Source: an uncultured Oscillospiraceae bacterium
GTDB taxonomy: Bacteria > Bacillota > Clostridia > Oscillospirales > Ruminococcaceae
Direction of reading: 5' to 3'
Assembly: GCA_964650705.1 (NCBI GenBank)
Contig: CAZYUJ010000008.1
Span: 6,762 to 70,761, forward strand
Length of the DNA: 64,000 bases
The notes under the pieces: model-generated
Database searches by the model: none
What the model was told of the DNA's origin: nothing
Seen by the model: only the letters and a program-made list of their open reading frames with translations
Position numbers and translations under genes: made by a program
Shown here: in pieces, positions 1 through 64,000 of the stretch
Layout: every line of letters begins with the position of its first letter
How positions within the stretch are numbered: position 1 is the stretch's first letter

Positions 1-303
1 TCCCAAATCGTTATATTCGTTTACCATTTTATACGTAGAAAAACGGTCTTCGGAATAATAGGAAAGGACATTACCGATTTCGTCATATTCATATTCGCTA
101 TACTCGGTCACGGTTCCGTCGGGCAGAGTATTCGTTCTTTCGCTTAATAGCCATGTGATTTTTTCCGGGTCATTAAAAACAGGAAGCTCACCGCTGTTTT
201 GATCGTCTTTAGATACAAGCGGAGTATCATTATCAGGTTCGATATTGCAAGCAGTAGCAAAAAGCATTAATGAAGCAAGAACAAAAGCAAACAGTTTTTT
301 CAC
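1..303 (-). CDS. Putative lipoprotein, N-terminal part only (gene runs off the window start)
   Basis: GTG at 301-303 lies 9 nt downstream of AAGGAG. It translates VKKLFAFVLASLMLFATACN (signal peptide plus lipobox Cys). The frame is open to position 1. Confidence 0.5.
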   Translation of the reverse strand, partial: MKKLFAFVLASLMLFATACNIEPDNDTPLVSKDDQNSGELPVFNDPEKITWLLSERTNTLPDGTVTEYSEYEYDEIGNVLSYYSEDRFSTYKMVNEYNDLG

Positions 304-448
304 ACGTGTCAACTCCTTTGATGTTATAACACAATGATATCACCAGAAAATCATACAATCAATAACAGCAAAAATACAGTTCGATTACAGTTTGGAAACA
401 AGATATTACAAACTAAAAACGCTCCCACGAAAGTGAGAGCGTTTAATA

Positions 449-1543
449 CTATACATTAAATCTGAACAGAACGACGTCGCCGTCACGCATTACGTATTCC
501 TTGCCTTCGGAACGGATCAAGCCCTTTTCACGGGCGGCAACCATTGTGCCGCAAGCTTTAAGGTCTTCGAACGCTACGACCTCGGCACGGATGAAGCCAC
601 GCTCGAAATCGGTGTGGATCTTTCCTGCTGCCTGAGGAGCTTTTGTACCGTTTGTTATCGTCCATGCACGGCATTCATCCTTTCCTGCCGTAAGGAACGA
701 AATGAGTCCCAAGAGCGCATAGCCTTCCTTTATAACGCGGTTAAGGCCGGAAACCGAAAGACCGAGTTCAGCCAAGAACATTGCCTTGTCTTCAGCGTCC
801 ATATCTGCGATCTCCTGCTCGATCTGAGCGCAGATGGGCAAGACCACGGAGCCTTCCGCATCGGCAATTTCCTTTACGACCAAGAAGTTTTTATTCTCTT
901 CAACGTTACCTGTAAAGTCATCCTCACAAAGATTTGCGGCATATATTACCGGTTTCTGAGAAAGAAGAGGCGTTGATCTGATCATTTCTCTTTCTTCATC
1001 GGTGAAAGGATAGCTTCTTGCGGACTTTCCCGCTTCAAGATGAGCAAGAAGGCCTTCTGTCAAGTCGATATCAGCTTGATATTTCTTATCGCCCTTGAGC
1101 ATCTTCTTGGCTTTGTCCAAGCGGCGCTCCAACACTTCCATATCAGCAAAGATCAGCTCAAGATCAATTGTTTCGATGTCACGCTTTGGATCGACAGAAC
1201 CCTCAACGTGGATGATATCATCCGACTCAAAGCACCTTACAACATGGATGATAGCGTCACACTCACGGATGTTAGCCAAGAACTTATTGCCCAAGCCCTC
1301 ACCCTTCGAGGCGCCCTTAACAAGTCCCGCGATATCGACGAATTCAAGGGTCGCAGGGGTGAACTTTGTGGGCTCATACATTCTTGCGAGTTCATCAAGT
1401 CTTTCGTCGGGAACGGAAACGATTCCGACGTTTGGTTCTATCGTGCAAAAAGGATAGTTTGCAGACTCAGCGCCTGCGTTTGTCAAAGCATTAAAAAGTG
1501 TACTCTTTCCGACGTTCGGAAGTCCGACCATGCCAAGTTTCAT
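449..1543 (-). CDS. ychF: Ribosome-binding ATPase YchF (Obg-like GTPase family)
   Basis: 364 aa with P-loop GLPNVGKSTLFNALT and a full-length YchF-like sequence with a C-terminal TGS-like end (VMRDGDVVLFRFNV). Confidence 0.95.
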   Translation of the reverse strand: MKLGMVGLPNVGKSTLFNALTNAGAESANYPFCTIEPNVGIVSVPDERLDELARMYEPTKFTPATLEFVDIAGLVKGASKGEGLGNKFLANIRECDAIIHVVRCFESDDIIHVEGSVDPKRDIETIDLELIFADMEVLERRLDKAKKMLKGDKKYQADIDLTEGLLAHLEAGKSARSYPFTDEEREMIRSTPLLSQKPVIYAANLCEDDFTGNVEENKNFLVVKEIADAEGSVVLPICAQIEQEIADMDAEDKAMFLAELGLSVSGLNRVIKEGYALLGLISFLTAGKDECRAWTITNGTKAPQAAGKIHTDFERGFIRAEVVAFEDLKACGTMVAAREKGLIRSEGKEYVMRDGDVVLFRFNV

Positions 1544-1572
1544 ATACTATGTCACTCCAAAATCAATTATAA

Positions 1573-2583
1573 TTATCTGTAGTCAACGAAGCCGACCTTG
1601 CGGTGAACCTTTGTGATCACCTTGTTGGTGAGCTTAAATGCACGCTGAGCGCCTTCTGTGTAGCATTCCTTGAGATAGTTCTTATCAGCCATAAGGCGAG
1701 CAAAGTTATCACGAATAGGTGCCAAATGATCGGCAACAGTCTCACCTACTGCGATCTTAAAGTCGCCATAGCCCTTGCCGTCGAACTCACGTTCGATCTC
1801 ATCAAGAGACTTACCTGTAACAGCAGAATAGATAGTCATAAGGTTGTTGATGCCGTCCTTGCCGTCAGCATATTTAACAACAGCTTCCGAATCGGTAACA
1901 GCACGCTTGAATTTGCGGATGATAGTATCCTTATCGTCCAAAATGAGGATCGTTGCATTCTGATTATCATCAGACTTAGACATCTTCTTGGTGGGTTCCT
2001 GTAGAGACATTACTTTTGCGCCGACCTTGGGGATATAAGGCTCGGGGACTGTGAACATATCGCCAAAGCGCTGATTAAAGCGAACTGCGATATTTCTTGC
2101 AAGCTCGAGGTGCTGTTTCTGATCCTGTCCGATCGGGACGAGATCAGCGTTATATGCCAAGATATCAGCCGCCATCAAAACGGGATATGTGAAAAGCCCT
2201 GCGTTAACGTCATCGGGATGCTTTTTGGATTTATCCTTAAATTGAGTCATTCTCGAAAGCTCACCGAACTGAGTCGAGCAAGCCAATATCCAGTTGAGCT
2301 GAGCGTGGCTGGGATTATGGCTCTGAATGAACGCAACTGATTTCTCGGGGTCAATTCCGCAAGCCAGCAAGAGAGCATAGGACTCAATAGTCTGCTGTCT
2401 GAACTTGATGGGATCACGCTTGACGGTCAGTGCGTGCATATCAACTATAGAATAGATGCAGTCATATTCATCCTGTAAGGGACCCCAATTGCGAACAGCA
2501 CCTATATAGTTGCCCAAGGTGAATGTACCTGTGGGTTGGATTCCCGAGAATATAACTTTCTTTTTGTTTACTGTTTCGGACAT
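1573..2583 (-). CDS. trpS: Tryptophan--tRNA ligase
   Basis: 336 aa class I aaRS with a KMSKS motif and a TrpRS-type N-terminus (FSGIQPTGTFTLGNYIGA). Confidence 0.95.
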   Translation of the reverse strand: MSETVNKKKVIFSGIQPTGTFTLGNYIGAVRNWGPLQDEYDCIYSIVDMHALTVKRDPIKFRQQTIESYALLLACGIDPEKSVAFIQSHNPSHAQLNWILACSTQFGELSRMTQFKDKSKKHPDDVNAGLFTYPVLMAADILAYNADLVPIGQDQKQHLELARNIAVRFNQRFGDMFTVPEPYIPKVGAKVMSLQEPTKKMSKSDDNQNATILILDDKDTIIRKFKRAVTDSEAVVKYADGKDGINNLMTIYSAVTGKSLDEIEREFDGKGYGDFKIAVGETVADHLAPIRDNFARLMADKNYLKECYTEGAQRAFKLTNKVITKVHRKVGFVDYR

Positions 2584-2625
2584 TTATAAAACCTCCAATA
2601 TCAAAGGATCAAAAACCATTAAAAT

Positions 2626-2654
2626 AGTATATCACAACTATTTAAAGATGTCAA
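2626..2654 (-). promoter_or_regulatory. Candidate sigma-A promoter of trpS (TTGACA-N17-TATACT)
   Basis: On the minus strand, TTGACA is at 2649-2654 and TATACT at 2626-2631 with a 17-nt spacer. The leader is only about 40 nt and has no T-box. Confidence 0.5.
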
Positions 2655-2681
2655 TTTTTAAGCGGATTTTGTGATGGATTT

Positions 2682-2760
2682 GGCGATGTCGCAAAATGGA
2701 GCCGAGCCGACGCAAGCGGCGAGCGAGGAGCATTGTGCGGCGGAGCGTGGCAGTGAAGTG
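2682..2760 (+). repeat. GC-rich G-skewed intergenic element, copy R1
   Basis: Lies in the divergent trpS/murJ-like intergenic region. Contains TGGAGCCGAGCCGACGCAAGCGGCGAGCGAGGAGCATTGTGCGGCGG, near-identical to copy R5. Confidence 0.7.
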
Positions 2761-2813
2761 GAATAGATTTAAGTGCAGATAAATAGAATGGTACAAGACC
2801 CCTTTCGGAAAGG

Positions 2814-4463
2814 ATGACACCAGTGAAAAAACAGGGACTTTTGTACGGTTCGTTTATATTGATGCTTTCGGTGATCGTATCGAGAGTTGCAGGGCTGATC
2901 TTCAAAATTCCGCTTACAAATATATTGGGCGGAACGGGAATGGGATATTTCCAAAGTGCGTACACCGTGTTTACGCCAATATATTCGATCTGTGCTGTCA
3001 GCCTACCGCCGGCAATATCGACGCTTATAGCCGAAAACTCTGCGTTCGGAAGATATAAAAACATCAGAAATATCAAAAAAACGGCGCTTATAGCTTTCAG
3101 TGCGATATCCGTTATTTTGATGCTGATACCGCTTGTTTTTTCTGATTTCATTGCGACAAAGATCATCGGCAATGCGCTTTGTGCGCCTGCGATTGCGGCG
3201 ATATCGCCTTGTATACTTTTCGGAACGGTTACGGCAGTATATAGAGGATATTTTGAGGGTCTTAAAAACATGACTCCGACAGCGGTATCACAGATGATCG
3301 AAGCTGTTGTGAGGACACTTTGCGGTCTTGGATTTGCATATTACGCAAGTGTTCAGCTCGGGGGAATAAATGATTTCACTACGCCTGTTATAGCTGCGGC
3401 GGCTATATTGGGAGTTACCGTGGCAGACCTGGCGGGGCTTATTTACATAATTCTGAGATTCAAGATCTTCGGTGACGGAATATCGAAGCACGATCTTTCG
3501 CTTGACAACAAAGCAGAGCGCATGAGAACGACTTTCAAGCAGCTTGTCATCTTGATGATACCGATGACGGTCGCAAGCGTTGTAGCGAGCTTAATGAACG
3601 CTGTAGACCTCTCTACGATAATGCTGTGCATCAAGTCAAGCCTTCGAAATCAGCCTGAGCTGTATGCGAAGAAATATGCACAGATAATTGATAGCGGAAT
3701 CAGCTTCGATGAGCTTCCGAACTTTTTATACGGCTCGTTCACGGGGCTCGCGATGACGGTATTCTCGCTGGCGCCCTCCCTTTGTTCTGTATTTGGGAAA
3801 AGTGCGTTGCCGAATATTTCCGAGGCATATGCCAAAAAAGACATGGAACGTGTTAGCAAAGAGATCACCCGAGTTATTGCGATCGTATCATTTATCTCGA
3901 TCCCTGCAGGATTCGGGCTCAGCGCAATGTCTGAAGAGATTTTATGCGTACTGTTTTCAAACAGACAGCTTGAGATTTCCGTTTGCATCGTGCCGCTTTC
4001 TATTATAAGCTTAAGTACGCCTTTTTTGTCGATAAGCGGTGCTGTATACTCGATGCTTCAAGCCGTCGGAAAACAAGATATACCGGTCAAGATAACACTT
4101 TTAGCAGCTATCACAAAGCTTATTTTAAACACGCTTCTTGTTCCGATAACATCACTCGGATTATCAGGCGCAGCCATATCGACCGCCGTCAGCTATATCG
4201 TCATGTGTATCATATCGACCATAGTTCTATTCAAGCATACCGAAACGAATTATAGAAGGATCATCACTCCCCTGTTGTCGCTTATCGGAGGAGTTGCGGC
4301 GTCAATCGGAGCAAAAGCTTGTGCAAATTTATTAAACGGCTATCGCCAAAGTGCTTTAAACACGGCAATTTCTATTGCTTTTGCTGTTATAATCTACATC
4401 ATTATGGTTATGTTGTTGGATAAATCCACTAAAAATAAGCTTATTGAAGAAATTTTTAAATAA
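2814..4463 (+). CDS. MOP-superfamily flippase (MurJ/SpoVB/YabM-like polysaccharide or lipid II flippase)
   Basis: 549 aa with many TM helices and typical MurJ/SpoVB-like composition. Synteny with hup and the S4 (yabO-like) gene supports the call. An alternative GTG start at 2823 has better SD spacing. Confidence 0.8.
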   Translation: MTPVKKQGLLYGSFILMLSVIVSRVAGLIFKIPLTNILGGTGMGYFQSAYTVFTPIYSICAVSLPPAISTLIAENSAFGRYKNIRNIKKTALIAFSAISVILMLIPLVFSDFIATKIIGNALCAPAIAAISPCILFGTVTAVYRGYFEGLKNMTPTAVSQMIEAVVRTLCGLGFAYYASVQLGGINDFTTPVIAAAAILGVTVADLAGLIYIILRFKIFGDGISKHDLSLDNKAERMRTTFKQLVILMIPMTVASVVASLMNAVDLSTIMLCIKSSLRNQPELYAKKYAQIIDSGISFDELPNFLYGSFTGLAMTVFSLAPSLCSVFGKSALPNISEAYAKKDMERVSKEITRVIAIVSFISIPAGFGLSAMSEEILCVLFSNRQLEISVCIVPLSIISLSTPFLSISGAVYSMLQAVGKQDIPVKITLLAAITKLILNTLLVPITSLGLSGAAISTAVSYIVMCIISTIVLFKHTETNYRRIITPLLSLIGGVAASIGAKACANLLNGYRQSALNTAISIAFAVIIYIIMVMLLDKSTKNKLIEEIFK

Positions 4464-4467
4464 ACAC

Positions 4468-4496
4468 TTGCATTTTGCAAAGAAAAAGTATAAAAT
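4468..4496 (+). promoter_or_regulatory. Candidate promoter of hup (TTGCAT-N17-TAAAAT)
   Basis: -35 at 4468-4473 and -10 at 4491-4496 with a 17-nt spacer. Confidence 0.4.
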
Positions 4497-4585
4497 ATAT
4501 CTTGTCTTAGCCTGCTTAGATGATTGAGGCTCATTTTGCAGGCTATCAATTGGATTTCGCAAAATAATATAGGAGGAAAACACAG

Positions 4586-4861
4586 ATGACTAAGGTTGAA
4601 TTAGTAAACAGCATTGCTGCTAAGATGGACTGCTCTAAGAAGGACGCTGAAAAGGCACTCGGCGCAGTAATCGATTCTATTTCCGATGCACTTGTAAACG
4701 GTGAAAAGGTATCCCTTATCGGCTTCGGTACTTTCGAAGTTAGAGAGCGCAAGGCAAAGGAAGGCATTAACCCCAAGAGCAAGCAGAAGATCACTATCCC
4801 TGCTAAGAAGGTTCCTGCTTTCAAGGCCGGCAAGGCTCTTAAGGACAGCGTAGCTAAGTAA
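4586..4861 (+). CDS. hup: DNA-binding protein HU
   Basis: 91 aa with clear full-length HU/IHF-family similarity (GFGTFEVRERKAKEGINPKS...IPAKKVPAFKAGKALKD). SD AGGAGGA lies upstream. Confidence 0.95.
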   Translation: MTKVELVNSIAAKMDCSKKDAEKALGAVIDSISDALVNGEKVSLIGFGTFEVRERKAKEGINPKSKQKITIPAKKVPAFKAGKALKDSVAK

Positions 4862-4867
4862 TTGCTT

Positions 4868-4900
4868 AAAACCGGTTGACAGTGTCGGCCGGTTTTTGTT
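4868..4900 (+). terminator. Rho-independent terminator after hup
   Basis: 9-bp stem CCGGTTGAC/GTCGGCCGG (two G-U pairs) followed by TTTTT. Confidence 0.8.
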
Positions 4901-4934
4901 TACTCCCCTATTTCAAATAACGAAAGGATCAAAT

Positions 4935-5177
4935 ATGAGACTTGATAAATATTTAAAGGTTACACGGCTTATAAAACGCCGCACTGTTGCAAACGAAGCC
5001 TGTGACACAGGCAGAATTTTTGTCAACGACAAACAAGCAAGAGCTTCTTATGAAGTTAAGGTCGGTGACGTGATCGAGATCAGAATGGGTGCAAGCCCGC
5101 TTAAAGCTAAGGTGCTTTCGATCTCGGAATATGCGACAAAAGACTCCGCACACGAGCACTATGAAATAATCAACTAA
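4935..5177 (+). CDS. S4-domain RNA-binding protein (YabO/Hsp15-like)
   Basis: 80 aa from the ATG at 4935, with AAAGGA 6 nt upstream. Carries the S4 motif RLDKYLKVTRLIKRRTVA. The TTG at 4896 given by the ORF track lies in the terminator T-tract and is unlikely to be the start. Confidence 0.85.
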   Translation: MRLDKYLKVTRLIKRRTVANEACDTGRIFVNDKQARASYEVKVGDVIEIRMGASPLKAKVLSISEYATKDSAHEHYEIIN

Positions 5178-5182
5178 ACAAA

Positions 5183-5215
5183 CAGCAGGCAGGATATTAA
5201 ACATCCTACCTGCTG
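5183..5215. terminator. Bidirectional terminator between the convergent S4 gene and the deacetylase gene
   Basis: Hairpin CAGCAGGCAGGAT-N7-ATCCTACCTGCTG with A/T runs on both sides. Confidence 0.75.
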
Positions 5216-5220
5216 ATTTA

Positions 5221-6198
5221 TTATCCGAAAGTATACCCTTCGGCAAGGGCACGGTCGATAAAATCGCCCAAAATGGTTGCATTTGTTTCAGATACCGAGT
5301 GCAAAAGATAGATCGCACCGGGATGAAGTCTTTCAACGAGCTTCTCAAGCGAAGCGGTTGGATCAGGCTGATTATCCGTATCCCAATCGGCATATGCAAA
5401 GCTCCACAAAACAGACGTGTAACCAAGATCCGCGGTTACAGCGAGGCTGAGCTCTGAGTATTCGCCCTTTGGAGGACGGAACAGATTCATGCAAACACCG
5501 TAATTCTCTATAACATAGTTGTGAAGATCCATGATCTCTGTCTGCATTTCTTCAATTGAAATTTCAGGCATTGAATAGTGGCTCCAAGAATGGCTGCCGA
5601 TCGTGTGTCCCTCATCGATGATACGCTGAACAAGTTCGGGCTCACGGCGGGCATAATCACCGGTTAAAAAGAATGTCGCCTTCACGCCTTTTTCTTTCAG
5701 GGTGTCTAAAATCATGCCTGTGTAGCCATTTTCATATCCTTGGTCAAAGGTGAGAGTTATCACCTTTTCTTCAGTTAAATTGATCGCCTTTGCTTTATAG
5801 ATGGAATAACTTTCGTTAAAGCGCACCGCACTTTTCGGTCGGTTAAGGTCATCAAATCTGGTGCCTTGTCCCCAACCGTCGCCTTCATTACTCAAAGCGT
5901 TGTAATCCCAATCACCTTTTGTCGTGACAAGCTCCTCGATAGCATCCGAAACATCGCTCACAGACTCAGGAACATCAATTGATTCGTCAGGTGAGGTCGT
6001 TACATCCTCGGATGAAAGAGGCGGAACACTTGGAGTTGTCGGCTCGGTGGTGGTCACAGAGTCGCTCGTTTCAGAAGGATCGACAGATACGCCGTTTTCA
6101 TAATATCCGTTTTCTATTCGGCTGCATCCGCAAAGAATAAATGCCGCCAGGGCACAAGCTGTTGATGCCGAAAGAAAACGCTTGAGATTCATTTTCAT
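5221..6198 (-). CDS. Polysaccharide deacetylase family lipoprotein (PdaA/NodB-like)
   Basis: 325 aa with lipobox LCGCS, a Ser/Thr/Pro-rich linker and NodB-domain motifs (TFDQGYENGYT, HSWSH, LLH). Confidence 0.85.
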   Translation of the reverse strand: MKMNLKRFLSASTACALAAFILCGCSRIENGYYENGVSVDPSETSDSVTTTEPTTPSVPPLSSEDVTTSPDESIDVPESVSDVSDAIEELVTTKGDWDYNALSNEGDGWGQGTRFDDLNRPKSAVRFNESYSIYKAKAINLTEEKVITLTFDQGYENGYTGMILDTLKEKGVKATFFLTGDYARREPELVQRIIDEGHTIGSHSWSHYSMPEISIEEMQTEIMDLHNYVIENYGVCMNLFRPPKGEYSELSLAVTADLGYTSVLWSFAYADWDTDNQPDPTASLEKLVERLHPGAIYLLHSVSETNATILGDFIDRALAEGYTFG

Positions 6199-6412
6199 AT
6201 ATCGCGCGCAAACTTTCGTTCGCGCCTGCCTCCTTTCGTGACAATATCACGAAACTACCGACAACCGTTTCAAAACTAAGTATGAAGCGATTGCAAGAGT
6301 ATTGTGTGCGTGTCGAATTAAAATATTTATAGCAGATTTTTCATTAATTTTGTCTGCAATTATATTTTACTACGATATTATGAAAAAATCAATTACATAG
6401 TTGTTACAGAAT

Positions 6413-6438
6413 CAAAAAAGCCCCTGAAGAGGGGCTTT
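6413..6438 (-). terminator. Rho-independent terminator downstream of the protease remnant
   Basis: Minus strand reads AAAGCCCCTCTTCAGGGGCTTTTTTG. Confidence 0.7.
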
Positions 6439-6448
6439 ATATTAAATA

Positions 6449-6697
6449 TTAAACATTGATACCGTATGACGACAGACGATTAATTAAATCTTGTGTTATT
6501 CTTCTGCCTCTATTATATTGTTCATTCGTGGGATATGTTGTTTCAAAGCCGTGAGTATGTATTGCTACTACAAATTCACCCGAAGAATTCCGATAGAATA
6601 CAGGGCTACCGCTTTGACCGTCGGCTACATCTGCGTAATAATATACCCTATGATCTGTGTAACCGCATATTGTATCATCATCTATATTAGTCATCAT
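6449..6697 (-). pseudogene. C-terminal remnant of an S1B (V8/glutamyl-endopeptidase-like) serine protease
   Basis: This 82-aa ORF carries only the Ser-containing block DGQSGSPVF...VAIHTHG. No His or Asp catalytic blocks occur upstream, and it overlaps the preceding ORF's stop by 11 nt. Confidence 0.6.
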
Positions 6698-7388
6698 TAA
6701 TTCTTATTACTCTTTGCACTTCGGTTAATCTGGCAGGTTCTGTTTCTTGTCTGGAACCGAACGAATACACAATAACTGTGTCGCCGATCTTTAGATCACT
6801 TATAGATATTTCGCCGTAATTATCAGTAATCATCGTACTATCATAAACTTTAAACACATATTCATTTCGATAGTTTACAGAGTTCATATTAAGACCGTCT
6901 ACTTGTATCCAAGAAGCGCCTAAATCCACAATTTCAGCATAGAATGCGTATCCGAACGTATCAAGAACTGTAACTACATCGGCTGTAACGGTTCCTCCGT
7001 CAATATCATCGGGACGATATTTTCCCTCTTCATCGTAAATATAAATATTCACATGGTTGCCAACCTGTATTTCATCAATATTGGCAGTTGGGGCATCGGA
7101 TCGGATGAAGCTGAATACGATCCCATTTCTCGAGTCCTGAAGCATATACTGTGTCACGCCGTTGTTCTCATCAATCGAAACGACAAGTCCTTCGAATTCG
7201 TGCCAAATGCGTGTTTCCTGAGAAACGGGTGGGGCTTCTTCATTAACATCATCTACAGAAACAACGGGCGTTTGTGCAGGTTCGTTAATATCTTCACTTA
7301 CAAGCGGTTCATCATTAGTATCAGAACAAGCGGTAAGAAGTGACAAAGTGAGCATAAAAGTTATTAAATACAAAAAAACCTTTTTCAT
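6687..7388 (-). CDS. Hypothetical lipoprotein with two beta-rich repeats
   Basis: 233 aa from the ATG at 7388 (AAAGGA upstream), with signal peptide plus lipobox LLTACSD. No recognisable catalytic motif. Confidence 0.7.
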   Translation of the reverse strand: MKKVFLYLITFMLTLSLLTACSDTNDEPLVSEDINEPAQTPVVSVDDVNEEAPPVSQETRIWHEFEGLVVSIDENNGVTQYMLQDSRNGIVFSFIRSDAPTANIDEIQVGNHVNIYIYDEEGKYRPDDIDGGTVTADVVTVLDTFGYAFYAEIVDLGASWIQVDGLNMNSVNYRNEYVFKVYDSTMITDNYGEISISDLKIGDTVIVYSFGSRQETEPARLTEVQRVIRINDD

Positions 7389-7500
7389 AATTATGTCATC
7401 CTTTCTGTGAATTTTGTTGTAGTTCAAGAACATTGGAATCACCCCTTTTATTTGATAAGCTAATTATAACACAAAAGCCATTAAATGCAAATATGAACAT

Positions 7501-7536
7501 ATTAAACAAAAGCAGCTATCCGAAACGGATAACTGC
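7501..7536 (-). terminator. Terminator after ireB
   Basis: Hairpin GCAGTTATCCG-TTT-CGGATAGCTGC (one mismatch) followed by TTTTGTTT on the minus strand. Confidence 0.65.
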
Positions 7537-7543
7537 TTTTTGA

Positions 7544-7789
7544 TCAGTTGTTCAAATAATACTTGACCATTTCCTGTAAAAGCTCGTCGCGGTCGATATG
7601 ACGGATAAGGCTTCTTGCGTTATTATAGGTCGTGATATATGTCGGGTCTTCAGAAAGAATGTAGCCGACGATCTGATTAACGGGGTTATATCCTTTTTCG
7701 AGCAGAGCTTCATATACGACCGTTAAGGTGCGCTTGATCTCATCCTTGCGGTCGGGCTTAACTGAAAAGGTCATCGTTTGGTCATGCAT
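7544..7789 (-). CDS. ireB: IreB-family regulatory phosphoprotein (UPF0297/YrzL)
   Basis: 81 aa with the conserved core [45 protein letters not shown]. Confidence 0.85.
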
Positions 7790-7908
7790 TGGCGTTCACT
7801 CCTTAATCAATCGTTATAATACATTATATCCGTTTGTTTAAGAAATTACAAGTACCCGAGATCAATTTTATTGAATACTGATAATTTTGTTTGTTGATTT
7901 TTTACAAT

Positions 7909-10296
7909 TTATCTAACCTCAGCGCCTGATGCGACCAAAGCCTTGGTCACACGCTTGATAGCACCGTCAGCCTGTTCGTCGGTAAGTGTACCGTCGTGTG
8001 AGCGCATAACGATCGAGAAGGACACGCTCTTCTTGCCGGATTCGATCTGTGAGCCCTTGTAAACGTCGAAGAGTTTGACGGATTCGAGAGTGTTGCCGAC
8101 AGCCTTCTTGATGATCTTTTCAAGAACTGCAACAGGTGTTTCATCATCACAGATAAACGAGATATCACGGGTGGATGCAGGATATTTGGGCAAGGGCTTA
8201 TACTGCTTTTCAGGGATATTGATATCCAAAAGCTCGGTTACGTTGAGCTTTGCAACATATGCACGAGTGCCGATATCATAGTTTTCCAAAACATTGGGGT
8301 GAAGCTCACCGAAGATCGCAACGGGCTTATCACCGATCTTTGCAACCGCAACACGGCCGGGATGGAACGCAGAAACTTCATCAAAGCTGTTTTCAGCGTT
8401 AGCTGCTTCAACGTCATATTCTGTGATGCCGAGAGTTTTAAAGATCTCTTCCATTGCACCCTTTATGGAGAAGAAGTCACAGCCGTTGCCGTACATACCC
8501 AAAACAAGGCGTGTGGGTTCAATGGGGAGCTTTCCGTCCTCAGTGGGGATATACTCGGTTGCGAGCTCGAAGAGGCCGCAAGCGGGGTTTCTCAGATTAT
8601 AGTTTCTTGCCAAAACATCACACATCGAAGGGATGACGGTCGTTCTCATAGAAGACGTATCCTCGCCCAAGGGGTTTGTGATCGTGACATAGCTTCTTAA
8701 GCCGCTGTCTGCGCTCAAGCAGATCTTGTCATAGCACTTGGGAGAAACAAACGAGAAGGTTGCGATCTGGTTAAGTCCCAAAGCGACACAAGCGTTTTCG
8801 ATAGTGCGGTCAAGCTTCTGCTCAGGGGTTCGCTTTGCGTTTGCGACGCCGGTCAAATGAGTGCCGACGATGTTGTTGTATCCATAGAAGCGTGCAACCT
8901 CTTCAGCGATGTCAGCCTTAGATTCGATATCGATTCTGAATGAGGGAGAATAGATGACATCGTCCTTGATCTCAAAGCCGACCTTTTCAAGATATCCAAC
9001 CATGTCGTCTGTGGGGATATCAGTTCCAAGGAAGTTATTGATCCACTCGGGATCGAAATCAACGGTCACGGGAGTTTTATCGGAATAGTCGCGGTCAATA
9101 ATGGTGTTGACGGGTTCGCCGCAACCCAACATCTCACAAAGTTCGAATGCACGCAAAAGCGCGGGCATACAGCCGCTTGCATCAAGACCCTTTTCGAAGC
9201 GAGAGGAAGCATCAGTTCTCATGCCGAGCTTCTTTGCGGTTCTTCTGACAGAAGCGCCGTCGAAGCAAGCTGATTCAAAGATCACGTCAACTGTGTCATC
9301 CATGATACCCGAATACTCGCCGCCCATGACACCTGCTACAGCAACGGGCTTTTCAGCGTCAGCGATAACGAGCATTTCTTCGGAAAGAGCACGCTCTGTG
9401 CCGTCGAGAGTAGTAATAGACTCTCCTGCACACGCATTTCTTACGACGATCTTTCCGCCTGTGACGTATCTGACGTCGAATGCGTGCATAGGCTGACCGT
9501 ATTCGAGCATTACATAGTTGGTGATGTCAACAAGATTGTTGATGGGGCGAACGCCTGATGCGCGAAGTCTCTCACGGAGCCAACGAGGAGAGGGACCGAT
9601 CTTTACGTTCTTGACCAAGCCGCCGATGTAGCGGTGACAAAGGTCGGTATTTTCAATGGTAACGTCCAAATACTTGGTGATATCGTCTTCAACGCCCTTA
9701 TATTCGGGAGTCTTAACGTTCAAGGGAAGATTGAATGTCGCTGCGACCTCACGAGCAAGACCGATTACAGAAAGGCAATCAGCACGGTTTGAGGTGATCT
9801 CGAATTCAACAGAAGTGTCGTTAAGACCGAGTGCATCGTGGATATCATCACCGGGCTTGCAGTCTTCTTCGATGATGAGGATTCCGTCCTCGATAGCATA
9901 AGGGAAATCGTGAGTGGTAACGCCAAGCTCAGCAACAGAGCAGAACATGCCCTCTGATACGACGCCGCGGAGCTTGCCCTTTTTGATCTTGATGCCGCCC
10001 GAGAGAGTCGAGCCGTCAAGGGCAACGGGAACGAGTGCGCCCTCAAAGACATTTGTTGCTGCAGTTACGATCTGAACATCCTTATCGCCGACGTTGACCT
10101 GACAAACAACGAGCTTGTCAGCATCAGGGTGGCGTTCGATCTTTAATATCTTTCCTACGACGGTGTTTGTAACATAGTCTGCTTCGACCTCGTAGCCCTC
10201 AACCTTGGAGCCTGTCATGGTCATATCGTAGCAGAACTTTTTTATAGGCTCATCGACAGTTACGTAATCGGAAAGCCATTTCATAGATAGATTCAT
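7909..10296 (-). CDS. pheT: Phenylalanine--tRNA ligase beta subunit
   Basis: 795 aa with the full PheT architecture (tRNA-binding N-domain, B3/4, B5, FDX-ACB C-terminus). Lies immediately downstream of pheS. Confidence 0.97.
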
Positions 10297-10311
10297 AACA
10301 TTACCTCCTTT

Positions 10312-11331
10312 TTAGAATTGGTCTAGGAATCTAAGGTCGTTTTCATAGAGAAGTCTTAAGTCGTTGATGCCGTATTTACGCATTACAACTCTTTCAAGAC
10401 CCAAGCCGAAAGCAAAACCGGAATATTCGTTGGGGTCGATTCCACAGTTTTCTAATACCTTGGGGTGAACCATTCCTGCGCCCAAAAGCTCAACATAGCC
10501 TTCGTTTTTGCACATCGAACAGCCCTTACCGCCACAGTTGAAGCACAAAACGTCAACTTCGGCAGAGGGTTCTGTGAACGGGAAATGATGAGGACGCAAA
10601 CGGATCTTGCAATCCTCGCCATAGAGGCGCTTCATGAGCATATCAAGTGTTCCGACAAGGTTTGCCATTGTGATACCCTTGTCAACGACCAAGCCTTCGA
10701 TCTGGTGGAACAAAGGAAGGTGTGTAGCATCAACAGCATCGGAACGGAAAACTCGTCCGGGAGAGATAACACGGATCGGGGGCTTTTTGTTCTCCATAAC
10801 GTGGATCTGAACGGAAGAAGTCTGAGTTCTCAAAAGAATGTTATCGGTGATGTAGAAGGTATCCTGTGTGTCACGGGCAGGATGATCCGCAGGGATATTG
10901 AGTGCTTCGAAGTTATAATAATCATATTCAACTTCGGGGCCTTCTGCGATATCAAAGCCCATGCCCAAGAAGATCTCTTCGATCTCGTTCATAACTGCAT
11001 TCAAGGGGTGAAGCTTTCCGACAGTCTGGAGCTTGCCGGGAAGGGTCACGTCAAGGCGTTCCTCTTTGAGTTTCTTTTCAGCAAGTGCAGACTTAAGCTC
11101 TTTTCCTCTTGCCTGAATTGCCTCTTCGATGTCAGCTCTTATCTTGTTTGCAAGCTGACCGATGATGGGGCGCTCTTCTGCAGAAAGGGTTGCCATCTGC
11201 TTTAAGATAGCTGTGAGTTCGCCTTTTTTGCCGAGGTACTTGATTCGAAGGTCATCAAGCTCCTTGGCATCTGAAATCTTTTCAAGCTCAGCTTTCGCCG
11301 CAAGCTCGATTTTTTCAAGTTGCTCTTTCAT
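10312..11331 (-). CDS. pheS: Phenylalanine--tRNA ligase alpha subunit
   Basis: 339 aa with class II aaRS motifs (HPARDTQDTFY, FRSDAVDATHLPLFHQIEG, GAGMVHP). Confidence 0.97.
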   Translation of the reverse strand: MKEQLEKIELAAKAELEKISDAKELDDLRIKYLGKKGELTAILKQMATLSAEERPIIGQLANKIRADIEEAIQARGKELKSALAEKKLKEERLDVTLPGKLQTVGKLHPLNAVMNEIEEIFLGMGFDIAEGPEVEYDYYNFEALNIPADHPARDTQDTFYITDNILLRTQTSSVQIHVMENKKPPIRVISPGRVFRSDAVDATHLPLFHQIEGLVVDKGITMANLVGTLDMLMKRLYGEDCKIRLRPHHFPFTEPSAEVDVLCFNCGGKGCSMCKNEGYVELLGAGMVHPKVLENCGIDPNEYSGFAFGLGLERVVMRKYGINDLRLLYENDLRFLDQF

Positions 11332-11376
11332 TTTAATTTTCCTTTCATATATATTGATTATTATTTACTTAACTTG

Positions 11377-11465
11377 GCTGAGGGAGTGCAAGAGCGAGGC
11401 GTGGAAGCGCGCCCGCGAACGGAGTGAGCGGAGTGCGGTTTAGTGCCGAGCGCGGCGCCGGTGGG
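11377..11465 (+). repeat. GC-rich G-skewed intergenic element, copy R2 (inside the pheST leader)
   Basis: Lies between the T-box terminator and the pheS RBS. Homologous over about 70 nt to the first half of R9 (AGCGAGGCGTGGAAGCGCG...GTGCCGAGCG). Confidence 0.7.
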
Positions 11466-11467
11466 AA

Positions 11468-11710
11468 AATAAAAAAACGCCATGCCCCAATCGGGACAAG
11501 ACGCTATCTTGCTATACCACCCATTGTCAGAAGCCAACACTTCTCCCCGTTCATAACGCTTCGGATGCGTTTTTGCCTACAACAAAAAGCTTCAGCAAAA
11601 CCACTCGTGAGTGAACTTCAGATATCCTTAGAATAATGAGCTCACAGCTTTTGCTCATCTCTCTGAAAGCTTCGGATAACTTACTCTCTCAGTCATCGTG
11701 TTTAAATATC
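11468..11710 (-). ncRNA. T-box riboswitch leader, Phe specifier (UUC), controlling pheST
   Basis: Minus strand shows stem I AGAGAG, a specifier context GAAGUUCAC (UUC = plus-strand 11613-11615) and the T-box sequence AAUGGGUGGUAUAGCAAG. A terminator GCGUCUUGUCCCGAUUGGGGCAUGGCGUUUUUUU follows. Confidence 0.85.
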
Positions 11711-11716
11711 CTATTA

Positions 11717-11745
11717 AATATAGCATATTTAGATTATAATTTCAA
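11717..11745 (-). promoter_or_regulatory. Candidate promoter of the pheST T-box leader (TTGAAA-N17-TATATT)
   Basis: On the minus strand, -35 is at 11740-11745 and -10 at 11717-11722 with a 17-nt spacer. Confidence 0.4.
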
Positions 11746-12428
11746 CTGTTTTTTGCAAAAAAGTTCAATATTTCGCACGGATGATCGATTACGTAATCCG
11801 CAGATGCTGATTCCAAGCACTCACGGGAGCGAAAACCCCAAGTGCAACCGATGCATTTGATACCCGCATTATGAGCGGTAATCACATCAACATCGGAATC
11901 TCCGATATGTATGCAGTTTTCTTTTTCCAAGCCAAAGCTGTTGATGATATTGTTCTCAACCGTCGGATCCGGCTTTTTGGGAAAGCCGTCACGAGCACCA
12001 ATGATGACATCGAACAGATCCTCACCGAAAAGCTTTGTAACGATCGCTTTTGTGAAAGCATCCGGTTTGTTAGAGTATACGCAGAGCTTCACTCCCCTGC
12101 TCTTAAGATCATTCAAGGTTTCAGTGATCCCGTCATATGCTGACGAAGTGTCAGCATAGTGATTTGAATAATGCTCTGTGAAGATAGCGTGTGACTGATG
12201 CAAAACGTCGTGGTCATTACGTAAATTCTCAGGAAGCGAGCGGTTGATGAGTAAAAGTGTGCCGTCACCGACAAAGCTCGTATATTCCTCTATTGTGTGA
12301 GTAGGCAGATCAAGCTTTTTCATAGCAAAATCGACGCTTGCGGCAAGGTCGCTGATGGTGTTTACCAATGTACCGTCAAGGTCGAATATGCAAAGCTTTA
12401 TATCAGCCAAGGAAGACGTGTTCGACAA
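11742..12428 (-). CDS. HAD-superfamily hydrolase (phosphoglycolate phosphatase-like)
   Basis: 228 aa with the DxD motif FDLDGTLVNT and a C-terminal GDSDVD motif. Overlaps the mntP 3' end by 26 nt. Confidence 0.85.
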   Translation of the reverse strand: MSNTSSLADIKLCIFDLDGTLVNTISDLAASVDFAMKKLDLPTHTIEEYTSFVGDGTLLLINRSLPENLRNDHDVLHQSHAIFTEHYSNHYADTSSAYDGITETLNDLKSRGVKLCVYSNKPDAFTKAIVTKLFGEDLFDVIIGARDGFPKKPDPTVENNIINSFGLEKENCIHIGDSDVDVITAHNAGIKCIGCTWGFRSRECLESASADYVIDHPCEILNFFAKNS

Positions 12429-12978
12429 AGATTTTCACTCCGATTGCGATGAGAATAAGACCGCCGGCGGTCTGTGCCTTGTTGTTCAAAATGTCGCCAA
12501 ACCTTTTCCCGATAAACACACCGACAAAACAGAACGCGAATGTGCAAACGGTTATGATCGAGGCGGCGCAAAGCGCAAGAACCATTGAGTCCATTACGGC
12601 GGCAAATGAAACTCCGACCGCAAGGGCGTCGATGCTCGTTGCAACGCCCTGTAACAAAAGTGCGCCGACAGTCAGCCTTGTGCCGTCAAGCTCACAGGCT
12701 TTATCCTTTTTTAAGCCGTCAAAAAGCATTTTTCCGCCGATGAATCCCAAAAGCACGAGCGCAATATAATGATCAAACCGAGTGATATATTGAGTAAAGG
12801 TGCTTCCGAGGAAATAGCCGATCGTGGGCATCAAGCCTTGGAATATTCCAAAGCAAGCAGCTATCGAAAAAGTCCATATTAAGTTAACATTCTTTTTTGT
12901 CATTCCGTTTGTGACGGATACTGCGAAAGCATCCATAGAAAGTCCGACTGAGAGAATAAAAACTTCGATTATTGACAT
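12403..12978 (-). CDS. mntP: Manganese efflux pump MntP
   Basis: 191 aa, six-TM protein with the duplicated DAFAV/DALAVG motif typical of MntP (DUF204). Confidence 0.9.
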   Translation of the reverse strand: MSIIEVFILSVGLSMDAFAVSVTNGMTKKNVNLIWTFSIAACFGIFQGLMPTIGYFLGSTFTQYITRFDHYIALVLLGFIGGKMLFDGLKKDKACELDGTRLTVGALLLQGVATSIDALAVGVSFAAVMDSMVLALCAASIITVCTFAFCFVGVFIGKRFGDILNNKAQTAGGLILIAIGVKIFVEHVFLG

Positions 12979-13007
12979 TAAATAAATGCGCCCCGATCAA
13001 TATATAA

Positions 13008-14162
<1,155 letters not shown>

Positions 14163-14516
14163 TTATTTATAAAATACTACATTCCCAAAGAACCAGCCGA
14201 CGATCTTGAAAAGCAGTTCCGTGAAGGAAAGATAGAGTCCAAAAAGTGCCATTATTATCGTAGGCACGACATATATCCACATTTTCCACTTTAACGCTTT
14301 CCAATACTCGATGGCACGGAAATATACAACTATCCAATAGATGAATAACGGGCCGGTCGCCAAAATGAAGAACTTGCTGCTGAAGCCCAAGAAAAGCGGA
14401 AGCGTTATGAGCAAAAGAGCATATAGACGCTTCATTTCTTTTTCGGGACGGTATTTTGCATCAAACGGATTGTCAGCGAATTTTGCAAGTGCGCTGAGGT
14501 CGGATTTAAGTCCCAT
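14163..14516 (-). CDS. Small hypothetical membrane protein
   Basis: 117 aa from the ATG at 14516, with about 3 TM helices. The longer ORF-track start (14630) reads through GC-rich element R3 and is unlikely. Confidence 0.6.
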   Translation of the reverse strand: MGLKSDLSALAKFADNPFDAKYRPEKEMKRLYALLLITLPLFLGFSSKFFILATGPLFIYWIVVYFRAIEYWKALKWKMWIYVVPTIIMALFGLYLSFTELLFKIVGWFFGNVVFYK

Positions 14517-14550
14517 ATAGTGTGTTCCTTTCTTATGTAAATTATCAGAT

Positions 14551-14626
14551 GACTGAGCGGCGATGTCGGACGCGATGCGCGCCCGAAGGGCGCAGGTCGC
14601 GGGCGGCGGAGCCGCGGGGTGTGGCA
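14551..14626 (+). repeat. GC-rich G-skewed intergenic element, copy R3
   Basis: Abuts the queA stop codon (14627-14629). Contains the hairpin CGCGA-TGC-GCGCCC-GAA-GGGCGC-AGG-TCGCG and the 16-mer GGCGGCGGAGCCGCGG shared with R8. Confidence 0.7.
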
Positions 14627-15670
14627 TCAAATGAAAATGCAGCTATCGCCAAAGCTGAAGAAGCGATATTTCTCCTCAACGGCTGTGCGATAAACATTCA
14701 TTGTATTCTCATATCCTGCGAAAGCGGAAACAAGCATGATGAGTGTGCTTTGAGGAAGATGGAAGTTTGTGATCAAGCCATCCAGAACCTTGAATTTATA
14801 TCCGGGATAGATAAAGATATCGGTGTTGCCTTCTGAGGCTTCGATCTTTCCTCTGAAGGTGGCGACACTTTCAAGAGTTCGGCAGGATGTCGTTCCGACC
14901 GCAATGACTCTTCCGCCGTTCGACTTTGTCTGATTTATAATGTCGGCGGTTTCCTGAGAGATCTCATAGTGCTCAGAATGCATTTTATGATCCAATACAT
15001 TATCCTCTTTAACAGGGCGGAAGGTTCCAAGACCGACGTGAAGGGTAACTCGTGCGATGTTGACTCCCCTATTCTTTAAATCCTCAAGCTGTTCTTGTGT
15101 GAAATGAAGACCTGCTGTCGGTGCGGCGGCAGAGCCCGTCTCTCGTGAATATACTGTCTGATAGCGTTCCTTATCCTCCAGCTTTTTGGTGATATAGGGA
15201 GGAAGCGGCATCTGACCGATCTCATCAAGAACGGAATAGATAGAGCCCTCACAGTTGAATTTTGCGACACGGTTTCCGTCCTCCAAGACATCAACGATCT
15301 CGGCAATAAGCTTGCCCTTGCCGAAGCTGAACTTTGTTCCGATCTTGGCTTTTTTTCCGGGACGGCACAATATCTCCCACACCATATTTTCACGCTGTTC
15401 CAAAAGCAAGAATTCGATAAAGCTGCCGTTATCTAACTTTTCACCATAGATTCTTGCGGGCAAAACACGGGAGTCGTTTATAACCAACGTGTCACCTTTT
15501 TTTAAGTAGTCGCATAGATTATAGAAGTGATCGTGCGTGATATCGCCGGTCTCGCGGTCACAAACGAGCAAACGAGAAGAGTTTCTGGGTTCGAGCGGAG
15601 TCTGGGCGATAAGCTCTTCGGGAAGATAGTAATCAAAGTCGGAAGTCTTTAAATTGTTTAAATCGAGCAT
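14627..15670 (-). CDS. queA: S-adenosylmethionine:tRNA ribosyltransferase-isomerase
   Basis: 347 aa with a QueA-type N-terminus ([19 protein letters not shown]) and full-length similarity. Confidence 0.97.
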
Positions 15671-15886
15671 TTATATGTTAACCTCGTTCTATTTTCGCTT
15701 TAAACGGTTGAAACAGTTTAGCATATTAAACAGTTGACACGATTTGAAAGCGGTGATATTATTAAAGTAGTACTTAAACTGCAAAAATGCATTATTTATT
15801 ATTATAGTGCATCGGCGAAAATTTTTCAACCCTTATTAGGCATTTAAGTATTTATTAGTTACAATTCGCAGCTTGGAGGAATTATT

Positions 15887-16966
15887 ATGAAAACATATAA
15901 CGTTGGTATCATCGGCGCAACCGGTATGGTTGGTCAAAGATTTATTTTGCTTTTGGCGAACCATCCTTGGTTTAAGATCAAGGTTTTGGCGGCATCCCCT
16001 CGTTCAGCAGGTAAAGCTTATAAGGATGCAGTCGGCGCAAAGTGGTCGATGACATCGCCTATTCCCGAGAATGTTGAGAATATAGTCGTTAAGGACGCTA
16101 CTGCTGACAAGGAAGAGATCGCAAAGTCGGTTGACTTCGTATTCTGTGCAGTTGATATGAAGAAGGATGAGATCAAGGCATTGGAAGAAGCGTATGCAAA
16201 GCTTGAATGCCCCGTTGTATCCAACAACTCGGCAAACCGCTTCACTCCCGACGTTCCCATGGTAGTTCCGGAGATCAACCCCGAACATATCGAGGTTATT
16301 GATGCACAGAGAAAGCGTCTTGGTACAAAGCGAGGATTCATTGCGGTTAAGTCCAACTGCTCGATCCAAAGCTATGTTCCTGCTTTGCATCCTTTGAAGA
16401 AATATGGAATTAAAAATGTTTTAGCTTGTACATATCAGGCAATTTCGGGCGCAGGAAAGACCTTTGAGACATGGCCCGAAATGGTTGACAACCTTATCCC
16501 CTTCATCGGCGGTGAGGAGGAAAAGTCCGAAAAAGAACCTCTTAAGGTTTGGGGTGAGGTCAAGGACGGCGTTATTGAAGTCGCTTCCACTCCCTCTATC
16601 ACAACTCAGTGCCTAAGAGTCCCGGTTTCCGACGGCCACACTGCTGCAGTATTCGTGAGCTTCGAGAATAAGCCCTCAAAGGAAGAGATACTTGCAGCTT
16701 GGAAGGAATTCTCCGGCGTTCCTCAGGAGTTGGAGCTTCCCTCCGCTCCCAAGCAGTTCTTGAACTATTTCGAAGAGGACAATCGCCCTCAGGCTAAGCT
16801 TGACAGAAACTTAGAGAACGGCATGGCTATATCTATCGGCAGACTCAGAGAGGACACTCAATATGACTATAAGTTTGTTTGTCTCTCACACAACACATTA
16901 AGAGGTGCCGCAGGCGGCGGTGTTTTAATGGCTGAGCTTTTGGCGGCGAAGGGATATTTCGACTGA
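15887..16966 (+). CDS. asd: Aspartate-semialdehyde dehydrogenase
   Basis: 359 aa with the NAD(P) motif GATGMVGQRF and the active-site context SNCSIQ. SD GGAGGA lies upstream. Confidence 0.95.
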   Translation: MKTYNVGIIGATGMVGQRFILLLANHPWFKIKVLAASPRSAGKAYKDAVGAKWSMTSPIPENVENIVVKDATADKEEIAKSVDFVFCAVDMKKDEIKALEEAYAKLECPVVSNNSANRFTPDVPMVVPEINPEHIEVIDAQRKRLGTKRGFIAVKSNCSIQSYVPALHPLKKYGIKNVLACTYQAISGAGKTFETWPEMVDNLIPFIGGEEEKSEKEPLKVWGEVKDGVIEVASTPSITTQCLRVPVSDGHTAAVFVSFENKPSKEEILAAWKEFSGVPQELELPSAPKQFLNYFEEDNRPQAKLDRNLENGMAISIGRLREDTQYDYKFVCLSHNTLRGAAGGGVLMAELLAAKGYFD

Positions 16967-17024
16967 TAAAGAATTTGACGCACACACCAAATAAACCGAT
17001 TTATGCAGGAAAGGATGGTCTTGT

Positions 17025-17915
17025 ATGAAAAAGCTTATTTTTGAAGGCGCAGCAGTTGCTATCGTCACACCTTTCAAGGAAGACGGCAGTTTAAATTTAG
17101 AAAAATACGGCGAACTGATCGACTGGCAGATCGCAAGAGGAACCGACTGCATTGTTGCAGTTGGCACAACGGGTGAAAACGCAACTCTTTCGGGTGATGA
17201 ACACAGAGCCTTGATGAGATATTGCGTTCAAAGAGTTAATCACCGTGTGCCGGTTATTTGCTCGACAGGCTCGAACGATACAGCGTATGGCGCCGAAACC
17301 ACGAAGGCAGCAGAAGAAGCGGGCGCTGACGGTCTGCTGTTGGTTACACCCTATTATAACAAGACCTCGCAAAGAGGACTTATCAAGCATTATGAAAAGC
17401 TGTTAGAGGGTGTGAGCATCCCTGCTATCGTTTATAACGTTCCTTCGAGAACGGGAATGAACATCGACATCTCTACATATAAAGAGCTCGCAAAGAACCC
17501 TCAGATCGTCGGTGTCAAGGAAGCAAGCGGAAATATCTCACAGGTCGCAAAGATCATTTCCGAGTGCGGCGATGATATGCCTGTATATTCGGGAAACGAC
17601 GATCAGATAGTTCCTTTGATGTCTTTGGGCGGCAAGGGTGTTATCTCGGTTATGTCGAATATTTTGCCGTATGAGACACATATGATCTGTAAGCGTTGCT
17701 TGGAAGAGGATTATAGATCGGCAAGAGAATTGGCGATCAAGTATATGGACATTGCTAACAAGCTGTTTGTTGATGTTAACCCTGTTCCCGTCAAGGCGGC
17801 GATGAACATGATGGGTCTTGATGTCGGCGGATGCAGATTGCCTTTGGGTGAGCTCTCAAAGGCTGATGAAGTTATCTTGGAAGAGGCACTTATCAAGATC
17901 GGACTTATAAAATAA
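17025..17915 (+). CDS. dapA: 4-hydroxy-tetrahydrodipicolinate synthase
   Basis: 296 aa with DapA motifs (GTTGE, YNVPSRTG, and the Schiff-base Lys in GVKEASG). Confidence 0.95.
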   Translation: MKKLIFEGAAVAIVTPFKEDGSLNLEKYGELIDWQIARGTDCIVAVGTTGENATLSGDEHRALMRYCVQRVNHRVPVICSTGSNDTAYGAETTKAAEEAGADGLLLVTPYYNKTSQRGLIKHYEKLLEGVSIPAIVYNVPSRTGMNIDISTYKELAKNPQIVGVKEASGNISQVAKIISECGDDMPVYSGNDDQIVPLMSLGGKGVISVMSNILPYETHMICKRCLEEDYRSARELAIKYMDIANKLFVDVNPVPVKAAMNMMGLDVGGCRLPLGELSKADEVILEEALIKIGLIK

Positions 17916-17936
17916 ACACAAAAAAGATGTGAAAGA

Positions 17937-18698
17937 GTGAATATAATGGTTAAGGTTGTTATCAGCGGATGCTGTGGAAAAATGGGCAGAGTTGTAAAAG
18001 AGGTCATTTGTGCAAGAAAAGACTGCGAAGTCATTGCAGGTATCGATAAAATATCTGTAAAGGACCTTGGCTTTACAGTTTACAGCAAGCCTTCTGAGCT
18101 TGAGATCAAGCCCGATGTCATTGTGGATTTCTCTCACCCGTCGGCGCTTGATGATCTGCTTGAATATGCGTTGACAAACGGTTGTGCTTTGGTTTTGGCA
18201 TCAACAGGATATGACGCTGAACAGGTCGCAAGGATAAAATCAAACGCTGAGCACATCCCTATTTTCTTCACGGCGAACATGTCATTGGGAATCAACCTTT
18301 TAAGTGAGCTTGCAAAAAAAGCAGTTGCAGTTTTGGGCGGACAGTATGATGTCGAGATCGTTGAAAGGCACCATAATCAAAAAATAGACGCTCCCAGCGG
18401 CACGGCACTTATGCTTGCTGACGCCATCAATGAAGCGAGCGATAACGCTTATAACTATGTATATGACCGCCATAGCGTCAGACAGAAGCGTGACAAAGCC
18501 GAGATCGGTATTCATTCAATAAGAGGCGGAACCATCGTCGGCGACCACGATATAATTTTCGCAGGACGTGATGAAGTCATCACGCTTTCACATAGCGCAG
18601 CATCGAAAGAGGTGTTCGCTGTCGGCGCTGTTAATGCGGCGGTTTTCATGGCAGAGATGCCTGCAGGACTATATTCAATGGCAGATCTTATAAAATAA
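17937..18698 (+). CDS. dapB: 4-hydroxy-tetrahydrodipicolinate reductase
   Basis: 253 aa with DapB motifs (GCCGKMG, ERHHNQKIDAPSGTA). The start is either GTG at 17937 or ATG at 17946. Confidence 0.95.
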   Translation: MNIMVKVVISGCCGKMGRVVKEVICARKDCEVIAGIDKISVKDLGFTVYSKPSELEIKPDVIVDFSHPSALDDLLEYALTNGCALVLASTGYDAEQVARIKSNAEHIPIFFTANMSLGINLLSELAKKAVAVLGGQYDVEIVERHHNQKIDAPSGTALMLADAINEASDNAYNYVYDRHSVRQKRDKAEIGIHSIRGGTIVGDHDIIFAGRDEVITLSHSAASKEVFAVGAVNAAVFMAEMPAGLYSMADLIK

Positions 18699-18715
18699 AT
18701 TGAATACATAAAAAT

Positions 18716-18745
18716 AAAAGCTCCCCATTTCGGGGAGCTTTTTAG
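18716..18745. terminator. Bidirectional terminator between dapB and surface-protein gene P1
   Basis: AAAAGCTCCCC-ATTT-CGGGGAGCTTTTT. Confidence 0.8.
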
Positions 18746-18757
18746 TTTGGTTAGAAA

Positions 18758-19933
18758 TTATCTCTTCTTGGAAAGAGCAACAGCAGCCATAGCAACTACC
18801 ATAGGAACGATAGCGAGTGCAAGACCGGTGTCAGCGGGCTCTTCTGTTTCAGCATCATCAGTATCAACAACGGGAGCATCTTCGGTAACTTCAACCTGTG
18901 CAACTACTTCGATTGCAGTGATGGTTGTTCCGGCATCACCGGAGATGATGAAGTTGCACCAAGAATAGCCGTCAGCCAAAGCATCAGCACAGCCAGCCAA
19001 AACATCAGCACAAGCGATAGTAGCAACGCCGTCAGCAGTTGTAACTGCTACTTCGTTGTTAGCCAAATCGCTCTGGAAGCCGAGCTTTGTAACGTTGCCG
19101 TCACAAGTGATCTTGAGGGTTGCACCTTCAGTGCTGAGAGCGTCGATAAGGTTGGTCCAAGTAGCGCCGTCCTTCCAGCTGGTTGCGAACTTATCAGAAT
19201 ACCAGTCGCCAACGAGAGTGCAATCAGCAATAGCCTTGCCGTTGTTGTCGTTGTCAGAGGTGTTGGTAGTGATGGAGAAGATAGTTTCTTCAACGATAGT
19301 AACTACGGGAGTTTCTTCTACTGCGGGAGTATCATCAGCAGGAGCTTCTTCTTCAGCAGGAGCTTCGATGGGAGCATCGGGAACTACTACAGCTACGTTA
19401 ACGATGTCGTAAACGTCGTCGGGAGAAGAGTTAGAGATAACAATAAGGTTAGCTCCGCTGGTGTTGTATCCGCCGGCAGTCCATGCAGCCAAGATGTCAG
19501 CAGCGTTGTACCAAACCTTGATGCCATCATCGAGAACGCAGTCGATGTGAACGTCATAAGGCTGACCGCCTTCAGTGGTAACAGCGATATCATGATTTGC
19601 AGTACCGAGAGCGATCCACTGGCAAGTGCTGCCATCAGCTACGGGATAGTTGCCAGACCACCATGAATCGAGGATGTTGAACTTTTCCCAACCGCCGGCT
19701 GTATAAGCCAATTCGCCTGTTGCTGCGCTGCCTCTGGTGATTACAAAGTAAGCACCGGGAGTTTCCAAAGCAGCAACGAAATCAGCAGTGCTGATCTGTG
19801 TTTCAAACTGTTCCCAGTTACCGTTAGAGAAGAACATTGTATCTTCGGAAACAAGAACTTCTTCAGCGGCGATTGCAACTGTTAAGGACATTACCATAAC
19901 AAGCGCCATAATGATTGATAAAACTTTTTTCAT
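18758..19933 (-). CDS. Secreted cell-surface protein P1 (domain A + domain B, acidic Pro/Glu linkers, C-terminal PADTG-TM-KKR anchor)
   Basis: 391 aa from the ATG at 19933 (GGAGGA 7 nt upstream), with signal peptide MKKVLSIIMALVMVMSLTVAIAA. C-terminus is EEPADTGLALAIVPMVVAMAAVALSKKR. Confidence 0.85.
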   Translation of the reverse strand: MKKVLSIIMALVMVMSLTVAIAAEEVLVSEDTMFFSNGNWEQFETQISTADFVAALETPGAYFVITRGSAATGELAYTAGGWEKFNILDSWWSGNYPVADGSTCQWIALGTANHDIAVTTEGGQPYDVHIDCVLDDGIKVWYNAADILAAWTAGGYNTSGANLIVISNSSPDDVYDIVNVAVVVPDAPIEAPAEEEAPADDTPAVEETPVVTIVEETIFSITTNTSDNDNNGKAIADCTLVGDWYSDKFATSWKDGATWTNLIDALSTEGATLKITCDGNVTKLGFQSDLANNEVAVTTADGVATIACADVLAGCADALADGYSWCNFIISGDAGTTITAIEVVAQVEVTEDAPVVDTDDAETEEPADTGLALAIVPMVVAMAAVALSKKR

Positions 19934-19978
19934 TATAATTTCCTCCAATGAAATTAATTCGGTATATTACCAAAACTA

Positions 19979-20007
19979 ATTATAACTCTTGAATAATAAT
20001 TTGTCAA
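19979..20007 (-). promoter_or_regulatory. Perfect consensus sigma-A promoter of P1 (TTGACA-N17-TATAAT)
   Basis: On the minus strand, TTGACA is at 20002-20007 and TATAAT at 19979-19984 with a spacer of exactly 17 nt. Confidence 0.75.
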
Positions 20008-20078
20008 TGAATAGCTAATAATATGTCAGTTTAACAATATATAAAGAGGAAAAATTGTGCATATTCAATAAAGAAAAA

Positions 20079-20100
20079 GTCCCCCCAAAAAAGGGAGGAC
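20079..20100 (-). terminator. Terminator after P2
   Basis: Minus strand reads GTCCTCCC-TTTTTT-GGGGGGAC followed by TTTTTCTTT. Confidence 0.75.
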
Positions 20101-20121
20101 TTTTATTAGTTGTAAATCAAA

Positions 20122-20709
20122 TTACTTTCTCTTGGAAGCAACTACAACTGCAGCAGCTACTACCATAGGAACGATAGCGAGTGCCAAACCGGTGTCAGCA
20201 GGAGCTTCGTCTTCAGTAGCGGGAGCTTCATCAGTGGTGTCTTCTGCAGGAGCTTCGTCTTCAACAGGAGCTTCTTCAACAGCAGCATCAGCGCCAACGA
20301 GAGTGATGTATTCCCAAGTGATTGTGGGAACAGGCAAACCGTAGCTTGCGCCCTTGATTACGATGTTGTTAGCAACGCCCTTAGAAGAATCTTCTGCCAA
20401 GGAAGCGAGCAATACAACTTCGGTTTCGAAAACGCCATCAACAACTTCAACGGTTGTGATGTCGGATTCTCTGCTGGGGTATACGCCGTTACCAAGGTAA
20501 ACTCTGAAGTTAGCATCAGCAGTACCCTTGATCTTGATGGTTACGGTTTCGCCTTCAGCAACATCAGCGGGAAGGTCGATAGTTGCAACGTCGAGACCGC
20601 TAGTCACATGGTCAACGTAGTTAGCAGTCAAATCTGCATCAGCGAAAGCAACGCAGGTAAGAGACAATGCCAAAACGAGTGCCATTGCGATAGAAAGAAT
20701 CTTTTTCAT
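20122..20709 (-). CDS. Secreted cell-surface protein P2 (single beta-rich module, acidic linker, PADTG-TM-KRK anchor)
   Basis: 195 aa from the ATG at 20709 (GGAGGA upstream), with signal peptide MKKILSIAMALVLALSLTCVAFA. C-terminus is EAPADTGLALAIVPMVVAAAVVVASKRK. Confidence 0.85.
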   Translation of the reverse strand: MKKILSIAMALVLALSLTCVAFADADLTANYVDHVTSGLDVATIDLPADVAEGETVTIKIKGTADANFRVYLGNGVYPSRESDITTVEVVDGVFETEVVLLASLAEDSSKGVANNIVIKGASYGLPVPTITWEYITLVGADAAVEEAPVEDEAPAEDTTDEAPATEDEAPADTGLALAIVPMVVAAAVVVASKRK

Positions 20710-20759
20710 ATTCATTTCCTCCAAAAAATAATATTATTTTGTGGTTTACAACCGTTATT

Positions 20760-20788
20760 ATTATACATCTTGTATCGCGATCTGTCAA
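20760..20788 (-). promoter_or_regulatory. Perfect consensus promoter of P2 (TTGACA-N17-TATAAT)
   Basis: On the minus strand, TTGACA is at 20783-20788 and TATAAT at 20760-20765 with a 17-nt spacer. Confidence 0.75.
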
Positions 20789-20887
20789 TATCAATTTCCA
20801 AAAGTTCGATTATTATAATACAAAACGCAATATACCCTCGGCGAATCTATTCGATTTCGTGCAATAAAACGGTGTGATAAACAAAAA

Positions 20888-20908
20888 ACCTCCCAAAAAG
20901 GGAGGTTT
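20888..20908 (-). terminator. Terminator after P3
   Basis: AACCTCCC-AAAAA-GGGAGGTT with flanking A/T runs. Confidence 0.75.
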
Positions 20909-20921
20909 TAGGCTGAATCGA

Positions 20922-21692
20922 TTATCTCTTCTTAGAAAGAGCGACAGCAGCTGCAGCAACTACCATAGGAACGATAGCGAGTGCAAGACCTGTGTCAGCA
21001 GGAGTATCCTCTACTGTGGTGGTGTCCTCTACTTCGGGAGTATCTTCTACTTCGGGAGTTTCTTCTACAGCGGGTTCATCTTCAACGGGAGCTTCGTCAG
21101 CAGCAGGGCCTTCGCCGTTGTATTCAAGGTATGTGATGGTGAAGGTTACAGACTTGATAGAGTGAATGTAAGCTTCGAGGGTAGCGCCGTCAGAGCCGCC
21201 TGCTACGCCGGAGAAGTCGAAAGCACCGGGAACGTGAGTATTGCCTGCGATGCCGCCCCAAGAAGGCTCATAAGCTTCCAAGGATGCTTCGTAAACGCCT
21301 GCAACAGCAACTGTGTAATCGTCATAACCTTCAGCGGTGATAACGATATCAGAGATCTCATACTTGATGGTGGTCTTATCGCCGATCACAGCCTGTGTCT
21401 GACCGATGGTACCGTCGAGGATCTGAATACCGTACTGGTAAGAACCGCCGTCAGCAGTGGTTACGTTCTTCCAAGCATCGCCGGTATAGACAACAGTAGC
21501 AGTTTCGCCAAGGCCGATCTGAACTTCAGATCCGCCAGCGTCCTTCAAAGGTGTCCAAGCAGAGTAGCTGGGTGTATCCTGTACCCAAACCTGAGGCTGG
21601 ATGTGGATGTAAGATGTGTCAACTGCGAAAGCAGAAACGCACATTGCGCTCATGGCAACAACGATTGCCAAAAGAACAGCTAATTTTTTCAT
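20922..21692 (-). CDS. Secreted cell-surface protein P3 (distinct beta-rich module, acidic linker, PADTG-TM-KKR anchor)
   Basis: 256 aa from the ATG at 21692 (AGGAGGA upstream), with signal peptide MKKLAVLLAIVVAMSAMCVSAFA. C-terminus is DTPADTGLALAIVPMVVAAAAVALSKKR. Confidence 0.85.
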   Translation of the reverse strand: MKKLAVLLAIVVAMSAMCVSAFAVDTSYIHIQPQVWVQDTPSYSAWTPLKDAGGSEVQIGLGETATVVYTGDAWKNVTTADGGSYQYGIQILDGTIGQTQAVIGDKTTIKYEISDIVITAEGYDDYTVAVAGVYEASLEAYEPSWGGIAGNTHVPGAFDFSGVAGGSDGATLEAYIHSIKSVTFTITYLEYNGEGPAADEAPVEDEPAVEETPEVEDTPEVEDTTTVEDTPADTGLALAIVPMVVAAAAVALSKKR

Positions 21693-21737
21693 ATAAATTT
21701 TCCTCCTAATGTAGTGTAGGTAACAAAACCTGTTTAA

Positions 21738-21766
21738 ATTATATACCAATAGCAGCAAATTGTCAA
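21738..21766 (-). promoter_or_regulatory. Perfect consensus promoter of P3 (TTGACA-N17-TATAAT)
   Basis: On the minus strand, TTGACA is at 21761-21766 and TATAAT at 21738-21743 with a 17-nt spacer. Confidence 0.75.
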
Positions 21767-21829
21767 CAACGTCCTCAGTTAATACTTGTAGAATATTTTC
21801 ATAAAAAGTGTACAGTTTTAACAAAAAAC

Positions 21830-21858
21830 AAGCTCCCCTACTGTTTGTAGGAGAGCTT
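21830..21858 (-). terminator. Terminator after P4
   Basis: AAGCTCCCCTAC-TGTTTG-TAGGAGAGCTT hairpin. Confidence 0.7.
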
Positions 21859-21877
21859 ATTCAGGCAGAATAAATTA

Positions 21878-22618
21878 TTATCTCTTCTTGGAAAGAGCAA
21901 CTGCAGCCATAGCAACTACCATAGGAACGACAGCGAGTGCCAAACCGGTGTCAGCAGGAGCTTCGTCAGCAGGAGTATCCTCTACTGCGGGGGTGTCCTC
22001 TACTTCGGGAGTTTCTTCTACAGCAGGTTCATCTTCAACGGGAGCTTCTTCTTCAGCAGGAGCGCCGATGGGAGCATCGGGAACTACGATAGAGATGTTA
22101 ACGATGTCGTATGCGGTGGAAGAAGTGTTGGAGATGAGAAGGAGTTCAGAACCGCCGTTTGTGAAGCTTTCCCACTGTGCCAAGAATTCAGCAGCATCGT
22201 ACCAAACCTTTGTGCCGTCGTCGAGAACGCAGTCAAGCATTACGTCGAATTCAGGGAAGCCTTCAATAGTGTGAGCGCCGGTACCGAGACGCATGGTGTT
22301 GATGGTGTTGCCGTCAGCATCTGTACCGAGGTTGCCGGACCACCAGCTATCTGTCATGCAGAACTTTTCATACTTGCCGTCGCCTTCAGCGATCTCAGTG
22401 ACGTCAGTAGGAGCACTTCTGGTGATTACAACGTATGCGCCGGGAGTTGCCAAGTAAGCAGTGAAGTCAGCAACAGAAGTTTCAAGAGTATACTGAGACC
22501 AGTTGGATGCGCTGAAGAACAATGTATCTTCGCTCCAAATAACTTCCTCTGCAGCAACAGCAACTGTTAAGGACAATACCATAACGAGTGCCAATGCAAT
22601 AGATAAGATTTTCTTCAT
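21878..22618 (-). CDS. Secreted cell-surface protein P4 (paralog of P1 domain A, acidic linker, PADTG-TM-KKR anchor)
   Basis: 246 aa with signal peptide MKKILSIALALVMVLSLTVAVAA. Its domain aligns with the P1 N-terminal domain (SEDT.FFS..NW, TPGAY.VITR, DSWWSGN, LDCVLDDG.KVWY). C-terminus is EAPADTGLALAVVPMVVAMAAVALSKKR. Confidence 0.88.
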   Translation of the reverse strand: MKKILSIALALVMVLSLTVAVAAEEVIWSEDTLFFSASNWSQYTLETSVADFTAYLATPGAYVVITRSAPTDVTEIAEGDGKYEKFCMTDSWWSGNLGTDADGNTINTMRLGTGAHTIEGFPEFDVMLDCVLDDGTKVWYDAAEFLAQWESFTNGGSELLLISNTSSTAYDIVNISIVVPDAPIGAPAEEEAPVEDEPAVEETPEVEDTPAVEDTPADEAPADTGLALAVVPMVVAMAAVALSKKR

Positions 22619-22664
22619 ATAATTTTCCTCCTAAAAGCTTTTAGCGGTTTAATTAACCACAATC

Positions 22665-22693
22665 ATTATACAACTTATATAATTATTTGTCAA
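22665..22693 (-). promoter_or_regulatory. Perfect consensus promoter of P4 (TTGACA-N17-TATAAT)
   Basis: On the minus strand, TTGACA is at 22688-22693 and TATAAT at 22665-22670 with a 17-nt spacer. Confidence 0.75.
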
Positions 22694-22769
22694 TATGTTG
22701 CTAAAAATTAATGAAAATACAGACGTTTTAATCAATCATTTCCGTTTATCATTTGTTTAATATTTCAAA

Positions 22770-22799
22770 AAACAGCCTTGAGTAAGGCTCAAGGCTGTT
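22770..22799 (-). terminator. Terminator after the GH10 operon
   Basis: AACAGCCTTGAG-TAAGG-CTCAAGGCTGTT hairpin with flanking A/T runs. Confidence 0.75.
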
Positions 22800-22814
22800 T
22801 GTAAAAATGATATG

Positions 22815-24005
22815 CTATTTAAGCGCCAACGAGATGACATCCCAATAAGCTGACTTAAGCTCGTTATCACGGGCGATGAGGAAGGGATAGTTATCTTTTT
22901 CGCTGCTGTTGAGCCAAGAGTTGCCGTCGTTGATCCCCCAGAACACAACGGAATCAATAAGCCCCATCTCAGAGTATTCCATCAGCAAAGCAAAGAGGTC
23001 TTTATATGTCTGATTATACTTCTCGATGAATTCTTTATCGTCAGGATCGCCGTTCCAACCGTTACAGTTCATATCGAGCTCAGTGACTTCGAGGATGAAA
23101 TCGGGGTTGATCTCACGCAAGCGTGAAAGCTTTTCGAGATTGCTTCTCAAAGTATCGATATTCGTATCATAGCTTATATGCATCTGAAGTCCTATGCCGT
23201 CGATCGGAACGCCGTCCTCAAGCATCTTCTTGACAGCAAGATACATGCTGATGGTCTTTTGCTCGCTCCACTCCATGTTATAATCATTTATAATGAGTCT
23301 TGCATCGGGGTCAGCGGCACGTGCGGAAATGAATGCCTGCTCGATATAGTCGTATTTATCGCCGTCTCCGTCATAGTCCCCTATTATTTCGAGCCACTTG
23401 GAGTATCTGAGTCCTCCTCCGTCGTTAATAACTTCGTTAACAACGTCCCATGTATCTATCTTCCCGGCGTACCGTGAAACGATAGTGGTAACGTGTTCAT
23501 CGATTCTTTGCATAAGCTGTTCGGCAGTTGCGGGTTCGCCGCTAACGCCCGAAGCATAGAAGAACCAATCGGGAACCTGTGAGTGCCAGATGAGTGTGTG
23601 GCCGCGAAGAGTGACGTCATATTTCTCGCCGAATTCAACATAGGCATCGACATTAGTGAAGTTGTATGTATTTTCGGAAGGATGCATAGCATCGGGTTTC
23701 GAAGCGTTCTCAAGGACAAAAGTGTTGAACTGCTTCATTATGGATTTGAAATCATCACTTGAGGTGTTGCTGATAGTCCACGGGTTGATGCAAGCACCGA
23801 CCTTGAAATAATCGGCAAAAGCCTCATATAAAGATGGAGCATTGTCATCATAGGAATACTTTGCGAGCTTCATGGACTTCAGCTCATCCTGTGTGTACTG
23901 ATAATCCTCAGTAAGGATCGGCTGTGCGCCGCAGGCAGTAAGTGAAAGCATCAAGATCACAACTGCGAGCACAAGCGCAATAGCTCTTGGCAAGTGTCTT
24001 TTCAT
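22815..24005 (-). CDS. GH10 endo-1,4-beta-xylanase lipoprotein
   Basis: 396 aa from the ATG at 24005, with lipobox LSLTACG. GH10 motifs are present: RGHTLIWHSQ, WDVVNEV (acid/base Glu) and VTELDM (nucleophile Glu). Confidence 0.9.
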   Translation of the reverse strand: MKRHLPRAIALVLAVVILMLSLTACGAQPILTEDYQYTQDELKSMKLAKYSYDDNAPSLYEAFADYFKVGACINPWTISNTSSDDFKSIMKQFNTFVLENASKPDAMHPSENTYNFTNVDAYVEFGEKYDVTLRGHTLIWHSQVPDWFFYASGVSGEPATAEQLMQRIDEHVTTIVSRYAGKIDTWDVVNEVINDGGGLRYSKWLEIIGDYDGDGDKYDYIEQAFISARAADPDARLIINDYNMEWSEQKTISMYLAVKKMLEDGVPIDGIGLQMHISYDTNIDTLRSNLEKLSRLREINPDFILEVTELDMNCNGWNGDPDDKEFIEKYNQTYKDLFALLMEYSEMGLIDSVVFWGINDGNSWLNSSEKDNYPFLIARDNELKSAYWDVISLALK

Positions 24006-24040
24006 AGTTGTTCTCCGTTCCAAATAAATGTGTATTGTTA

Positions 24041-26206
24041 TCACTCAAGTGCGAGTGAGATGACCTCCCAATAAGTGCTCTTAAGCTCATTATCACGGCC
24101 GATAAGGAAGGGATGGTTGATTCTTCCGTTGCTGTTGAGCCAGGAATGATCGTCATTGATGCCCCAGAAGACAACAGTATCTATAAGACCCTTTTCGGAA
24201 TATTCCATGAAGAGCTTGAATGCCTGAACATAGGTGTTGTTATACTGCTTCATGAAGCTGTCTGTGAGGTTGACGGTCTTCGAATCGTCACTCCAAACGA
24301 AGCAGGACATATCCATCTCGGTGATCTCGATAGTGAAATCGGGGTTATATTTTCTCAAGCCTTCGAGGATCTCTAAGTTCTTTCTGAGCTGATTGATGTC
24401 GGTGTTATAGGCAATATGCATCTGAAGACCGACACCGTCGACCTTAATACCGTCCTCAAGCATTGATTTGACAAGGTTATATACGCCCTGAGTTTTAGCG
24501 GTGCTCCATTCAAGGTTATAGTCGTTGATGATAAGACGGGCATTGGGATCTGCGGCAGCCGCTGCTTTGAATGCGGCTTCAATATAGTCATACTTGTCAC
24601 CGTCTTTATCATAGTCCCCTACTATCTGGAGCCACTTCGAATCACGCAAGGTTCCGTCGTCATTAAACACTTCGTTTACGACGTCCCACGTGTCGATCTT
24701 GCCGGCATAGCGGGAAACGATGGTCGTTACGTGCTCGTCGATTCTGTCCAAAAGCTGTTTTGCAGTTGCGGCAGTTCCGCTTGTGCCCGACTTATAGAAG
24801 AACCAATCGGGGCACTGAGAGTGCCAGATGAGAGTATGTCCGCGCAATGTCACACCGTATTTCTCACCGAAATCAACGAACTTATCGACACTTGTGAAGT
24901 TGTATTTATTCTCGCTGGGATGCATAGCATCGGGCTTGGATTCGTTTTCAAGGGTGAAGGTGTTATACTGCTTCATCATCGACTTAAAATCTTCCGAGCT
25001 TGTGCTGTTTAAGTACCATGAGTTGATGCATGCGCCGACGTTGAAGTAATCCGAGAACGCTTCATACAAGGAAGGTGCGGAAGCGTCATATGAGGTCGTT
25101 GCCTTCTTCATTGCAGAAAGCTCGGATTTTTTGTATTCGTAATCGGTTCCGTAAAGCTGAGCGGCAAGAGTCTCGATCTCTTTATCGTCATCCTTATCAT
25201 TATCATTATCATTATCGGGAGACGTGTTTTCAGGCTGATATTCGCCGCAGGTGATAGTTACCGTGTAATCGAACTTAACAGCGCCTACGCTTGAGCTGAA
25301 AGCGTAAGGGTTGAGGATGATAGCATAGGTACCGTCGGGGATATCACAGGACATTTTAACAGTTTTGGAGTCGAACTCGACAGTAGCCTCGGCTGCGCCG
25401 TCCCCTCTCGAATTGAAGTGGAGCTCGCAATGAGGCTTCTTGCCGTTCCAGCAAGTATCAATATTGGATGCGGTCAGAGTTATCTCGATGGAAGTGATGT
25501 ATTCGAGCGGAACAGCAGACTCGATCACAGAGGTGATATCGGGATAGTGAGTTCCCCAGCAGCTTTCAACATCACCTGTAACGGAGTTCGGTTTGCAATA
25601 TGTGTCCCATTCGTTATCTAAGAATTCGCTGGAGAAGCTGCCGGACACGGTATATATACCGTCAGCGGGCTTGGGAGCATCTTCTGTGAGATAATTTCCG
25701 GAAACGAAATATTCACCGCCGTCAAACTTGATCCTGTACCAGCCGTTAGCAGCCTTGCCCGTAACCTGAACCTTCTCGCCTTCTGAAAGTCCGCCGACGC
25801 GTTCGCTGTTTGCATCAGGTTTTTCACGGACGTTGACGCTCGACTTGGCGTACATGTAGACCTCACCCGAAATGTCCTCGACGGCAACGGTTGCCTCTGT
25901 GGTGGTGACAGTGGTGGCTTCGGTCGTGGTAGTGGTTGCTTCGGTAGTTGTTGCAACCGTGGTCGTAGCTTCGGTAGTGGTGGTTGTTGCCTCAGTCGTC
26001 GTGGGCTCAGTAGCAGTCACTTCGGGCGTAGTTGCGGTCGCTTCCGCGGCGACGTCATCAGAAGTAGTTACCGATTCCTCAGGGGTGGTCACCGTTGAGG
26101 GCGACTCGACCTCGTCATTAGGTTTTTGGGGAGCACAGGCGGTCAATGAAAGAATCAGAACCGCAAGCGCCATGATGAATGATAGTGTTCTTCGCAAATG
26201 ATTCAT
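24041..26206 (-). CDS. Multidomain GH10 xylanase lipoprotein (Thr-rich linker, SH3b-like domain, unknown beta domain, GH10)
   Basis: 721 aa with lipobox LSLTACA and a TTTEATTT repeat linker. The segment VNVREKPDANSERVGGLSEGEKVQVTGKAANGWYRIKF is SH3b-like. GH10 motifs WDVVNEV and ITEMDM are present. Confidence 0.9.
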   Translation of the reverse strand: MNHLRRTLSFIMALAVLILSLTACAPQKPNDEVESPSTVTTPEESVTTSDDVAAEATATTPEVTATEPTTTEATTTTTEATTTVATTTEATTTTTEATTVTTTEATVAVEDISGEVYMYAKSSVNVREKPDANSERVGGLSEGEKVQVTGKAANGWYRIKFDGGEYFVSGNYLTEDAPKPADGIYTVSGSFSSEFLDNEWDTYCKPNSVTGDVESCWGTHYPDITSVIESAVPLEYITSIEITLTASNIDTCWNGKKPHCELHFNSRGDGAAEATVEFDSKTVKMSCDIPDGTYAIILNPYAFSSSVGAVKFDYTVTITCGEYQPENTSPDNDNDNDKDDDKEIETLAAQLYGTDYEYKKSELSAMKKATTSYDASAPSLYEAFSDYFNVGACINSWYLNSTSSEDFKSMMKQYNTFTLENESKPDAMHPSENKYNFTSVDKFVDFGEKYGVTLRGHTLIWHSQCPDWFFYKSGTSGTAATAKQLLDRIDEHVTTIVSRYAGKIDTWDVVNEVFNDDGTLRDSKWLQIVGDYDKDGDKYDYIEAAFKAAAAADPNARLIINDYNLEWSTAKTQGVYNLVKSMLEDGIKVDGVGLQMHIAYNTDINQLRKNLEILEGLRKYNPDFTIEITEMDMSCFVWSDDSKTVNLTDSFMKQYNNTYVQAFKLFMEYSEKGLIDTVVFWGINDDHSWLNSNGRINHPFLIGRDNELKSTYWEVISLALE
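25882..26044 (-). repeat. Degenerate in-frame tandem repeats encoding the Thr/Glu/Ala linker of the large GH10 protein
   Basis: The plus strand shows iterated GCTTCGGT(n)GTGGTGGT units. The encoded peptide is TEPTTTEATTTTTEATTTVATTTEATTTTTEATTVTTTEA. Confidence 0.8.
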
Positions 26207-26267
26207 AGTGATCCTCCGATCATGAATTTTTAGTTATATTAAATCATCTAACTTGGCATAAGTCAAG

Positions 26268-27404
26268 CTAAATGTTTCCTCCGCAGGCTTTATAGTCCAT
26301 CAAAAGCTCAACAACGCGGTAATAGCTCTTGATGCCGTCGGAAACGTCATTGAGCTTCAAGGTCGCATCGGTAAGAGCTTCGGAGACTGCTTCGACCGTT
26401 TCGGTCGGAATGATCTCCTTCTCCTCGTTTTTCTCCCAATAATCGGCGGTGAAGGATGCGATATCGTTCGACCAAACTATCGAAGGAACGATAGAGATTA
26501 TCCTAATGTATTCTTCCTCATATTCTGTGCCGACGAGGTTTTTCGCATCGGCATAGAGATAATACAGAGCATCCAAGCAGCCGCTGTACTTAACGGCATC
26601 ATCATTTGAAGAGAAGCACGCTATCATTGAAATGAAGTTGGCTTCATCCTCTTGAATTATGCCTTTGAGATGTGCAAGCTCGTGGCAAAGGGTCGAGGGC
26701 TTTGCGATATCCTGTGTATCTCGGTTATATGTAGCTTCCATGGTGAAAGGGATATAAAGTCCGATCACGCCCTCCTGTGACATGAAGAAGGAATTATATA
26801 TCGGCTTCGGAGTTGAATAGTATCCCGAAAGCTGAGAATAGGTTGAGGAGATGTTTTTCATCGCCTCAATGCACTCATCCCGATAATCATTGTCCAAAAC
26901 GATGTATCCGTCATCGTTGCGTGTGAAATTATCGCTCAGATCTGCTACCTGATGTGCGACAGCCTCAAGGGTTTCAAGCAACAGCTCTTCGGTATGCTCG
27001 GTCTCCTCGAAATATCGGGACGAGAAGGTTGAGCACTGATACATTATAAAGCAATTCAGTGTCTCGGTTACAAGGATGTACAGAACCACCCACAAAACGA
27101 ACTTCAGAGCGAAGTTCCTTACTTTTTTGCGTGCCGGCTTATCTTTTCGCTTGATCGTCGCAAAAACGATCAGCGCAGGGATCCCTATGAGAACGATCGC
27201 AACGCCGAGAATTATCAGCCATTCGCCGAGGGCAAACGGGAATACTCCCGAAAGCCACATCAGAGGAAGTGAAATTATCGGGAAGACCTTTTGAACGTAG
27301 AAATCGGAAAAAGGTTCGCTGATGCGGGCAATGATGTTTATAAGTATCATCGTAACAAAGCCGATAATAAGGATCAGGTTTGATATTTTTATTTTCTTAG
27401 TCAT
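26268..27404 (-). CDS. DUF3810-like membrane protein with an HExxH zinc-protease-like motif
   Basis: 378 aa with N-terminal TM helices and the motif CHELAHLKG. Overlaps the upstream CDF gene by 8 nt, so it is probably in the same operon. Confidence 0.65.
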   Translation of the reverse strand: MTKKIKISNLILIIGFVTMILINIIARISEPFSDFYVQKVFPIISLPLMWLSGVFPFALGEWLIILGVAIVLIGIPALIVFATIKRKDKPARKKVRNFALKFVLWVVLYILVTETLNCFIMYQCSTFSSRYFEETEHTEELLLETLEAVAHQVADLSDNFTRNDDGYIVLDNDYRDECIEAMKNISSTYSQLSGYYSTPKPIYNSFFMSQEGVIGLYIPFTMEATYNRDTQDIAKPSTLCHELAHLKGIIQEDEANFISMIACFSSNDDAVKYSGCLDALYYLYADAKNLVGTEYEEEYIRIISIVPSIVWSNDIASFTADYWEKNEEKEIIPTETVEAVSEALTDATLKLNDVSDGIKSYYRVVELLMDYKACGGNI

Positions 27405-28560
27405 GGTGATTCATATCTTTATCGACGGTTATTACGAAGAAATATTTGCCGTCACTTGGATATTCTTCGGATAGGAGCTGTCGAATTCGGTGAAGATCAA
27501 CGTGTGTGTCAACGGGTTCAACGATATCAAAGAGGACATTTGTGTGAGTCGGGCCGTCAACGATCCTGAAGTCGTGGAAGCTGAGGTCAGAGCTGTACTC
27601 GTTTAATACCGACTCAGTTATTTCATATAATTCTTGGCGAATGGGATTTGAATAGTCGATTGGGTCCATATGGATAGTGAGCATCACTCCGAGTGCATAG
27701 TGTGCCAGCCGCTCGATATTGTCTATCTCATCGTGAATAGCTATCATATCGCCGGAAGCATCGACCTCAACATGGCAGGAAGCAAAGTTTGCGCCGACAC
27801 CGTAGTTATGGATGATAAGATCGTGGATGCCGTTAACGTGTTCACTTGATAACACAAGATCGGTTATGGAATCTACAAGCTCTTTCGAGGGTGGAATGCC
27901 GAGCATCGGGTCTATCGTTTCCTTGACCATTTTCAGTGACGAGAGAACCAGGAAAAGAGACACCAAAAGACCGACGTAGCCGTCGATATTGATCTCGAAA
28001 ACGCCCATTATTATGACGCTCAAAAGAACGGACGAAGTCGAGATGACATCATTTCTTGAATCCATGGCTGCGGCACGGATAGCATCGGAATTGATTGCTT
28101 TTGCAAAATCAAGATATGTAAACATTTGAATCAGCTTTAATATGATCGCGGCGATCAGCGTGACATAGGTCATCCAGGAAAGCGAAAGCTCTTCGGGAGT
28201 AATTATCTTATCGATCGAGCTTTTTGCGAACAAAGCACCGATCACAAGCACCAAAAGTGCAACCAAAAGCGCTGTTATCTGCTCGAATCTTGCGTGACCG
28301 TAGGGGTGGTCTTTATCGGCAGGCTTGCTTGAGATCTTGAAGCCTATCATCGTCAAAACCGATGAGCCGACGTCCATGAGGTTGTTGACGCCGTCCGCAA
28401 TGACGGTGATAGAATTGGAGATCAAGCCGATCACAAGTTTGATGATAAACAGCAAAGCATTCGTGCATATGCCGAAGATGCCCGAAACCGTTCCGTATCG
28501 CTCACGGACTTTGGGATCTGTCACGTTTTGATGATCCTTTATTAAAAGCTTTTTTAGCAT
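27397..28560 (-). CDS. Cation diffusion facilitator (CDF) family transporter
   Basis: 387 aa from the ATG at 28560, with CDF signatures (SNSITVIADGVNNLMD, DKDHPYGHARFE) and a C-terminal cytoplasmic domain. Confidence 0.88.
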   Translation of the reverse strand: MLKKLLIKDHQNVTDPKVRERYGTVSGIFGICTNALLFIIKLVIGLISNSITVIADGVNNLMDVGSSVLTMIGFKISSKPADKDHPYGHARFEQITALLVALLVLVIGALFAKSSIDKIITPEELSLSWMTYVTLIAAIILKLIQMFTYLDFAKAINSDAIRAAAMDSRNDVISTSSVLLSVIIMGVFEINIDGYVGLLVSLFLVLSSLKMVKETIDPMLGIPPSKELVDSITDLVLSSEHVNGIHDLIIHNYGVGANFASCHVEVDASGDMIAIHDEIDNIERLAHYALGVMLTIHMDPIDYSNPIRQELYEITESVLNEYSSDLSFHDFRIVDGPTHTNVLFDIVEPVDTHVDLHRIRQLLSEEYPSDGKYFFVITVDKDMNHHD

Positions 28561-28649
28561 GGAAAAGCCTTCTTTCAATATATTATAAATTCAGTATATC
28601 ACACTGGCAAAATATTTCAAGGTACAGAATTTACTAAATCACTTTCAGC

Positions 28650-28680
28650 AATAAAAAAGCTCCCGAATACGAGAGCTTTT
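28650..28680 (-). terminator. Terminator after the TIGR02206-like gene
   Basis: Minus strand reads AAAAGCTCTCG-TATT-CGGGAGCTTTTTT. Confidence 0.7.
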
Positions 28681-28693
28681 CTGTTTTTATAAT

Positions 28694-29434
28694 TTATGCA
28701 GTTATCAACTTTTTCTTATCACCGATATGCCAAGGAAGGATCATAAGAGCCATCAATCCTCCGAGAATTGCAGCACACGGGAAGATATACCACGGGTCGC
28801 CCAAAACCTCAGGCAGGAATTCGAACGGTGTATCCCGCGCACCGTTAAGGAACACAAAGTCAGTATCCAAGGCTTTGTTCAAAAAATACGTCGGGATGCA
28901 GTAGATGAGCACTGAGGCATATGACCACTTGAAATACTTATATGTGGGTCGTTCACCGTTGATGACGAGAAGTATCGGGAAGAGTATCAAACAAATATGT
29001 ACGGTATAGGAATGAAGGTGCATTGCATTCAAGAAGGGCAAAGAAGTCCATGTAGGAGTCAGAAGCGCCATTGATGCACCCGGAATCCCCAAAGCATAAA
29101 GTATCTGTGCAATTATCTTGCTCCTTGTGAACAGATATACGAACGAGAGAATGAGGTTGATACCGCAAATATGGAAAGGAAGATAATCGGCCTCCCACTC
29201 ACCGACCACAAGACAAAAAATATCTTTAAAGATCTCGTTAGCCAAAAGAGAACATCCGACTATAACCATCATCGTCCATCTCCCCTTTTTGCCGAGACGT
29301 TTGAAAAGAAGAGCCAATCCGACTATGATTGCGATCGCAGCCAGGATCGATAAGATGTGAAACGTGTCGAAAAGCTTGAAACCGACACCGTCGGGAATGT
29401 TTGATTTTGTATACCAAAAATACTCGAAATTCAT
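28694..29434 (-). CDS. Integral membrane protein (YwaF/TIGR02206-like, tentative)
   Basis: 246 aa with about 7 TM helices. The family assignment is from memory of YwaF-like proteins only. Confidence 0.6.
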   Translation of the reverse strand: MNFEYFWYTKSNIPDGVGFKLFDTFHILSILAAIAIIVGLALLFKRLGKKGRWTMMVIVGCSLLANEIFKDIFCLVVGEWEADYLPFHICGINLILSFVYLFTRSKIIAQILYALGIPGASMALLTPTWTSLPFLNAMHLHSYTVHICLILFPILLVINGERPTYKYFKWSYASVLIYCIPTYFLNKALDTDFVFLNGARDTPFEFLPEVLGDPWYIFPCAAILGGLMALMILPWHIGDKKKLITA

Positions 29435-29455
29435 ATTTCCACCTCAAATTAATGA

Positions 29456-30040
29456 TTACAACTCGTCGAGAGTCAAGGAATATGCGGGCAGGAACTCCTC
29501 CAAAAAGATATCTGCTTCGGGTAAAGACATCTTTTTGATAGCTTCAAGCGTCTGACGTTCAGCACTCAAAAAATCGCTGTTGCCTGTTTGACGTTCTTCG
29601 ATACATTTTATAAGCGCAGATATCTTATCGGCGGCTTTAACGATAATGCGAACATCGGGATCGGATTCGTCGTCGAAAATATCTTTATAGCTGTCACGAA
29701 GATCCTCAGGAATTCCGAGCAAAAGCTTTTCTGTTGCCGCCTTTTCAACGTCCTTATAGGCTTCGCTGATTATCGGGCTGTAATACTTTACGGGAGTCGG
29801 AAGATCGCCTGTGATTATCTCCGGGACATCATGATACAGGGCGATCTTTATAGCCTTGCAGGCATCCACATTTCCGCCGAGGCGCTTATTTTTTATCTCA
29901 CAAAGGAGATGAGCGAGCATCGCGACCTCCAAGGAGTGTTCGGCAATGTTTTCGCTTCGGGTGTTTCTCATCAATCCCCAACGTGTGATGTATTTCATTC
30001 GCGAGGTAAGGGCAAAGAAGTTGTTATCATTAACGCTCAC
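29456..30040 (-). CDS. yfbR: HD-domain 5'-deoxynucleotidase (YfbR-like)
   Basis: 194 aa with close full-length resemblance to E. coli YfbR (RWGLMRNTRSENIAEHSLEVAM, YHDVPEIITGDLPTPVKY). Confidence 0.88.
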   Translation of the reverse strand: MSVNDNNFFALTSRMKYITRWGLMRNTRSENIAEHSLEVAMLAHLLCEIKNKRLGGNVDACKAIKIALYHDVPEIITGDLPTPVKYYSPIISEAYKDVEKAATEKLLLGIPEDLRDSYKDIFDDESDPDVRIIVKAADKISALIKCIEERQTGNSDFLSAERQTLEAIKKMSLPEADIFLEEFLPAYSLTLDEL

Positions 30041-30630
30041 AGCTCATCAACCTCCTTCAGATCGGGCTTATATTCTTCGTTATTAACGGCGAAATCCAAG
30101 ATCTTGCCGTAAAACTCGGAAGGATTAAGCATGATCTTGTCGGCAAGCATGTTGGCTTGTTCTTTATCAGGTGCGAAAAGCTTGAGATCCATCAAGACCA
30201 TTGTGCCGTCCGTGCAAAGGCAATTTACGGCGTAGCCGCGATTTTGCTCGGTTACGGATACCTTCACATCGCGGTCATTCTTAAGCTTTGCAAAGAATTT
30301 CAGTCCCGACGACAGTATGCGCTCTCGGAAGGATCTTGGAACGATCTTTTTAAAATCATCAGCTCCTGCTCTGGCGATCTCAGACAAGACATAATACTCC
30401 TCACCGTCACGCTCCTCTATCGTTATAGTGCCCGATTCAAGCATTTGATTCATTGCTTCCATAAAGACGAAGTAGTTGAGCACACCGTCATTGGTTGCGA
30501 TATCTGTGAGCTGATCGGGAGTTATGGGGCGATTTATCTGTTTCAGAAAATAGCAAATAAGTATCTTAACAGCATAGGTATCCGTTAAGTTAAGCATATT
30601 AGGGGTAACGTATTTATCAAAATTGGCCAT
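30037..30630 (-). CDS. DUF4364-family protein (putative wHTH regulator)
   Basis: 197 aa with an N-terminus typical of DUF4364 (ILICYFLKQINRPITPDQLTDI). Has a 4-nt overlap with the downstream HD gene. Confidence 0.6.
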   Translation of the reverse strand: MANFDKYVTPNMLNLTDTYAVKILICYFLKQINRPITPDQLTDIATNDGVLNYFVFMEAMNQMLESGTITIEERDGEEYYVLSEIARAGADDFKKIVPRSFRERILSSGLKFFAKLKNDRDVKVSVTEQNRGYAVNCLCTDGTMVLMDLKLFAPDKEQANMLADKIMLNPSEFYGKILDFAVNNEEYKPDLKEVDEL

Positions 30631-30648
30631 AAAATAATATATCCTTAA

Positions 30649-31878
30649 TTAGTAGTTACTGTTTGTGTAATCGGCAATGCCGCCGACGCGTCTGAAATCG
30701 TCGAAGAAGGTGGGATATTTGCGTGCGATGCACTCAACATTTTTAATGATGACAGGCTCTTGGCACATGGTCGTCAAAATCGCTGATGCCATTGCAATTC
30801 TATAATCGGAATAGGAGTTTATCACGCCGCCTCGAAGCTTTTTGACTCCTTCGATCTCAATAGCATTTGGCAAGGCTTTTGCCTTTCCACCCACTGAATT
30901 TATCATCTCACAAACACGATCGATATATCCGTCGAACTCACGATAATCGGTTTTTATGCCGGTTATACGGCTTTTCCCGTGAAGTGAGCAGGCATATACC
31001 GCAAGGATCGGGACGAGAGTGATTATATCTTTAGCGTCAACGTCAAAGCCTTTACAGTCACTCGACTGAGCATTTCTTATGATTTCGAAGATGACCTTTT
31101 CGGGCTGTGCGGACATAGCATCAAGTCCCGTGACACGGACGTTGCTTGTGATCGCATTTGCCACCACGAAGTTTGCGGCAAGCGAGAAATCCCCGCCTAT
31201 CTCGGTGTCAGCCATGCTGTAATGCTGTCCGCCGCGAATGATATACACGCCGTTTGCATATGCTGTCGGGATCTTTGCTTCCTTCAAGACCTCAGCGGTA
31301 AGATCGGTACCTGCACGAGAGGACTCTTTCGAAGAGACGATTATCATGCTGTCAGTCTCATTATGAGGAAGTGAGAGCAAAAGTCCCGATATATAGGAGT
31401 AGCTGTCAGCATAATGCTCGCCCGAAGGGTATTTCCCCTTAACGGTGAAGGGCATTTTTCCGTGATAATCGAATTCGATATCCTTCACGTCCAACAGCTT
31501 CATAAGGCTGTCAAAGCGCTCGTCAAGCAAAGTTTCGCTTCCGCAAAAAGTTGCATCGATCCTTTCAAAGCAGCAAACGAACGGAAGCATGAGCATTAAC
31601 GTCTCGTGAGATTCACGGCAGTCAATACGTGCCTCATGCACAGGGCGGAAAGAATAGAATATAACGCTGTTTCCAACGATCTCAAAGCTTGCGCCGACCG
31701 CTTTCAATGCGTCAAGAGTTGCACAAACGTCGTCCGAAAAGCTGACGTTTCGAACTGTTGCGGACGGTACTCGCTCAGAAGAAAGAGCAGCACAGATCAG
31801 CTTTCTGTGAGCTTCATATCCCGAGGGAACAGCGGTGACTGTGCCCAAAAGCTTTCTTGGGATTATCCTTATATCCAT
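30649..31878 (-). CDS. EPSP-synthase-fold protein with degenerate active-site motifs (AroA/MurA-like enolpyruvyl transferase family)
   Basis: 409 aa and collinear with AroA (LxGTVxxP...AAL, GGD, DYRIAMA, ARKYPTFFDDF). It lacks PGSKS, LGNAGTA and KETDR. Confidence 0.6.
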   Translation of the reverse strand: MDIRIIPRKLLGTVTAVPSGYEAHRKLICAALSSERVPSATVRNVSFSDDVCATLDALKAVGASFEIVGNSVIFYSFRPVHEARIDCRESHETLMLMLPFVCCFERIDATFCGSETLLDERFDSLMKLLDVKDIEFDYHGKMPFTVKGKYPSGEHYADSYSYISGLLLSLPHNETDSMIIVSSKESSRAGTDLTAEVLKEAKIPTAYANGVYIIRGGQHYSMADTEIGGDFSLAANFVVANAITSNVRVTGLDAMSAQPEKVIFEIIRNAQSSDCKGFDVDAKDIITLVPILAVYACSLHGKSRITGIKTDYREFDGYIDRVCEMINSVGGKAKALPNAIEIEGVKKLRGGVINSYSDYRIAMASAILTTMCQEPVIIKNVECIARKYPTFFDDFRRVGGIADYTNSNY

Positions 31879-31899
31879 ATTAACCTCCGATCATTTTGG

Positions 31900-34263
31900 T
31901 TATATCTTTTTGATTTTCGCAAATGCTGCCATTATCTTTTTTGTGCCTACCTTATCGAAAGCGACCTCGAGCATTGTGTCGCTCGACATCTTGATCGCTC
32001 TGATAACGGTGCCTTCTCCAAAGACATTGTGAGCAACTCTGTCCCCGACATCGAAGCTTTGAGCAGGCGCTTTCGGTGCAGAGGGAGAAGCGCTCTGGCG
32101 GGAAAGTCCGCCGAAGCCGTTTTTGATGGGAGACGGAGCACTTTGCGGTCTTTGACGGTTGGTATCCACAGGCTTATGCTCAAAGCTGAGCTCAACATAG
32201 TCCTTCGGGAGCTCATCAACAAAGCGAGAGGGGCGGTTGAAGCTTGTCGAGCCGAAGAGCATACGCTGTGAAGCACAGCTTAAATATAGATTCTTTCTGG
32301 CACGGGTTATTGCAACGTATGCCAAACGGCGCTCTTCTTCAAGATCCTCTTCCAAATCAACACTTCGTGAGGACGGGAAGATATTCTCCTCAAGTCCTAT
32401 GACAAAGACGTTATCAAACTCAAGGCCCTTCGCAGAGTGAACCGTCATTAGAGTAACTGCGTCGTCATTCGGATCCATTGAGTCAACGTCGGTATAGAGA
32501 GCGATCTCCTCCAAAAAGCCCGATAGAGTGGGCTCTTCAGCGTTCATAGAGTAGTTTACCATCGTTGATTTAAGCTCTTCGATGTTTTCAAGACGGGTAG
32601 CGCCCTCCTCCCCTTGGGAGCGGAGCATATTGAGATAGCCGGTTTTATCGAGAATTTCATCCAAGAGATCGGCAAGAGGGAGGCTGTTTGCCATCAGCTT
32701 AAATTCATCAAACATCAAAGCAACGTCATAAAGCTTGTTGGCGGCACGGGAAAGCGCAGGAATATCACGGGCTGAGCGCATTATATTGAGCACAGGCTCG
32801 CCAAGATCTGATGAGATCTGCTCCAAAAGATCGACCGTTGCGTCGCCGATGCCTCGCTTTGGTTCGTTGATGATCCGCTTCAGGCGGAGCATATCCGTTT
32901 CGTTGTTGATAACGCTCAAATAAGCGATGATGTCCTTAACTTCCTTTCGGTCATAGAACTTCACACCGCCGATAACACGGTATGTAATTCCGCTTGCAAC
33001 AAGTGCGCGCTCAATAGCGTTCGACTGTGCGTTCATTCTATAAAGAACTGCATTGTCGGAATACTTTCCGCCTTTTTTAACTGAGTCAAAAATCTTGTTG
33101 GCAACGAATCTCGCTTCGCCCTGCTCGGTGGATGCTTTGTAAAGCGTGACAAGGCTTCCCTCACCCGAGCTTGTCCAAAGCTTCTTGCCTTTTCTGCCCT
33201 TGTTGTTCTTGATGACTTCGTTGGCACAAGTCAGAATGTTTTGAGTTGAACGGTAGTTCTGTTCAAGTCTTATGACCTTGGCGTTATCGAACTGATGCTC
33301 AAATGAAAGGATGTTCTCAATCGTCGCACCTCGGAATTTATAGATACTTTGGTCGTCATCACCGACAACGCAAAGATTTTTGCGCTTTTGAGAAAGCATT
33401 GAAACCAAGCGATACTGAACCATGTTGGTGTCCTGATACTCGTCAACGAGGATGTATTTATACAGATTCTGATAGTGGTCCAAAACATCGGGAAATTCTT
33501 CAAACAAGCGAACGGTCAAAAGAATTATGTCATCGAAGTCAACAGCATTTGCGCTTATAAGTCGCTTCTGATAAGCATCATACACTCTTGCGTATTGCTG
33601 TTTTCTGTAGTCTCCCGAAGCTTGAGCCATGTATTCGTCGGGAGATATCATGGATTCTTTGGCATGAGATATCTCGCCCAAGCAGGACTTCGGCGGATAC
33701 ATCTTGTCAGACATATTAAGATCCTGTAGGCAGGATTTGATGACTCGCTGAGAATCATCGGTGTCATATATCGTGAAGCTTTTGTCATAGCCGAGCTTTT
33801 CGATCTCACGGCGCAAGATCCTTACGCAGGCAGAGTGGAATGTAGCAGCGGTGATTCCCGAAGCTTTGTCACCGAGCATTTGCGCCAAGCGTTCCTTAAG
33901 CTCCCCTGCTGCTTTATTTGTAAAGGTGATGGCAAGGATGTTCCACGGATTGACACAATCAACCGAAACGATGGCTTTCAAGCGTTCGCTGTCAGTTTCG
34001 ATGCCGTTTGCATAATCCTCCAAAAACTGTTCGTCGGCACGGGTTATGCCGGCATATCTGACCTCATCATAATAAGCGTTGCCGAAATAGATCATATTTG
34101 CAACGCGGTTGACCAAAACAGTTGTCTTTCCGCTTCCCGCACCTGCCAATATAAGCACAGGGCCGTTAACGGTGAACACAGCTTCTTTTTGCATATCGTT
34201 AAGTCTTGAAAAATACTTCGCCAGCGCTTTTCTTTTCAAAGACAGAAATTCTTTATCAGTCAC
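31900..34263 (-). CDS. pcrA: ATP-dependent DNA helicase PcrA/UvrD
   Basis: 787 aa from the GTG at 34263 (GGAGGA 6 nt upstream), with SF1 motifs (AGAGSGKTT, DEYQDTN, VGDDDQSIY, TVHSAKGLEF) and a C-terminal Tudor-like tail. The 966-aa ORF-track N-terminus is spurious. Confidence 0.93.
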   Translation of the reverse strand: MTDKEFLSLKRKALAKYFSRLNDMQKEAVFTVNGPVLILAGAGSGKTTVLVNRVANMIYFGNAYYDEVRYAGITRADEQFLEDYANGIETDSERLKAIVSVDCVNPWNILAITFTNKAAGELKERLAQMLGDKASGITAATFHSACVRILRREIEKLGYDKSFTIYDTDDSQRVIKSCLQDLNMSDKMYPPKSCLGEISHAKESMISPDEYMAQASGDYRKQQYARVYDAYQKRLISANAVDFDDIILLTVRLFEEFPDVLDHYQNLYKYILVDEYQDTNMVQYRLVSMLSQKRKNLCVVGDDDQSIYKFRGATIENILSFEHQFDNAKVIRLEQNYRSTQNILTCANEVIKNNKGRKGKKLWTSSGEGSLVTLYKASTEQGEARFVANKIFDSVKKGGKYSDNAVLYRMNAQSNAIERALVASGITYRVIGGVKFYDRKEVKDIIAYLSVINNETDMLRLKRIINEPKRGIGDATVDLLEQISSDLGEPVLNIMRSARDIPALSRAANKLYDVALMFDEFKLMANSLPLADLLDEILDKTGYLNMLRSQGEEGATRLENIEELKSTMVNYSMNAEEPTLSGFLEEIALYTDVDSMDPNDDAVTLMTVHSAKGLEFDNVFVIGLEENIFPSSRSVDLEEDLEEERRLAYVAITRARKNLYLSCASQRMLFGSTSFNRPSRFVDELPKDYVELSFEHKPVDTNRQRPQSAPSPIKNGFGGLSRQSASPSAPKAPAQSFDVGDRVAHNVFGEGTVIRAIKMSSDTMLEVAFDKVGTKKIMAAFAKIKKI

Positions 34264-34447
34264 AGTAGCTCCTCCGAGAAAATATATGATTGCATAGTAA
34301 TACTTAATAAGTATATCACATAATATCCGCAAATGAAATAGAATTCTACAAAAATATTTTATTAAAATTCTCTTAATATTTGATTTTGGTATAGCATTTT
34401 TGATAACAATAATGTATAATTGTAATATATAAGACATCGGGAAAGGG

Positions 34448-35707
34448 ATGGTGCTTTTGAAGTTTTTCTCCGATAAAAAGTATAATTTGATCTTGAGGTA
34501 TGTGATCTTGGCAATAGTTATAACTATTGCTCTGATATTCGCGATATTCCAGTGGAACGATCTGAAATCTATATTCTCGGCTATTGTCAAGGTGTTTGAG
34601 CCCGTCATTTGGAGCGCTGTTTTGGCATTTATGATGAACCCGATCATGAAATCTGTCGAAAAGTTCTTATCTCGCTTTATTTTCAAGAAAAAGCCGAGAC
34701 CGAAGCTGACAAGAGTGTTGGGAATCGTCGTGGCGTCGATCGTGTTGATAGCCGTTATTGCGGCGATAATTTTGGCGATCATCCCTGAGATCATATCCAA
34801 TATTCCCGGAATTTATGACGGCTTTACTAATGAGATCATCCCTGCTGTTACTGAGTGGGTCAACAAAACGCTTGAGGATAATCCGAATCTTGCATCGATC
34901 GTTTCCAAAGAGATAAACGACTTGTCCCTCAGCTTGCAGTCGCTCTTGAGCTCATTGGTTCCTCAGCTTACGAACCTTTTGTCAAGCGTGTTCGACTTCG
35001 CAAACTCAGTTAAAAACTTTATATTCGGCTTTATTTTGGCTATATATTTCTTATTCAGCAAGAATCAGCTGTCTGCTCAGACCAAAAAGCTTATCGTTGC
35101 TTTGTTCAGAGAAGACGTCTATACAAATATATTTGCTCTTTCCTCGAATACAAACAACGCACTTTTGAACTTTATTTACGGTAAGATCATCGACTCGTTT
35201 ATTATCGGATGCATTTGCTGTATCGGCATGCTTATTTTGAGGATGCCCTATGTCATGCTGATCTCGATAATTATCGGCGTTACGAACATTATCCCTGTGT
35301 TTGGCCCATTCATCGGAGCTATCCCCTGCTCCATTCTTGTTTTGATCGCTGACCCGTCCAAAACGATCTGGTTCATTTTATTCATCTTCGTTTTGCAGCA
35401 ATTTGACGGAAACATTCTCGGGCCCAAGATATTGGGCAACAAGATCGGACTCAGCTCGTTCTGGGTTTTGTTTGCAATCTTGGTGTTTGGAAGTATGTTC
35501 GGAATAGTCGGAATGATCATCGGTGTTCCGATATTTGCAGTTATATTTGATGTTGTCAGCGCTATCGTTAACTCAAGACTTCAGAAAAAAGGTATGCCGA
35601 CAGATCATTCATATTATACGATGCCCGGTGTTGACATCGGCAAAGTTAAAAACGAAAGCGTGATCGAAAAGCCGCAGGAAACGGCAATCGAAAAAGCAGG
35701 CGAATAA
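34448..35707 (+). CDS. AI-2E family transporter (PerM/UPF0118)
   Basis: 419 aa with about 8 TM helices and the conserved motifs TNIIPVFGPFIGAIP and QQFDGNILGPKILG. Confidence 0.85.
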   Translation: MVLLKFFSDKKYNLILRYVILAIVITIALIFAIFQWNDLKSIFSAIVKVFEPVIWSAVLAFMMNPIMKSVEKFLSRFIFKKKPRPKLTRVLGIVVASIVLIAVIAAIILAIIPEIISNIPGIYDGFTNEIIPAVTEWVNKTLEDNPNLASIVSKEINDLSLSLQSLLSSLVPQLTNLLSSVFDFANSVKNFIFGFILAIYFLFSKNQLSAQTKKLIVALFREDVYTNIFALSSNTNNALLNFIYGKIIDSFIIGCICCIGMLILRMPYVMLISIIIGVTNIIPVFGPFIGAIPCSILVLIADPSKTIWFILFIFVLQQFDGNILGPKILGNKIGLSSFWVLFAILVFGSMFGIVGMIIGVPIFAVIFDVVSAIVNSRLQKKGMPTDHSYYTMPGVDIGKVKNESVIEKPQETAIEKAGE

Positions 35708-35713
35708 AAAAAC

Positions 35714-35740
35714 GATCCCCTCTTTTGATAAGAGGGGATC
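35714..35740. terminator. Bidirectional terminator between the AI-2E gene and gpmI
   Basis: GATCCCCTCTT-TTGAT-AAGAGGGGATC with A-run and T-run flanks. Confidence 0.8.
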
Positions 35741-35755
35741 TTTATTATAATCATA

Positions 35756-37330
35756 TCAGATCATGCTGTCTTCCCAACAATCGGGAGCAGTGAGACCAAA
35801 GATGGTTGCAACCGTGGGTGCTACGTTTGCAAGGCCGTATTCTCCGTCCTTGATGACGTAGTCATTCGAGCTGTCATAGATGATGAAAGGAACCTTGTTG
35901 AGGGAGTGAGCAGTTCTAACCTGAACATCGCCCTTCTTGTTCTTTTCGAGCATTTCGTCAGCGTTGCCGTGGTCAGCAGTGATCAAAACGGTGTAACCGA
36001 GCTCATCAGCAGCCTTCAAAACTCTTGCGAGACCGATATCAACTGATTCCACACCGATGATGGTCGCATCAAGATTACCGGTGTGACCAACCATATCGCC
36101 GTTAGGATAGTTGCAGCGAATGAAATCATATTTTCCGCTTCTCATAGCATCAATTACGTCGTCGGTAACTTCAGCAGACTTCATCCAAGGGCGTTCATCG
36201 AAGGAGACCTTATCAGAAGGGATCTCGTTGAAGGTTTCAAGCTCTTCGGAGAACTTTTCACTCTTGTTGCCGTTCCAGAAATAAGTTACGTGACCGTATT
36301 TTTGGGTTTCGGAAACAGCATACTGGCGCAAGCCGTTAGCAACCAAAAGCTCGGAAAGTGTGTTCTTGATCTCAGGGGGATTAACAAGGAACTTTTCGGG
36401 GAGCTTTAAGTCGCCGTCATATTGGAGCATGCCGGCGTATACGACCTTGGGAGCGACTCCTCTGTCGAATGCAGTGAAATCAGCCTGATCGAATGCCATC
36501 GACATTTCGATTGCTCTGTCACCGCGGAAGTTGAAGAGAACAACGCTGTCGTTGTCTAAGATCTTGCCGACGGGCTCGCCGTCCTTAGCGATTACGAATG
36601 CAGGCAAGTCCTGGTCAATAACGCCGAGCTCTTCACGATAGGTGTTGATAGCGTCGGTTGCAGTTTCAAACTGACGTCCGATTCCGTGAACATGAGTGTC
36701 CCATCCGAGCTTGACCATATCCCAGTTAGCTTCGTATCTGTCCATTGTGACCTTCATTCTGCCGCCACCCGAAGCGATGCAAGCGTTGAAGGAATCATCA
36801 TTCAAGGAAGCCATATGAGCTTCGAGAGCATCAACGTAAGTAAGCGCCGAGGTTGCGGGAACGTCACGGCCGTCAAGCAAAACGTGGCACTTAACGCAGG
36901 ATACGCCCATTTCCTTAGCCTTGGTGATCATCTGCATAAGGTGGGAGATGTTCGAGTGAACGTTACCGTCGGACAAAAGACCGATGAAGTGAAGGGTCGA
37001 ATTATTTGCCTTACAGTTATCAACGAGCTCGTTCCAAGTGCTCGATGCGAACATCTTGCCCGACTCGATGGATTCGTTAACGAGCTTTGCACCCTGTGAA
37101 TAGATCTGACCGCAGCCGAGAGCGTTGTGGCCGACTTCAGAGTTGCCCATATCGTCGTCCGAAGGAAGACCGACAGCGGAGCCGTGAGCCTTGAGCTTTG
37201 TGTTGGGGCACTCCTTGAGGAGCTTGTCGAGTGTAGGAGTGTTTGCGAGAGTGACAGCATCGCCGAGACCTGTTACGGAATAGCCTATACCGTCCATTAC
37301 AACTAATACGATAGGTTTGATCATAATCAT
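35756..37330 (-). CDS. gpmI: 2,3-bisphosphoglycerate-independent phosphoglycerate mutase
   Basis: 524 aa with iPGM motifs (VVMDGIG, GNSEVGHNALG, ITADHGNAD). Confidence 0.96.
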   Translation of the reverse strand: MIMIKPIVLVVMDGIGYSVTGLGDAVTLANTPTLDKLLKECPNTKLKAHGSAVGLPSDDDMGNSEVGHNALGCGQIYSQGAKLVNESIESGKMFASSTWNELVDNCKANNSTLHFIGLLSDGNVHSNISHLMQMITKAKEMGVSCVKCHVLLDGRDVPATSALTYVDALEAHMASLNDDSFNACIASGGGRMKVTMDRYEANWDMVKLGWDTHVHGIGRQFETATDAINTYREELGVIDQDLPAFVIAKDGEPVGKILDNDSVVLFNFRGDRAIEMSMAFDQADFTAFDRGVAPKVVYAGMLQYDGDLKLPEKFLVNPPEIKNTLSELLVANGLRQYAVSETQKYGHVTYFWNGNKSEKFSEELETFNEIPSDKVSFDERPWMKSAEVTDDVIDAMRSGKYDFIRCNYPNGDMVGHTGNLDATIIGVESVDIGLARVLKAADELGYTVLITADHGNADEMLEKNKKGDVQVRTAHSLNKVPFIIYDSSNDYVIKDGEYGLANVAPTVATIFGLTAPDCWEDSMI

Positions 37331-37345
37331 ATGTCCTTTCAGCTA

Positions 37346-38116
37346 TTAACCGTTGGTTGCAGCGTTGATGATGGTTGCGAAATCGGGGGCCTTCAAGGAA
37401 GCGCCGCCGATAAGACCGCCGTCAACGTTTGTCTTTGAAAGAAGCTCTGAAGCGTTAGCGGCGTTCATGGAGCCGCCGTACTGAATCGTTACAGCTTCAG
37501 CGGTTTCGGCGCCGTAAAGAGATGCAAGTACGTTTCTGATAAAGAGGCAAGCTTCTTCTGCCTGATCAGCGGTTGCGGTCTTTCCGGTTCCGATCGCCCA
37601 AACGGGTTCATAAGCGATGATGGTCTTCTTAAGATCCTCAGCAGAGATTCCTGCGAAGTCAAGCTTGATCTGCTTAGCCAAAACTTCTTCGGTGATGTTA
37701 GCTTCACGCTCCCACAAAAGCTCGCCAACGCAAACGATGGGCTTGAGTCCTGCTTCGAGAGCGGCTTTTGTGCGAAGGTTAACGGTTTCATCGGTTTCTC
37801 CGAAGTACTGTCTTCTTTCGGAGTGGCCGAGTACAACGTATTCAACGCCCATTTCAGCGAGCATATCAGCGGAAATTTCGCCGGTATATGCGCCCGACTT
37901 TGCGAAGTGGCAGTTCTGTGCGCCAACGCAGATGTTTGTGCCCTTTGTGAGATCCAAAGCTGTTTCAAGGTTTGTGAAGGGTACGCAGATTACAACGCCG
38001 CATCCTGCGTTTTCAGCCAAGGGCTTAAGCTCTTCGATGAGCGCCTTAGCTTCGGGGCGGGTCTTGTTCATTTTCCAGTTGCCGGCGATAACTGCACGGC
38101 GGAGATTCTTGTTCAT
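37346..38116 (-). CDS. tpiA: Triose-phosphate isomerase
   Basis: 256 aa with TIM motifs (AGNWKMN, VVLGHSERR, AYEPVWAIGTGKTA). Confidence 0.97.
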   Translation of the reverse strand: MNKNLRRAVIAGNWKMNKTRPEAKALIEELKPLAENAGCGVVICVPFTNLETALDLTKGTNICVGAQNCHFAKSGAYTGEISADMLAEMGVEYVVLGHSERRQYFGETDETVNLRTKAALEAGLKPIVCVGELLWEREANITEEVLAKQIKLDFAGISAEDLKKTIIAYEPVWAIGTGKTATADQAEEACLFIRNVLASLYGAETAEAVTIQYGGSMNAANASELLSKTNVDGGLIGGASLKAPDFATIINAATNG

Positions 38117-38199
38117 TATAAAACATCCTTTCGAATATCAAAAATGTCCGATTATTCAAAACGGAGCAAATTATGCTCCGTTTGAAAATCGATTATAAA

Positions 38200-39420
38200 T
38201 TACTTGTCAGCGATTACATCGATACCGGGAAGAACCTTACCCTCAAGATATTCAAGGGAAGCACCGCCGCCGGTGGAGATATGAGTCATCTTGTCAGCAA
38301 AGCCGAGGTTGATAACTGCTGCTGCAGAGTCGCCGCCGCCGATAACGGTGGTAGCATCGGTCTCAGCCATTGCTTGAGCAACAGCCAAGGTGCCCTTTGC
38401 GAGAATGGGGTTTTCAAATACGCCCATAGGACCGTTCCAAACAACAGTCTTTGCGTTCTTTACAGCATCGCCGAAGAGTTCGCGAGTCTTTTCGCCGATG
38501 TCAAGGCCCATGTAGTCAGCAGGGATCTGGTTAGAGGGAACTGTTGTAACATCAACGGGAGCATCGATAGGATCGGGGAAGTCCTTTGTGATAACGGTGT
38601 CGATAGGCAAAAGGATCTTCTTGCCCAAAGACTCAGCCTTTGCGAGCATTTCCTTGCAGTAGTCGAGCTTTTCATCGTCAACCAAAGAGGTTCCGATCTC
38701 GTTGCCCATAGCCTTCAAGAAGGTGTATGCCATGCCGCCGCCGATGATAAGTGTGTCGCACTTTTCAACGAGGTTAGAGATAACGTTGAGCTTATCAGCA
38801 ACCTTAGCGCCGCCGAGGATTGCAACGAAGGGTCTGACAGGATCTTCAACAGCATTTCCGAGGTATGCAATTTCCTTCTGCATGAGGTAGCCGACAGCAG
38901 TTTCCTTGACGAACTTGGTAACGCCTGCGGTGGAAGCATGTGCACGGTGAGCAGAACCGAAAGCATCCATTACGAATACTTCGTTGTCAACGAGCTCAGA
39001 AAGCTCCTTTGCAAAATCTTCGCCGTTCTTGGTTTCTTCAGCGCCGCGGAAACGGGTGTTCTCCAAAACTACGATATCGCCTTCAGCCATTTCAGCAACA
39101 GCCTTCTTTGCGTTTTCGCCGACAACGGTGTCATCCTTTGCGAAAACGACCTTTGCGCTTACGAGTTCAGCAAGTCTTGCTGCTGCGGGAGCCAAAGAGA
39201 ACTTGTCTTCGGGACCGTTCTTGGGCTTGCCGAGGTGAGAGCAAAGAACTACCTTAGCGCCGTTTTCAACGAGCTTGTTGATAGTGGGCAAAGCTGCGGT
39301 GATTCTGTTGTCGTTAGTGATCTTGCCTTCCTTGAGGGGTACGTTAAAGTCAACGCGAACGAGGACCTTTTTGCCCTTAACGCTCAAATCTTCAACTGTT
39401 ACCTTGTTTAATCCTGCCAT
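38200..39420 (-). CDS. pgk: Phosphoglycerate kinase
   Basis: 406 aa with PGK motifs ([21 protein letters not shown]). Confidence 0.97.
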
Positions 39421-39583
39421 AAATATATCTTCCTTTCAAAATTAAATACGTTTATGAGGTTGTTTAAATTTTAACAACCATAGTTATTATATAAAATATG
39501 AGCAAAAATAGCAATAGTTTAGCGTGAAAAATTGAGAGAAATTTGCCTGTTTTTTATGATCAAAATTTGATATTTTGCTGAAA

Positions 39584-39665
39584 GTCGGGGCGGCGGTGTG
39601 AGGAGGAGCTGTGCGGCGGCTTGAAAAGGCGGTCGCACAGAAGCTCCGAGCGCGCCGCCGTTGCA
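39584..39665 (+). repeat. GC-rich G-skewed intergenic element, copy R4
   Basis: Abuts the trmL stop codon (39669-39671). Can fold into an extended hairpin: CGGCGGTGTG/CGCGCCGCCG outer stem and GGAGCTGTGCG/CGCAC-AGA-AGCTCC inner stem. Confidence 0.7.
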
Positions 39666-39668
39666 TAG

Positions 39669-40163
39669 CTACCAAGTATACTGAGTTAATTTGCCCTCAC
39701 GGGTGAGATCGGGATAGTCCCACTGACGCAGGATCTCATAAGTCGCAATAGCAACTGAGTTTGAAAGATTGAGGCTTCTTAACTCCGGTCGCATGGGAAG
39801 GCGGACGCAGAACTCAGGATTATCGTGAAGCAAGGATTCAGGCAAGCCTTTGTCCTCTCTTCCGAAAATAATATAGCAGTTGTCCTCATAACTCACGTCG
39901 CTGTGAACGTGCTTGCCCTTGGTAGTGAAGTAATAATACTTCCCTCCCCTTGTCTTTTCAAAGAAATCGGCAAGACTTTCGTAGTATGTGATATCGAGCT
40001 TATCCCAATAATCGAGCCCTGCGCGCTTGAGGTTTTTATCCGTTACGACGAAGCCCATCGGTTTTACGAGATGGAGTCTTGCGCCCGTAACAGCACAGGT
40101 GCGGGAGATGTTTCCTGTATTCTGAGGGATCTGAGGTTCAACAAGAACGATATTTAAATTCAT
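39669..40163 (-). CDS. trmL: tRNA (cytidine/uridine(34)-2'-O)-methyltransferase TrmL (SpoU/TrmH family)
   Basis: 164 aa with YibK/TrmL motifs (LVEPQIPQNTGNISRTC, FGREDKGLP, LNLSNSVAI). Confidence 0.88.
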   Translation of the reverse strand: MNLNIVLVEPQIPQNTGNISRTCAVTGARLHLVKPMGFVVTDKNLKRAGLDYWDKLDITYYESLADFFEKTRGGKYYYFTTKGKHVHSDVSYEDNCYIIFGREDKGLPESLLHDNPEFCVRLPMRPELRSLNLSNSVAIATYEILRQWDYPDLTREGKLTQYTW

Positions 40164-40175
40164 GTATAAACCTCC

Positions 40176-41036
40176 TTAAATAGCGCTGTAATCGGTGTAG
40201 CTTCGGTTATCTGTGAGCATAGGAAGGCACTTTTCGAGCATTACGCCCTCACGGGAAGCAAGACCGTAGCCATAGGTGGTTTTTATGGTATGCTCACAGA
40301 AATCGGTCGCACGGCTCATTGCGATCGGAAGGCTGTCGCCAAGGATAAGTCCGCCGGTCAAAACACTTGCGAAGATATCGCCGGTTCCGGGATAGTGTTT
40401 GGGGATCATATCGTAGCAAACGCGCCAATAGGCATTGTTTCGGCTGTCATATCCGACGTTGCACATTTTTCCGTCCGCCATCGTCACGCTTGTGATCACA
40501 ACAGTTTTCGGGCCCTTTCCCGAAAGGCGGGAGAGCATGCTTTTGATCTCATGAACCGTCAGCGGAGCAACGGGATATGTTTCATTCAAAAGGATGGAAG
40601 CCTCAGTCAGGTTCGGGGTTATGATATCAGCGACGGAAACAAGCTCGGACATTCGGCGGCAAAGCTCATCGGTATAGGTTCGGTATCTTTTGCCGTTGTC
40701 GCCCATAACGGGATCAACGACCTTGAGAGCATCAGGATATGCGTCAAAGAATTCAAGACAATGCGAGACCTGTTCGCTTGAAGCAAGAAAACCCGAATAG
40801 ATACAGTCAAAGTCGACGTTTGCTCGTTTATAGTGCTCAAGAGCTTCCGGGATAAACTCGGTCATGTCCTTCAAGACGACATCTCCGAATCCGTTTGTAT
40901 GGCTGGACAAAATAGCAGTGGGTACAGGGCATACCTGAATGCCCATTACGGACATTGTGGGGAGGATGACGGAAAGTGAGCATCTGCCGACACCTGAGAG
41001 ATCGTGAATTGCGGCGACGCGTTTGAATTCTGTCAT
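40176..41036 (-). CDS. pdxK: Pyridoxal/pyridoxamine kinase
   Basis: 286 aa from the ATG at 41036, of the ribokinase-like PdxK/PdxY type (AIHDLSGVGRCS, DPVMGDNG, GTGDIFASV). The longer ORF-track N-terminus reads through element R5. Confidence 0.82.
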   Translation of the reverse strand: MTEFKRVAAIHDLSGVGRCSLSVILPTMSVMGIQVCPVPTAILSSHTNGFGDVVLKDMTEFIPEALEHYKRANVDFDCIYSGFLASSEQVSHCLEFFDAYPDALKVVDPVMGDNGKRYRTYTDELCRRMSELVSVADIITPNLTEASILLNETYPVAPLTVHEIKSMLSRLSGKGPKTVVITSVTMADGKMCNVGYDSRNNAYWRVCYDMIPKHYPGTGDIFASVLTGGLILGDSLPIAMSRATDFCEHTIKTTYGYGLASREGVMLEKCLPMLTDNRSYTDYSAI

Positions 41037-41075
41037 AAGATCAATTCCTTTCGAAAAAGATGGTTGTTGCATAAG

Positions 41076-41158
41076 AGGTGTTGGGCGAGCAGGTGTGCGG
41101 TGGAGCCGAGCCGCCGCGTTAGCGGCGAGCGAGGAGCACTGTGCGGCGCGAGCGGTTG
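41076..41158 (+). repeat. GC-rich G-skewed intergenic element, copy R5
   Basis: Lies upstream of pdxK. Contains TGGAGCCGAGCCGCCGCGTTAGCGGCGAGCGAGGAGCACTGTGCGGCGCG, near-identical to the R1 core. Confidence 0.7.
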
Positions 41159-41311
41159 ATGAAAGCAACAAACTTTGGTAAACATTTTACCACTTTTCAA
41201 GCAATGAAGCAATTATTTCTTTGATTATTTTTCTGCAATTCGTGCAAAATATCAGTGCAAATACATCTTTGGGCAAAAAGTTGTCGAATTTGCCTATGAA
41301 AGGAAGGAAAA

Positions 41312-41485
41312 ATGATGAATGTATCCTCGCTCGCAAAAGGGTTAGCAGTCGGAATGGTGGTCGGAGCGGCGACATATGCTTTGACAAACGCTACACGATC
41401 TCAAAAGCGCAGCTTCAAATCAAACACCGTCAAGGCGATGAAATCGGTGTCTAAAATGATCGACGGTTTGGGTGCAATGTTTTGA
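41312..41485 (+). CDS. Small hypothetical membrane protein (57 aa), not in the ORF track
   Basis: ATG at 41312 follows AAGGAAGGAAAA. Peptide is MMNVSSLAKGLAVGMVVGAATYALTNATRSQKRSFKSNTVKAMKSVSKMIDGLGAMF (one TM helix plus a basic tail). A hairpin follows. Confidence 0.45.
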   Translation: MMNVSSLAKGLAVGMVVGAATYALTNATRSQKRSFKSNTVKAMKSVSKMIDGLGAMF

Positions 41486-41494
41486 CGATAAAAA

Positions 41495-41517
41495 GCCCGA
41501 CAGGATCTTTGTCGGGC
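41495..41517. terminator. Hairpin terminator between the small ORF and the convergent DUF624 gene
   Basis: GCCCGACA-GGATCTT-TGTCGGGC. The U-tract (TTTTTATCG) is on the minus-strand side. Confidence 0.65.
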
Positions 41518-41524
41518 TTACATA

Positions 41525-42430
41525 TTATTTTATAATTCTTTTCTTTGAGGTTTCGGGAAGCTCCTGTGGGATCTCGGTTTCGGGAGTATCCACGAACACA
41601 GCTTCGTCCTCTGTGTCACGATATGAGAACTCGGGATTGTCCTCTCCTCTTTCATCATAATAAGGCTGGATGACGTATTTTCTGATTATGGGGAAGCAGT
41701 TAAATGCATACATAAGACCCAAGAATGAGGGAACAACAATAAACAAGAAGGAAGTATAGGGCCAGAATACGACCATTGCGAGAACAACAAGCACAGTTAC
41801 GATAAGGTTTGTGAAGCTGCTCTTGATATCAATAGCGGTAAGAAGGAAGGAGTTTTTGATGATCTTCCAAAGTCCGAGATTTGTTGAAACGATGAGCAAA
41901 TAGATATAAAAATGCATCATCAGGAAGATCACAGCACAAACGAGGCAGATGATAAACGGTATATAGAACATATTATTCTGCTCAGCCATGCTGAAATATA
42001 AAGGGAAAGCAAAGGATACTGCGACAACGAAAACGGCATCTATCAATCCCATGATGATTCCTTGTTTAAAGTTTGATCTGAAGGCTTTCCAATAATCATG
42101 CCAAACAAACACGGGACGCTCACTTGATATGTTTCTCAGTATCTTCATAAACCCGCAAAGTGCAGGGCCTATAAACGATGCGAAAACGACAAAAGCGGTA
42201 TAGAATACGATATTGAACGCTGTTCCGCTCAGATTCAGATACTCAATAAAGAAAACGAGGAAGAAAGGCAAAAGCGAAATTATCAAAATGAAATTGAGCA
42301 TTATCAGCTTAGAAAAATGAGAGCCGTAAAGCTCAAAGAATTTGAATATCGGCGCCTTTGCATCGGGGTTTTTGGAGACACCGGGGCCTGCTTTTTCATA
42401 GTTTGAGAAAAGTCCCATAAAATTAAACAT
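41525..42430 (-). CDS. YesL/DUF624-family membrane protein
   Basis: 301 aa with an N-terminus and TM pattern resembling YesL-family proteins and an acidic C-terminal tail. Confidence 0.6.
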   Translation of the reverse strand: MFNFMGLFSNYEKAGPGVSKNPDAKAPIFKFFELYGSHFSKLIMLNFILIISLLPFFLVFFIEYLNLSGTAFNIVFYTAFVVFASFIGPALCGFMKILRNISSERPVFVWHDYWKAFRSNFKQGIIMGLIDAVFVVAVSFAFPLYFSMAEQNNMFYIPFIICLVCAVIFLMMHFYIYLLIVSTNLGLWKIIKNSFLLTAIDIKSSFTNLIVTVLVVLAMVVFWPYTSFLFIVVPSFLGLMYAFNCFPIIRKYVIQPYYDERGEDNPEFSYRDTEDEAVFVDTPETEIPQELPETSKKRIIK

Positions 42431-42449
42431 CCTTTCGAGAAATGATTTA

Positions 42450-43028
42450 TCAGATTGCAGAGAAAAGCCTTATCAAAAGGCAATCCAGTGCACAAATTAT
42501 TGCAAGGATCAAAGAAAGATAGATGAACTTTGCGGTATAGTCAGCGGCTTCGTTTTTAATGCCCAGACGGTTTTCGGTCGTGGTGGAGAGCGCAAAATAG
42601 CACCCGGACAGATGCAACGATTGCTTTGCCTGAGTCAGTATCACAGCTGTTGAAGCGATAGCAAAGGGCAAAAAAGCGGCAATGCTCTTAAGCGGAGAAT
42701 CGCTCAAATATGCCCCTCTGACACAGATGCCCAAGCCCATTCCTCTAAGCGCACAGACGGCTATGGATACAGGCTGAAAAACAGCACCGAAGCCGCACAG
42801 AAACAAAGCGATGATAAAAACCTCAGTCCCGAAAAACGAGGTCAGGCAGGCGCTCAGCCAAGCATCGGAAGCGCAAAGCGAAAGCTTTGTTGACATATCC
42901 CCTATCAGGATCAGCGATTCGTTCGGAATTCCGATGCTTACGGCAACCCCCAAAGCGATCCCCAAAGCAAGCGACGGAAAGACAAGACAGCCCGCGCTGA
43001 ACGGCCTTTTTGTTTTCAGCATTTCCAT
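42450..43028 (-). CDS. Membrane protein, SpoIIM/DUF95-like (tentative)
   Basis: 192 aa from the ATG at 43028 (AAGGAGGAG upstream) with about 5 TM helices. The longer ORF-track N-terminus crosses element R6. Confidence 0.5.
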   Translation of the reverse strand: MEMLKTKRPFSAGCLVFPSLALGIALGVAVSIGIPNESLILIGDMSTKLSLCASDAWLSACLTSFFGTEVFIIALFLCGFGAVFQPVSIAVCALRGMGLGICVRGAYLSDSPLKSIAAFLPFAIASTAVILTQAKQSLHLSGCYFALSTTTENRLGIKNEAADYTAKFIYLSLILAIICALDCLLIRLFSAI

Positions 43029-43091
43029 TTCATCACTCCTCCTTAACGGAGTATATGATGAAGGGACAGGCAATAGAACACATGAGGGAAA

Positions 43092-43185
43092 GTGCCGCAA
43101 AGCAGTGCCGTCCGAGAAGGAGCGAAGCGGCGCGACGAAGTCGCAGTCGGCTCGAGCTTCGAGGGTGGCACGGTCGGTTGCACAC
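43092..43185 (+). repeat. GC-rich G-skewed intergenic element, copy R6
   Basis: Lies between the folT-like stop and the SpoIIM-like start. Has hairpins GCGAC-GAA-GTCGC and CTCGA-GCT-TCGAG, and shares GGTCGGTTGC with R9 and GAAGCGGCG with other copies. Confidence 0.6.
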
Positions 43186-43290
43186 AAAAGTTCAAGATAT
43201 ATTATACATAAATAATTTAATAATAGCAAGTACCAAATGTGGAAGTTGTGTGAAAAAAGACCGACTGAATTTAACAATCGGTCTTAAACG

Positions 43291-44079
43291 TTATTCGGTT
43301 GCTTCCTGTTCAGGTTTATCAATTCCAAGCTGAGAATAGAGGTAATCGATCTCTTCCTGCTGTTGCTTGACGACATCTTTAAGGTCATCGTTTTTATCCT
43401 TAAGATATTGACCCGCAAGGCCCAACGAACACACGATCACAAGCATAAGGCAGATAATCGTCATGAAGGCACGCATGAAGTTTTGATCGCTGAAGGCAAG
43501 GTTCTCATCGACCTTTCGCACACCTTTAAAGGCGATGTCATAAACTTTTAAAATAAACGGAAGGAAAAGTGCAAGCAAGAATATATCAACGGGAAGCTGT
43601 GCCAGATTCTTTATGGCGCGCATGGGCAATAGGGCAAAGAAGCCGCTTCCGTAATAGCTGGCGCTGACGAGTGTTGTGAGGATCAGATTGCAAACTATCA
43701 CAACCGAGGTCTTTGCGACGACGATTCTCGGAAGCATCCATTTATCCCGCATGGCGTTATATAAGAATAAGCCATAGATAAGGGCTCCGAGTGCTTCTAT
43801 GAAAGTGTATCTTATGTCAAAAGCACCCGATGGCTTGATAATAAAGCCTAATATATCGGTTACAAATCCTGCGATAAAACCGACTGTAGGGCCATAGAGC
43901 ATGCCTATCGCAGCGAGTGCGATAAAGGCGAACGATATTTTCAAATTCTGCGTTATATCGATCGAGACAGTCAGCTTAAGTACGAGGTCAAGGGCTATAA
44001 GCATCGCAGTAACCGTCAGGCAGCGAACGCTCTTAAGCTCCTTTGCGGAGCGGACGAACAAATTAAAAAAGCTTTTCAT
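43291..44079 (-). CDS. folT: ECF-transporter S component, folate family (FolT-like) with a C-terminal TM and coiled-coil extension
   Basis: 262 aa from the ATG at 44079 (AAAGGAGGA upstream). The FolT-like core carries a roughly 80-aa extra tail. Lies directly downstream of a THF riboswitch. Confidence 0.75.
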   Translation of the reverse strand: MKSFFNLFVRSAKELKSVRCLTVTAMLIALDLVLKLTVSIDITQNLKISFAFIALAAIGMLYGPTVGFIAGFVTDILGFIIKPSGAFDIRYTFIEALGALIYGLFLYNAMRDKWMLPRIVVAKTSVVIVCNLILTTLVSASYYGSGFFALLPMRAIKNLAQLPVDIFLLALFLPFILKVYDIAFKGVRKVDENLAFSDQNFMRAFMTIICLMLVIVCSLGLAGQYLKDKNDDLKDVVKQQQEEIDYLYSQLGIDKPEQEATE

Positions 44080-44159
44080 AGTGATCCTCCTTTTTCGGGC
44101 ATGATAAGCCTTTTGCTTAATATGCACAAAACCCAAAAAGGAGCTATGAAAAGCTATGC

Positions 44160-44270
44160 ACGTTAAGCGGGATGCGAAAACCGAACCGCAGTACACAAAC
44201 GGTCTTTTCGTTTGGACAGCAACTCCCCGTCTGCCCAACACTCTTTCACGCTCGGTTTTCTACTCTTAGT
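44160..44270 (-). ncRNA. THF (tetrahydrofolate) riboswitch aptamer
   Basis: Minus strand reads UAAGAGUAG-AAAACCGA-GCGUGAAAG...UGGG...ACGAA...GCGGU-UCGGUUUU-CGCAUCCCGCUUA. This matches the conserved THF-I blocks, with compensatory P1/P2 changes relative to the E. siraeum reference as I remember it. Confidence 0.85.
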
Positions 44271-44291
44271 GTTAATGGTTGTGATAATATA

Positions 44292-45254
44292 TCAGATAGC
44301 GAGCTCGCCCAAAAGTGTGTGCAAGCGTTCGTCATATCTCTTCTTCATGCCGAGAGCCTCGACGATATCATAATCGACAAGCTTTCCGTTTTTCATTGCA
44401 ACGACACGGTTTTCGGCGCCGTTTGACAAAAGCTCAACAGCATAATAGCCCATCTTGGTAGCAATGACTCTGTCCCAGCAGGTAGGAGAACCGCCGCGCT
44501 GAACGTGACCCAAAATGGTTGCTCTTGAGGTTACGCCCGTGGTCTTTTCGATCTGCTGCGCGATAGCTTCGGAGTTTCCCACGCCTTCGGCAACGATCAC
44601 GAGGAAGTGCTGTTTCCCGGTTGCTTTCAAGTATGCGATCCTACCGCAGATAGCATTAACGTCACATTCTCTTTCAGGAGTAACGACTTCGATAGCGCCT
44701 GTTGCGGCACCGACACTGACAGCGATGTGTCCTGCGTGTCTGCCCATTACTTCAACAACGGAGCATCTGTTATGAGACATCTCGGTATCCTTGATCTTGT
44801 CGATCATTTCGAGTGCGGTATTCATTGCAGTGTCGTAGCCGATGGTGTAATCAGTACACTGGATATCGTTATCGATGGTAGCGGGAATTCCTATGCACTT
44901 TACGCCGAGCTTGTAAAGATCGAGCGCTCCTCTGAAGGTGCCGTCGCCGCCGATGCAGATAAGGGAATCTATCCCTGCTTCGTCGCAACGCTTCTTTGCG
45001 AGCTTCTGACCTTCTTCGGTGGTGAATTGCTTGCTGCGTGCTGTGAACAAGGCTGTTCCGCCCTTGTGCATGATATCGGAAACATCTCTGGGGCCCATTT
45101 CAAACATATCGCCTTCGATAAGGCCCTGATATCCTCTTCTGATACCGATGACCTTATAGCCTTTTACTAATGCAGATCTTGCGACGGAACGGATTATTGC
45201 GTTCATGCCGGGAGCATCGCCGCCGCTTGTAAGAATACCTATTGTATGGGACAT
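44292..45254 (-). CDS. pfkA: ATP-dependent 6-phosphofructokinase
   Basis: 320 aa with PFK motifs (TSGGDAPGMNA, GGDGT, PATIDND, GHVQRGG). Confidence 0.96.
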   Translation of the reverse strand: MSHTIGILTSGGDAPGMNAIIRSVARSALVKGYKVIGIRRGYQGLIEGDMFEMGPRDVSDIMHKGGTALFTARSKQFTTEEGQKLAKKRCDEAGIDSLICIGGDGTFRGALDLYKLGVKCIGIPATIDNDIQCTDYTIGYDTAMNTALEMIDKIKDTEMSHNRCSVVEVMGRHAGHIAVSVGAATGAIEVVTPERECDVNAICGRIAYLKATGKQHFLVIVAEGVGNSEAIAQQIEKTTGVTSRATILGHVQRGGSPTCWDRVIATKMGYYAVELLSNGAENRVVAMKNGKLVDYDIVEALGMKKRYDERLHTLLGELAI

Positions 45255-45408
45255 AGAAAATCCTCCTAAGAAATATTCAAAACAAAATTTAGCTATAACA
45301 TTGCATAATTATGATAATAACAGAATAGCACAGCGACTTGTTAAAGTCAATAAGAAAGACGTGCCAAAAATAGACACGTCTTTTTTGATACTTTAGTGTA
45401 TTTTTACT

Positions 45409-47166
45409 CTATCCGACGATCGAGATATCGGAATATACGGATACGTCTACATAGAGCGTATTGCCGTCAGCGACGTTGATGGGGCCGCCGACTTCAGCGG
45501 AAGTTTGGGGACAGAACACGCCCAAAACATAGCCCGAAGGAGTATAGGGAGTCTCGGTATATCTGATCTCATACTTGATATTGAGAGCATCGAGGATCGC
45601 GATATAGTCATCCTTAGTCATGTTCATGCCGAAATCGTTGATGAAGCTGGGGATGGTGACGGTCGCATATCCCTTGCTGACGGTTATGACGACCTTTTGA
45701 ACGGGATAGAGGTTTGTACCCTCAGCGATATCCTGCTCAAAAATGATACCTGATTCATATTCATCGGTATAACCGTAGATGATCTCAAACTCCAGGCGTT
45801 CCTTCCAGGTATCGTTATTAACTACAGACTCGACCTTTTTACCGATGAAGCTCGGCATCACGAACATATTGCCCGTCTGAACGGTGGTGGGTTCGGTAGT
45901 GGTAACGATAGGAGGCTCGGTGGTCGTGCTGCTTGTCGGCTCAGTGGTGACGACGGGAGCGTCGCTTACAAATCCCGAATTGTGAGATTCGTCATCCGTT
46001 TTGTCGTTATTACCCGTATCGGGCAGGAGCATGGAGACGAGCATCATAAGTGCCGCACCGACAACGGCGATCAACAAAACAGCACCGATTATTGCACCGA
46101 CGTTTGACTTTTTGTTGGATCTCTTTTTAGATCTCTTTTTGTCCGAAGTCCTCTTCGGAGTCTGAATCGGGATAGTCTGTGTCTGGGTGTGCTTGCTTGC
46201 CATATATTGCGGTTGCTCGAACAGCTTTGTTACAAAGTCGGTAATGGTTGCAACACGGCGGTCACAGTTAAGCTGCATTGCTTGCATAATGACCTTGGAC
46301 ACGTTTGCGGGAACGTGCGGATTGATCTTGGCAGGCTCCAAAAGCGAATCGTTGCCGATTCGAGCCATAGGCTCTGTGGGCATACAGCCGCTCAAGAGTC
46401 TGTACATGACGGCGGCAACAGCGAAAACATCCGTCCAGGTGCCCTCATATTGTGCGCCGGAATACTGCTCGGGAGCGGAATATCCGGCATAAAGCTCGGG
46501 AGCGAGGTCGGTGTTCACGGTTCTGATCCCGGGGATCGCAAAGCCGGTGAGCTTAAGCTCCTGTCTGTCTGTAACCAAAATATTGTCGAGGCTGATCCCA
46601 CGGTGTAAGATACCCGCATTATGTATACAGCCAAGAGTTGTAAGAAGCGGCGGGAATAGCTTTTTGACCTGATCCCATGTGAGCTCACCTGCGTTTTCGG
46701 CAAGATATTGCTTCAAGGTGATAGCCTCGGTATACTGCAAAATAACGTATGCCGTGTTGTTTTGAGAGAACATATCAATCGGCGCTACGATGTGAGACAT
46801 CGTTCTCAGACGGGAAAGAGCCTTGTTGAGCTCGACAAACTCGGACATATAGTTTTTGTACTGAACGAGCGACCCTGCGTCAACAATGATCTCGGGGCTT
46901 TGTTTGGTTCGTGAGCACAAAGCATCGGGCATATATTCTTTAATGAATACTTTTTCGTTGGACACGTTGTCAAAGCCGATGTATGTTACGGATTCACCGT
47001 TAAATCTTATAACTCTTCCGACGATGTATCTGTCATCTAAAACTGTTTTCGGGGGCAGATATGAAGGATGATATGAGTTGCTGTCGGCATAGCCGCAGTG
47101 AGGACATGCGCCCTCCTGCTCGAGGGGCTCCATACAGCCCATGCAGAGCATTTTTCTTTCGCTCAT
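45409..47166 (-). CDS. Membrane Ser/Thr-kinase-like protein: N-terminal zinc ribbon, degenerate (pseudo)kinase domain, TM, Thr/Pro linker, two PASTA-like extracellular repeats
   Basis: 585 aa from the ATG at 47166 (AAAGGAAAG upstream). Carries CMGC...CPHC, the VAIK-like motif VFIKEY, HRGISLDN in place of HRDxKxxN, LTGFA in place of DFG, and SAPE. Confidence 0.8.
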   Translation of the reverse strand: MSERKMLCMGCMEPLEQEGACPHCGYADSNSYHPSYLPPKTVLDDRYIVGRVIRFNGESVTYIGFDNVSNEKVFIKEYMPDALCSRTKQSPEIIVDAGSLVQYKNYMSEFVELNKALSRLRTMSHIVAPIDMFSQNNTAYVILQYTEAITLKQYLAENAGELTWDQVKKLFPPLLTTLGCIHNAGILHRGISLDNILVTDRQELKLTGFAIPGIRTVNTDLAPELYAGYSAPEQYSGAQYEGTWTDVFAVAAVMYRLLSGCMPTEPMARIGNDSLLEPAKINPHVPANVSKVIMQAMQLNCDRRVATITDFVTKLFEQPQYMASKHTQTQTIPIQTPKRTSDKKRSKKRSNKKSNVGAIIGAVLLIAVVGAALMMLVSMLLPDTGNNDKTDDESHNSGFVSDAPVVTTEPTSSTTTEPPIVTTTEPTTVQTGNMFVMPSFIGKKVESVVNNDTWKERLEFEIIYGYTDEYESGIIFEQDIAEGTNLYPVQKVVITVSKGYATVTIPSFINDFGMNMTKDDYIAILDALNIKYEIRYTETPYTPSGYVLGVFCPQTSAEVGGPINVADGNTLYVDVSVYSDISIVG

Positions 47167-47394
47167 CGAATCACGCTTTCCTTTCAGAAATAAAAGTAAT
47201 AAGCACAGTCGTGCTTTATAATCGAATAAATGATAGCAATAGTTTTTGATAATGTCAATAGAATCAGCCAAACTGTCACTTAGCTGTAACTAAGTTGTAA
47301 CTTTTTCGGTCAGAATGGAGTTGATATTTAGCGTTGATTGTTATATAATAAAGTTAAAAAATCGACAAAATATTGTACTTTTCAAGGAGGAAAA

Positions 47395-48921
47395 ATGAAG
47401 AAGCTTTCAAAACTTTTACAAAGCAGAATGTTCATTACAATTTTGCTTTTGTTTGTTCAGCTCGTTATATTGATAGTATTTTTAGGCGTTTTGTTTGACA
47501 GATTCGCTGTTTACTATATCATTTCCTCTGTTGTTGCGCTTCTTTCGATCGTGGACATTGCTAATTCGGATATGAACCCATCGTTTAAGATAGCGTGGCT
47601 GGTTTTAGTGCTTATCGTTCCCTTCTGCGGAACTCCTCTTTATTTAATATTCTCAAAATCAAAGCAGGATTACAGGATATCAAAGCGGTTACGGAAGTAT
47701 AAGACTCTTGAAAGGCTGATGATAAGCAACACTGATGAAAATTTAGATGAGGTCGAAGATCAGGCTCCCGAAATTGCAAGGCAGATGAAATATATATCAA
47801 AAACTGCACTTGCACCCGTGTATAAAAACACGCAAACAAAATATTTCGCACAGGGCGAGGATTATTTTGAGGCTCTTTTATATGAGCTCAGGCGTGCACA
47901 GAGATTTATCTTTTTGGAATATTTCATCATCGAAAACGGAAAGATGTTCGATTCGATACTTGAGATATTGAAGGCAAAAGTGGCTCAAGGCATCGAAGTG
48001 AGACTCATGTTTGACGACTTGGGAACGATATCGAAGCTGACGAAGAACTATGACAAAGAGCTTGAGGCAATGGGACTTAGGGTTTCGGTATTTAACAGAC
48101 TCAGACCCTCGCTTGATACGTCTTTAAACTATCGCGATCATCGAAAGATCGTCGTGATCGACGGCAACGTCGCTTTCACGGGCGGAATCAACCTTGCGGA
48201 CGAATATATCAACGAGGTCGAAAAGTTCGGGCACTGGAAGGACACGGGCATTATGCTCAAGGGAGATGCTGTGACAAAGATGACCGAAACATTCTTACAG
48301 CTCTGGCATTTTTCTAAGGGTGAGTCCAAGATCGACCTCAAGGACTATGGCTGTAAGACGAGCAGCGAGAGCGACGGATATATCCAGCCGTTTGCGGACG
48401 GCCCTATGAATAACGATGAGATATGCGAAATGTGCTACATGGGGCTTATAAACAGTGCAAGAAAGAACATCTATATTACCACACCGTATCTTATCCTGGA
48501 CAATGAAATGCAAACGGCTTTATGCCATGCCGCAAAAAGCGGTGTTGACGTCAAGATAATAACTCCGCATATTCCCGATAAAAAGCTGGTTTTGGCTGTG
48601 ACGAGATCATATTACAGAGCGCTTTTGAAGGCAGGAGTTAAAATATATGAATACACTCCCGGATTTATTCATGCGAAATCGTTATCTGCTGATAGCGAGG
48701 TATGCGTTGTGGGCACAGCCAACTTTGACTTCAGAAGCTTTTATATGCACTTTGAGAACTGCGTTTTAGCCTATAAATCGAGCTGTGTTAATGATGTAGA
48801 GAAAGACTTCGAGCAAACTCTTGAGCTTTGCGAGGAGATCACATTGGAATCGATAAACAAAAAGGGCACGTTATATCGGCTTTTGCAGGCGGTATTAAAA
48901 ATATTTGCGCCGCTGATGTAG
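47395..48921 (+). CDS. cls: Cardiolipin synthase
   Basis: 508 aa from the ATG at 47395 (AAGGAGGA upstream), with two N-terminal TM helices and two PLD HKD motifs (HRKIVVIDG, IHAKSLSADS). Confidence 0.93.
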   Translation: MKKLSKLLQSRMFITILLLFVQLVILIVFLGVLFDRFAVYYIISSVVALLSIVDIANSDMNPSFKIAWLVLVLIVPFCGTPLYLIFSKSKQDYRISKRLRKYKTLERLMISNTDENLDEVEDQAPEIARQMKYISKTALAPVYKNTQTKYFAQGEDYFEALLYELRRAQRFIFLEYFIIENGKMFDSILEILKAKVAQGIEVRLMFDDLGTISKLTKNYDKELEAMGLRVSVFNRLRPSLDTSLNYRDHRKIVVIDGNVAFTGGINLADEYINEVEKFGHWKDTGIMLKGDAVTKMTETFLQLWHFSKGESKIDLKDYGCKTSSESDGYIQPFADGPMNNDEICEMCYMGLINSARKNIYITTPYLILDNEMQTALCHAAKSGVDVKIITPHIPDKKLVLAVTRSYYRALLKAGVKIYEYTPGFIHAKSLSADSEVCVVGTANFDFRSFYMHFENCVLAYKSSCVNDVEKDFEQTLELCEEITLESINKKGTLYRLLQAVLKIFAPLM

Positions 48922-48969
48922 CGCAGGGCGCGTGGGCGGAGCCGAGTGCGCGCGTGCGCGGGCGGAGCA
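48921..48969 (+). repeat. GC-rich G-skewed intergenic element, copy R7
   Basis: Starts at the last base of the cls stop codon. Contains GGGCGGAGCCGAGTGCGCG (compare R8 GGGCGGAAGCCGAGTGCTCGG) and two GCGCGTG heptamers. Confidence 0.65.
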
Positions 48970-48981
48970 TGACAAATAATG

Positions 48982-49018
48982 AGCACTTACAGTTCGAGGC
49001 TGTAAGTGCTTTTGTTTT
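48982..49018. terminator. Bidirectional terminator between cls and the convergent rluA-family gene
   Basis: AGCACTTACAG-TTCGAGG-CTGTAAGTGCT followed by TTTGTTTT. Confidence 0.8.
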
Positions 49019-49652
49019 AGAATTCAAATTCGCTCCAAGGGAATTCACACGCAGGGTTCAAAGAAAAGCTCATAACTTCTTTAGTTTTCGGATGTCTGAA
49101 TTCAAGATAGCAAGAAAAAAGAGCAATGCTTGTTGAACTCTTATCGCCGCCATAGCGCCTATCACCCAAAAGCGGCAGCTTTCGTGAAGCGAACTGAACA
49201 CGGATCTGATGAGTTCTGCCGGTATGAAGATGAACTCTTATAAGCGAGATCTCGCCCTTTGCGGTATTTGAGGTTGAAATAAGCTTATAATCCAGCTTAG
49301 CGTCCTTTACTCCCTTACGCTGTCTGTCAACGACAAAGGTCTTTCCCGATCTTGCATCACGATAGAGAAGATCAGTGAGTGTGTCCTCTGACTTTTCGGG
49401 AGCGCCGGAAACGACGCAGAAATACTCCTTGATTAGAGTTTTGTTTTGTATCTGAAGGCTCAGATCTGCGGCGGCTTGCTTTGTTTTTGCAAATACCATC
49501 AATCCCCCGACAGCTTTATCAAGACGGTGAACACAAAACGATCCACAACCAAGCTGTTGCGACAAAAGCGACGGCATATCCTTCTCGGAATCAACGCCGA
49601 CGGGCTTTTGACAAACGATGATATGGTCATCATTATAAATAATATTTATCAT
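49017..49652 (-). CDS. RluA-family pseudouridine synthase
   Basis: 211 aa with the catalytic-Asp motif HRLDKAVGGLMVFAKT and the conserved HQIRVQF. Confidence 0.87.
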   Translation of the reverse strand: MINIIYNDDHIIVCQKPVGVDSEKDMPSLLSQQLGCGSFCVHRLDKAVGGLMVFAKTKQAAADLSLQIQNKTLIKEYFCVVSGAPEKSEDTLTDLLYRDARSGKTFVVDRQRKGVKDAKLDYKLISTSNTAKGEISLIRVHLHTGRTHQIRVQFASRKLPLLGDRRYGGDKSSTSIALFSCYLEFRHPKTKEVMSFSLNPACEFPWSEFEF

Positions 49653-49654
49653 GA

Positions 49655-50623
49655 TCAGTCCTTCTTATACACAGCGGCATTCCACATATCACGGTGGAGA
49701 CTTTCAATAAGTGTAAAGCCGCATTGCTTTACAGCTTCGATCACTTCATCGCGTCTGTCGTCGATAATGCCCGAAATCACGAGGATTCCGCCTTGTTTTG
49801 TGATCTCGGCGAAGGTCTCCTTCATCAGCATCAAAACGTCTGAGACAATGTTTGCGGCGACAAGGTCAAAGCCTTTACCGACTTTTTCCTTTAATTCGGG
49901 ATCGGTTATGATGTCACCGTGATAAACGGTATACTTATCATCGGCAATACCGTTTTTGATGGCATTCGATCTTGCGATCTTTGAGGCATCTTCAGCAATA
50001 TCGGTGCCGACTGCGCTGTCTGCTCCAAGAGCTATTGCCGCGATGGAGATAATTCCGCTTCCGCAGCCAAGGTCGCAAACGCGGTCGCCTTTTTGAATAT
50101 ATTTTTCCAAAAGCTCCAAGCAAAGCTGGGTTGTATAGTGTCTTCCTGTGCCGAAGCTTGTTTCGGGGTCGAGCTCGACAACGGCACGGTCACAGTTTTC
50201 GGGCAGGCTTTCCCAGCTTGGCTTGATAACGATCTTCTTGCCGATCTCAACAGGCTTGAAGAACTGTTTCCAAGTGTTTGCCCAGTCCTCCTCACGGATA
50301 CCTGATGCTTCAAGCTCAAGTCTTCCGAACTCGTTATTTTCATCTGCTTCCTTGAGGCGAGTTATGATAGACTTTATTTCGGCGAGCATTTCGGGAGCAG
50401 ACTCGTTCTTTTCGATATAGACCGTTATATACGCCTCACCGTTCTGAAGCGCCAGCACCTCATCGTCGATATAGTCCCAAGCGGGAGTTTTGTTTTCTAC
50501 AAATTCGGTTATATCATTCGGGTCATTTATAACAAGCCCGGTTATTCCGGCACCTATAAGTGCGGCGCTAAGTGTCTCTATGCCCAAATGTGTCGTGTAT
50601 ATATTAAGTTCAAGCCAGTCCAT
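49655..50623 (-). CDS. prmA: Ribosomal protein L11 methyltransferase
   Basis: 322 aa from the ATG at 50623, with a PrmA N-domain and the SAM motif VCDLGCGSGIISIAA. Confidence 0.92.
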   Translation of the reverse strand: MDWLELNIYTTHLGIETLSAALIGAGITGLVINDPNDITEFVENKTPAWDYIDDEVLALQNGEAYITVYIEKNESAPEMLAEIKSIITRLKEADENNEFGRLELEASGIREEDWANTWKQFFKPVEIGKKIVIKPSWESLPENCDRAVVELDPETSFGTGRHYTTQLCLELLEKYIQKGDRVCDLGCGSGIISIAAIALGADSAVGTDIAEDASKIARSNAIKNGIADDKYTVYHGDIITDPELKEKVGKGFDLVAANIVSDVLMLMKETFAEITKQGGILVISGIIDDRRDEVIEAVKQCGFTLIESLHRDMWNAAVYKKD

Positions 50624-50684
50624 GATGATTCTCCGTTTCGTTTTATTCACTTGATTTTAGCACATATCGCCTTGATAGTCAATC

Positions 50685-50763
50685 AGCGGCGATTTCGCCG
50701 AGCGCGGGCGGAAGCCGAGTGCTCGGCGGCGGAGCCGCGGTGAGAGCCGCAGGAAGTCGGGGA
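50685..50763 (+). repeat. GC-rich G-skewed intergenic element, copy R8
   Basis: Lies between the ATPase terminator and the prmA start. Has the hairpin GCCGAG-TG-CTCGGC and the 16-mer GGCGGCGGAGCCGCGG (50725-50740), identical to R3 14602-14617. Confidence 0.7.
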
Positions 50764-50771
50764 AATAAAAT

Positions 50772-50798
50772 CAAGGGACAGCGAAAGCTGTCCCTTGG
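50772..50798 (-). terminator. Terminator after the P-type ATPase gene
   Basis: CAAGGGACAGC-TTTC-GCTGTCCCTTG followed by ATTTTATTT on the minus strand. Confidence 0.8.
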
Positions 50799-50808
50799 TT
50801 CGGTTATA

Positions 50809-52719
50809 TCAATTTTTCGGAGCCTTAAGAGCTCGAAGCGCATTTATAACAGCGAGCAGCATTACCCCTGTATCAGCAAAAACTGCAAGCCACATTCCCG
50901 ATACGCCGCGAATTGTAAGTATCATTACCAACAGCTTTGCGCCGAGCGAGAAGATTATGTTCTGCCATACTACGCTTATCGTCTTTCTCGATATCTTAAC
51001 AGCTTGTGCAAGCTTTGAAAGCTTGTCGTCAAGCAAAACAACGTCTGCTGATTCGATAGCGGCATCAGAACCGAGAGCGCCCATTGCTACGCCGAGATCT
51101 GCAAGAGCCAAAACGGGAGCATCGTTGATCCCGTCGCCGACGAATGCGGTAGCGCCATCGGTCTCGGAAATGATCTTTTCAAGACAGCTGACCTTTTCTT
51201 CAGGCTTAAGAGAATGATTTATATCGGTGATTCCGACCTCAGAAGCGATCTCATTTGCAGCTTTCTCGCTGTCACCCGTTAACATTGATATCGTGGATAC
51301 ACCAAGAGATTTAAGGCTTGTGATGGCTTCCTTGGAATCAGGCTTCACCTTATCAGTGAACATTACGCTTCCCTTATATTCGCCGTTGATGGCTATATGA
51401 ATGCTGACGCCCGAGGTCTCCTCCAAATCCGATGTAACTCCGATATGACGCATAAGGTTTTCGTTGCCAACTGCGACAGTATCATCTCCGACAGCACTGA
51501 TTATACCCTTGCCTGCAATTTCTTCGGTGCTTTTGATATCGTTATCGTTTATCGGCTGTCCGAAATGCTTTACCAAAGCCTTTGCTATAGGATGAGTTGA
51601 ACGGCTTTCAGCATATGCCGCCAGCGCAAGCGTATCATCATCGATCGACGAAGAGGTGACGCTGAGTGTGCCGTATGTAAGAGTACCTGTTTTGTCGAGT
51701 GCGACAGACTTAAGCTTGGAAAGCTGTTCGATGCAGTTTGTTCCTTTTATTAAAATACCTTTCGAGGAGGCACAGCCAACGCCTGCAAAGAATGTGAGAG
51801 GAACGGAAATAACGAGTGCACATGGGCAGGAAATTACGAGCAGCGAAAGACCGCGATAGAGCCATGTCGAGAAGGTCTCAGCATATCCTGTGAACAGGGG
51901 GAACACAAATGCGACTATTGCCGCGACAGCAACCACGATCAAAGTATACTTGCGGGCGAAGCGAGAAATGAAGCGCTCTGCCTTTGCTTTCTTCGACTGA
52001 GCATCCTTTACCATTTCGAGGATTCTTGCGGCAGAAGAGTCGTGATATTCCTTTTCGACCAAGACCTCTATTGTTCCGGAACAGTTGATTCCTCCGCCAA
52101 AGACAGTATCTCCGACAGAAACGGAAACAGGAAGAGATTCGCCGGTGAGTGCGGAATTATCGACAGCGGAGCTGCCCTTTATAACTTTGCCGTCGAGTGC
52201 GATGCGCTCACCTGCAAGAACGATGACTGTATCCCCTGCCTTAACGGTTTCGGGGAGCACCTGTACGAGCTCGCCGTTCTGACGGATGTTGACATGGTCG
52301 GGATGAAGCTCCAAAAGAGCAGTTATAGACTTGCGAGAACGCTCGCTCGCAACTCCCTCAAGTATCTCGCCCATGGCGTAGAAGAGCATAACAGCCGCGC
52401 CTTCGGATACCTCACCAACAGCGATAGCGCCAACAGAAGCAATAGCCATTAAGAAGCTTTCGTCTATCCTGCGCTCGGTTATAAGGTCGTGCAGAGCTTC
52501 ATATAGCGTTTCATATCCAACGACAAGATATGAAGCGATGAGGACAACGGTTTTGATGATCCCATCAGGGATAAAGAATGATGCGGCGAACAAAACCGCA
52601 GCGATAATGATCTTTATAATGTTGGCTTTAAGCGAGCCGTGATCGTGGTTATGCTCGTGAGAGTGTTCCTGCTCATGAGAGCGGCTGTCTTCATGACAGC
52701 CGCAACGGCAGTGTGACAT
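50809..52719 (-). CDS. Heavy-metal translocating P1B-type ATPase (Zn/Cd/Pb-type CPC)
   Basis: 636 aa with motifs CPC (SCPCALV), DKTGT, TGD and GDGINDAP, and a His/Cys-rich N-terminus (MSHCRCGCHEDSRSHEQEHSHEHNHDH). Confidence 0.93.
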   Translation of the reverse strand: MSHCRCGCHEDSRSHEQEHSHEHNHDHGSLKANIIKIIIAAVLFAASFFIPDGIIKTVVLIASYLVVGYETLYEALHDLITERRIDESFLMAIASVGAIAVGEVSEGAAVMLFYAMGEILEGVASERSRKSITALLELHPDHVNIRQNGELVQVLPETVKAGDTVIVLAGERIALDGKVIKGSSAVDNSALTGESLPVSVSVGDTVFGGGINCSGTIEVLVEKEYHDSSAARILEMVKDAQSKKAKAERFISRFARKYTLIVVAVAAIVAFVFPLFTGYAETFSTWLYRGLSLLVISCPCALVISVPLTFFAGVGCASSKGILIKGTNCIEQLSKLKSVALDKTGTLTYGTLSVTSSSIDDDTLALAAYAESRSTHPIAKALVKHFGQPINDNDIKSTEEIAGKGIISAVGDDTVAVGNENLMRHIGVTSDLEETSGVSIHIAINGEYKGSVMFTDKVKPDSKEAITSLKSLGVSTISMLTGDSEKAANEIASEVGITDINHSLKPEEKVSCLEKIISETDGATAFVGDGINDAPVLALADLGVAMGALGSDAAIESADVVLLDDKLSKLAQAVKISRKTISVVWQNIIFSLGAKLLVMILTIRGVSGMWLAVFADTGVMLLAVINALRALKAPKN

Positions 52720-52745
52720 ATGTATATCCTCCTTGATGAAATTAA

Positions 52746-53126
52746 TTATTCTGAAATGTGTTCAAGACCTGTTGCTAAAATATCAGAGACGTGGCTGTCT
52801 GCGATGGAATAATAGATAGTCTTTCCTTCGCGGCGATATTTGACCAAGCCAGCCTGTTTAAGCACACGAAGCTGATGGGAAACAGCAGATTGAGACACGC
52901 CGACAAGCTCTGTGATATCACAGACACACATATCCCCCGCCAGAAGAGAGAACAATATCCTTACTCTGGTCAGGTCGGAAATGGCTTTGAAGAGCTCGCT
53001 GACATAATACGCTTCTTCCTCAGTGATCATTTTGTTTTCAAAAAGCTTTACTTTCTCAACATTCTTGCCGCCGCATTCAATGTGATGAGGGCATTCATGA
53101 CAATTGCAGTTTTCGAGATCGTGCAT
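52746..53126 (-). CDS. ArsR/SmtB-family metal-sensing repressor (CadC/CzrA-like)
   Basis: 126 aa from the ATG at 53126 (AAAGGAG upstream), with a wHTH (VCDITELVGVSQSAVSHQLRVLKQAGLV) and N-terminal Cys/His ligands (CNCHECPHH). Confidence 0.9.
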   Translation of the reverse strand: MHDLENCNCHECPHHIECGGKNVEKVKLFENKMITEEEAYYVSELFKAISDLTRVRILFSLLAGDMCVCDITELVGVSQSAVSHQLRVLKQAGLVKYRREGKTIYYSIADSHVSDILATGLEHISE

Positions 53127-53146
53127 TGCAAATACTCCTTTCAAAT

Positions 53147-53200
53147 AACATATGAATATGTGTTCATATGTTATTATACACATGTATCTGCTCTTGTCAA
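53147..53200 (-). promoter_or_regulatory. Promoter (TTGACA-N16-TATAAT) plus a perfect 10-6-10 inverted-repeat operator for the ArsR/ATPase operon
   Basis: On the minus strand, TTGACA is at 53195-53200 and TATAAT at 53173-53178. The inverted repeat AACATATGAA (53147-53156) / TTCATATGTT (53163-53172) lies immediately downstream of the -10 box. Confidence 0.7.
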
Positions 53201-53230
53201 TAGCTAATATAAAATATGTATGGGCGAAGA

Positions 53231-54637
53231 TCATTCGCCCTTTCTTTTTCGCTTATTTTTTAGAATTTCAACGTTTTCGTCAACCTGTTTTTTGTGCAGA
53301 GGGTACCACAGCCACAAAACAAGAGCAAGAGCAACAAATCCGATCATCGGGACGATCGTTGAAACGCTGAATATTCCATCCAGAACACTCGGCTCAAACG
53401 CTGTTGTCTCGCTGTATCCGATAATGGATAAAAGTGCGCCTGTAAGACCTGCCGATGCCGCTTGTCCAAGCTTTCGGGAGAATGAATACAGAGCATATAC
53501 AGAGCCGTCTTCACGCACACCGTTTTTGATCTCGGAATAGTCGATAACATCGGTAACGAATGCCCAGGATATCATCGAGAATATGCCAAGACCTATCCAG
53601 CAAACTGCATTAACAGCAACGAATACCCAAACATTCTGAGGTCTCCAAATGAACAATATCAAATAGACTGCCGCTGCTGCAAGGTTCGCAACAACACTGA
53701 CTTCTACTTTTCCGAAGCGGTTAGCCAAAGGCTTTGATACCGCTGCGGCGATCATCATTCCAACCATCATGACAATTGTCGAAGCAGACTGAGCCTTGCT
53801 GTTGTTATAATAGTTGGGATAGAGATAAGGTGCCATTCCCTGTACTGTTAATTGAGCCAAAAGCATGATCACCGAAGCGACAACAAGTGAGATCAGCGCA
53901 CGGTTCCTAAGAGCATTCAAAAGCATTCTGCCGACATTGTTGTTTTGCTTTACGTGTTCTGCCTGCTCTGTCATTACACGTTCGGTGGTCAAGAAATAGC
54001 AAGCGATATATGCGATCACAGATAATATCGACAAAATTCCTGCTACCAAAGTAAAGCGTGGGCCGTCAAGGACTTCGAAGCCTGCTTCGTTTTTTGTGAA
54101 TGCAAATATCGGTATGCCTGCGCCTATGATAACTCCTGCAAAAACGCCGCCCATCGTTCTATAGGTTGAAAGAGACTGACGGTCGCCGGGTTCGGGTGAG
54201 ATAGCTGACGCCATTGAACCGTATGGGATATTTATTGAGGTATAGAACACCGAGCCCCAAAGAGTGTAGGTTACAAAAAGATAGACGACCTTTGCCCAAT
54301 ACGGCAGACCCGCCAGCGAGCTTTGATATATCAAAAATGAAGCTATCGCCACGGGAATACACATTCTCAACAGCCAAGGCTTGAATTTGCCTTTTGGAGT
54401 TATCGAACTGCGGTCGCATATTCTGCCCATCGTAACATCGGTAAAGCCGTCGATAAACCTTGTTATCATCATAACGATTCCGACGACAAAGGCATCGAGT
54501 CCCATAACGTCGGTATAGAATTTCAACAAAAAAGATGATGAAAGCAAGAAGGTAAAATCGTTGCCGAAATCGCCGAAAAGATAGCCCAGCTTGTCTCTGA
54601 AGCTAAACGGTCTCGGAGAGTCTTGTGTCTTTTTCAC
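53231..54637 (-). CDS. Glycoside-pentoside-hexuronide (GPH):cation symporter family transporter
   Basis: 468 aa with 12 TM helices and a GPH-type N-terminus (RDKLGYLFGDFGNDFTF...LKFYTDVMGL). Confidence 0.85.
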   Translation of the reverse strand: MKKTQDSPRPFSFRDKLGYLFGDFGNDFTFLLSSSFLLKFYTDVMGLDAFVVGIVMMITRFIDGFTDVTMGRICDRSSITPKGKFKPWLLRMCIPVAIASFLIYQSSLAGLPYWAKVVYLFVTYTLWGSVFYTSINIPYGSMASAISPEPGDRQSLSTYRTMGGVFAGVIIGAGIPIFAFTKNEAGFEVLDGPRFTLVAGILSILSVIAYIACYFLTTERVMTEQAEHVKQNNNVGRMLLNALRNRALISLVVASVIMLLAQLTVQGMAPYLYPNYYNNSKAQSASTIVMMVGMMIAAAVSKPLANRFGKVEVSVVANLAAAAVYLILFIWRPQNVWVFVAVNAVCWIGLGIFSMISWAFVTDVIDYSEIKNGVREDGSVYALYSFSRKLGQAASAGLTGALLSIIGYSETTAFEPSVLDGIFSVSTIVPMIGFVALALVLWLWYPLHKKQVDENVEILKNKRKRKGE

Positions 54638-54806
54638 GTTAGCGTCCTCCTTATATATTCAAAGAAGATATGGTTACGGATATATCATCTCACAAAATTA
54701 AGGGATTATGACGCAAAATCTTAATATTGCTATATTTATATAATGAAATCACATTTAGACAAAAGCCATAAGCAAAAACAGAAATCGTTAAGTCATATTA
54801 TATATA

Positions 54807-54835
54807 TTGACTAATCAAGGATGATGATGTATAAT
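54807..54835 (+). promoter_or_regulatory. Candidate promoter of the GH2 gene (TTGACT-N17-TATAAT)
   Basis: -35 at 54807-54812 and -10 at 54830-54835. Confidence 0.55.
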
Positions 54836-54904
54836 AAATAGGATGATGTGTTCGTTGGAGCACAAGTATTGTTTTGTAATTTTGAACATAATAAGGAGCG
54901 AAAA

Positions 54905-57151
54905 ATGATGAGAAACGTAATTGGTTATAACTCAGGTTGGCTGTTCTCCAAGGCGGCAAATGAAGTTCCCTCGGTGCTTCCCTGTGACTGGGAATCCGTT
55001 GATCTTCCTCACACATGGAATGCTACTGACGGACAGGACGGCGGCAACGACTATCACAGAGGAACCTGCTACTATGCAAAGACATTGAAGCGTGACGAGC
55101 TTCCCTCAGACGGAAGATATTATTTGGAGATCAGAGGCGCAAACTCTTCTGCTGACGTTTATTTGAACGGCGAGAACCTTATGCACCACGACGGCGGTTA
55201 CTCAACCTGGAGAGTTGACCTTACAGATCACTTGAAGGATGAAAACCTTTTGGTTATCGCTGTTGACAACTCACCTAATGACAGAGTCTATCCTCAGGTT
55301 GCTGATTTTACGTTCTATGGCGGACTTTACAGAAACGTAAGCATCATTTGTGTTAATGATACTCACTTTGACCTTGATTATTACGGAGGCCCGGGCATTA
55401 AGGTCACTCCCGTTATAGACGGCGACTCGGCTGACGTTGAGATCGAAGTATTCGTAACCAACCCGAAGGACGGCGTTAGCGTTAAGTATACCGTTTGCGA
55501 CAAGGAAGGAAACGAGATCGCTAAGGTCAACAGCGCCGAGACAAAGACTGTCATTCACATCGACAACGTTCACCTTTGGCACGGAAGAAAGGATCCTTAT
55601 CTTTATACAGCAAAGGCTGAGCTTTTGGACGGCGAGACCGTTATCGACAACGTGAGCACGAGATTCGGTTGCAGAACGTATAAGATCGACCCTGAAAACG
55701 GATTCATCCTTAACGGTGAAGAATATCCCTTGCGCGGCGTATCTCGCCATCAGGACAGATGGGGTGTTGGTAACGCTTTGTTGCCTGAGCATCACGAAGA
55801 GGATATTGATCTTATTATGGAGGTTGGCGCAACAACGATTCGTTTGGCTCACTATCAGCACGATCAGTATTTCTATGATCTTTGTGACGAAAAGGGTCTT
55901 GTTATTTGGGCAGAGATTCCTTATATCTCTCAGCATATGCCCACAGGCCGTGAAAACACCATCTCTCAGATGAAGGAGCTTATCACTCAGAACTATAACC
56001 ACGCTTGTATCGTTGTCTGGGGTCTTTCCAATGAGATCACCATGAAGGGCGACAAAGATCCTGACCTTTTGGAGAACCACAGAATCTTGAACGACTTGGT
56101 TCATGAGATGGACAAGACAAGACTTACCACCATCGCCGCAGTTTCCCCCTGCCCTATCGACAGCCCTTATATTCAGATCCCTGACGTTGTATCTTATAAC
56201 CACTATTTCGGCTGGTATGGCGGCGAGACTGATATGAACGGTCCTTGGTTTGATAAGTTCCACGCAACTCATCCCAATATCCCGATCGGATGCTCCGAAT
56301 ATGGCTGTGAAGCTTTGAATTGGCACACCTCTAACCCGATGCAGGGTGACTATACCGAAGAATATCAGGCATATTACCACGAAGAGCTCATCAAGCAGCT
56401 CTTTACAAGAAAATATATGTGGGCAACACACGTTTGGAATATGTTCGACTTCGGCGCTGATGCAAGAAGCGAAGGCGGCGAAAACGGCCAGAACCACAAG
56501 GGTCTTGTGACCATGGACAGAAAGTATAAGAAGGACTCCTTCTATGCTTATAAGGCTTGGCTTTCTGACGAGAAGTTCGTTCACATCACCTCAAAGAGAT
56601 ATATCGACAGAGTTGAAGACGTGACAAAGGTTACTGTATATTCCAATATGCCTGAGGTTGAGCTCTTCGCAAACGGCGTTAGTCTCGGAAAGAAGGCTGC
56701 TGACGATCACTTCTTCTATTTCGATGTTCCCAACGTTGGTGAGACAAAGCTTGAGGCTGTTGCAGGCGAATATAGAGACGAAAGCGTTATCAGAAAGGTT
56801 GATACCTTCAACGAAGAATATAGACTCGTTGAAAAGAACGCTATCATCAACTGGTTTGAGATCGACATGCCGGAGGGTTATTTCTCCATAAACGACAAGA
56901 TGGGCGACATCATGAAAACTGTCAGAGGCAAGCTTATCTTTGCAAACATCCTTGCGAAGAAGATGCCGAAGAATAAGAAGGCTGCCGGCTTTGATGTGAG
57001 TGAGATGGGCGATTCTATGATGTCTATGCTCGGAAGCTTTACCGTTTTGCGCTTGACAGGTATGATGTCGATGGCTGACATTAATTTCACCAAGGAAGAG
57101 CTTTTGCATTTAAACAAGCAGCTCAACAAGATCAAGAAACCCAAGAAATAA
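54905..57151 (+). CDS. Glycoside hydrolase family 2 (beta-galactosidase/beta-glucuronidase-like)
   Basis: 748 aa from the ATG at 54905 (AAGGAG upstream). Has a GH2 sugar-binding N-domain, an acid/base context WGLSNEI, a nucleophile context GCSEYGCEA and an extra C-terminal domain. Confidence 0.88.
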   Translation: MMRNVIGYNSGWLFSKAANEVPSVLPCDWESVDLPHTWNATDGQDGGNDYHRGTCYYAKTLKRDELPSDGRYYLEIRGANSSADVYLNGENLMHHDGGYSTWRVDLTDHLKDENLLVIAVDNSPNDRVYPQVADFTFYGGLYRNVSIICVNDTHFDLDYYGGPGIKVTPVIDGDSADVEIEVFVTNPKDGVSVKYTVCDKEGNEIAKVNSAETKTVIHIDNVHLWHGRKDPYLYTAKAELLDGETVIDNVSTRFGCRTYKIDPENGFILNGEEYPLRGVSRHQDRWGVGNALLPEHHEEDIDLIMEVGATTIRLAHYQHDQYFYDLCDEKGLVIWAEIPYISQHMPTGRENTISQMKELITQNYNHACIVVWGLSNEITMKGDKDPDLLENHRILNDLVHEMDKTRLTTIAAVSPCPIDSPYIQIPDVVSYNHYFGWYGGETDMNGPWFDKFHATHPNIPIGCSEYGCEALNWHTSNPMQGDYTEEYQAYYHEELIKQLFTRKYMWATHVWNMFDFGADARSEGGENGQNHKGLVTMDRKYKKDSFYAYKAWLSDEKFVHITSKRYIDRVEDVTKVTVYSNMPEVELFANGVSLGKKAADDHFFYFDVPNVGETKLEAVAGEYRDESVIRKVDTFNEEYRLVEKNAIINWFEIDMPEGYFSINDKMGDIMKTVRGKLIFANILAKKMPKNKKAAGFDVSEMGDSMMSMLGSFTVLRLTGMMSMADINFTKEELLHLNKQLNKIKKPKK

Positions 57152-57162
57152 GAAATAATAAA

Positions 57163-57190
57163 ACCCTGCTGAGGATTTCCTCAGCAGGGT
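57163..57190. terminator. Bidirectional terminator between GH2 and the convergent ECF-S gene
   Basis: ACCCTGCTGAGG-ATTT-CCTCAGCAGGGT followed by CGTTTTTTT. Confidence 0.85.
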
Positions 57191-57202
57191 CGTTTTTTTA
57201 TA

Positions 57203-57868
57203 TTACTTTTTCATTAGTGTGCCGAATATTACTGCGCCGACCGCTATAACGGCGAAGACAATGCAGATGATAAGCTTGGTTTTCCAGTCGGTTTTGGATT
57301 CTCGGCGCTCATTTATCAGCGCTGCAAAATATGTTGAAGCGAGCGGCTTTTTCAATCCGAAATATAGGGGAACGGAAACTGCGACAGCGATGACTGCGTT
57401 GACTGATGAGGTCAAGAGGTTGGTTGCGGTCGCTGTCAGCGCAGTTTCAACGGTGTAGCCGAGGATTATCTGAGAGATATAGGTCTTTGCAAGGTAGCAA
57501 ACGATATATACAAGCTGTCCGACGATAGCTGACGTCAGGACGTGAGCAGTTTCGTTCTTCAGGCGCTTCTGTGATTTTGAAAGAATACCGCAAACGAAGC
57601 CCATCGCGAACTTTGAAAGGAATGTGAAGGGGGCGGAGACGATATAGACAGGATCGAACAGATCATAAAGAGCGGCTCCGATTCCTGATGCAAGACCGCC
57701 GTTAAGACCGCCGAACAAAAGACCCGCCAAAAGGCACATGGAGTTGCCGAAGTGGATTCGGGTTATTAAAACGCCGTTCGGGATCTTAATTTGGAGATAG
57801 TTTCCGACATAGCAAAGTGCAGCCATTAAACCGACGGCGATGATTGATTGAAGCTTTTTGTTTTTCAT
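57203..57868 (-). CDS. ECF-transporter S component (substrate unknown)
   Basis: 221 aa with about 6 TM helices, an S-component-like pattern (AVGLMAALCYVG...HFGNSMCLLAGLLFG) and an extra C-terminal TM. Confidence 0.55.
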   Translation of the reverse strand: MKNKKLQSIIAVGLMAALCYVGNYLQIKIPNGVLITRIHFGNSMCLLAGLLFGGLNGGLASGIGAALYDLFDPVYIVSAPFTFLSKFAMGFVCGILSKSQKRLKNETAHVLTSAIVGQLVYIVCYLAKTYISQIILGYTVETALTATATNLLTSSVNAVIAVAVSVPLYFGLKKPLASTYFAALINERRESKTDWKTKLIICIVFAVIAVGAVIFGTLMKK

Positions 57869-58130
57869 GATAATGCCTTCGTTTCTTAGTTTGATAATTG
57901 TATTTTATGACTGCTAACGGCAAAATGCAAATTCAGAAGGTGTAAAGTAAATCGCTTTACATCTGTTTATTATGCATAATTCCCACGGGCGTTTCAACGG
58001 ATTTTAAGCGATAATCAACAATGATTCTATGTGTGATTCAAACATCTTTCAGATCCAGAGCGATAATCTGCATAATAAAGCCAACATATAAGCATGAGAT
58101 ATTGTGCAAATTGCAGATGTTTTAATAGGA

Positions 58131-58200
58131 TTAAGATTGACTTAAGAACATTAAGATTTGTTAAGAATTGTTGAAGTTTAAAGAAACGGGGTGATATAAT
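58131..58200 (+). promoter_or_regulatory. Phased TTAAGA direct repeats plus an extended -10 promoter upstream of the VanY-like gene
   Basis: TTAAGA occurs at 58131, 58142, 58151 and 58161, and TTGAAG (the -35) at 58171. TGATATAAT ends at 58200. Confidence 0.5.
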
Positions 58201-58230
58201 GCGTGGTAGTTAAGTGTTGAGGTGAAGGAA

Positions 58231-59106
58231 ATGGAATATTTCAATAAATACAGACTTCGAAGAATCGGGCTTTATGTCACCGTTCTTGCAATTGCATTCA
58301 TGGGTATCGGGGCTATGCGATTTATAAAAAACTCGAACGCATTTGGGCTTGACTTCGATCGGAAACCGATAGATCTGAAGAAAACCACGATCGAAACAGT
58401 TTCTGTGAATGTTTCGGATCTGAGCGAAGAAAACGGATATGATATTAATCAGTGCATGATGCTTATTAACGTATCTAATCCCCTGCCCGACGGATATGAG
58501 ATGGAGATATCTGAATATAAGGACACCGGTGTGATGATGAACACCGATATGCTTCAAAGCTATTCACTGCTGTCGCAAGCGGTCAGCGATAACGCAAACG
58601 ATACTCTTTACGTTTCCAGCCATGTCAGAACAAGAGATGAACAGCAGGAGCTTTATGACGAAGATCCCGAAACTGCGACAAAGCCGGGCTGCAGCGAGCA
58701 CGAAACCGGACTTGCGCTTGATGTTTACGTTATGTATCATGCAGGAGAAGGATTCTTAAACTGTGATGCAGGAAAGTTCGTTAATACACATTGCCACGAA
58801 TATGGATTTATCATAAGATATCCGCACTATGGTGTCAAGGAAACAGGAATAAAATTCGAGCCGTGGCATATAAGATATGTAGGATCTCCTCATTCCGAGA
58901 TCATATATAACAACGAATTGACACTTGAAGAGTACATATTCTCGCTAAAGGAGAATATGTTTTATGAGACCGGCGGATATATTATTTCGCGACAGAAACC
59001 CGTTGACGGCAAAATCGAGATCCCGCTTGAATACGAAAGTCTGACTATTAGCCCTGATAACACAGGGTGTTATATTATAACGGCTAAGATTTCAGATGAT
59101 ACATAA
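58231..59106 (+). CDS. M15B (VanY-type) D-alanyl-D-alanine carboxypeptidase, membrane-anchored
   Basis: 291 aa from the ATG at 58231, with an N-terminal TM and the motifs SSHVRTRDEQ, SEHETGLALDV and EPWHIRYVG. Confidence 0.88.
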   Translation: MEYFNKYRLRRIGLYVTVLAIAFMGIGAMRFIKNSNAFGLDFDRKPIDLKKTTIETVSVNVSDLSEENGYDINQCMMLINVSNPLPDGYEMEISEYKDTGVMMNTDMLQSYSLLSQAVSDNANDTLYVSSHVRTRDEQQELYDEDPETATKPGCSEHETGLALDVYVMYHAGEGFLNCDAGKFVNTHCHEYGFIIRYPHYGVKETGIKFEPWHIRYVGSPHSEIIYNNELTLEEYIFSLKENMFYETGGYIISRQKPVDGKIEIPLEYESLTISPDNTGCYIITAKISDDT

Positions 59107-59109
59107 AAA

Positions 59110-59129
59110 ATCCACCCAAACGGGTGGAT
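59110..59129. terminator. Bidirectional terminator between the VanY-like gene and yebC
   Basis: ATCCACCC-AAAC-GGGTGGAT flanked by an A-run and a T-run. Confidence 0.8.
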
Positions 59130-59139
59130 TTTAATTTTA

Positions 59140-59883
59140 TCAGTCTTCTTCAGGCTCTTCGGGAGCATCCCAATTGTGCCAAACCTGTTGAACGTCATCG
59201 TTTTCGTCAAGGTTTTCTAAAAGAAGGTTCATATACTTAAGGTGAGTTTCGTCGGTGAGTGTGGTATAGGTCGAAGGAATCATTGCATCCTCAGCGGATA
59301 CGACCTTGTAGCCCATTGTGCCCAAAGCCTCTGCGACCTTGAAGACGTCATTAGGCTCGGTGGAGACTTCGATAACTTCGTCTTCGATGTTGAAGTCTTC
59401 AGCTCCTGCTTCGAAGCAGTCTTCCATGATCTTATCCTCATCCTGACCGTCGAACTCGAGAGCGATGACACCTTTTCTTGTAAACATGAACGATACGCAA
59501 CCGGTCGTTCCCATGTTTCCGCCGAACTTATCGAAATAGTGTCTTACGTCGCCTGCGGTACGGTTCTTGTTATCTGTCAAGCATTCAACGATAACAGCAA
59601 CACCGCCGGGGCCATAGCCTTCATATACCATGGTTTCATAGTTGTTCTTGTCACCGTCGCCAGATGCCTTTTTGATAACACGGTCGATGTTGTCGTTGGG
59701 AACGTTGTTAGCCTTCGCCTTTGAGATAAGGTCTCTTAGCTTGGCGTTCGAGGAAGGATCGGGTCCGCCCTCTTTAACGGCAACGGTTATCTCTCTGCCG
59801 ATGCGGGTAAAGATCTTTGCCTTAGCGCCGTCAGCGGCTTCCTTTTTGCGCTTTATGTTGTTCCATTTTGAATGTCCTGACAT
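59140..59883 (-). CDS. yebC: YebC/PmpR-family DNA-binding transcriptional regulator
   Basis: 247 aa with the hallmark N-terminus MSGHSKWNNIKRKK. Confidence 0.95.
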   Translation of the reverse strand: MSGHSKWNNIKRKKEAADGAKAKIFTRIGREITVAVKEGGPDPSSNAKLRDLISKAKANNVPNDNIDRVIKKASGDGDKNNYETMVYEGYGPGGVAVIVECLTDNKNRTAGDVRHYFDKFGGNMGTTGCVSFMFTRKGVIALEFDGQDEDKIMEDCFEAGAEDFNIEDEVIEVSTEPNDVFKVAEALGTMGYKVVSAEDAMIPSTYTTLTDETHLKYMNLLLENLDENDDVQQVWHNWDAPEEPEED

Positions 59884-59931
59884 ATTGTGTGACCATTCCT
59901 TTCAGTCATATAAGTCTATATAATTATAACT

Positions 59932-60279
59932 CTATTTATAGTTGATTTCAACTGTTTCCCAGATTTTTTCGAAGAGGAAGTCGATACGCTCTGTCTCGCC
60001 TATAAGATAGAGCCAGCCGAAAAGGCACTCCAGCGAAGTTGCACGTCTGTATACCGAAACGACAGCGTGCCTCGGCGGAGTTATTCCGCTTGAGTTTCTT
60101 CCGCGGCGCATGATATCAAGCTCATCTTCATTCAAAAGAGGGGTGATAACTTCGACAGCGTCGGACTGGAATTCACAGCAAACGAGCTTTACTGCAAGGC
60201 TGTGGAGCTTGCCTGCGGGCATGTTTGCGCCCAATACAAGATGATGCCGCACGAGCTGTTCGTATACTGAGTCGCCCAA
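59932..60279 (-). CDS. mrnC: Mini-ribonuclease 3 (Mini-III, MrnC); N-terminus probably extends upstream of the listed TTG
   Basis: Contains (LALAF)LGDSVYEQLVRHHL and RRGRNS...TSLECLFGWLYL, as in B. subtilis MrnC. The conserved in-frame residues QYSPLALAF lie upstream of 60279, where no ATG, GTG or TTG exists. Confidence 0.8.
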   Translation of the reverse strand: MGDSVYEQLVRHHLVLGANMPAGKLHSLAVKLVCCEFQSDAVEVITPLLNEDELDIMRRGRNSSGITPPRHAVVSVYRRATSLECLFGWLYLIGETERIDFLFEKIWETVEINYK

Positions 60280-60356
60280 AAAAGCAAGTGCAAGCGGGCT
60301 GTACTGATTTGCTGTTCGTTTATCAACAGGCTTTAACGTAAGCTCATCCCCTTTTG

Positions 60357-61631
60357 TTATCTGACATAGTCAAACTCGAAATCGCAGACAGAAACGGTAT
60401 CGCCGTCCTGAATCCCCATGTTCTCGAGCTCGTCGATGATTCCGCTTGATTTTAAGACAAGCTGGAAGTGCTGAAGCGACTCATAGTCGTCCATATTCGC
60501 CATGCGTAAAACGCCTTCCATCCACTCGGCATCGACAAAGTAGATACCGTCTTCATAGGTGATCTTGAAGGGACGCTCAGTCTCGACCTCGATAGTATCC
60601 CAAGTGGGAACAGGATCGGGTTCGAACACACGAAGAGGCGGAAGCTTTTTAAGCTCATTCGAGGTGAAGTTTACAAGCTCTTTTGTACCTACGGTCGTTG
60701 CAGCGGAGATCTCGAAGCAGGTCAGACCCTTGGACTCAATATATTCCTTGAAGCGTGCAACGTCTTCCGCGGATGCCATATCCGACTTGTTTGCTGCAAC
60801 GATCTGTGGAGCATTTGCGAGGTCATCAGAGAAATTGCGGAGCTCTTTATTGATTATTTCAAAATCTTCGATGGGGTCTCTTCCCTCACAACCTGAAACG
60901 TCGACGACGTGGATTATCAAGCGGCAACGCTCAACGTGGCGCAAAAATTCGTGACCAAGGCCGATGCCGTCGCTTGCGCCCTCGATAAGTCCGGGGATAT
61001 CAGCCATAACGAAGGAGTTACCTTCGGATATCTTAACGACGCCCAAAACGGGGGTCAGCGTTGTGAAGTGATAGTTTGCGATCTTGGGCTTTGCGGCGGA
61101 TACGACCGAGATAAGGGTCGATTTTCCTACATTGGGGAAGCCGACAAGTCCTACGTCTGCAAGAAGCTTGAGCTCAAGCTTGAGCTCGAACTTTTGGCCC
61201 TTGAAGCCGGGCTTTGCAAAACGGGGGATCTGACGGGTCGGGGTTGCGAAATGGGCATTTCCCCTTCCGCCCTTGCCGCCCTTGGCGATTATTACAGGCT
61301 CATCGCCCGACATATCGGCAAGGATCCTTCCTGTGTCCTTTTCGCGGACAACAGTACCGCGAGGGACTTTTATGACAAGGTCGGGCGCACCTTTGCCGAA
61401 GCTGTTTTTTGAGCCGCCGTCAGCGCCTCGCTGTGCGGAGAACTTGCGCTTATAGCGGAAATCAATAAGTGTCGAGCAGTTATCGTCGACCAAAAAGACG
61501 ATATCGCCGCCTTTTCCGCCGTCACCGCCATCAGGTCCGCCTGCGGCTACATATTTTTCTCTGTGGAAAGAGACACAGCCATCGCCGCCGTCTCCTGCCT
61601 CAACAGTTATGAATACTTCATCGACAAACAT
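60357..61631 (-). CDS. obg: GTPase Obg/CgtA
   Basis: 424 aa with a Gly-rich Obg fold (GGDGGDGGKGG), G-domain motifs (GFPNVGKST, DIPGLIEGA, NKSD) and a C-terminal TGS-like OCT domain. Confidence 0.97.
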   Translation of the reverse strand: MFVDEVFITVEAGDGGDGCVSFHREKYVAAGGPDGGDGGKGGDIVFLVDDNCSTLIDFRYKRKFSAQRGADGGSKNSFGKGAPDLVIKVPRGTVVREKDTGRILADMSGDEPVIIAKGGKGGRGNAHFATPTRQIPRFAKPGFKGQKFELKLELKLLADVGLVGFPNVGKSTLISVVSAAKPKIANYHFTTLTPVLGVVKISEGNSFVMADIPGLIEGASDGIGLGHEFLRHVERCRLIIHVVDVSGCEGRDPIEDFEIINKELRNFSDDLANAPQIVAANKSDMASAEDVARFKEYIESKGLTCFEISAATTVGTKELVNFTSNELKKLPPLRVFEPDPVPTWDTIEVETERPFKITYEDGIYFVDAEWMEGVLRMANMDDYESLQHFQLVLKSSGIIDELENMGIQDGDTVSVCDFEFDYVR

Positions 61632-61664
61632 GTTGCACCCTCCTTAATTTTCTTGATTCAATGG

Positions 61665-61697
61665 AAAACCCAAGCTTTTTGTGTCAAGCTTGGGTTT
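61665..61697 (-). terminator. Terminator after rpmA
   Basis: AAAACCCAAGCTT-N8-AAGCTTGGGTTTT. Confidence 0.8.
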
Positions 61698-61709
61698 TAA
61701 GCCTAATTG

Positions 61710-61991
61710 TTATTCTGCGGGATATACGCTTACTTTCTTTCTGTCGCGGCCAAGTCTTTCAAATCTTACTACGCCGTCAACCTTTGCGTATAAAGTATCA
61801 TCAGAACCGATACCTACGTTCACACCGGGGTGAATGTGTGTACCTCTCTGGCGGTAAAGAATGTTACCTGCCAAAACTGCCTGTCCGTCTGCTCTCTTAG
61901 CGCCGAGTCTCTTGGATTCAGAGTCACGACCGTTCTTGGTAGAACTTACACCCTTCTTATGAGCGAAGAACTGCATACTGATTCTTAACAT
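61710..61991 (-). CDS. rpmA: 50S ribosomal protein L27 with a Firmicute-type cleavable N-terminal extension
   Basis: 93 aa. MLRISMQFF precedes the mature [15 protein letters not shown] sequence. Confidence 0.97.
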
Positions 61992-61994
61992 TTA

Positions 61995-62309
61995 TTACAC
62001 CTCCGAAATAGTTACTTTTATTGTGTTTGGATAATCCTCCGAAAGAAGCTGCAAATGGAACTTTAAGCCTTCGAGCATATCTTCTGCTTCCGAGGATTCC
62101 TCTAAAAGTCCGCACCTGATCTCGTTGTCAAACGCTTTTACGTCAGCCTTGACCTTTAAAATCTCGGTAACGGTGTTCGCAGTCATCATTACGCTTGACG
62201 AGACACTCGCACAAACGATGTCCTTGCCAAACAATGCATATCCTGCGTGGCCTTTGATGGCAAAGCCCTTAACCCTGCCGTTGGTTGTTAAAAACTGAGC
62301 GTCAATCAT
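61995..62309 (-). CDS. prp: Ribosomal-processing cysteine protease Prp (YsxB)
   Basis: 104 aa lying between rplU and rpmA, with the motifs GHAGY and DIVCASVS. Confidence 0.9.
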   Translation of the reverse strand: MIDAQFLTTNGRVKGFAIKGHAGYALFGKDIVCASVSSSVMMTANTVTEILKVKADVKAFDNEIRCGLLEESSEAEDMLEGLKFHLQLLSEDYPNTIKVTISEV

Positions 62310-62623
62310 TATGCCTTGATAGCTTCAATTCTTACCTGTGTGTAGGGCTGTCTGTGACCCTGCTTCTTGTGAGAAGAACCCTTCTTGGGCTTGTAGGTAA
62401 ATACAGTGATTTTCTTAGCCTTACCGTTCTTAAGAACTGTAGCATCAACGGTAGCACCTGCAACATAGGGAGCACCTACGGTGGTGGATTCGCCGTTAGA
62501 AACAACGATGACCTTATCGAAGGTTACGTTTTCTTCAGCTTCAACGGGGAGCTTTTCGATGAAGAGGATATCGCCCTCTTTAACCTGATACTGCTTTCCG
62601 CCTGTTTCAATTACTGCGTACAT
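62309..62623 (-). CDS. rplU: 50S ribosomal protein L21
   Basis: 104 aa from the ATG at 62623, beginning [18 protein letters not shown]. Confidence 0.96.
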
Positions 62624-62744
62624 TATAAGTTGGCACCTGCCTTTACTATAAAACTCGCTACGTTTCGGCACGGTTTTTCACCGATTTTCGGGAGCCGAGC
62701 ATATGCGGCTTGAGTATTGTACCATATTAAATATATGGGTGCAA
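62624..62744 (-). promoter_or_regulatory. rplU promoter (TTGCAC-N17-TACAAT) and a structured ~90-nt leader (possible L21-leader-type autoregulatory RNA)
   Basis: On the minus strand, -35 is at 62739-62744 and -10 at 62716-62721. The leader holds the hairpins AGCCG-N8-CGGCT and CGGT-GAAAAA-ACCG. The L21-leader assignment is not verified. Confidence 0.4.
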
Positions 62745-62780
62745 GGATATTTCGAAAAATTCACAAAAAGTTTACAAAGT

Positions 62781-62920
62781 CAGCGAGGCGTGAAGCGCCG
62801 CGCACGGAGTGCTGTGGCGTTTCGTGCCGAGCGGTGGTTGGTCGGTTGCTTCTGAGCCGACGTCCGGCGCTGCGGCTCTTGCGGCGGAGCTGCAGGAGTC
62901 AGCGGCGGGTGGAGGCGGTC
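62781..62920 (+). repeat. GC-rich G-skewed intergenic element, copy R9 (double-length)
   Basis: Abuts the clpC-like stop codon (62919-62921). The first half is homologous to R2. The second half carries GCGGCGGAGCTGCAGGAGTCAGCGGCGGG, related to R1/R4/R5 words. Confidence 0.7.
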
Positions 62921-64000
62921 AAACGCCTTCGACGACGAGTTTGCCGTCAGCGGCAGTTACATTTATTGTGCGAAGCTTGATCTCACCCGAGGTGATGATA
63001 AGATTTGCTATCTTATCCTCGACCTCTTTTCGGATTACGCGGCGGATATCACGGGCGCCGTATTTTGCATTAAATGCGATTGAAGCGATCGCCTCTTCGG
63101 CGGCACGATCAAATGTGAACATGATAAGCTTATCAGCCAAAGGAGCTTCCATTTCCTTAAGCATAAGGTGTGCGATATCGGCATAATTTTCCTCGGTTAA
63201 GGGATTGAACACGACGATCTCATCAACACGGCTGATGAACTCTGGTCTTAGGAAATCACGAAGACCTTTCATCGCTCTATCCTTAGAGATCTCAGCTTGA
63301 CTTCTTTCAAAGCCCATACCCGATTTATCTGTTGAGCCCGCGTTAGAAGTCATGATTATGACGGTATTCTCAAACGAAACGCTTCTTCCCTGTGCGTCAT
63401 TAACTCTGCCCTCATCGAGAATCTGAAGAAGGATATTCATAACGTCGGGATGAGCTTTTTCGATCTCGTCGAACAAGACAACGGAATAAGGCTTGCGGCG
63501 CACCTTTTCGGTGAGCTGACCTGCCTCGTCATATCCGACATAGCCCGGAGGCGAGCCGATAAGACGGGAAACCGTGTGCTTTTCCATATATTCTGACATA
63601 TCGATGCGGATCAGCGGTTCTGTTGCATCAAAAAGCTCCGAAGCGAGCGTTTTAGCAAGCTCTGTCTTTCCGACACCGGTGGGACCTACGAAGATAAACG
63701 ATGCAGGTCGGCGGCGTGAAGTGAGCTGAACTCGAGAACGGCGAACAGCCGAGCAAACAAGGTCGATAGCGTCTGGCTGGCCGATGATCTTTTTGCTCAG
63801 CGCTTCGTGAAGATTTCTTATTTTTGCATATTCAGATTCAACGATCTTGTTTGCGGGAATACCCGTCCAAAGCTCAATGACCTTTGACAGATCGGCATCT
63901 GTCACGCAAACCTTGTCAGCTTCGAGCTGTGCGGCAGCGTATTCAGCTTCAAGCTTTGATATCTCAGCCTTGGTTTTGACGATGTTTTCGTAATCAAGCT
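62919..64000 (-). CDS. Clp/Hsp100 AAA+ ATPase, ClpC-like, C-terminal part (gene continues beyond the window end)
   Basis: The D2 module has Walker A GPTGVGKTE, DEIEKAHPDV and the sensor region. The frame stays open upstream of the listed GVT start to position 64000 (…LEAEYAAAQLEADKVCVTDADL). Confidence 0.9.
   Translation of the reverse strand, partial: LDYENIVKTKAEISKLEAEYAAAQLEADKVCVTDADLSKVIELWTGIPANKIVESEYAKIRNLHEALSKKIIGQPDAIDLVCSAVRRSRVQLTSRRRPASFIFVGPTGVGKTELAKTLASELFDATEPLIRIDMSEYMEKHTVSRLIGSPPGYVGYDEAGQLTEKVRRKPYSVVLFDEIEKAHPDVMNILLQILDEGRVNDAQGRSVSFENTVIIMTSNAGSTDKSGMGFERSQAEISKDRAMKGLRDFLRPEFISRVDEIVVFNPLTEENYADIAHLMLKEMEAPLADKLIMFTFDRAAEEAIASIAFNAKYGARDIRRVIRKEVEDKIANLIITSGEIKLRTINVTAADGKLVVEGV

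Follow-up and report, generated by a model that had tools for sequence, protein, structure and literature searches.

Nine GC-rich intergenic patches, R1–R9, in a 64,000-nucleotide stretch of DNA from an uncultured gut bacterium of the Oscillospiraceae (hereafter the window) constitute a genuine repeat family, restricted to one lineage, whose members form hairpins. Rather than one uniform repeat, they comprise at least four overlapping subfamilies of imperfect palindromes, arranged as a mosaic (Table 1). We read them as REP/BIME-like repeats that may act or spread as single-stranded hairpins, with a probability of about one half.

A family of intergenic repeats with a single polarity

R1–R9 are the sole long stretches with a GC content of at least 68% in the window, which has 45.7% GC overall and only 25–45% GC in its element-free intergenic DNA. 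A blind composition scan (40-nt windows, GC ≥ 0.70) recovered the same nine intervals as originally described, and these were the only patches of at least 59 nt; ten further matches were 40–51 nt in length and, where checked, lay within genes. All nine elements are intergenic: of 33 intergenic regions with a length of 50 nt or more, 9 contain one. In each case the + strand is the G-rich one (G 39–55%, C 22–29%; GC skew +0.20 to +0.39). The earlier hand estimate for R3 and R5, about 50% G and under 30% C, agrees with counts of 50% G and 28% C for R3 and 49% G and 23% C for R5. Five independent Logan assemblies, 98.4–100% identical to the window, carry R1–R3 and one further Logan assembly carries R9, showing that the patches are not assembly artefacts.

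Local alignment scores were compared with those of composition-matched shuffles, the check proposed with the original prediction. Related pairs in the same orientation gave z values of 4.4–21: R1–R5 (z = 21, a relationship also found by nhmmer), R2–R9 (z = 11; nhmmer E = 5e-14 for R9a), R6–R9 (z = 7.7), R3–R8 (z = 7.3), R7–R8 (z = 5.0) and R3–R7 (z = 4.4). Scores above shuffles were seen in the same orientation only, the reverse-complement alignments of related pairs being no better than chance (maximum z = 2.7, R1–R4). No credible CDS covers any element, and the ORFs that cross them are N-terminal extensions, as with ORF 40176–41171, where PdxK homologues have 286–288 aa. The claim of a dispersed, non-coding family with one polarity is borne out; the nine are indeed a family, but as a network of at least four subfamilies, A–D, within which copies are about 70–88% identical. 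Shared words follow the same polarity: GCGGCGGAGC occurs four times, always inside elements, GGCGGAGC occurs seven times on the + strand (six inside elements) and never on the − strand, and AGCGG has a 9:0 strand skew inside elements. An AT-rich linker, GCAAAACYGAAATATTT, is found at two non-orthologous sites and joins some of the modules in relatives.

As the original prediction held, promoters, terminators and the two riboswitches, a T-box (11489–11705, − strand) and a THF riboswitch (44163–44269, − strand), fail to explain the elements. A search of all elements against Rfam returned no family even at E ≤ 5, the window encodes no transposase, adjacent to the elements or elsewhere, and no element matches were found in plasmids or phages.

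Table 1. Position, type and surroundings of the elements (the G-rich strand is given).
Element	Coordinates	Strand	Subfamily and form	Surroundings
R1	2682..2760	+	A; core common to R5	Divergent region between trpS (−) and a spoVB-like gene (+); upstream of the predicted trpS promoter (2626–2654, − strand), 28 nt from its −35
R2	11377..11465	+	B; hairpin	Starts right behind the U-tract of the T-box terminator; 46 nt separate its end from the pheS start (11331)
R3	14551..14626	+	D; nested hairpins	Right end adjoins the queA stop codon (14627); left end 35 nt from the next − strand gene start (14516)
R4	39584..39665	+	Long hairpin; weak kinship to A	3 nt past the trmL stop; upstream of the predicted pgk promoter (39486–39514, − strand)
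R5	41076..41158	+	A	Within the pdxK 5′ UTR (pdxK start 41042); a conserved extended −10 on the − strand, GTGGTAAAAT, lies upstream
R6	43092..43185	+	C, diverged; GCCGTC/GGTGGC core	5′ UTR of a 193-aa gene (42450–43031), just downstream of the promoter at 43201–43229 (− strand)
R7	48921..48969	+	D; shortest element	Starts at the stop codon of cls (+); precedes a bidirectional terminator hairpin (48981–49011) that also follows rluA (−)
R8	50685..50763	+	D	Fills the gap from the −35 of the prmA promoter (50654–50682, − strand) to the intrinsic terminator of the P-type ATPase gene (50772–50797, − strand)
R9a	62781..62850	+	B; hairpin, left half of composite R9	Upstream of rplU (−)
R9b	62851..62920	+	C; right half of composite R9	Right end overlaps the stop codon of a Clp ATPase gene (62919)

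Imperfect hairpins and strand-specific pairing

Each of R1–R9 is an imperfect palindrome made up of one or more imperfect hairpins, which the original description, finding no obvious terminal inverted repeat, had overlooked. All 25 elements tested had the more stable fold on the + strand (R3, −48.3 kcal/mol, z = −4.4, against −33.9 on the − strand; R4, −55.5, z = −7.5, against −34.1), part of this gap being due to G-richness alone, as shuffles also favour the + strand by 4–20 kcal/mol. The minimum free energy structures of these 25 elements contained 656 Watson–Crick and 124 G·U pairs and no A·C 1×1 mismatches on the + strand, against 618 Watson–Crick, 9 G·U and 14 A·C on the − strand; mismatched stem positions are nearly all G·T when read on the + strand.

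The hairpins are supported by compensatory changes. Nine alignment sets gave 485 Watson–Crick, 84 G·U and 1 A·C cells, with 23 compensatory pairs, 12 changes between Watson–Crick and G·U and a single change between Watson–Crick and A·C. In R4, the inner helix reads CTGTGCG/CGCACAG in the window and CCGCTTG/CAAGCGG in the related genome L043. In subfamily B, represented by 5 copies from 4 sites in 4 genomes, 96.1% of cells were paired; three G·U pairs are invariant and 6 pairs are compensatory, and none of 500 shuffles attained the covariation score. Furthermore, a stacked C-G/G·T/T·G motif, common to several sequence-distinct subfamilies, was present on the + strand of 18 of 34 elements, on the − strand of none, and in 6 of 1020 shuffles (0.6%). 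On the complementary strand this motif is a tandem A·C internal loop.

Turnover and constraint in related genomes

In four close Candidatus Faeciplasma-like genomes the same intergenic sites are occupied by such elements, with some copies gained, lost or exchanged for another type. About 25 further elements were identified in four related genomes, which lends indirect support to the family being genome-wide, as originally predicted. The slightly more distant L272 and L273 (86% PdxK identity) have clean empty sites with conserved promoters; in L272, R4, R5 and R6 are all absent, R5 from behind the same pdxK promoter. No elements were present in L008–L016, the R4 site of L008 included, and in L043 R6 has been deleted.

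Copies of a single subfamily occur at non-orthologous sites, and close species differ through gain, loss and exchange of elements. The type B hairpin lies at R2 and R9, at the R7 site of L043 and L270, where there are additional modules, and at the arsR site of L007. Homologues of R9b are found at a non-orthologous position, the R6 site of L006 and L007, and the R8 site of the same two genomes holds another element type. Between arsR and the ATPase gene, L043 has a 180-nt element and L007 a different, shorter one, and the window has none.

Retained copies evolve far slower than the third codon positions of ordinary neighbouring genes, with identities between window and L043 elements of 0.79–0.86 (R8, 79%; R5, 86%) compared with 0.50–0.61; R1 shows 1–2 substitutions in L001–L003. 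Such purifying selection in situ is at least as compatible with a host function as with a selfish element. The varied locations of the elements, in 5′ UTRs, after stop codons, in gaps between terminator and promoter and in divergent and convergent spacers, suit insertion wherever tolerated better than one regulatory role.

Possible origins and known repeat families

In the reading that we favour, a lineage-specific REP/BIME-like family, built from modules of GC-rich imperfect palindromes, would have spread into dispensable intergenic DNA in the ancestor of a small Candidatus Faeciplasma-like Oscillospiraceae clade. The biologically relevant form would be the single-stranded hairpin, with stems that appear to tolerate only changes preserving G·T pairing on the + strand. 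The C-G/G·T/T·G stack, or its tandem A·C loop, may be a strand-specific irregularity of the kind that HUH/Y1 enzymes (RAYT, IS200/IS605 TnpA) read on single-stranded DNA; the E. coli RAYT binds one strand of the imperfect REP hairpin via a mismatched bulge, and not the complementary strand (PMC3479197). The uniform polarity could arise if insertion or use were strand-specific and tied to replication, the − strand being the main coding strand of the region and presumably the leading strand.

Against this reading, no target-site duplication could be defined at the elements, and recent transposition is not evident because the copies have diverged. If the − strand is the leading one, as the orientation of essential genes would indicate, the G-rich strand with the better pairing serves as leading-strand template. 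Activity in the IS608 model resides in the lagging-strand template, and the C-rich, mismatched strand would therefore have to be the active one.

It is possible, though unlikely, that the host uses the elements as cis-acting RNA signals on sense (− strand) transcripts, the C-rich, G-poor 50–140 nt acting as Rho-utilisation (rut)-like attenuators or terminators or as UTR insulators or stabilisers, and that the G·T asymmetry reflects selection for G-poor, weakly structured mRNA rather than + strand pairing. The C/G ratio of the − strand is 1.4–2.2 across 49–140 nt, every wobble position is read as C·A in the mRNA and so is mismatched there, purifying selection acts on the elements, and stem-loops and rut-like signatures are widespread near transcript 3′ ends (PMC13613805). 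Elements R2, R5 and R6 lie within 5′ UTRs of − strand genes, R2 forming a C-rich part of the pheS leader transcript given its position between T-box terminator and pheS; R3, R4 and R9 directly follow the stop codons of − strand genes without an intrinsic terminator, and R7 and R8 come after terminators. However, rut sites need neither homology nor compensated, conserved hairpins, and the elements have both. The RNA is still 22–29% G, and the sense RNA is not unstructured, since it folds at −17 to −90 kcal/mol (−89.6 for the R5-site element of L007). Moreover, R1 is upstream of the trpS promoter and outside any predicted − strand transcript, sister lineages lack elements at the same promoters and UTRs, and cells would pay a high price for a Rho terminator in the 5′ UTR of housekeeping genes such as pheS and pdxK.

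Polar DNA-level host signals, or binding sites for nucleoid or repair proteins with an orientation fixed by replication (gyrase or HU/IHF sites as in BIMEs, clustered Chi-like or KOPS-like motifs), appear improbable. Such signals would suit the single orientation whatever the local gene context, the purifying selection, the strongly skewed G-rich oligomers, and the two occurrences in R7 of GCGCGTG, the lactococcal Chi sequence. Known Chi and KOPS are, however, short words scattered in genes, not hairpins of 50–180 nt, and point 5′→3′ along the leading strand. The ribosomal-protein, tRNA-synthetase and glycolysis genes are all on the − strand and the elements are G-rich on the + strand, so if the leading strand is the one indicated by gene orientation, their polarity is wrong for Chi or KOPS. 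The G·T-only asymmetry would also not be expected of double-stranded binding sites, and the elements are missing from close relatives. Slightly less probable still is transcription of the G-rich strand into structured antisense or small RNAs, or their 3′ structures, with the conserved tandem G·U as an RNA recognition motif: G·U-specific pairing with compensatory changes is a classical RNA-structure signature, a promoter-like TTGAGA-17-TATGAT (39532–39560, + strand) precedes R4 and R7 lies within the 3′ UTR of cls, but the other elements have no predicted + strand promoter or terminator, antisense transcription would be required across nine unrelated intergenic regions, Rfam gave no match, and gain, loss and mosaicism are unlike an sRNA gene.

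Amongst known systems, rut regions resemble the elements as C-rich, G-poor RNA of about 80 nt from the transcribed strand, after genes or in leaders, but are non-homologous and unstructured, whereas the elements are homologous, hairpin-forming and 66–84% GC. The MITE-type repeats found in mRNAs (ERIC/IRU, Correia/NEMIS, RUP and BOX) are likewise small, non-autonomous and intergenic, fold into long hairpins, lie in UTRs and between cistrons, and differ in presence among close strains. They have defined terminal inverted repeats, target duplications and a host-like base composition, and they occur in both orientations; the elements here showed neither target duplications nor defined termini, and have a single polarity and a composition far from that of the host.

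The REP/BIME class had been excluded too quickly in the original prediction. Two of its defining features do fail: no conserved GTAG or CGTC tag is present in the elements, and elements and cluster modules have one orientation throughout, whereas REPs form inverted pairs or alternate within BIMEs. Also against the REP/BIME reading, the units are 50–180 nt long and not 20–40 nt, and they are much more heterogeneous in sequence. The host belongs to a low-GC Clostridia lineage, whereas REPs, BIMEs and REPINs are proteobacterial, a REP survey making no mention of Firmicutes (PMC3733652); they are mobilised by RAYT, an IS200/IS605-type Y1 HUH transposase, and a search of the window and of about 150 kb from related loci found neither this nor any other transposase gene. 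By anatomy, REP/BIME is nevertheless the closest known kind. Both are extragenic, with GC far above the surroundings, and often lie just downstream of genes; both are imperfect palindromes with conserved irregularities in the stems, have subfamilies distinguished by complementary stem changes, form mosaic clusters with linker motifs, are retained at orthologous sites across related genomes, and take their recognisable hairpin form on one strand only.

GC-rich intergenic elements of a single polarity

The window (45.7% GC overall) was subjected to a blind composition scan with 40-nt windows and a cut-off of GC ≥ 0.70, which returned the nine patches R1-R9 as the only ones of at least 59 nt; the other ten matches measured 40-51 nt and lay inside genes where checked. 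On the + strand R1-R9 contain 39-55% G and 22-29% C, with a positive GC skew in all nine (+0.20 to +0.39). All are extragenic, as are the corresponding elements of related genomes, and of 33 intergenic regions measuring 50 nt or more, nine hold one, the rest of the intergenic DNA being 25-45% GC. R1 to R3 and R9 are also present in independent Logan assemblies 98.4-100% identical to the window, with 0-3 substitutions per element, so that assembly error does not explain the patches. The feature is real and reproducible.

Same-orientation local alignment against composition-matched shuffles gave z = 21 for R1-R5, 11 for R2-R9, 7.7 for R6-R9, 7.3 for R3-R8, 5.0 for R7-R8 and 4.4 for R3-R7, and reverse-complement alignments were at chance for all linked pairs (maximum z = 2.7, R1-R4). 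The pairwise similarity anticipated in the original prediction is thus borne out, in the same orientation only. Furthermore, all four occurrences of the 10-mer GCGGCGGAGC lie within elements, and GGCGGAGC has seven occurrences on the + strand versus none on the - strand. Alignments and nhmmer profiles resolved four overlapping subfamilies (A-D), with R9 a composite of B and C. The proposal of one dispersed family with one polarity holds for its reality and its polarity, but its members are not copies of one unit. Unit length is 49-140 nt in the window, and relatives have units of up to about 180 nt.

Positions and settings of the elements and of neighbouring features (window coordinates, unless a related locus, L-number, is named)
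Feature	Coordinates (strand)	Type	Setting or remarks
R1	2682-2760	A	Divergent spacer, 28 nt upstream of the trpS -35
R2	11377-11465	B	Directly 3' of the U-tract of the pheS T-box terminator
R3	14551-14626	D	Adjoins stop codon of a - strand gene
R4	39584-39665	Weakly related to A	Adjoins stop codon of a - strand gene
R5	41076-41158	A	5' UTR insertion, downstream of a promoter conserved in element-free L272
R6	43092-43185	C	As R5
R7	48921-48969	D	Flanked by the stop of cls (+ strand gene) and a bidirectional terminator
R8	50685-50763	D	Gap from an intrinsic terminator to the near-consensus promoter TTGACT-17-TAAAAT
R9, left half	62781-62850	B	R9 adjoins stop codon of a - strand gene
R9, right half	62851-62920	C
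R5-site element	L006 12096-12219; L007 14385-14518; L270 9853-9976	Multi-hairpin, 124-134 nt	Within the pdxK 5' UTR
Linker AAAATATTTCTTGC...GCAAAACYGAAATATTT	L007 16084-16100; L270 1913-1929 (and L267-269)	AT-rich palindromic motif
T-box leader	11489-11705 (-)	At Rfam gathering score	Upstream of pheS-pheT
Lipoprotein-like genes	18758-22618 (-)	Four tandem paralogues	Common signal-peptide regions; internal 15-18 nt periodic repeats (repeat families D1-D9) encoding acidic or proline-rich linkers; no Pfam match for 18758-19948, the only member scanned
GH10 xylanase genes	22815-26206 (-)	Two neighbours	DNA segments 73-78% identical (repeat families D5, D7); second gene also has an SH3_3 domain
pgk	38200-39420
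Promoter-like site	39532-39560 (+)	TTGAGA-17-TATGAT	Directed into R4 on the G-rich strand; sole + strand promoter prediction adjoining an element
57-aa ORF (MMNVSSLAKGLAVGMVVGAATYALTNATRSQKRSF...)	41312-41485 (+)	Probably a real small membrane protein	Conserved in L008, L010, L015, L267-L272; below the 80-aa ORF threshold
THF riboswitch	44163-44269 (-)	At Rfam gathering score	Upstream of a folate ECF S-component gene; kept in L006, L007, L043
Terminator call	48906-48925 (-)	Intrinsic	Overlaps merely the first bases of R7

Hairpins that pair on one strand

Folding predicted one or more hairpins in every element. The original prediction had seen no obvious terminal inverted repeat; the elements prove palindromic throughout and are more structured than it supposed. 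The + strand folds at -27 to -81 kcal/mol (z -0.8 to -7.5, mean about -3.3) and the - strand at -17 to -48 kcal/mol (mean z about -1.3), the + strand being the more stable in all 25 elements compared from the window and three relatives. Over these 25, the + strand forms 656 Watson-Crick and 124 G·U pairs with no A·C 1x1 mismatch, versus 618, 9 and 14, respectively, on the - strand. Because shuffled sequences likewise favour the G-rich strand, by 4-20 kcal/mol, the folding difference is in part compositional; composition does not account for the total lack of A·C positions on the + strand.

Covariation was examined most closely for subfamily B, using five copies from four non-orthologous sites in four genomes. 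Pairing was retained in 96.1% of cells, versus 85.4% in shuffles, and the covariation score was 0.362, versus 0.154 (0/500 shuffles reaching the observed value in either case), while slid controls paired at most 56%. Six pairs carry compensatory double changes and three G·U pairs are invariant. Similarly, the inner helix of R4 reads CTGTGCG/CGCACAG in the window versus CCGCTTG/CAAGCGG in the related locus L043. Nine alignment sets pooled gave 485 Watson-Crick, 84 G·U and 1 A·C cells, with 23 compensatory pairs, 12 Watson-Crick to G·U exchanges and a single exchange between Watson-Crick and A·C. Helix structure is maintained on one strand.

Moreover, a stacked C-G/G·T/T·G step, formed by CGTS on the 5' arm and SGTG on the 3' arm, was found on the + strand in 18 of 34 elements (orthologues and paralogues, hence non-independent) and in at least six sequence-distinct types. 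The - strand of the 34 never shows it, and among 1020 shuffles it arose in 6. On the complementary strand the same bases make up a tandem A·C internal loop.

Distribution, turnover and constraint among relatives

A scan based on PFK placed the organism as an uncultured Oscillospiraceae bacterium, with genomes under the label Candidatus Faeciplasma sp. as its nearest. Synteny with the stretch of the window between positions 35.7 and 56.6 kb is seen in four related species (L043, L006, L007, equivalent to L267-269, and L270/271), with 88-98% protein identity for PGK, PdxK, PFK and TrmL and 72-90% for the more diverged Ser/Thr kinase. GC-rich patches stand at the same intergenic sites in all four, with the polarity of the window. 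No elements were found in L272/L273 (86% identity for PdxK, 78% for PFK) or in any more distant genome compared, and L272 has clean empty sites with promoters and leaders conserved. The relatives with empty sites are GCA_965341075.1 and GCA_965332325.1; element-bearing species are represented in samples such as those of SRR14307642 and GCA_017472735.1. This pattern dates the family's origin, or its invasion, to the ancestor of a small clade. In a different, non-syntenic neighbourhood, 20 kb around the database protein closest to the window's Clp ATPase (L174/L175; GCA_965618685.1, GCA_965614055.1) contained no GC-rich element. That homologue, at 84% identity, is a complete 551-aa protein, and the window gene may likewise encode a short Clp variant and not full-length ClpB.

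Within the clade the elements turn over. L043 has lost R6 by deletion and carries an additional type B hairpin at the R7 site, and the gap between arsR and an ATPase gene holds a 180-nt element in L043, a different, shorter one in L007 and just 27 nt in the window. At the R4, R5 and R8 sites, the elements of L006, L007 and L270 are of quite different types, and the R6 site of L006 and L007 is occupied by the type of R9's right half. The R5-site element of L006, L007 and L270 has an outer stem GGGCGAAGCCC/GGGCTTCGCC around two or three hairpins, shows compensatory changes between species and folds with extreme stability on either strand (-74 to -102 kcal/mol). At the R7 site of L270 lies a 413-nt mosaic whose GC-rich modules are linked by AT-rich GCAAAACYGAAATATTT, found again at the R4 site of L007; the longer motif AAAATATTTCTTGC...GCAAAACYGAAATATTT splits GC-rich modules in two non-orthologous clusters of relatives and is absent from the window.

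Orthologous elements of the window and L043 show identities of 0.81 (R4), 0.86 (R5) and 0.79 (R8), similar to promoter-bearing spacers; third codon positions are 50-61% identical in ordinary neighbours and 68-79% in pfk and pgk. As the elements exceed the third positions of ordinary neighbours, retained copies are under purifying selection and not decaying relics. As a separate observation, PGK of L007 and L008 is 98% identical to that of the window, with neighbouring proteins at just 73-91%; recombination, transfer of pgk or very strong constraint are possible reasons.

Searches for further copies were made in several directions. A 27-nt query taken from the R1/R5 core, with 26 bases specified and matched exactly, had no match in GTDB representatives, among which the source genome is therefore not included. 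A gapped subfamily C pattern gave 110 matches in metagenome contigs, all in contigs of at least 58% GC and hence taken as chance. Two patterns run against viral contigs gave no matches, or chance ones in coding sequence or high-GC contigs, and by blastn neither R9 (against plasmids) nor R5 (against phages) gave any. nhmmer with the four subfamily profiles, over the window and 63 genome or assembly loci, added no copies to those known. Outward from the window, Obg-bearing contigs extend only 2.7-4 kb, and the YchF protein at the left edge has no database record.

Gene context, mechanism and comparison with known repeats

Of the genes accepted as real for skew analysis, 44 of 51, most of them housekeeping, lie on the - strand. 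As the settings in the table indicate, the elements seem to fill any signal-free intergenic space, a heterogeneity that argues against a single regulatory role. Separate canonical terminators adjoin R2, R7 and R8, and no intrinsic terminator was called within an element on either strand.

The main rival explanation is a role in sense RNA, as a rut-like or UTR element, the G·T bias then arising from selection for G-poor, less structured mRNA. The positions of R2-R6, R8 and R9 are consistent with it, and the - strand does show the C>G bias of a rut-type stretch of about 80 nt (C/G 1.4-2.2, with G still at 22-29%). However, the low structure typical of rut sites is lacking, the sense-strand folds ranging from -17 to -48 kcal/mol in the window and reaching -90 kcal/mol in relatives, and such a role leaves the very stable folds of the relatives, the homology, the compensated helices and R1 unexplained. 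Less likely accounts of the elements are polar DNA signals and sRNAs from the + strand. Coding potential was rejected on a frameshifting indel between R1 and R5, G-quadruplexes on the absence of any canonical motif (four runs of at least three G; mean G4Hunter 0.24-0.67), replacement of terminators on the R4 site being terminator-less in element-free relatives, and known RNAs, group II intron domain V among them, on the Rfam result below; a tRNA-like nature was also rejected.

The most economical reading, by analogy, is a REP/BIME-like repeat family whose relevant form would be the single-stranded hairpin. The RAYT transposase recognises the imperfect REP hairpin on one strand only, by its mismatched bulge, and ignores the complement (PMC3479197). 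A putative enzyme might act similarly here, on whichever of the two strands is active, with insertion coupled to replication. Should essential genes by their orientation mark the - strand as leading, the lagging-strand template would be the C-rich strand with its A·C loops, and an IS608 model would then require recognition of that strand in place of the better-pairing G-rich one. GC skew at third and four-fold sites follows expression level and membrane proteins and is thus unusable for replication direction. Throughout the sequence covered the - strand is both the main coding and the presumed leading strand, so that polarity linked to replication is not separable from polarity linked to transcription. 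We give roughly one chance in five to the full form of the repeat-family reading: a REPIN-like system of Clostridia locked to one chromosome strand, in which the invariant tandem G·T step, shared across otherwise unrelated subfamilies, would mark the hairpin for a putative single-strand-specific enzyme or binding protein, the elements now being host-selected intergenic architecture.

The elements would extend persistent intragenomic repeats of the REP/BIME type to uncultured gut Clostridia and, with every copy in one orientation and pairing on one strand only, offer a natural test of strand choice. Judged from their location, elements in housekeeping leaders (pheS after the T-box, pdxK) may alter expression. 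Their turnover between close species could make them useful as strain markers, and breaks between contigs of metagenome assemblies may be due to them. Surveys for novel structured RNAs detect GC-rich intergenic regions, and such repeats give false leads there. We consider the single polarity and one-strand pairing moderately interesting; function and means of spread are inferred.

Among known families, no Rfam covariance model matched any element of the window or relatives at gathering score or E ≤ 5, in agreement with the original prediction. BOX, RUP and ERIC are host-composition repeats of streptococci and enterobacteria and, judged by description, are unlike R1-R9. In the available portions of the literature naming Faeciplasma, genomic repeats are not a subject. 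As for MITEs, the elements are wholly palindromic, and junctions of filled and empty sites are too diverged to define ends or duplications. The original prediction had noted no adjacent transposase, and no transposase, integrase or reverse transcriptase is encoded in the window, nor is a RAYT (Y1_Tnp) gene present there or in the related loci compared.

Set against the REP/BIME repeats of Proteobacteria, the elements differ in three respects: units exceed the usual 20-40 nt; no conserved tag marks the hairpin foot (GTAG occurs once, at the cls stop codon by R7, and CGTC only in R6 and R9, within the stem); and the alternating or inverted units of BIMEs and REPINs were not found, the R9 modules, the 413-nt cluster of L270 and all ~35 elements sharing one polarity. 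Their density is 9-10 per 64 kb. They share with REP/BIME repeats an extragenic location, imperfect-palindrome stem-loops with a conserved stem irregularity, and mosaicism. By this analogy they may work as REP/BIME repeats do and would extend the known kind as putative members; REP families, too, comprise subfamilies with alternative complementary stems, form mosaic clusters and prefer positions downstream of genes (PMC3733652).

Follow-up and report, generated by a model that had tools for sequence, protein, structure and literature searches.

Replication-polar, single-strand-folding hairpin repeats resembling REP/BIME elements in the genome of an uncultured Oscillospiraceae bacterium

REP-type repeats are textbook features of Proteobacteria, and their biology is still debated; to our knowledge, they have hardly been described in gut Clostridia. 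The REP, BIME and REPIN sequences of E. coli, Pseudomonas and Stenotrophomonas, together with their RAYT enzymes, form the closest described system (PMC6006769, PMC3733652, PMC3116915), and both the REPtron arrangement and in-frame REP insertions in RAYT genes have been described (PMC6006769). Elements of the IS200/IS605 group (IS608, ISDra2, PATE-type MITEs) carry strand-specific hairpins that are recognised as single-stranded DNA (ssDNA) on one 'top' strand; they excise from and insert into the lagging-strand template, on which Y1 enzymes act, and this results in an orientation bias and no target-site duplication (PMC6006769). Orientation-dependent ssDNA hairpins are also found in the ssi signals, i.e. 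the complementary-strand origin of phage G4, ssiA/ssiB of RSF1010 and the sso of rolling-circle plasmids, whose C-GAA-G/GCGAAGC mini-hairpins resist SSB and recruit primase (PMC13037366), and in integron attC sites, which are recombined as folded single strands.

Here we report nine GC-rich elements, R1 to R9, in a window of 64,000 nucleotides (C8:6762-70761) from G000, a draft genome of 1.76 Mb, 29 contigs and 46% GC. R1 to R9 are members of several related families of a 55-90-nt hairpin repeat, which constitute a lineage-specific superfamily. Our preferred reading, to which we give a probability of about one half, is that they are REP/BIME-like ssDNA repeats of a new, polar variant, mobilised in the manner of Y1-HUH elements with a RAYT-like gene as the candidate enzyme. 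Like REP and BIME sequences, the families found here (A to E) are GC-rich extragenic imperfect palindromes in tens to hundreds of copies, with several subfamilies per genome, mosaic clusters, a lineage-specific distribution and a preference for spacers that separate convergent or co-directional genes. They are short dispersed extragenic palindromes as canonical REPs are, but measure 55-90 nt instead of the classic 20-40 nt, and the canonical foot GT[AG]G (or CGTC) is absent, the foot here being GCGAG/CGAGC with tandem G.A. A REPIN is an inverted REP doublet of which both strands fold about equally, whereas each element here is one long, pseudo-complementary hairpin that folds on one strand only. 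The host also differs, being a gut bacterium of the Bacillota (Oscillospiraceae), and the strict replication polarity described below is not reported for REPs in PMC6006769, PMC3733652 or PMC3116915. Like integron attC sites, the elements are strand-specific imperfect hairpins whose stem base is conserved and whose apex varies; unlike attC sites, they come with no integrase, cassette array or R/L box consensus, and their copies are dispersed among housekeeping genes. What is unusual is the combination of a one-strand fold, its placement on the strand exposed as the lagging-strand template, modules shared across families, and different families at the same sites.

The first-pass annotation of the window had proposed that the GC-rich elements are homologous mosaics of shared modules, typical of composite families such as BIMEs or BOX and of slippage-prone elements. 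All of the strings that it quoted are present where it placed them (R1 2697-2743, R5 41101-41148, R2 from 11393, R9 from 62782), as is the exact 16-mer GGCGGCGGAGCCGCGG common to R3 (14602-14617) and R8 (50725-50740). Every pair of the nine elements was aligned locally, and its score was set against those of 500 shuffles that preserve dinucleotide composition. The R1-R5 alignment (score 38, z=13.4) was equalled in 0/500 shuffles, and no shuffle reached the scores of R2-R9 (z=8.0), R3-R8 (z=6.1) or the sharing between R6 and R9 (z=5.7). The proposed resemblance of R7 to R8 is weaker (z=3.1; 4/500 shuffles as high), and R3-R7, a pair that had not been listed, gave z=4.3 (2/500); other unlisted pairs were at background except for weak scores of R4-R5, R4-R6 and R2-R8 (z about 3). 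The elements are given below; copies were sorted by iterated nhmmer and two covariance models, of which the model named 'R1' detects family B (R2, R9) and the model named 'R2' detects family A (R1, R5).

R1, 2675 to 2754, plus strand: family A hairpin, located between divergent gene starts (covariance model R2 67.1 bits, E 1.4e-11; family A by nhmmer).
R2, 11390 to 11459, plus strand: family B hairpin (covariance model R1 65.8 bits), between a T-box terminator (11489-11705, minus strand) and the start of pheS (11331).
R3, 14555 to 14626, plus strand: family C variant (DNA fold -22.5 kcal/mol) with the ends of R8 (5' AGCGGCGATnTCG, 3' GGCGGCGGAGCCGCGG) and a different centre, a GCGCCC-GAA-GGGCGC hairpin.
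R4, 39584 to 39665, plus strand: unclassified G-rich long imperfect hairpin with the polarity of the others (DNA fold -25.2 kcal/mol, z -3.7), weakly similar to R5 and R6 in local alignment against shuffles (z about 3).
R5, 41079 to 41160, plus strand: family A hairpin (covariance model R2 71.9 bits), with a syntenic family A copy at C8:20404-20486 of the related genome G019.
R6, 43092 to 43185, plus strand: unclassified G-rich element aligning with R9 (z=5.7, 0/500 shuffles), with which it has the second-hairpin module GGTCGGTTGC in common; it also holds a GCGAC-GAA-GTCGC mini-hairpin.
R7, 48921 to 48969, plus strand: family C core GGGCGGAGCCGAGTGCGCG with the terminal modules missing (R3-R7 z=4.3, R7-R8 z=3.1), between convergent gene ends; a comparable core-only family C copy lies at C4:43788.
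R8, 50685 to 50763, plus strand: family C (nhmmer E 1.3e-13), whose stem GCCGAGC/GCTCGGC covaries with GCCGCGC/GCGCGGC and GCCGCAC/GTGCGGC of other family C copies.
R9, 62779 to 62920, plus strand: family B hairpin (62779-62840; covariance model R1 67.1 bits), then a second hairpin and a G-rich tail.

The same kind of sequence recurs throughout the genome. We scanned G000 for GC islands, defined as 40-nt stretches with at least 70% GC, and excluded as coding only those deep inside an ORF of at least 150 aa, a criterion that was used because stop codons are scarce in GC-rich DNA and plain ORF masks label several elements as coding. The scan returned 175 islands outside deep long-ORF DNA, of which 71 are strand-asymmetric and about 100 symmetric. 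In blastn the islands gave 732 HSPs, compared with 0-2 in ten dinucleotide-shuffled sets, and the largest single-linkage cluster built from these HSPs holds 91 islands. The first-pass annotation had named two findings that would undo its claim, a lack of significant similarity between the blocks and an equal frequency of the modules in coding DNA. Neither was observed, because the pairs exceeded their shuffles and module words, among them GGCGGAGCCGCGG, GCCGAGCGGTG and GCGAGGCGTGG, have a density 3-46 times higher outside deep-ORF DNA than inside it. The same data bear on the suspicion that there is no real family here, only GC-rich low-complexity composition or an artefact of assembly or binning. 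The elements are indeed compositionally extreme (about 70% GC, with G far in excess of C) in a 29-contig draft MAG of 46% GC; however, the excess of HSPs over the shuffled sets and the presence of orthologous copies at syntenic positions in independent assemblies exclude this explanation.

Family A (R1, R5) is present in 23-26 copies in G000 and family B (R2, R9) in 13-19, according to nhmmer and the covariance models; family C comprises R8, the variant R3 with its other centre and the core-only copy R7, and family D has 3 copies in G000. In family E, a GTCGGYGC-GAA-GCGCCGAC hairpin comes after a short hairpin that resembles family B. A basal stem, AGCGAG[GC]C...G[GC]CGAGCGG, is common to families A, B, D and E, and family C has the foot AGCGGCGA ... 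GCCGCGGTG. The apical cassette CGACGAAGGAGCG is present in A as well as in C copies, and R9, R6 and family E have a second hairpin, GTCGG..CCGAC, after their B-like units. The proposed mosaic of modules is therefore real genome-wide, in the form of the shared basal stem, the cassettes and the second hairpin, but most of the window pairs on which it had been built are copies of the same family and not reshuffled modules. The likeness to BIMEs is apt as an analogy, and the elements belong to neither BIME nor BOX, since the GT[AG]G foot is absent and there is no Rfam match. At Rfam gathering thresholds, a scan of the window found a T-box and a THF riboswitch only, and no window element matched.

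Class-1 units adjoin multi-hairpin 'clamp' units in composite clusters. Two clamp repeats beyond the window, at G000 C3:126367-126537 and C3:109718-109830, have a closing stem GGGGCGAAGCCCC...GGGGCTTCGCCCC around 2-3 perfect hairpins of variable sequence with C-GAA-G triloops, the whole being predicted to form a four-way junction; their DNA folds reach -64 and -51 kcal/mol (z -10.5 and -9.4). The approximately 100 symmetric GC islands genome-wide are of this clamp kind and are linked to the class-1 families by blastn. One clamp repeat gave the sole match in an E-value scan of 11 element loci, to the Chloroflexus-1 RNA (RF02936), which is likewise a multi-hairpin GC-rich repeated motif; the match is weak (27.5 bits against a gathering score of 181.5), and membership was rejected. 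A further hairpin, (T)CCCCCTC-GATAACT-GAGGGGG(A), occurs in three copies within 5 kb (G000 C1:12740-17626) and is unrelated to families A to E.

The first-pass annotation had left out the two most telling features: the fold is specific to one strand, and orientation is strictly tied to replication. A unit consists of a single long hairpin, imperfectly paired and 55-90 nt in length, that folds well on the G-rich strand only. In the family B alignment, 98.2% of the cells at 21 consensus pairs are paired, compared with 83% in column shuffles and 28-55% in slid registers, and both sides change in ten pairs, which 0/500 shuffles reached; as in family A, where compensatory changes affect 13 of 17 pairs around strongly conserved purine-rich internal loops, these statistics come from copies that are related and not independent samples. 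The paired changes could also stem from template switching within the hairpin instead of selection. Four G.U/G.T pairs of family B are nearly invariant, and CGAG stands opposite CGAG in the stem (C-G, G.A, A.G, G-C), at the base and, in family A, again inside. The wobble and G.A positions would become C.A, C.T and T.C mismatches on the complementary strand. Accordingly, the G-strand fold is the more stable one in 36/36 copies, with DNA as with RNA parameters, the DNA energies of the two strands differing by about 5 kcal/mol in the mean. Among the 191 GC-rich triloop perfect hairpins of the genome, 114 have GNA loops (GAA 87, GCA 14, GGA 13), with a C-G closing pair in 109 of them. Such d(C-GNA-G) mini-hairpins are exceptionally stable in DNA (PMC13037366, PMC3201870), and CGAG-rich DNA with sheared G.A pairs appears among the structures treated in PMC10085684. 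These features of the fold point to DNA rather than RNA as the folding molecule.

In the window, the plus strand is the G-rich one in each of the nine elements, and the neighbouring genes lie mostly on the minus strand. The orientation of the 71 strand-asymmetric islands is nearly uniform per contig (C1 26/26, C8 9/9, C4 10/10; one opposite island each on C3 and C11) and agrees with the local GC skew, calculated with the islands masked, in 63/71 cases (p=1e-11). The orientation changes on C3 somewhere from 84 to 103 kb, an interval that includes dnaA (88.8 kb). To the left of dnaA (3, 55, 79 and 84 kb) the islands are C-rich on the plus strand, with weak skew (-0.12 to -0.18), and the minus strand carries the family B copies at 55 and 76 kb; to the right (103, 107, 145, 146, 148, 190 and 217 kb) they are mostly G-rich on plus, the exceptions being a few weakly or oppositely skewed islands (139, 148.3 kb). 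GAA/TTC loops on this contig switch between 83 and 103 kb. The elements of G019 are likewise uniform (C1 15/16). Relative to the flanking genes the orientation is mixed, with 11 elements co-oriented, 15 anti-oriented, 16 in convergent and 7 in divergent spacers, and the near balance of co-oriented and anti-oriented elements rules out that orientation is set by transcription. Therefore, the foldable strand has the sequence of the leading strand, which is that of the parental lagging-strand template, and this template is transiently single-stranded. Such polarity could serve as a marker for replichore orientation in draft MAGs.

Adjacent elements of opposite orientation were seen as rare exceptions to the polarity, an A/A pair at G000 C1:50001-50166 and an A/B pair at G019 C1:89293-89453, and these pairs resemble BIME or REPIN doublets. 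The elements are irregularly spaced, and contig C2 (240 kb) holds one GC island where the equally long C1 holds 26. The GC content of C2 is also lower (42.9%), and its genes follow the GC skew closely in direction; this contig could be a replicon of its own, have been acquired recently or have been binned wrongly.

The stability of the G-rich strand raises the question of RNA. The elements could be structured RNAs made from this strand, acting as small RNAs or as cis elements of mRNAs (3'-end stabilisers, attenuators or protein-binding sites). With RNA parameters the G-strand folds are very stable (mean -42 kcal/mol for family A and -37 for B), G.U pairs with covariation are classic RNA signatures, and REPs, which are frequently transcribed, function as RNA elements (PMC3733652); convergent spacers, moreover, are over-represented among the element sites (16/49, or 33%, against 15% of all intergenic spacers). 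Yet orientation tracks replication and not the flanking genes, and most window neighbours are on the opposite strand, so that their transcripts would carry the poorly folding C-strand. R2 is a case in point: because it lies between the minus-strand T-box terminator and the pheS start, its C-rich strand is the transcribed one, and read-through transcripts from the T-box leader therefore carry that strand. The loops are GNA triloops and not GNRA or UUCG tetraloops, no Rfam family matches the elements, and a search of sequencing runs with element words returned no RNA run and two DNA metagenomes holding 4% of the words. Taken with these observations, a primary role as RNA appears very unlikely.

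The replication polarity is equally what would be expected if the elements were signals that the host uses on the lagging-strand template, with selection maintaining them and spread being secondary. They might then be ssi-like entry points for primase or the primosome, SSB-resistant markers of forks or restart, or carriers of a polar signal for recombination, for instance a Chi-like word in the conserved ...GAGCGGTG tail. The strict polarity that flips at dnaA favours such signals, and so does the C-GAA-G mini-hairpin, which is the motif at the priming sites of phage G4 and RSF1010 ssiA (PMC13037366). ssi signals and the elements are alike as orientation-dependent ssDNA hairpins with these mini-hairpins; the former are single-copy and carried by phages and plasmids, whereas here there are dozens of chromosomal copies in several families of predicted hairpins. 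The irregular spacing and the single island on the 240-kb contig also speak against host signals, which we regard as an unlikely primary explanation. Less likely still is a stronger form, in which the chromosome would carry a whole system of strand-specific ssDNA signals, SSB-resistant mini-hairpins read by the replisome or the repair machinery, as an undescribed class of replication-polar GNA-triloop repeats. If that were true, the ssDNA signals would mark primase or primosome entry, fork restart or polar recombination.

The distribution of the elements offers a further view on their maintenance and spread. We surveyed 41 related genomes, 25 from the same genus and 16 from other families, all gene calls being crude and all assemblies drafts. 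Family B was found in 3/41 (G000, G003, G019) and family A in 2/41 (G000, G019), and a covariance-model search found the families absent from 22/25 genomes of the genus. Matches with E values as low as 1e-15 to 1e-21 come from three independently assembled genomes and no others, those of this bacterium and two sister species. Because of their absence from 22/25 genomes of the genus, the elements are not essential to replication, and this patchiness again weighs against maintained host signals. The G019 assembly, which is 84% complete, holds 28 family A and 17 family B copies in DNA that is 81-87% identical to that of G000. At the orthologous site of R1 the core is about 95% conserved, compared with 81-84% identity in the flanks, and the lower stem has been rewritten on both arms with pairing kept through compensatory changes; a core conserved beyond its flanks and a stem kept through many paired changes are what selection for a host signal would be expected to leave. 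The orthologue of R2 lacks 30 nt at its apex. Of the suggested slippage-prone behaviour, a tandem pattern was not seen, and inspection of the window sequences revealed no tandem arrays of units; one orthologous copy does differ, by an indel of 30 nt at the apex of the hairpin. At the site of R3, G019 has the 3' tail alone, beside a gene indel.

Gene content also differs at some of these sites. A comparison of G019 C10 (L048 15225-17012) with window positions 14145-14630 places an extra gene of about 1.3 kb, possibly a glycosidase, at the exact place of R3, between a small membrane-protein gene and queA. G002, G003, G017 and G018 have an extra gene of about 1 kb between the T-box and pheS, which is missing in G000 and G019, where R2 lies at the junction (window 11332-11705). 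Of the three window sites compared, two thus have an element at a breakpoint in gene content.

Of 20 family A sites of G019 that were compared with G000, family A occupies the site in G000 too in 7, and many copies are accordingly old and static. At least three sites hold a different family in G000 (family B at C11:6284 and C1:197762, and a family C copy at C1:141679), two more hold unclassified GC islands, and three are without such an element. This gain, loss and swapping of sites between species is a further argument against elements kept in place as host signals. At one site, G000 C13:35288-35513, neither G000 nor the outgroup G003 has an element, and G019 has an 83-nt family A copy, which indicates a gain after the split of G000 and G019. 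The empty site reads ...TTTTTTAGGAA directly joined to ACAAAAATC..., and the filled site reads ...TTTTTATAGG, then the insert TGGCGAGGC..GCCGAGCGTGC, then AAAAAAATC...; the insert is bounded by the ends of the basal stem, with no evident target duplication and with boundaries that are ambiguous by a few nt. A classical MITE was rejected as the type of element, given that the ends are not inverted repeats and that no target duplication is evident at this filled/empty site. Two other length differences between G019 and G000 in the syntenic 22 kb are ordinary indels and not elements.

Returning to our preferred reading of mobile REP/BIME-like repeats, the mechanism that we envisage would run as follows. 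The G-rich strand would pair through Watson-Crick pairs, invariant G.T pairs, the tandem G.A of CGAG/CGAG and C-GNA-G loops, in a manner that the C-rich strand could not follow. Located on the lagging-strand template, the foldable strand would be left single-stranded at the fork, where copies may be gained, exchanged and lost by a cut-and-paste or copy mechanism without target duplication. Mobilisation would thus resemble that of REP/REPIN sequences and of IS200/IS605-type elements, which are moved by Y1 HUH enzymes, and a single RAYT-like gene would be the obvious candidate for the enzyme. Shared stem-base and cassette modules, together with the re-use of intergenic sites, could then give rise to the mosaic pattern. 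The position of the foldable strand on the lagging-strand template and the lack of an evident duplication at the one filled/empty site are as in IS200/IS605 elements. What is absent is the pair of left- and right-end hairpins with guide and cleavage tetranucleotides, in place of which there is a single 55-90-nt hairpin, and no resident IS with matching ends was seen in G000.

The single Y1 HUH gene of G000 (C3:98159-98667) lies downstream of gyrA, at a distance of 10 kb from dnaA. Its product has its best match to NCBIfam NF047646 (REP_Tyr_transpos) at 69.2 bits, under the cut-off of 80, compared with 38 bits against the IS200 model and 42 bits against PF01797 (cut-off 23), and its MPDHIH and WQRGYF segments align with the HuH and Tyr motifs of PDB 2EC2. 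At C3:98119-98690 the gene forms a REPtron-like locus with two flanking inverted hairpins and two in-frame ones. It is akin to described RAYT genes as a single-copy gene with inverted flanking hairpins and an in-frame insertion between HuH and Tyr, as in subclass 2.4. The flanking hairpin, GGGCGGGC-N6-GCCCGCCC (GGGCGRSC-N6-GSYCGCCC), exists in 7 copies, all within 16 kb (C3:98-114 kb), and its sequence is unrelated to families A to E; one doublet of this type lies directly beside a family E unit (C3:104954-105120). A REPtron in the full sense is thus not what we find, as the abundant families differ from the hairpins that flank the gene, and these hairpins were rejected as a master copy of families A to E on account of their different sequence and their 7 local copies.

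The RAYT orthologue in G003 has 68% identity, the same synteny and a conserved arrangement. In G019 a trypsin-like protease gene takes the place of the RAYT-like gene at the syntenic locus, and the gene was not found elsewhere in this 84%-complete assembly, in which element numbers are undiminished; full copy numbers despite the missing gene would suit host signals. Both the orthologue and the elements are absent from the other 22 genomes of the genus, and the co-occurrence of gene and elements rests on one small clade (G000 and G003 with the gene, G019 with elements and no gene). An alignment scan for relatives of the RAYT-like protein gave 80 loci in many phyla, with at most 39% identity except for one (48%, best segment), a single-protein scan of genome contigs gave nothing, and the two covariance models found no match in the 675 kb around the 80 loci. 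As judged from sequence, the RAYT-like gene is a candidate for the enzyme that mobilises families A to E, an assignment that is plausible but unproven because its flanking hairpins are a separate family and G019 keeps the elements without the gene.

The elements offer a clean natural system in which the ssDNA life of extragenic palindromes at the fork, the moving enzyme and host co-option can be tested, and they probably give rise to spurious ORF calls and to breaks between contigs. On the contig that carries the RAYT-like gene, at G000 C3:114400-114950, a tRNA gene is followed by repeated tRNA-3'-end-like segments, each with its own terminator, which may be remnants of integrase attachment sites.

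Follow-up and report, generated by a model that had tools for sequence, protein, structure and literature searches.

A probable PA[DE]TG variant of the ruminococcal NPXTG sorting signal on four putative surface proteins encoded beside GH10 xylanases in an uncultured Oscillospiraceae bacterium

P1, P2, P3, and P4, four proteins encoded side by side in a 64-kb window (the whole stretch of DNA that we analyzed) from an uncultured Oscillospiraceae bacterium, are probably exported by the Sec pathway and probably carry a 27-residue sortase tail of the ruminococcal NPXTG family, in which the motif [N/A/S]-P-x-T-G has changed to P-A-[D/E]-T-G within the lineage. We read the PA[DE]TG tail as a lineage-restricted sub-variant of the NPXTG sortase signal. 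This form of the ruminococcal NPXTG anchor has no earlier description: PAETG, PADTG, and PAXTG are nowhere mentioned in the literature that we searched. We also know of no precedent among characterized sortase motifs for a proline at P4 instead of P3, a point against this reading.

The four open reading frames lie on the minus strand at 18758-22618. Each encodes an MKK-hydrophobic-AxA signal peptide and one or more beta-sandwich modules, followed by an acidic Pro/Glu/Thr linker and, at the end, the tail. The true starts were set by GGAGGA ribosome-binding sites and promoters:

18758..19933, minus strand: P1, 391 aa (ORF 18758-19948, likely true start ATG 19933); signal peptide, domain A (about aa 24-170), acidic linker, domain B (about aa 216-345, predicted to be CBM65-like), acidic linker, EPADTG tail
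20122..20709, minus strand: P2, 195 aa (ORF 20122-20724, true start 20709); signal peptide, 120-aa beta-sandwich module, acidic linker, APADTG tail
20922..21692, minus strand: P3, 256 aa (ORF 20922-21824, true start 21692); signal peptide, Trp-rich orphan module of about 170 aa, acidic linker, TPADTG tail
21878..22618, minus strand: P4, 246 aa; signal peptide, domain A (paralogous to that of P1), acidic linker, APADTG tail

P1 is 100% identical to P0006. The first-pass annotation of this DNA had described P1 domain A and P4 as paralogs, and their alignment over about 150-160 residues does show 51% identity (E = 1e-41 to 5e-45). It had also considered P2, P3, and P1 domain B to be different from each other, and these modules are mutually unrelated in profile-profile comparison.

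Each gene has its own promoter and terminator:

19979..20007, minus strand: perfect TTGACA-N17-TATAAT promoter of P1
20760..20788, minus strand: perfect TTGACA-N17-TATAAT promoter of P2
21738..21766, minus strand: perfect TTGACA-N17-TATAAT promoter of P3
22665..22693, minus strand: perfect TTGACA-N17-TATAAT promoter of P4
18716..18742, minus strand: terminator of P1 (hairpin and T-run), bidirectional, which also follows dapB
20075..20104, minus strand: terminator after P2
20885..20909, minus strand: terminator after P3
21826..21862, minus strand: terminator after P4

This perfect sigma-70 consensus occurs four times in the window, always upstream of P1-P4 (chance expectation, 0), and these sites are conserved in relatives. 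Each of the four genes is a transcription unit of its own, with strong expression predicted.

Two genes for GH10 xylanases adjoin the array:

22815..24005, minus strand: GH10 xylanase lipoprotein (ORF 22815-24044), lipobox LTAC, a conserved neighbor of the array
24041..26206, minus strand: GH10 xylanase lipoprotein, which also contains a Thr-rich linker plus an SH3_3 domain

Both translations contain the L-T-A-C lipobox, and their GH10 scores are 287 bits (22815-24044) and 278 bits (24041-26206), as expected from the first-pass annotation, which had placed the array beside two GH10 xylanase lipoproteins. A GH10 gene with three to six genes for tail proteins is also found together at three other loci (L003, L008, and L031), of which L031 has only 43% protein identity. 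This conserved place beside lipoprotein GH10 genes suggests a role for P1-P4 in xylan or hemicellulose capture on the cell surface; the earlier idea of a surface glycan-binding set is plausible.

The modules themselves are at least in some cases similar to carbohydrate-binding modules. P1 domain B is predicted to be CBM65-like through its link to a CBM65_1-positive group: its profile matches that of the P0052/P0057 group (hhalign probability 97.2%, E = 3.8e-11), and P0057 matches PF18259 (CBM65_1) with 25.6 bits (cutoff, 25). P1 has no direct Pfam match to PF18259, and domain A reaches a probability of only 38-76% against the CBM65 group. For the P2 module (AF2 model, pLDDT 85.6), the top of the Foldseek list is mostly CBM86, CBM4, CBM28, and CBM6 at E of about 1e-2, with CBM86 and CBM4 in the lead (best CBM86 match, E = 9e-3, probability 1.0, TM 0.42-0.45; CBM4 matches, E = 9e-3 to 3e-2). 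The modeled P2 fold thus weakly resembles those of CBM4 and CBM86; the module has no Pfam match to CBM4/9/22 (PF02018). The AF2 model of P4 (pLDDT 80) is a beta-sandwich at residues 25-180 with no significant PDB fold match. The P3 module has no PDB sequence match, and a search with this module alone found only 5 homologs. No family could be assigned to domain A or to P3, so for these two the first-pass statement that the modules are unnameable stands; it does not stand for P1 domain B, given the CBM65_1 link (97%).

Like CBM65 (Eubacterium cellulosolvens Cel5A), CBM4/9/22, and the xylan-binding CBM86 (Roseburia Xyn10A), the window modules are beta-sandwiches, but none of them passes any Pfam CBM model, and every fold match to a CBM falls short of E = 1e-3 and has a TM below 0.5. 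In ScaE and in surface proteins of gut Firmicutes that consist of stand-alone CBMs, as would be the case for P1-P4, noncatalytic modules are displayed on the wall and serve polysaccharide degradation (PMC4081043). P1-P4 differ from them in lacking a cohesin or dockerin and in being single- or double-module proteins beside lipoprotein GH10 enzymes. Stand-alone CBM-like wall proteins paired with lipoprotein GH10 enzymes suggest a simple Gram-positive arrangement for xylan capture, which is directly testable.

We considered whether P1-P4 might be adhesins or structural wall proteins, with an incidental GH10 neighborhood. The lack of a CBM assignment for domain A and P3 fits with this, as does the absence of a sugar ABC transporter or a regulator from the window locus. 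Other tail proteins are encoded at loci with no relation to this one, next to rpsI and within a cps cluster. However, the GH10 neighbor stays adjacent across genomes down to 43% identity, CBM_4_9 (above threshold) and CBM65_1 are found on the same tail in paralogous proteins of relatives, and P1 domain B is linked to CBM65. We find the adhesin explanation doubtful and prefer glycan capture.

The sorting tails of P1-P4 share the ending xPADTGLALA[IV]VPMVVA[AM]A[AV]V[AV][LA]SK[KR][RK]-stop, that is, the motif, an 18-residue hydrophobic stretch, and SKKR or SKRK before the stop codon:

18761..18841, minus strand: P1 sorting tail, EPADTGLALAIVPMVVAMAAVALSKKR
20125..20205, minus strand: P2 sorting tail, APADTGLALAIVPMVVAAAVVVASKRK (NF033846, 19.2 bits; cutoff, 23.5)
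20925..21005, minus strand: P3 sorting tail, TPADTGLALAIVPMVVAAAAVALSKKR
21881..21961, minus strand: P4 sorting tail, APADTGLALAVVPMVVAMAAVALSKKR

A six-frame scan of the window found exactly four such tails, all of them on P1-P4. Together with the list of ORFs, this agrees with the first-pass description of four secreted proteins that share a near-invariant tail, and the proposed layout of motif, hydrophobic helix, and basic end also holds: the tail seems to act as a modular sorting signal and is carried by at least nine unrelated module families. The final 138 nt of the four genes have only about 70% identity between copies, and within the final 27 codons each pair of genes has 3-7 codons that differ only synonymously. 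Thus, the tails are held by selection at the protein level rather than by recent gene conversion.

To place the tail in a wider family, we searched 1.84 billion (1.84e9) proteins with a 30-residue HMM of the tail (E ≤ 1e-3). The search found 122 cluster representatives (at 50% identity), and every match is at the extreme C terminus. Among 193 distinct tails, which share one common tail body, T-G is invariant and there are two mutually exclusive motif states. In the 81 x-P-x-T-G tails, P4 is N (53 tails), A (19), or S (9), and P2 is free. In the 110 P-A-x-T-G tails, P4 is always Pro, P3 is always Ala (110/110), and P2 is nearly always D or E (106/110). Among 185,579 species genomes, a strict DNA pattern matches just 4, which belong to Ca. 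Faeciplasma and relatives. The family includes a cohesin protein, P0261, whose tail has the motif SPKTG; a cohesin with a sortase-type tail is the architecture of the sortase-anchored ruminococcal ScaE-type scaffoldins (PMC4081043, PMC5301203).

No curated sorting-signal model has its cutoff reached by any window tail. The LPXTG models (TIGR01167 in NCBIfam and PF00746 in Pfam) have no match to P1-P4 at E ≤ 10, so the tail is indeed not canonical LPXTG, as the first-pass annotation had stated. Its guess of Firmicu-CTERM fails: TIGR04145 has no match at E ≤ 10 to the full proteins or to the isolated tails. It had also named LAxTG- or PPxTG-type variants as nearest, but among described classes, the ruminococcal NPXTG signal (NF033846, Rumino_NPXTG) is closest; there, too, a conserved hydrophobic helix begins right after the motif-TG and is followed by a basic end. 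Even so, NF033846 gives its best score, 19.2 bits, to P2, and the other three tails, including the P1-type tail, have no match. The motif differs as well: instead of N-P-x-T-G, all four window tails have P-A-D-T-G, so that Pro occupies P4 and Ala occupies P3. The tail does not stand alone as a new class: its profile retrieves NPxTG proteins with a homologous tail body. In particular, P0304, an NPHTG protein that shares the tail body, reaches 24.6 bits on NF033846, above the cutoff of 23.5; other members of the family score 17-22 bits. Annotation models and catalogs of sortase motifs (LPXTG, NPXTG, LAxTG, and [SP]PxTG) miss PA[DE]TG proteins, which our sources label as hypothetical, so the surface proteome of this herbivore-gut Oscillospiraceae lineage is under-annotated.

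If the tail is a sortase signal, then the hydrophobic helix, with its conserved Pro, and the SKKR end would retain the exported precursor in the membrane, and a membrane sortase would cut between the invariant Thr and Gly and attach the protein to peptidoglycan. The acidic linker would cross the wall and expose the beta-sandwich modules. The sortase would be encoded elsewhere, outside the window: neither a scan for TLxTC-type motifs nor a Pfam scan of the ORFs that we took as genes (150 aa or longer) found a sortase in the 64 kb, in accord with the first-pass annotation. The Pfam scan covered about 44 of 69 ORFs, the remainder being mostly overlapping antisense ORFs; 29456-34800 was covered via the Pfam annotation of orthologous genes in L001.

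These negative results, from the curated models and from the window, are also what we would see if the tail were a plain C-terminal transmembrane anchor that is never cleaved, with the proteins tethered to the membrane and T-G conserved for some other reason. Conservation of the helix itself is unusually high (95 of 96 tails have Pro at +8, and 96 of 96 have Ala at +12), which would suit a plain anchor. But such an anchor leaves unexplained why an extracytoplasmic T-G is invariant across 193 tails, after a constrained P-A-[DE] or N-P-x, when the linkers are otherwise free and of low complexity. It also leaves unexplained the continuity with NF033846 members and with the cohesin scaffoldin. We consider an uncleaved anchor to be quite unlikely, and we infer that the tail is cleaved.

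Relatives offer a candidate for the enzyme. At L005, three PAETG genes are followed 1.4 kb downstream by the gene of a class B sortase (TIGR03064 score, 180.5 bits; cutoff, 153.75), and the 63%-identical ortholog of this sortase at L013 is 6 kb from a PAETG gene. This class B enzyme is the sole sortase found near PAETG genes of relatives, and a class B sortase is the leading candidate for PA[DE]TG tails. However, the enzyme of L005 and L013 adjoins PAETG genes in only two related genomes, inside a pilus-like cluster, and its family is always found in such clusters (with an S26 peptidase, FctA pilins, and Cna_B). The neighboring pilins have different tails, of the xPxTGD type (SPLTGD or TPVTGD). 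Given this setting and these tails, the sortase may be pilin-specific, and since it sits inside a pilus-like cluster, the anchoring of P1-P4 is not assignable to it.

Among sortases, class B is the one known to act on NPKTG and [S/P]PxTG motifs (PMC11987632, PMC4155245), and Clostridioides difficile relies on one class B enzyme for a diverse set of surface proteins (PMC4155245, PMC11987632). Their substrates, such as IsdC of B. anthracis (NPKTG) and those of C. difficile ([S/P]PxTG), resemble the PA[DE]TG tails in having a residue other than Leu at P4 and a T|G pair, the predicted scissile pair of the PA[DE]TG tails. Unlike those tails, class B motifs keep Pro at P3 and favor Asp at P2'; the PA[DE]TG tails have Leu or Ile at P2', where the helix starts. 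We rejected PA[DE]TG as an ordinary class B substrate, as P3 is Ala in 110 of 110 tails.

The LAxTG signals of class E sortases in Actinobacteria also have Ala at P3 and end in x-T-G, and LAETG is one residue apart from PAETG. But P4 is Pro, not Leu, in every PAxTG tail, the host belongs to a clostridial lineage, no class E sortase was seen, and the class E model gives the PAETG-adjacent sortase only 16.9 bits (cutoff, 160). Membership in this class was therefore rejected too.

Alternatively, the enzyme that reads PA[DE]TG could be a sortase paralog of different specificity, or a processing enzyme of another kind, and in either case not the one that acts on NPxTG in the same cell. The PAxTG motif is tighter than NPxTG, both motif types occur within one genome (at L013, from Ca. 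Faeciplasma, PAETG and NPKTG tails lie on a single contig), and the nearby class B sortase looks dedicated to pilins. Yet the two motif classes do not differ in the tail body after T-G, and the intermediates NADTG, APxTG, and SPxTG argue for drift under one enzyme. Also, no locus that we fetched contains a second enzyme. We think a separate enzyme very improbable, and we give as little credence to PA[DE]TG as a sorting code parallel to NPxTG that sends highly expressed glycan-binding proteins to a distinct destination. The proteins might then be attached to another wall acceptor, for instance, or be released from the cell.

Under the preferred reading of a modified NPXTG signal, the shift of Pro to P4 and the fixed Ala-acidic pair offer a ready-made way to test how sortases recognize P4-P2. 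The PA[DE]TG motif is also a possible orthogonal tag in sortase ligation.

Four consecutive minus-strand ORFs make up the array (18758-22618 in the ORF listing of the window). We corrected their starts to the ATG downstream of a GGAGGA ribosome-binding site:

18758-19933, minus strand: P1, 391 aa, corrected start
20122-20709, minus strand: P2, 195 aa, corrected start
20922-21692, minus strand: P3, 256 aa, corrected start
21878-22618, minus strand: P4, 246 aa

Each protein begins with an MKK-hydrophobic-AxA signal peptide, continues with one or two modules and an acidic Pro/Glu/Thr/Ala linker, and ends in xPADTGLALA[IV]VPMVVA..SK[KR][RK]-stop. In a six-frame scan of the whole window, the only PADTG tails of this form were those of P1-P4. 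The ORFs and the scan thus bear out the first-pass annotation's array of four secreted proteins with a near-invariant, non-LPXTG tail. Among the homologous proteins, P0006 and P0073 are 100% identical to P1 and P2, respectively. The N-terminal module of P1 (domain A) and P4 share ~51% identity (E down to 5e-45) and are paralogs, as had been claimed; the remaining modules are not related to one another, which agrees with the claim that P2, P3, and the second module of P1 (P1-B) are each different. Between copies, the DNA encoding the tail is only ~70% identical (across 138 nt), and each pair of tails has 3-7 synonymous-only codon differences in the last 27 codons. Thus, the identity of the tails is kept at the protein level, and the synonymous differences rule out recent gene conversion as its source. 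Long plus-strand ORFs (19056-19412, 20874-21683, 21888-22274, and 22271-22570) run antisense to P1-P4 and read the acidic linkers as Ser/Gly/Thr-rich strings; wholly overlapping real genes, they are almost certainly not genes themselves.

Upstream of every one of the four genes is a TTGACA-N17-TATAAT promoter that matches at 12/12 positions. No other perfect site occurs in the 64-kb window, where 0 are expected by chance:

19979-20007, minus strand: perfect promoter of one tail-protein gene
20760-20788, minus strand: perfect promoter of one tail-protein gene
21738-21766, minus strand: perfect promoter of one tail-protein gene
22665-22693, minus strand: perfect promoter of one tail-protein gene

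The promoter is conserved upstream of orthologs in related genomes (loci L001, L003, L006, L011, and L012). A GGAGGA ribosome-binding site precedes each coding region, and each has its own strong terminator (a hairpin plus a T-run); strong, independent expression of P1-P4 is predicted.

What kind of sorting signal is the tail? It is not canonical LPXTG, as had been noted: the models for LPXTG (TIGR01167) and Gram_pos_anchor (PF00746) had no matches in P1-P4 at E ≤ 10. Neither did the Firmicu-CTERM model, so that earlier guess fails. The sole match to a curated model was of the P2 tail to NF033846 (Rumino_NPXTG), at 19.2 bits, which is under the cutoff of 23.5 bits, and the proposed kinship to LAxTG or PPxTG types was not borne out. 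We then compared a profile of the four 30-residue tails to 1.84 billion cluster representatives (E ≤ 1e-3). This search returned 122 proteins, all of which aligned at their very C-terminus. One of them, P0304, has an NPHTG tail and clears the NF033846 cutoff (24.6 bits; other members score 17-22 bits). Another, P0261 (373 aa), has a cohesin domain and an SPKTG version of the same tail family. The ruminococcal scaffoldin ScaE, which is anchored by sortase, has this architecture (PMC4081043, PMC5301203), and P0261 is probably an anchoring scaffoldin of a related organism.

Across 193 distinct tails, pooled from all sources, the T and G are invariant, and the body that follows is common to the family ([LIV]-A-L-A-[VI]-[VI]-P-M/A-..-A-..-SK[KR][RKH]). 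The residues ahead of the T take two mutually exclusive states (residue positions are numbered P4-P3-P2-T-G). In the x-P-x-T-G state (81 of 193 tails), position P4 is N in 53 tails, A in 19, and S in 9, while position P2 is free. In the P-A-x-T-G state (110 of 193), position P3 is always Ala (110/110) and position P2 is Asp or Glu in 106 of 110. Intermediates, such as NADTG, occur but are rare. From the profile matches, the shared body, the score of P0304, and the cohesin of P0261, it therefore appears that the tail in the window is a PA[DE]TG sub-variant within the ruminococcal NPXTG sorting-signal family and not a new class. The new element is the Pro at position P4 combined with a fixed Ala-acidic pair; the annotation models miss it, and it is absent from the literature that we searched: we found nothing relevant for PAETG, PADTG, or PAXTG, nor for NF033846 or NPXTG-anchored proteins.

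The tail is a portable unit, because many of the 87 matches to P4 resemble it in nothing but the signal peptide, linker, and tail. It is found on at least nine unrelated module families. All P4 homologs are from Oscillospiraceae MAGs or metagenomes. A strict DNA pattern (PA[DE]TG[LIMF]ALA[IVM][IVM]P) had 20 matches, confined to 4 of 185,579 species-representative genomes, which is a lower bound, as the PADTG-IALALVP tails of GCA_949293085.1 escape it. The four genomes are Oscillospiraceae bacterium RGIG4672 (from roe deer rectum), two Candidatus Faeciplasma sp. MAGs, and one uncultured Oscillospiraceae MAG. A looser pattern for the TG and body matched rabbit and hare gut co-assemblies and other metagenome records.

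As the first-pass annotation reported, there is no sortase in the window, by motif scan or by Pfam. In RGIG4672 (locus L005), three PAETG-tail genes are flanked on one side by rpsI and on the other by genes for an FctA/Spy0128-like pilin (TPVTGD tail) and a class B sortase, which scores 180.5 bits with TIGR03064 (cutoff, 153.75 bits). Ca. Faeciplasma (L013) has one PAETG gene ahead of a cluster that encodes a SipW-like peptidase, TasA/camelysin-like proteins, an SPLTGD-tailed pilin, and a sortase that is orthologous to that of L005 (63% identity). The cluster is also present in a third genome (L014), where no tail gene accompanies it. The pilus-like cluster adjoins rplM-rpsI:

L005, 4958-6932: pilus-like cluster in RGIG4672
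L013, 2528-8944: pilus-like cluster in Ca. Faeciplasma
L014, 2093-8527: pilus-like cluster in the third genome

It contains a SipW-like signal peptidase, three TasA/camelysin (Peptidase_M73)-like proteins, unknown proteins of 440 and 162 aa, an FctA-type isopeptide pilin with a [ST]P[LV]TGD tail, and the class B sortase. This sortase might seem the obvious partner of the nearby tails. We did not accept that assignment: its farther relatives (42-47% identity) are all within pilus-like clusters, beside pilins with xxxTGD-type tails, and it may be dedicated to the pilin. For the PA[DE]TG tails, a class B sortase is nevertheless our leading candidate, because this class is known to recognize NPKTG and [S/P]PxTG and serves as the housekeeping enzyme in C. 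difficile (PMC11987632, PMC4155245). PAETG and NPKTG tails occur together on one Faeciplasma contig, so either a single enzyme takes both or there are two enzymes. No sortase lies beside the NPKTG gene P0086 (L029) or at the syntenic GH10 locus of P0019. P0086 is within a capsule/wall-polymer cluster (L029, 7446-14907) with CpsB, a tyrosine-kinase-like ATPase, and LytR_cpsA_psr; a collagen/BclA_C protein is close by.

The modules are in part CBM-like. In module-only profile comparisons, P1-B matched the P0052/P0057 group (97.2% probability, E = 3.8e-11), and P0057 matches Pfam's CBM65_1 at threshold; domain A reached only 38-76% probability against this group. The AlphaFold2 model of P4 (domain A; pLDDT 80.4) is a beta-sandwich, with nothing better than E = 0.015 in the PDB by Foldseek and with CBM6, CBM36, and CBM65 far down the list. 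For the P2 module (pLDDT 85.6), no match reached E ≤ 1e-3; Roseburia Xyn10A's xylan-binding CBM86 heads the list (probability 1.0, E = 9e-3, TM 0.42-0.45), and CBM4, a CBM of a Bacteroides Xyn10A, CBM28, and CBM6 are also among the leading entries. Sequence-profile searches of the PDB with the three module families gave nothing significant (best hit, a CBM15-bearing Xyn10C at E = 0.56). The P3 module has no relatives outside the lineage, and none of its 5 homologs, found with the module alone as the query, has a Pfam domain. Tail-protein paralogs in related organisms contain CBM_4_9 (above threshold) and CBM65_1, and other genomes encode fusions of the P2-type module with domain A (P0013, P0015, and P0017).

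The two genes upstream of the array match GH10 and have LTAC lipoboxes in their translations, which confirms the reported pair of GH10 lipoproteins. The gene order DUF3810-GH10(-GH10)-[3 to 6 tail proteins] is seen again in RGIG4672 (L003), CAYWXA01 (L008), and GCA_949293085.1 (L031), where the domain A protein is just 43% identical. Overall, we think it reasonably likely that P1-P4 are wall-anchored via a PA[DE]TG variant of the NPXTG sortase signal and that their stand-alone, partly CBM-like modules work with the neighboring GH10 lipoproteins; we infer the cleavage, and likewise the enzyme and the ligands. The syntenic CAYWXA01 array has an extra 216-aa protein (L008, 863-1513) with a different tail, EPPATG-ISYSILPLCAAVVALAVTGSKR, which shows tail divergence inside one array. 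The second GH10 lipoprotein (24041-26206, minus strand) also has a long Thr/Glu/Ala-rich linker, an SH3_3 domain, and ~160 aa without assignment ahead of the catalytic domain.

Housekeeping genes fill the remainder of the window (pheST, tgt, queA, asd-dapA-dapB, aroA, pcrA, pgk-tpi-gpmI, pfk, a PASTA kinase, obg, and others). Three ORFs had no Pfam match (6687-7442, 251 aa; 14163-14630, 155 aa; and 42450-43277, 275 aa). At 53231-57151, an MFS_2 sugar transporter gene adjoins a divergent GH2 glycosidase gene; this pair is the window's second small glycan-use unit and is unrelated to the array.
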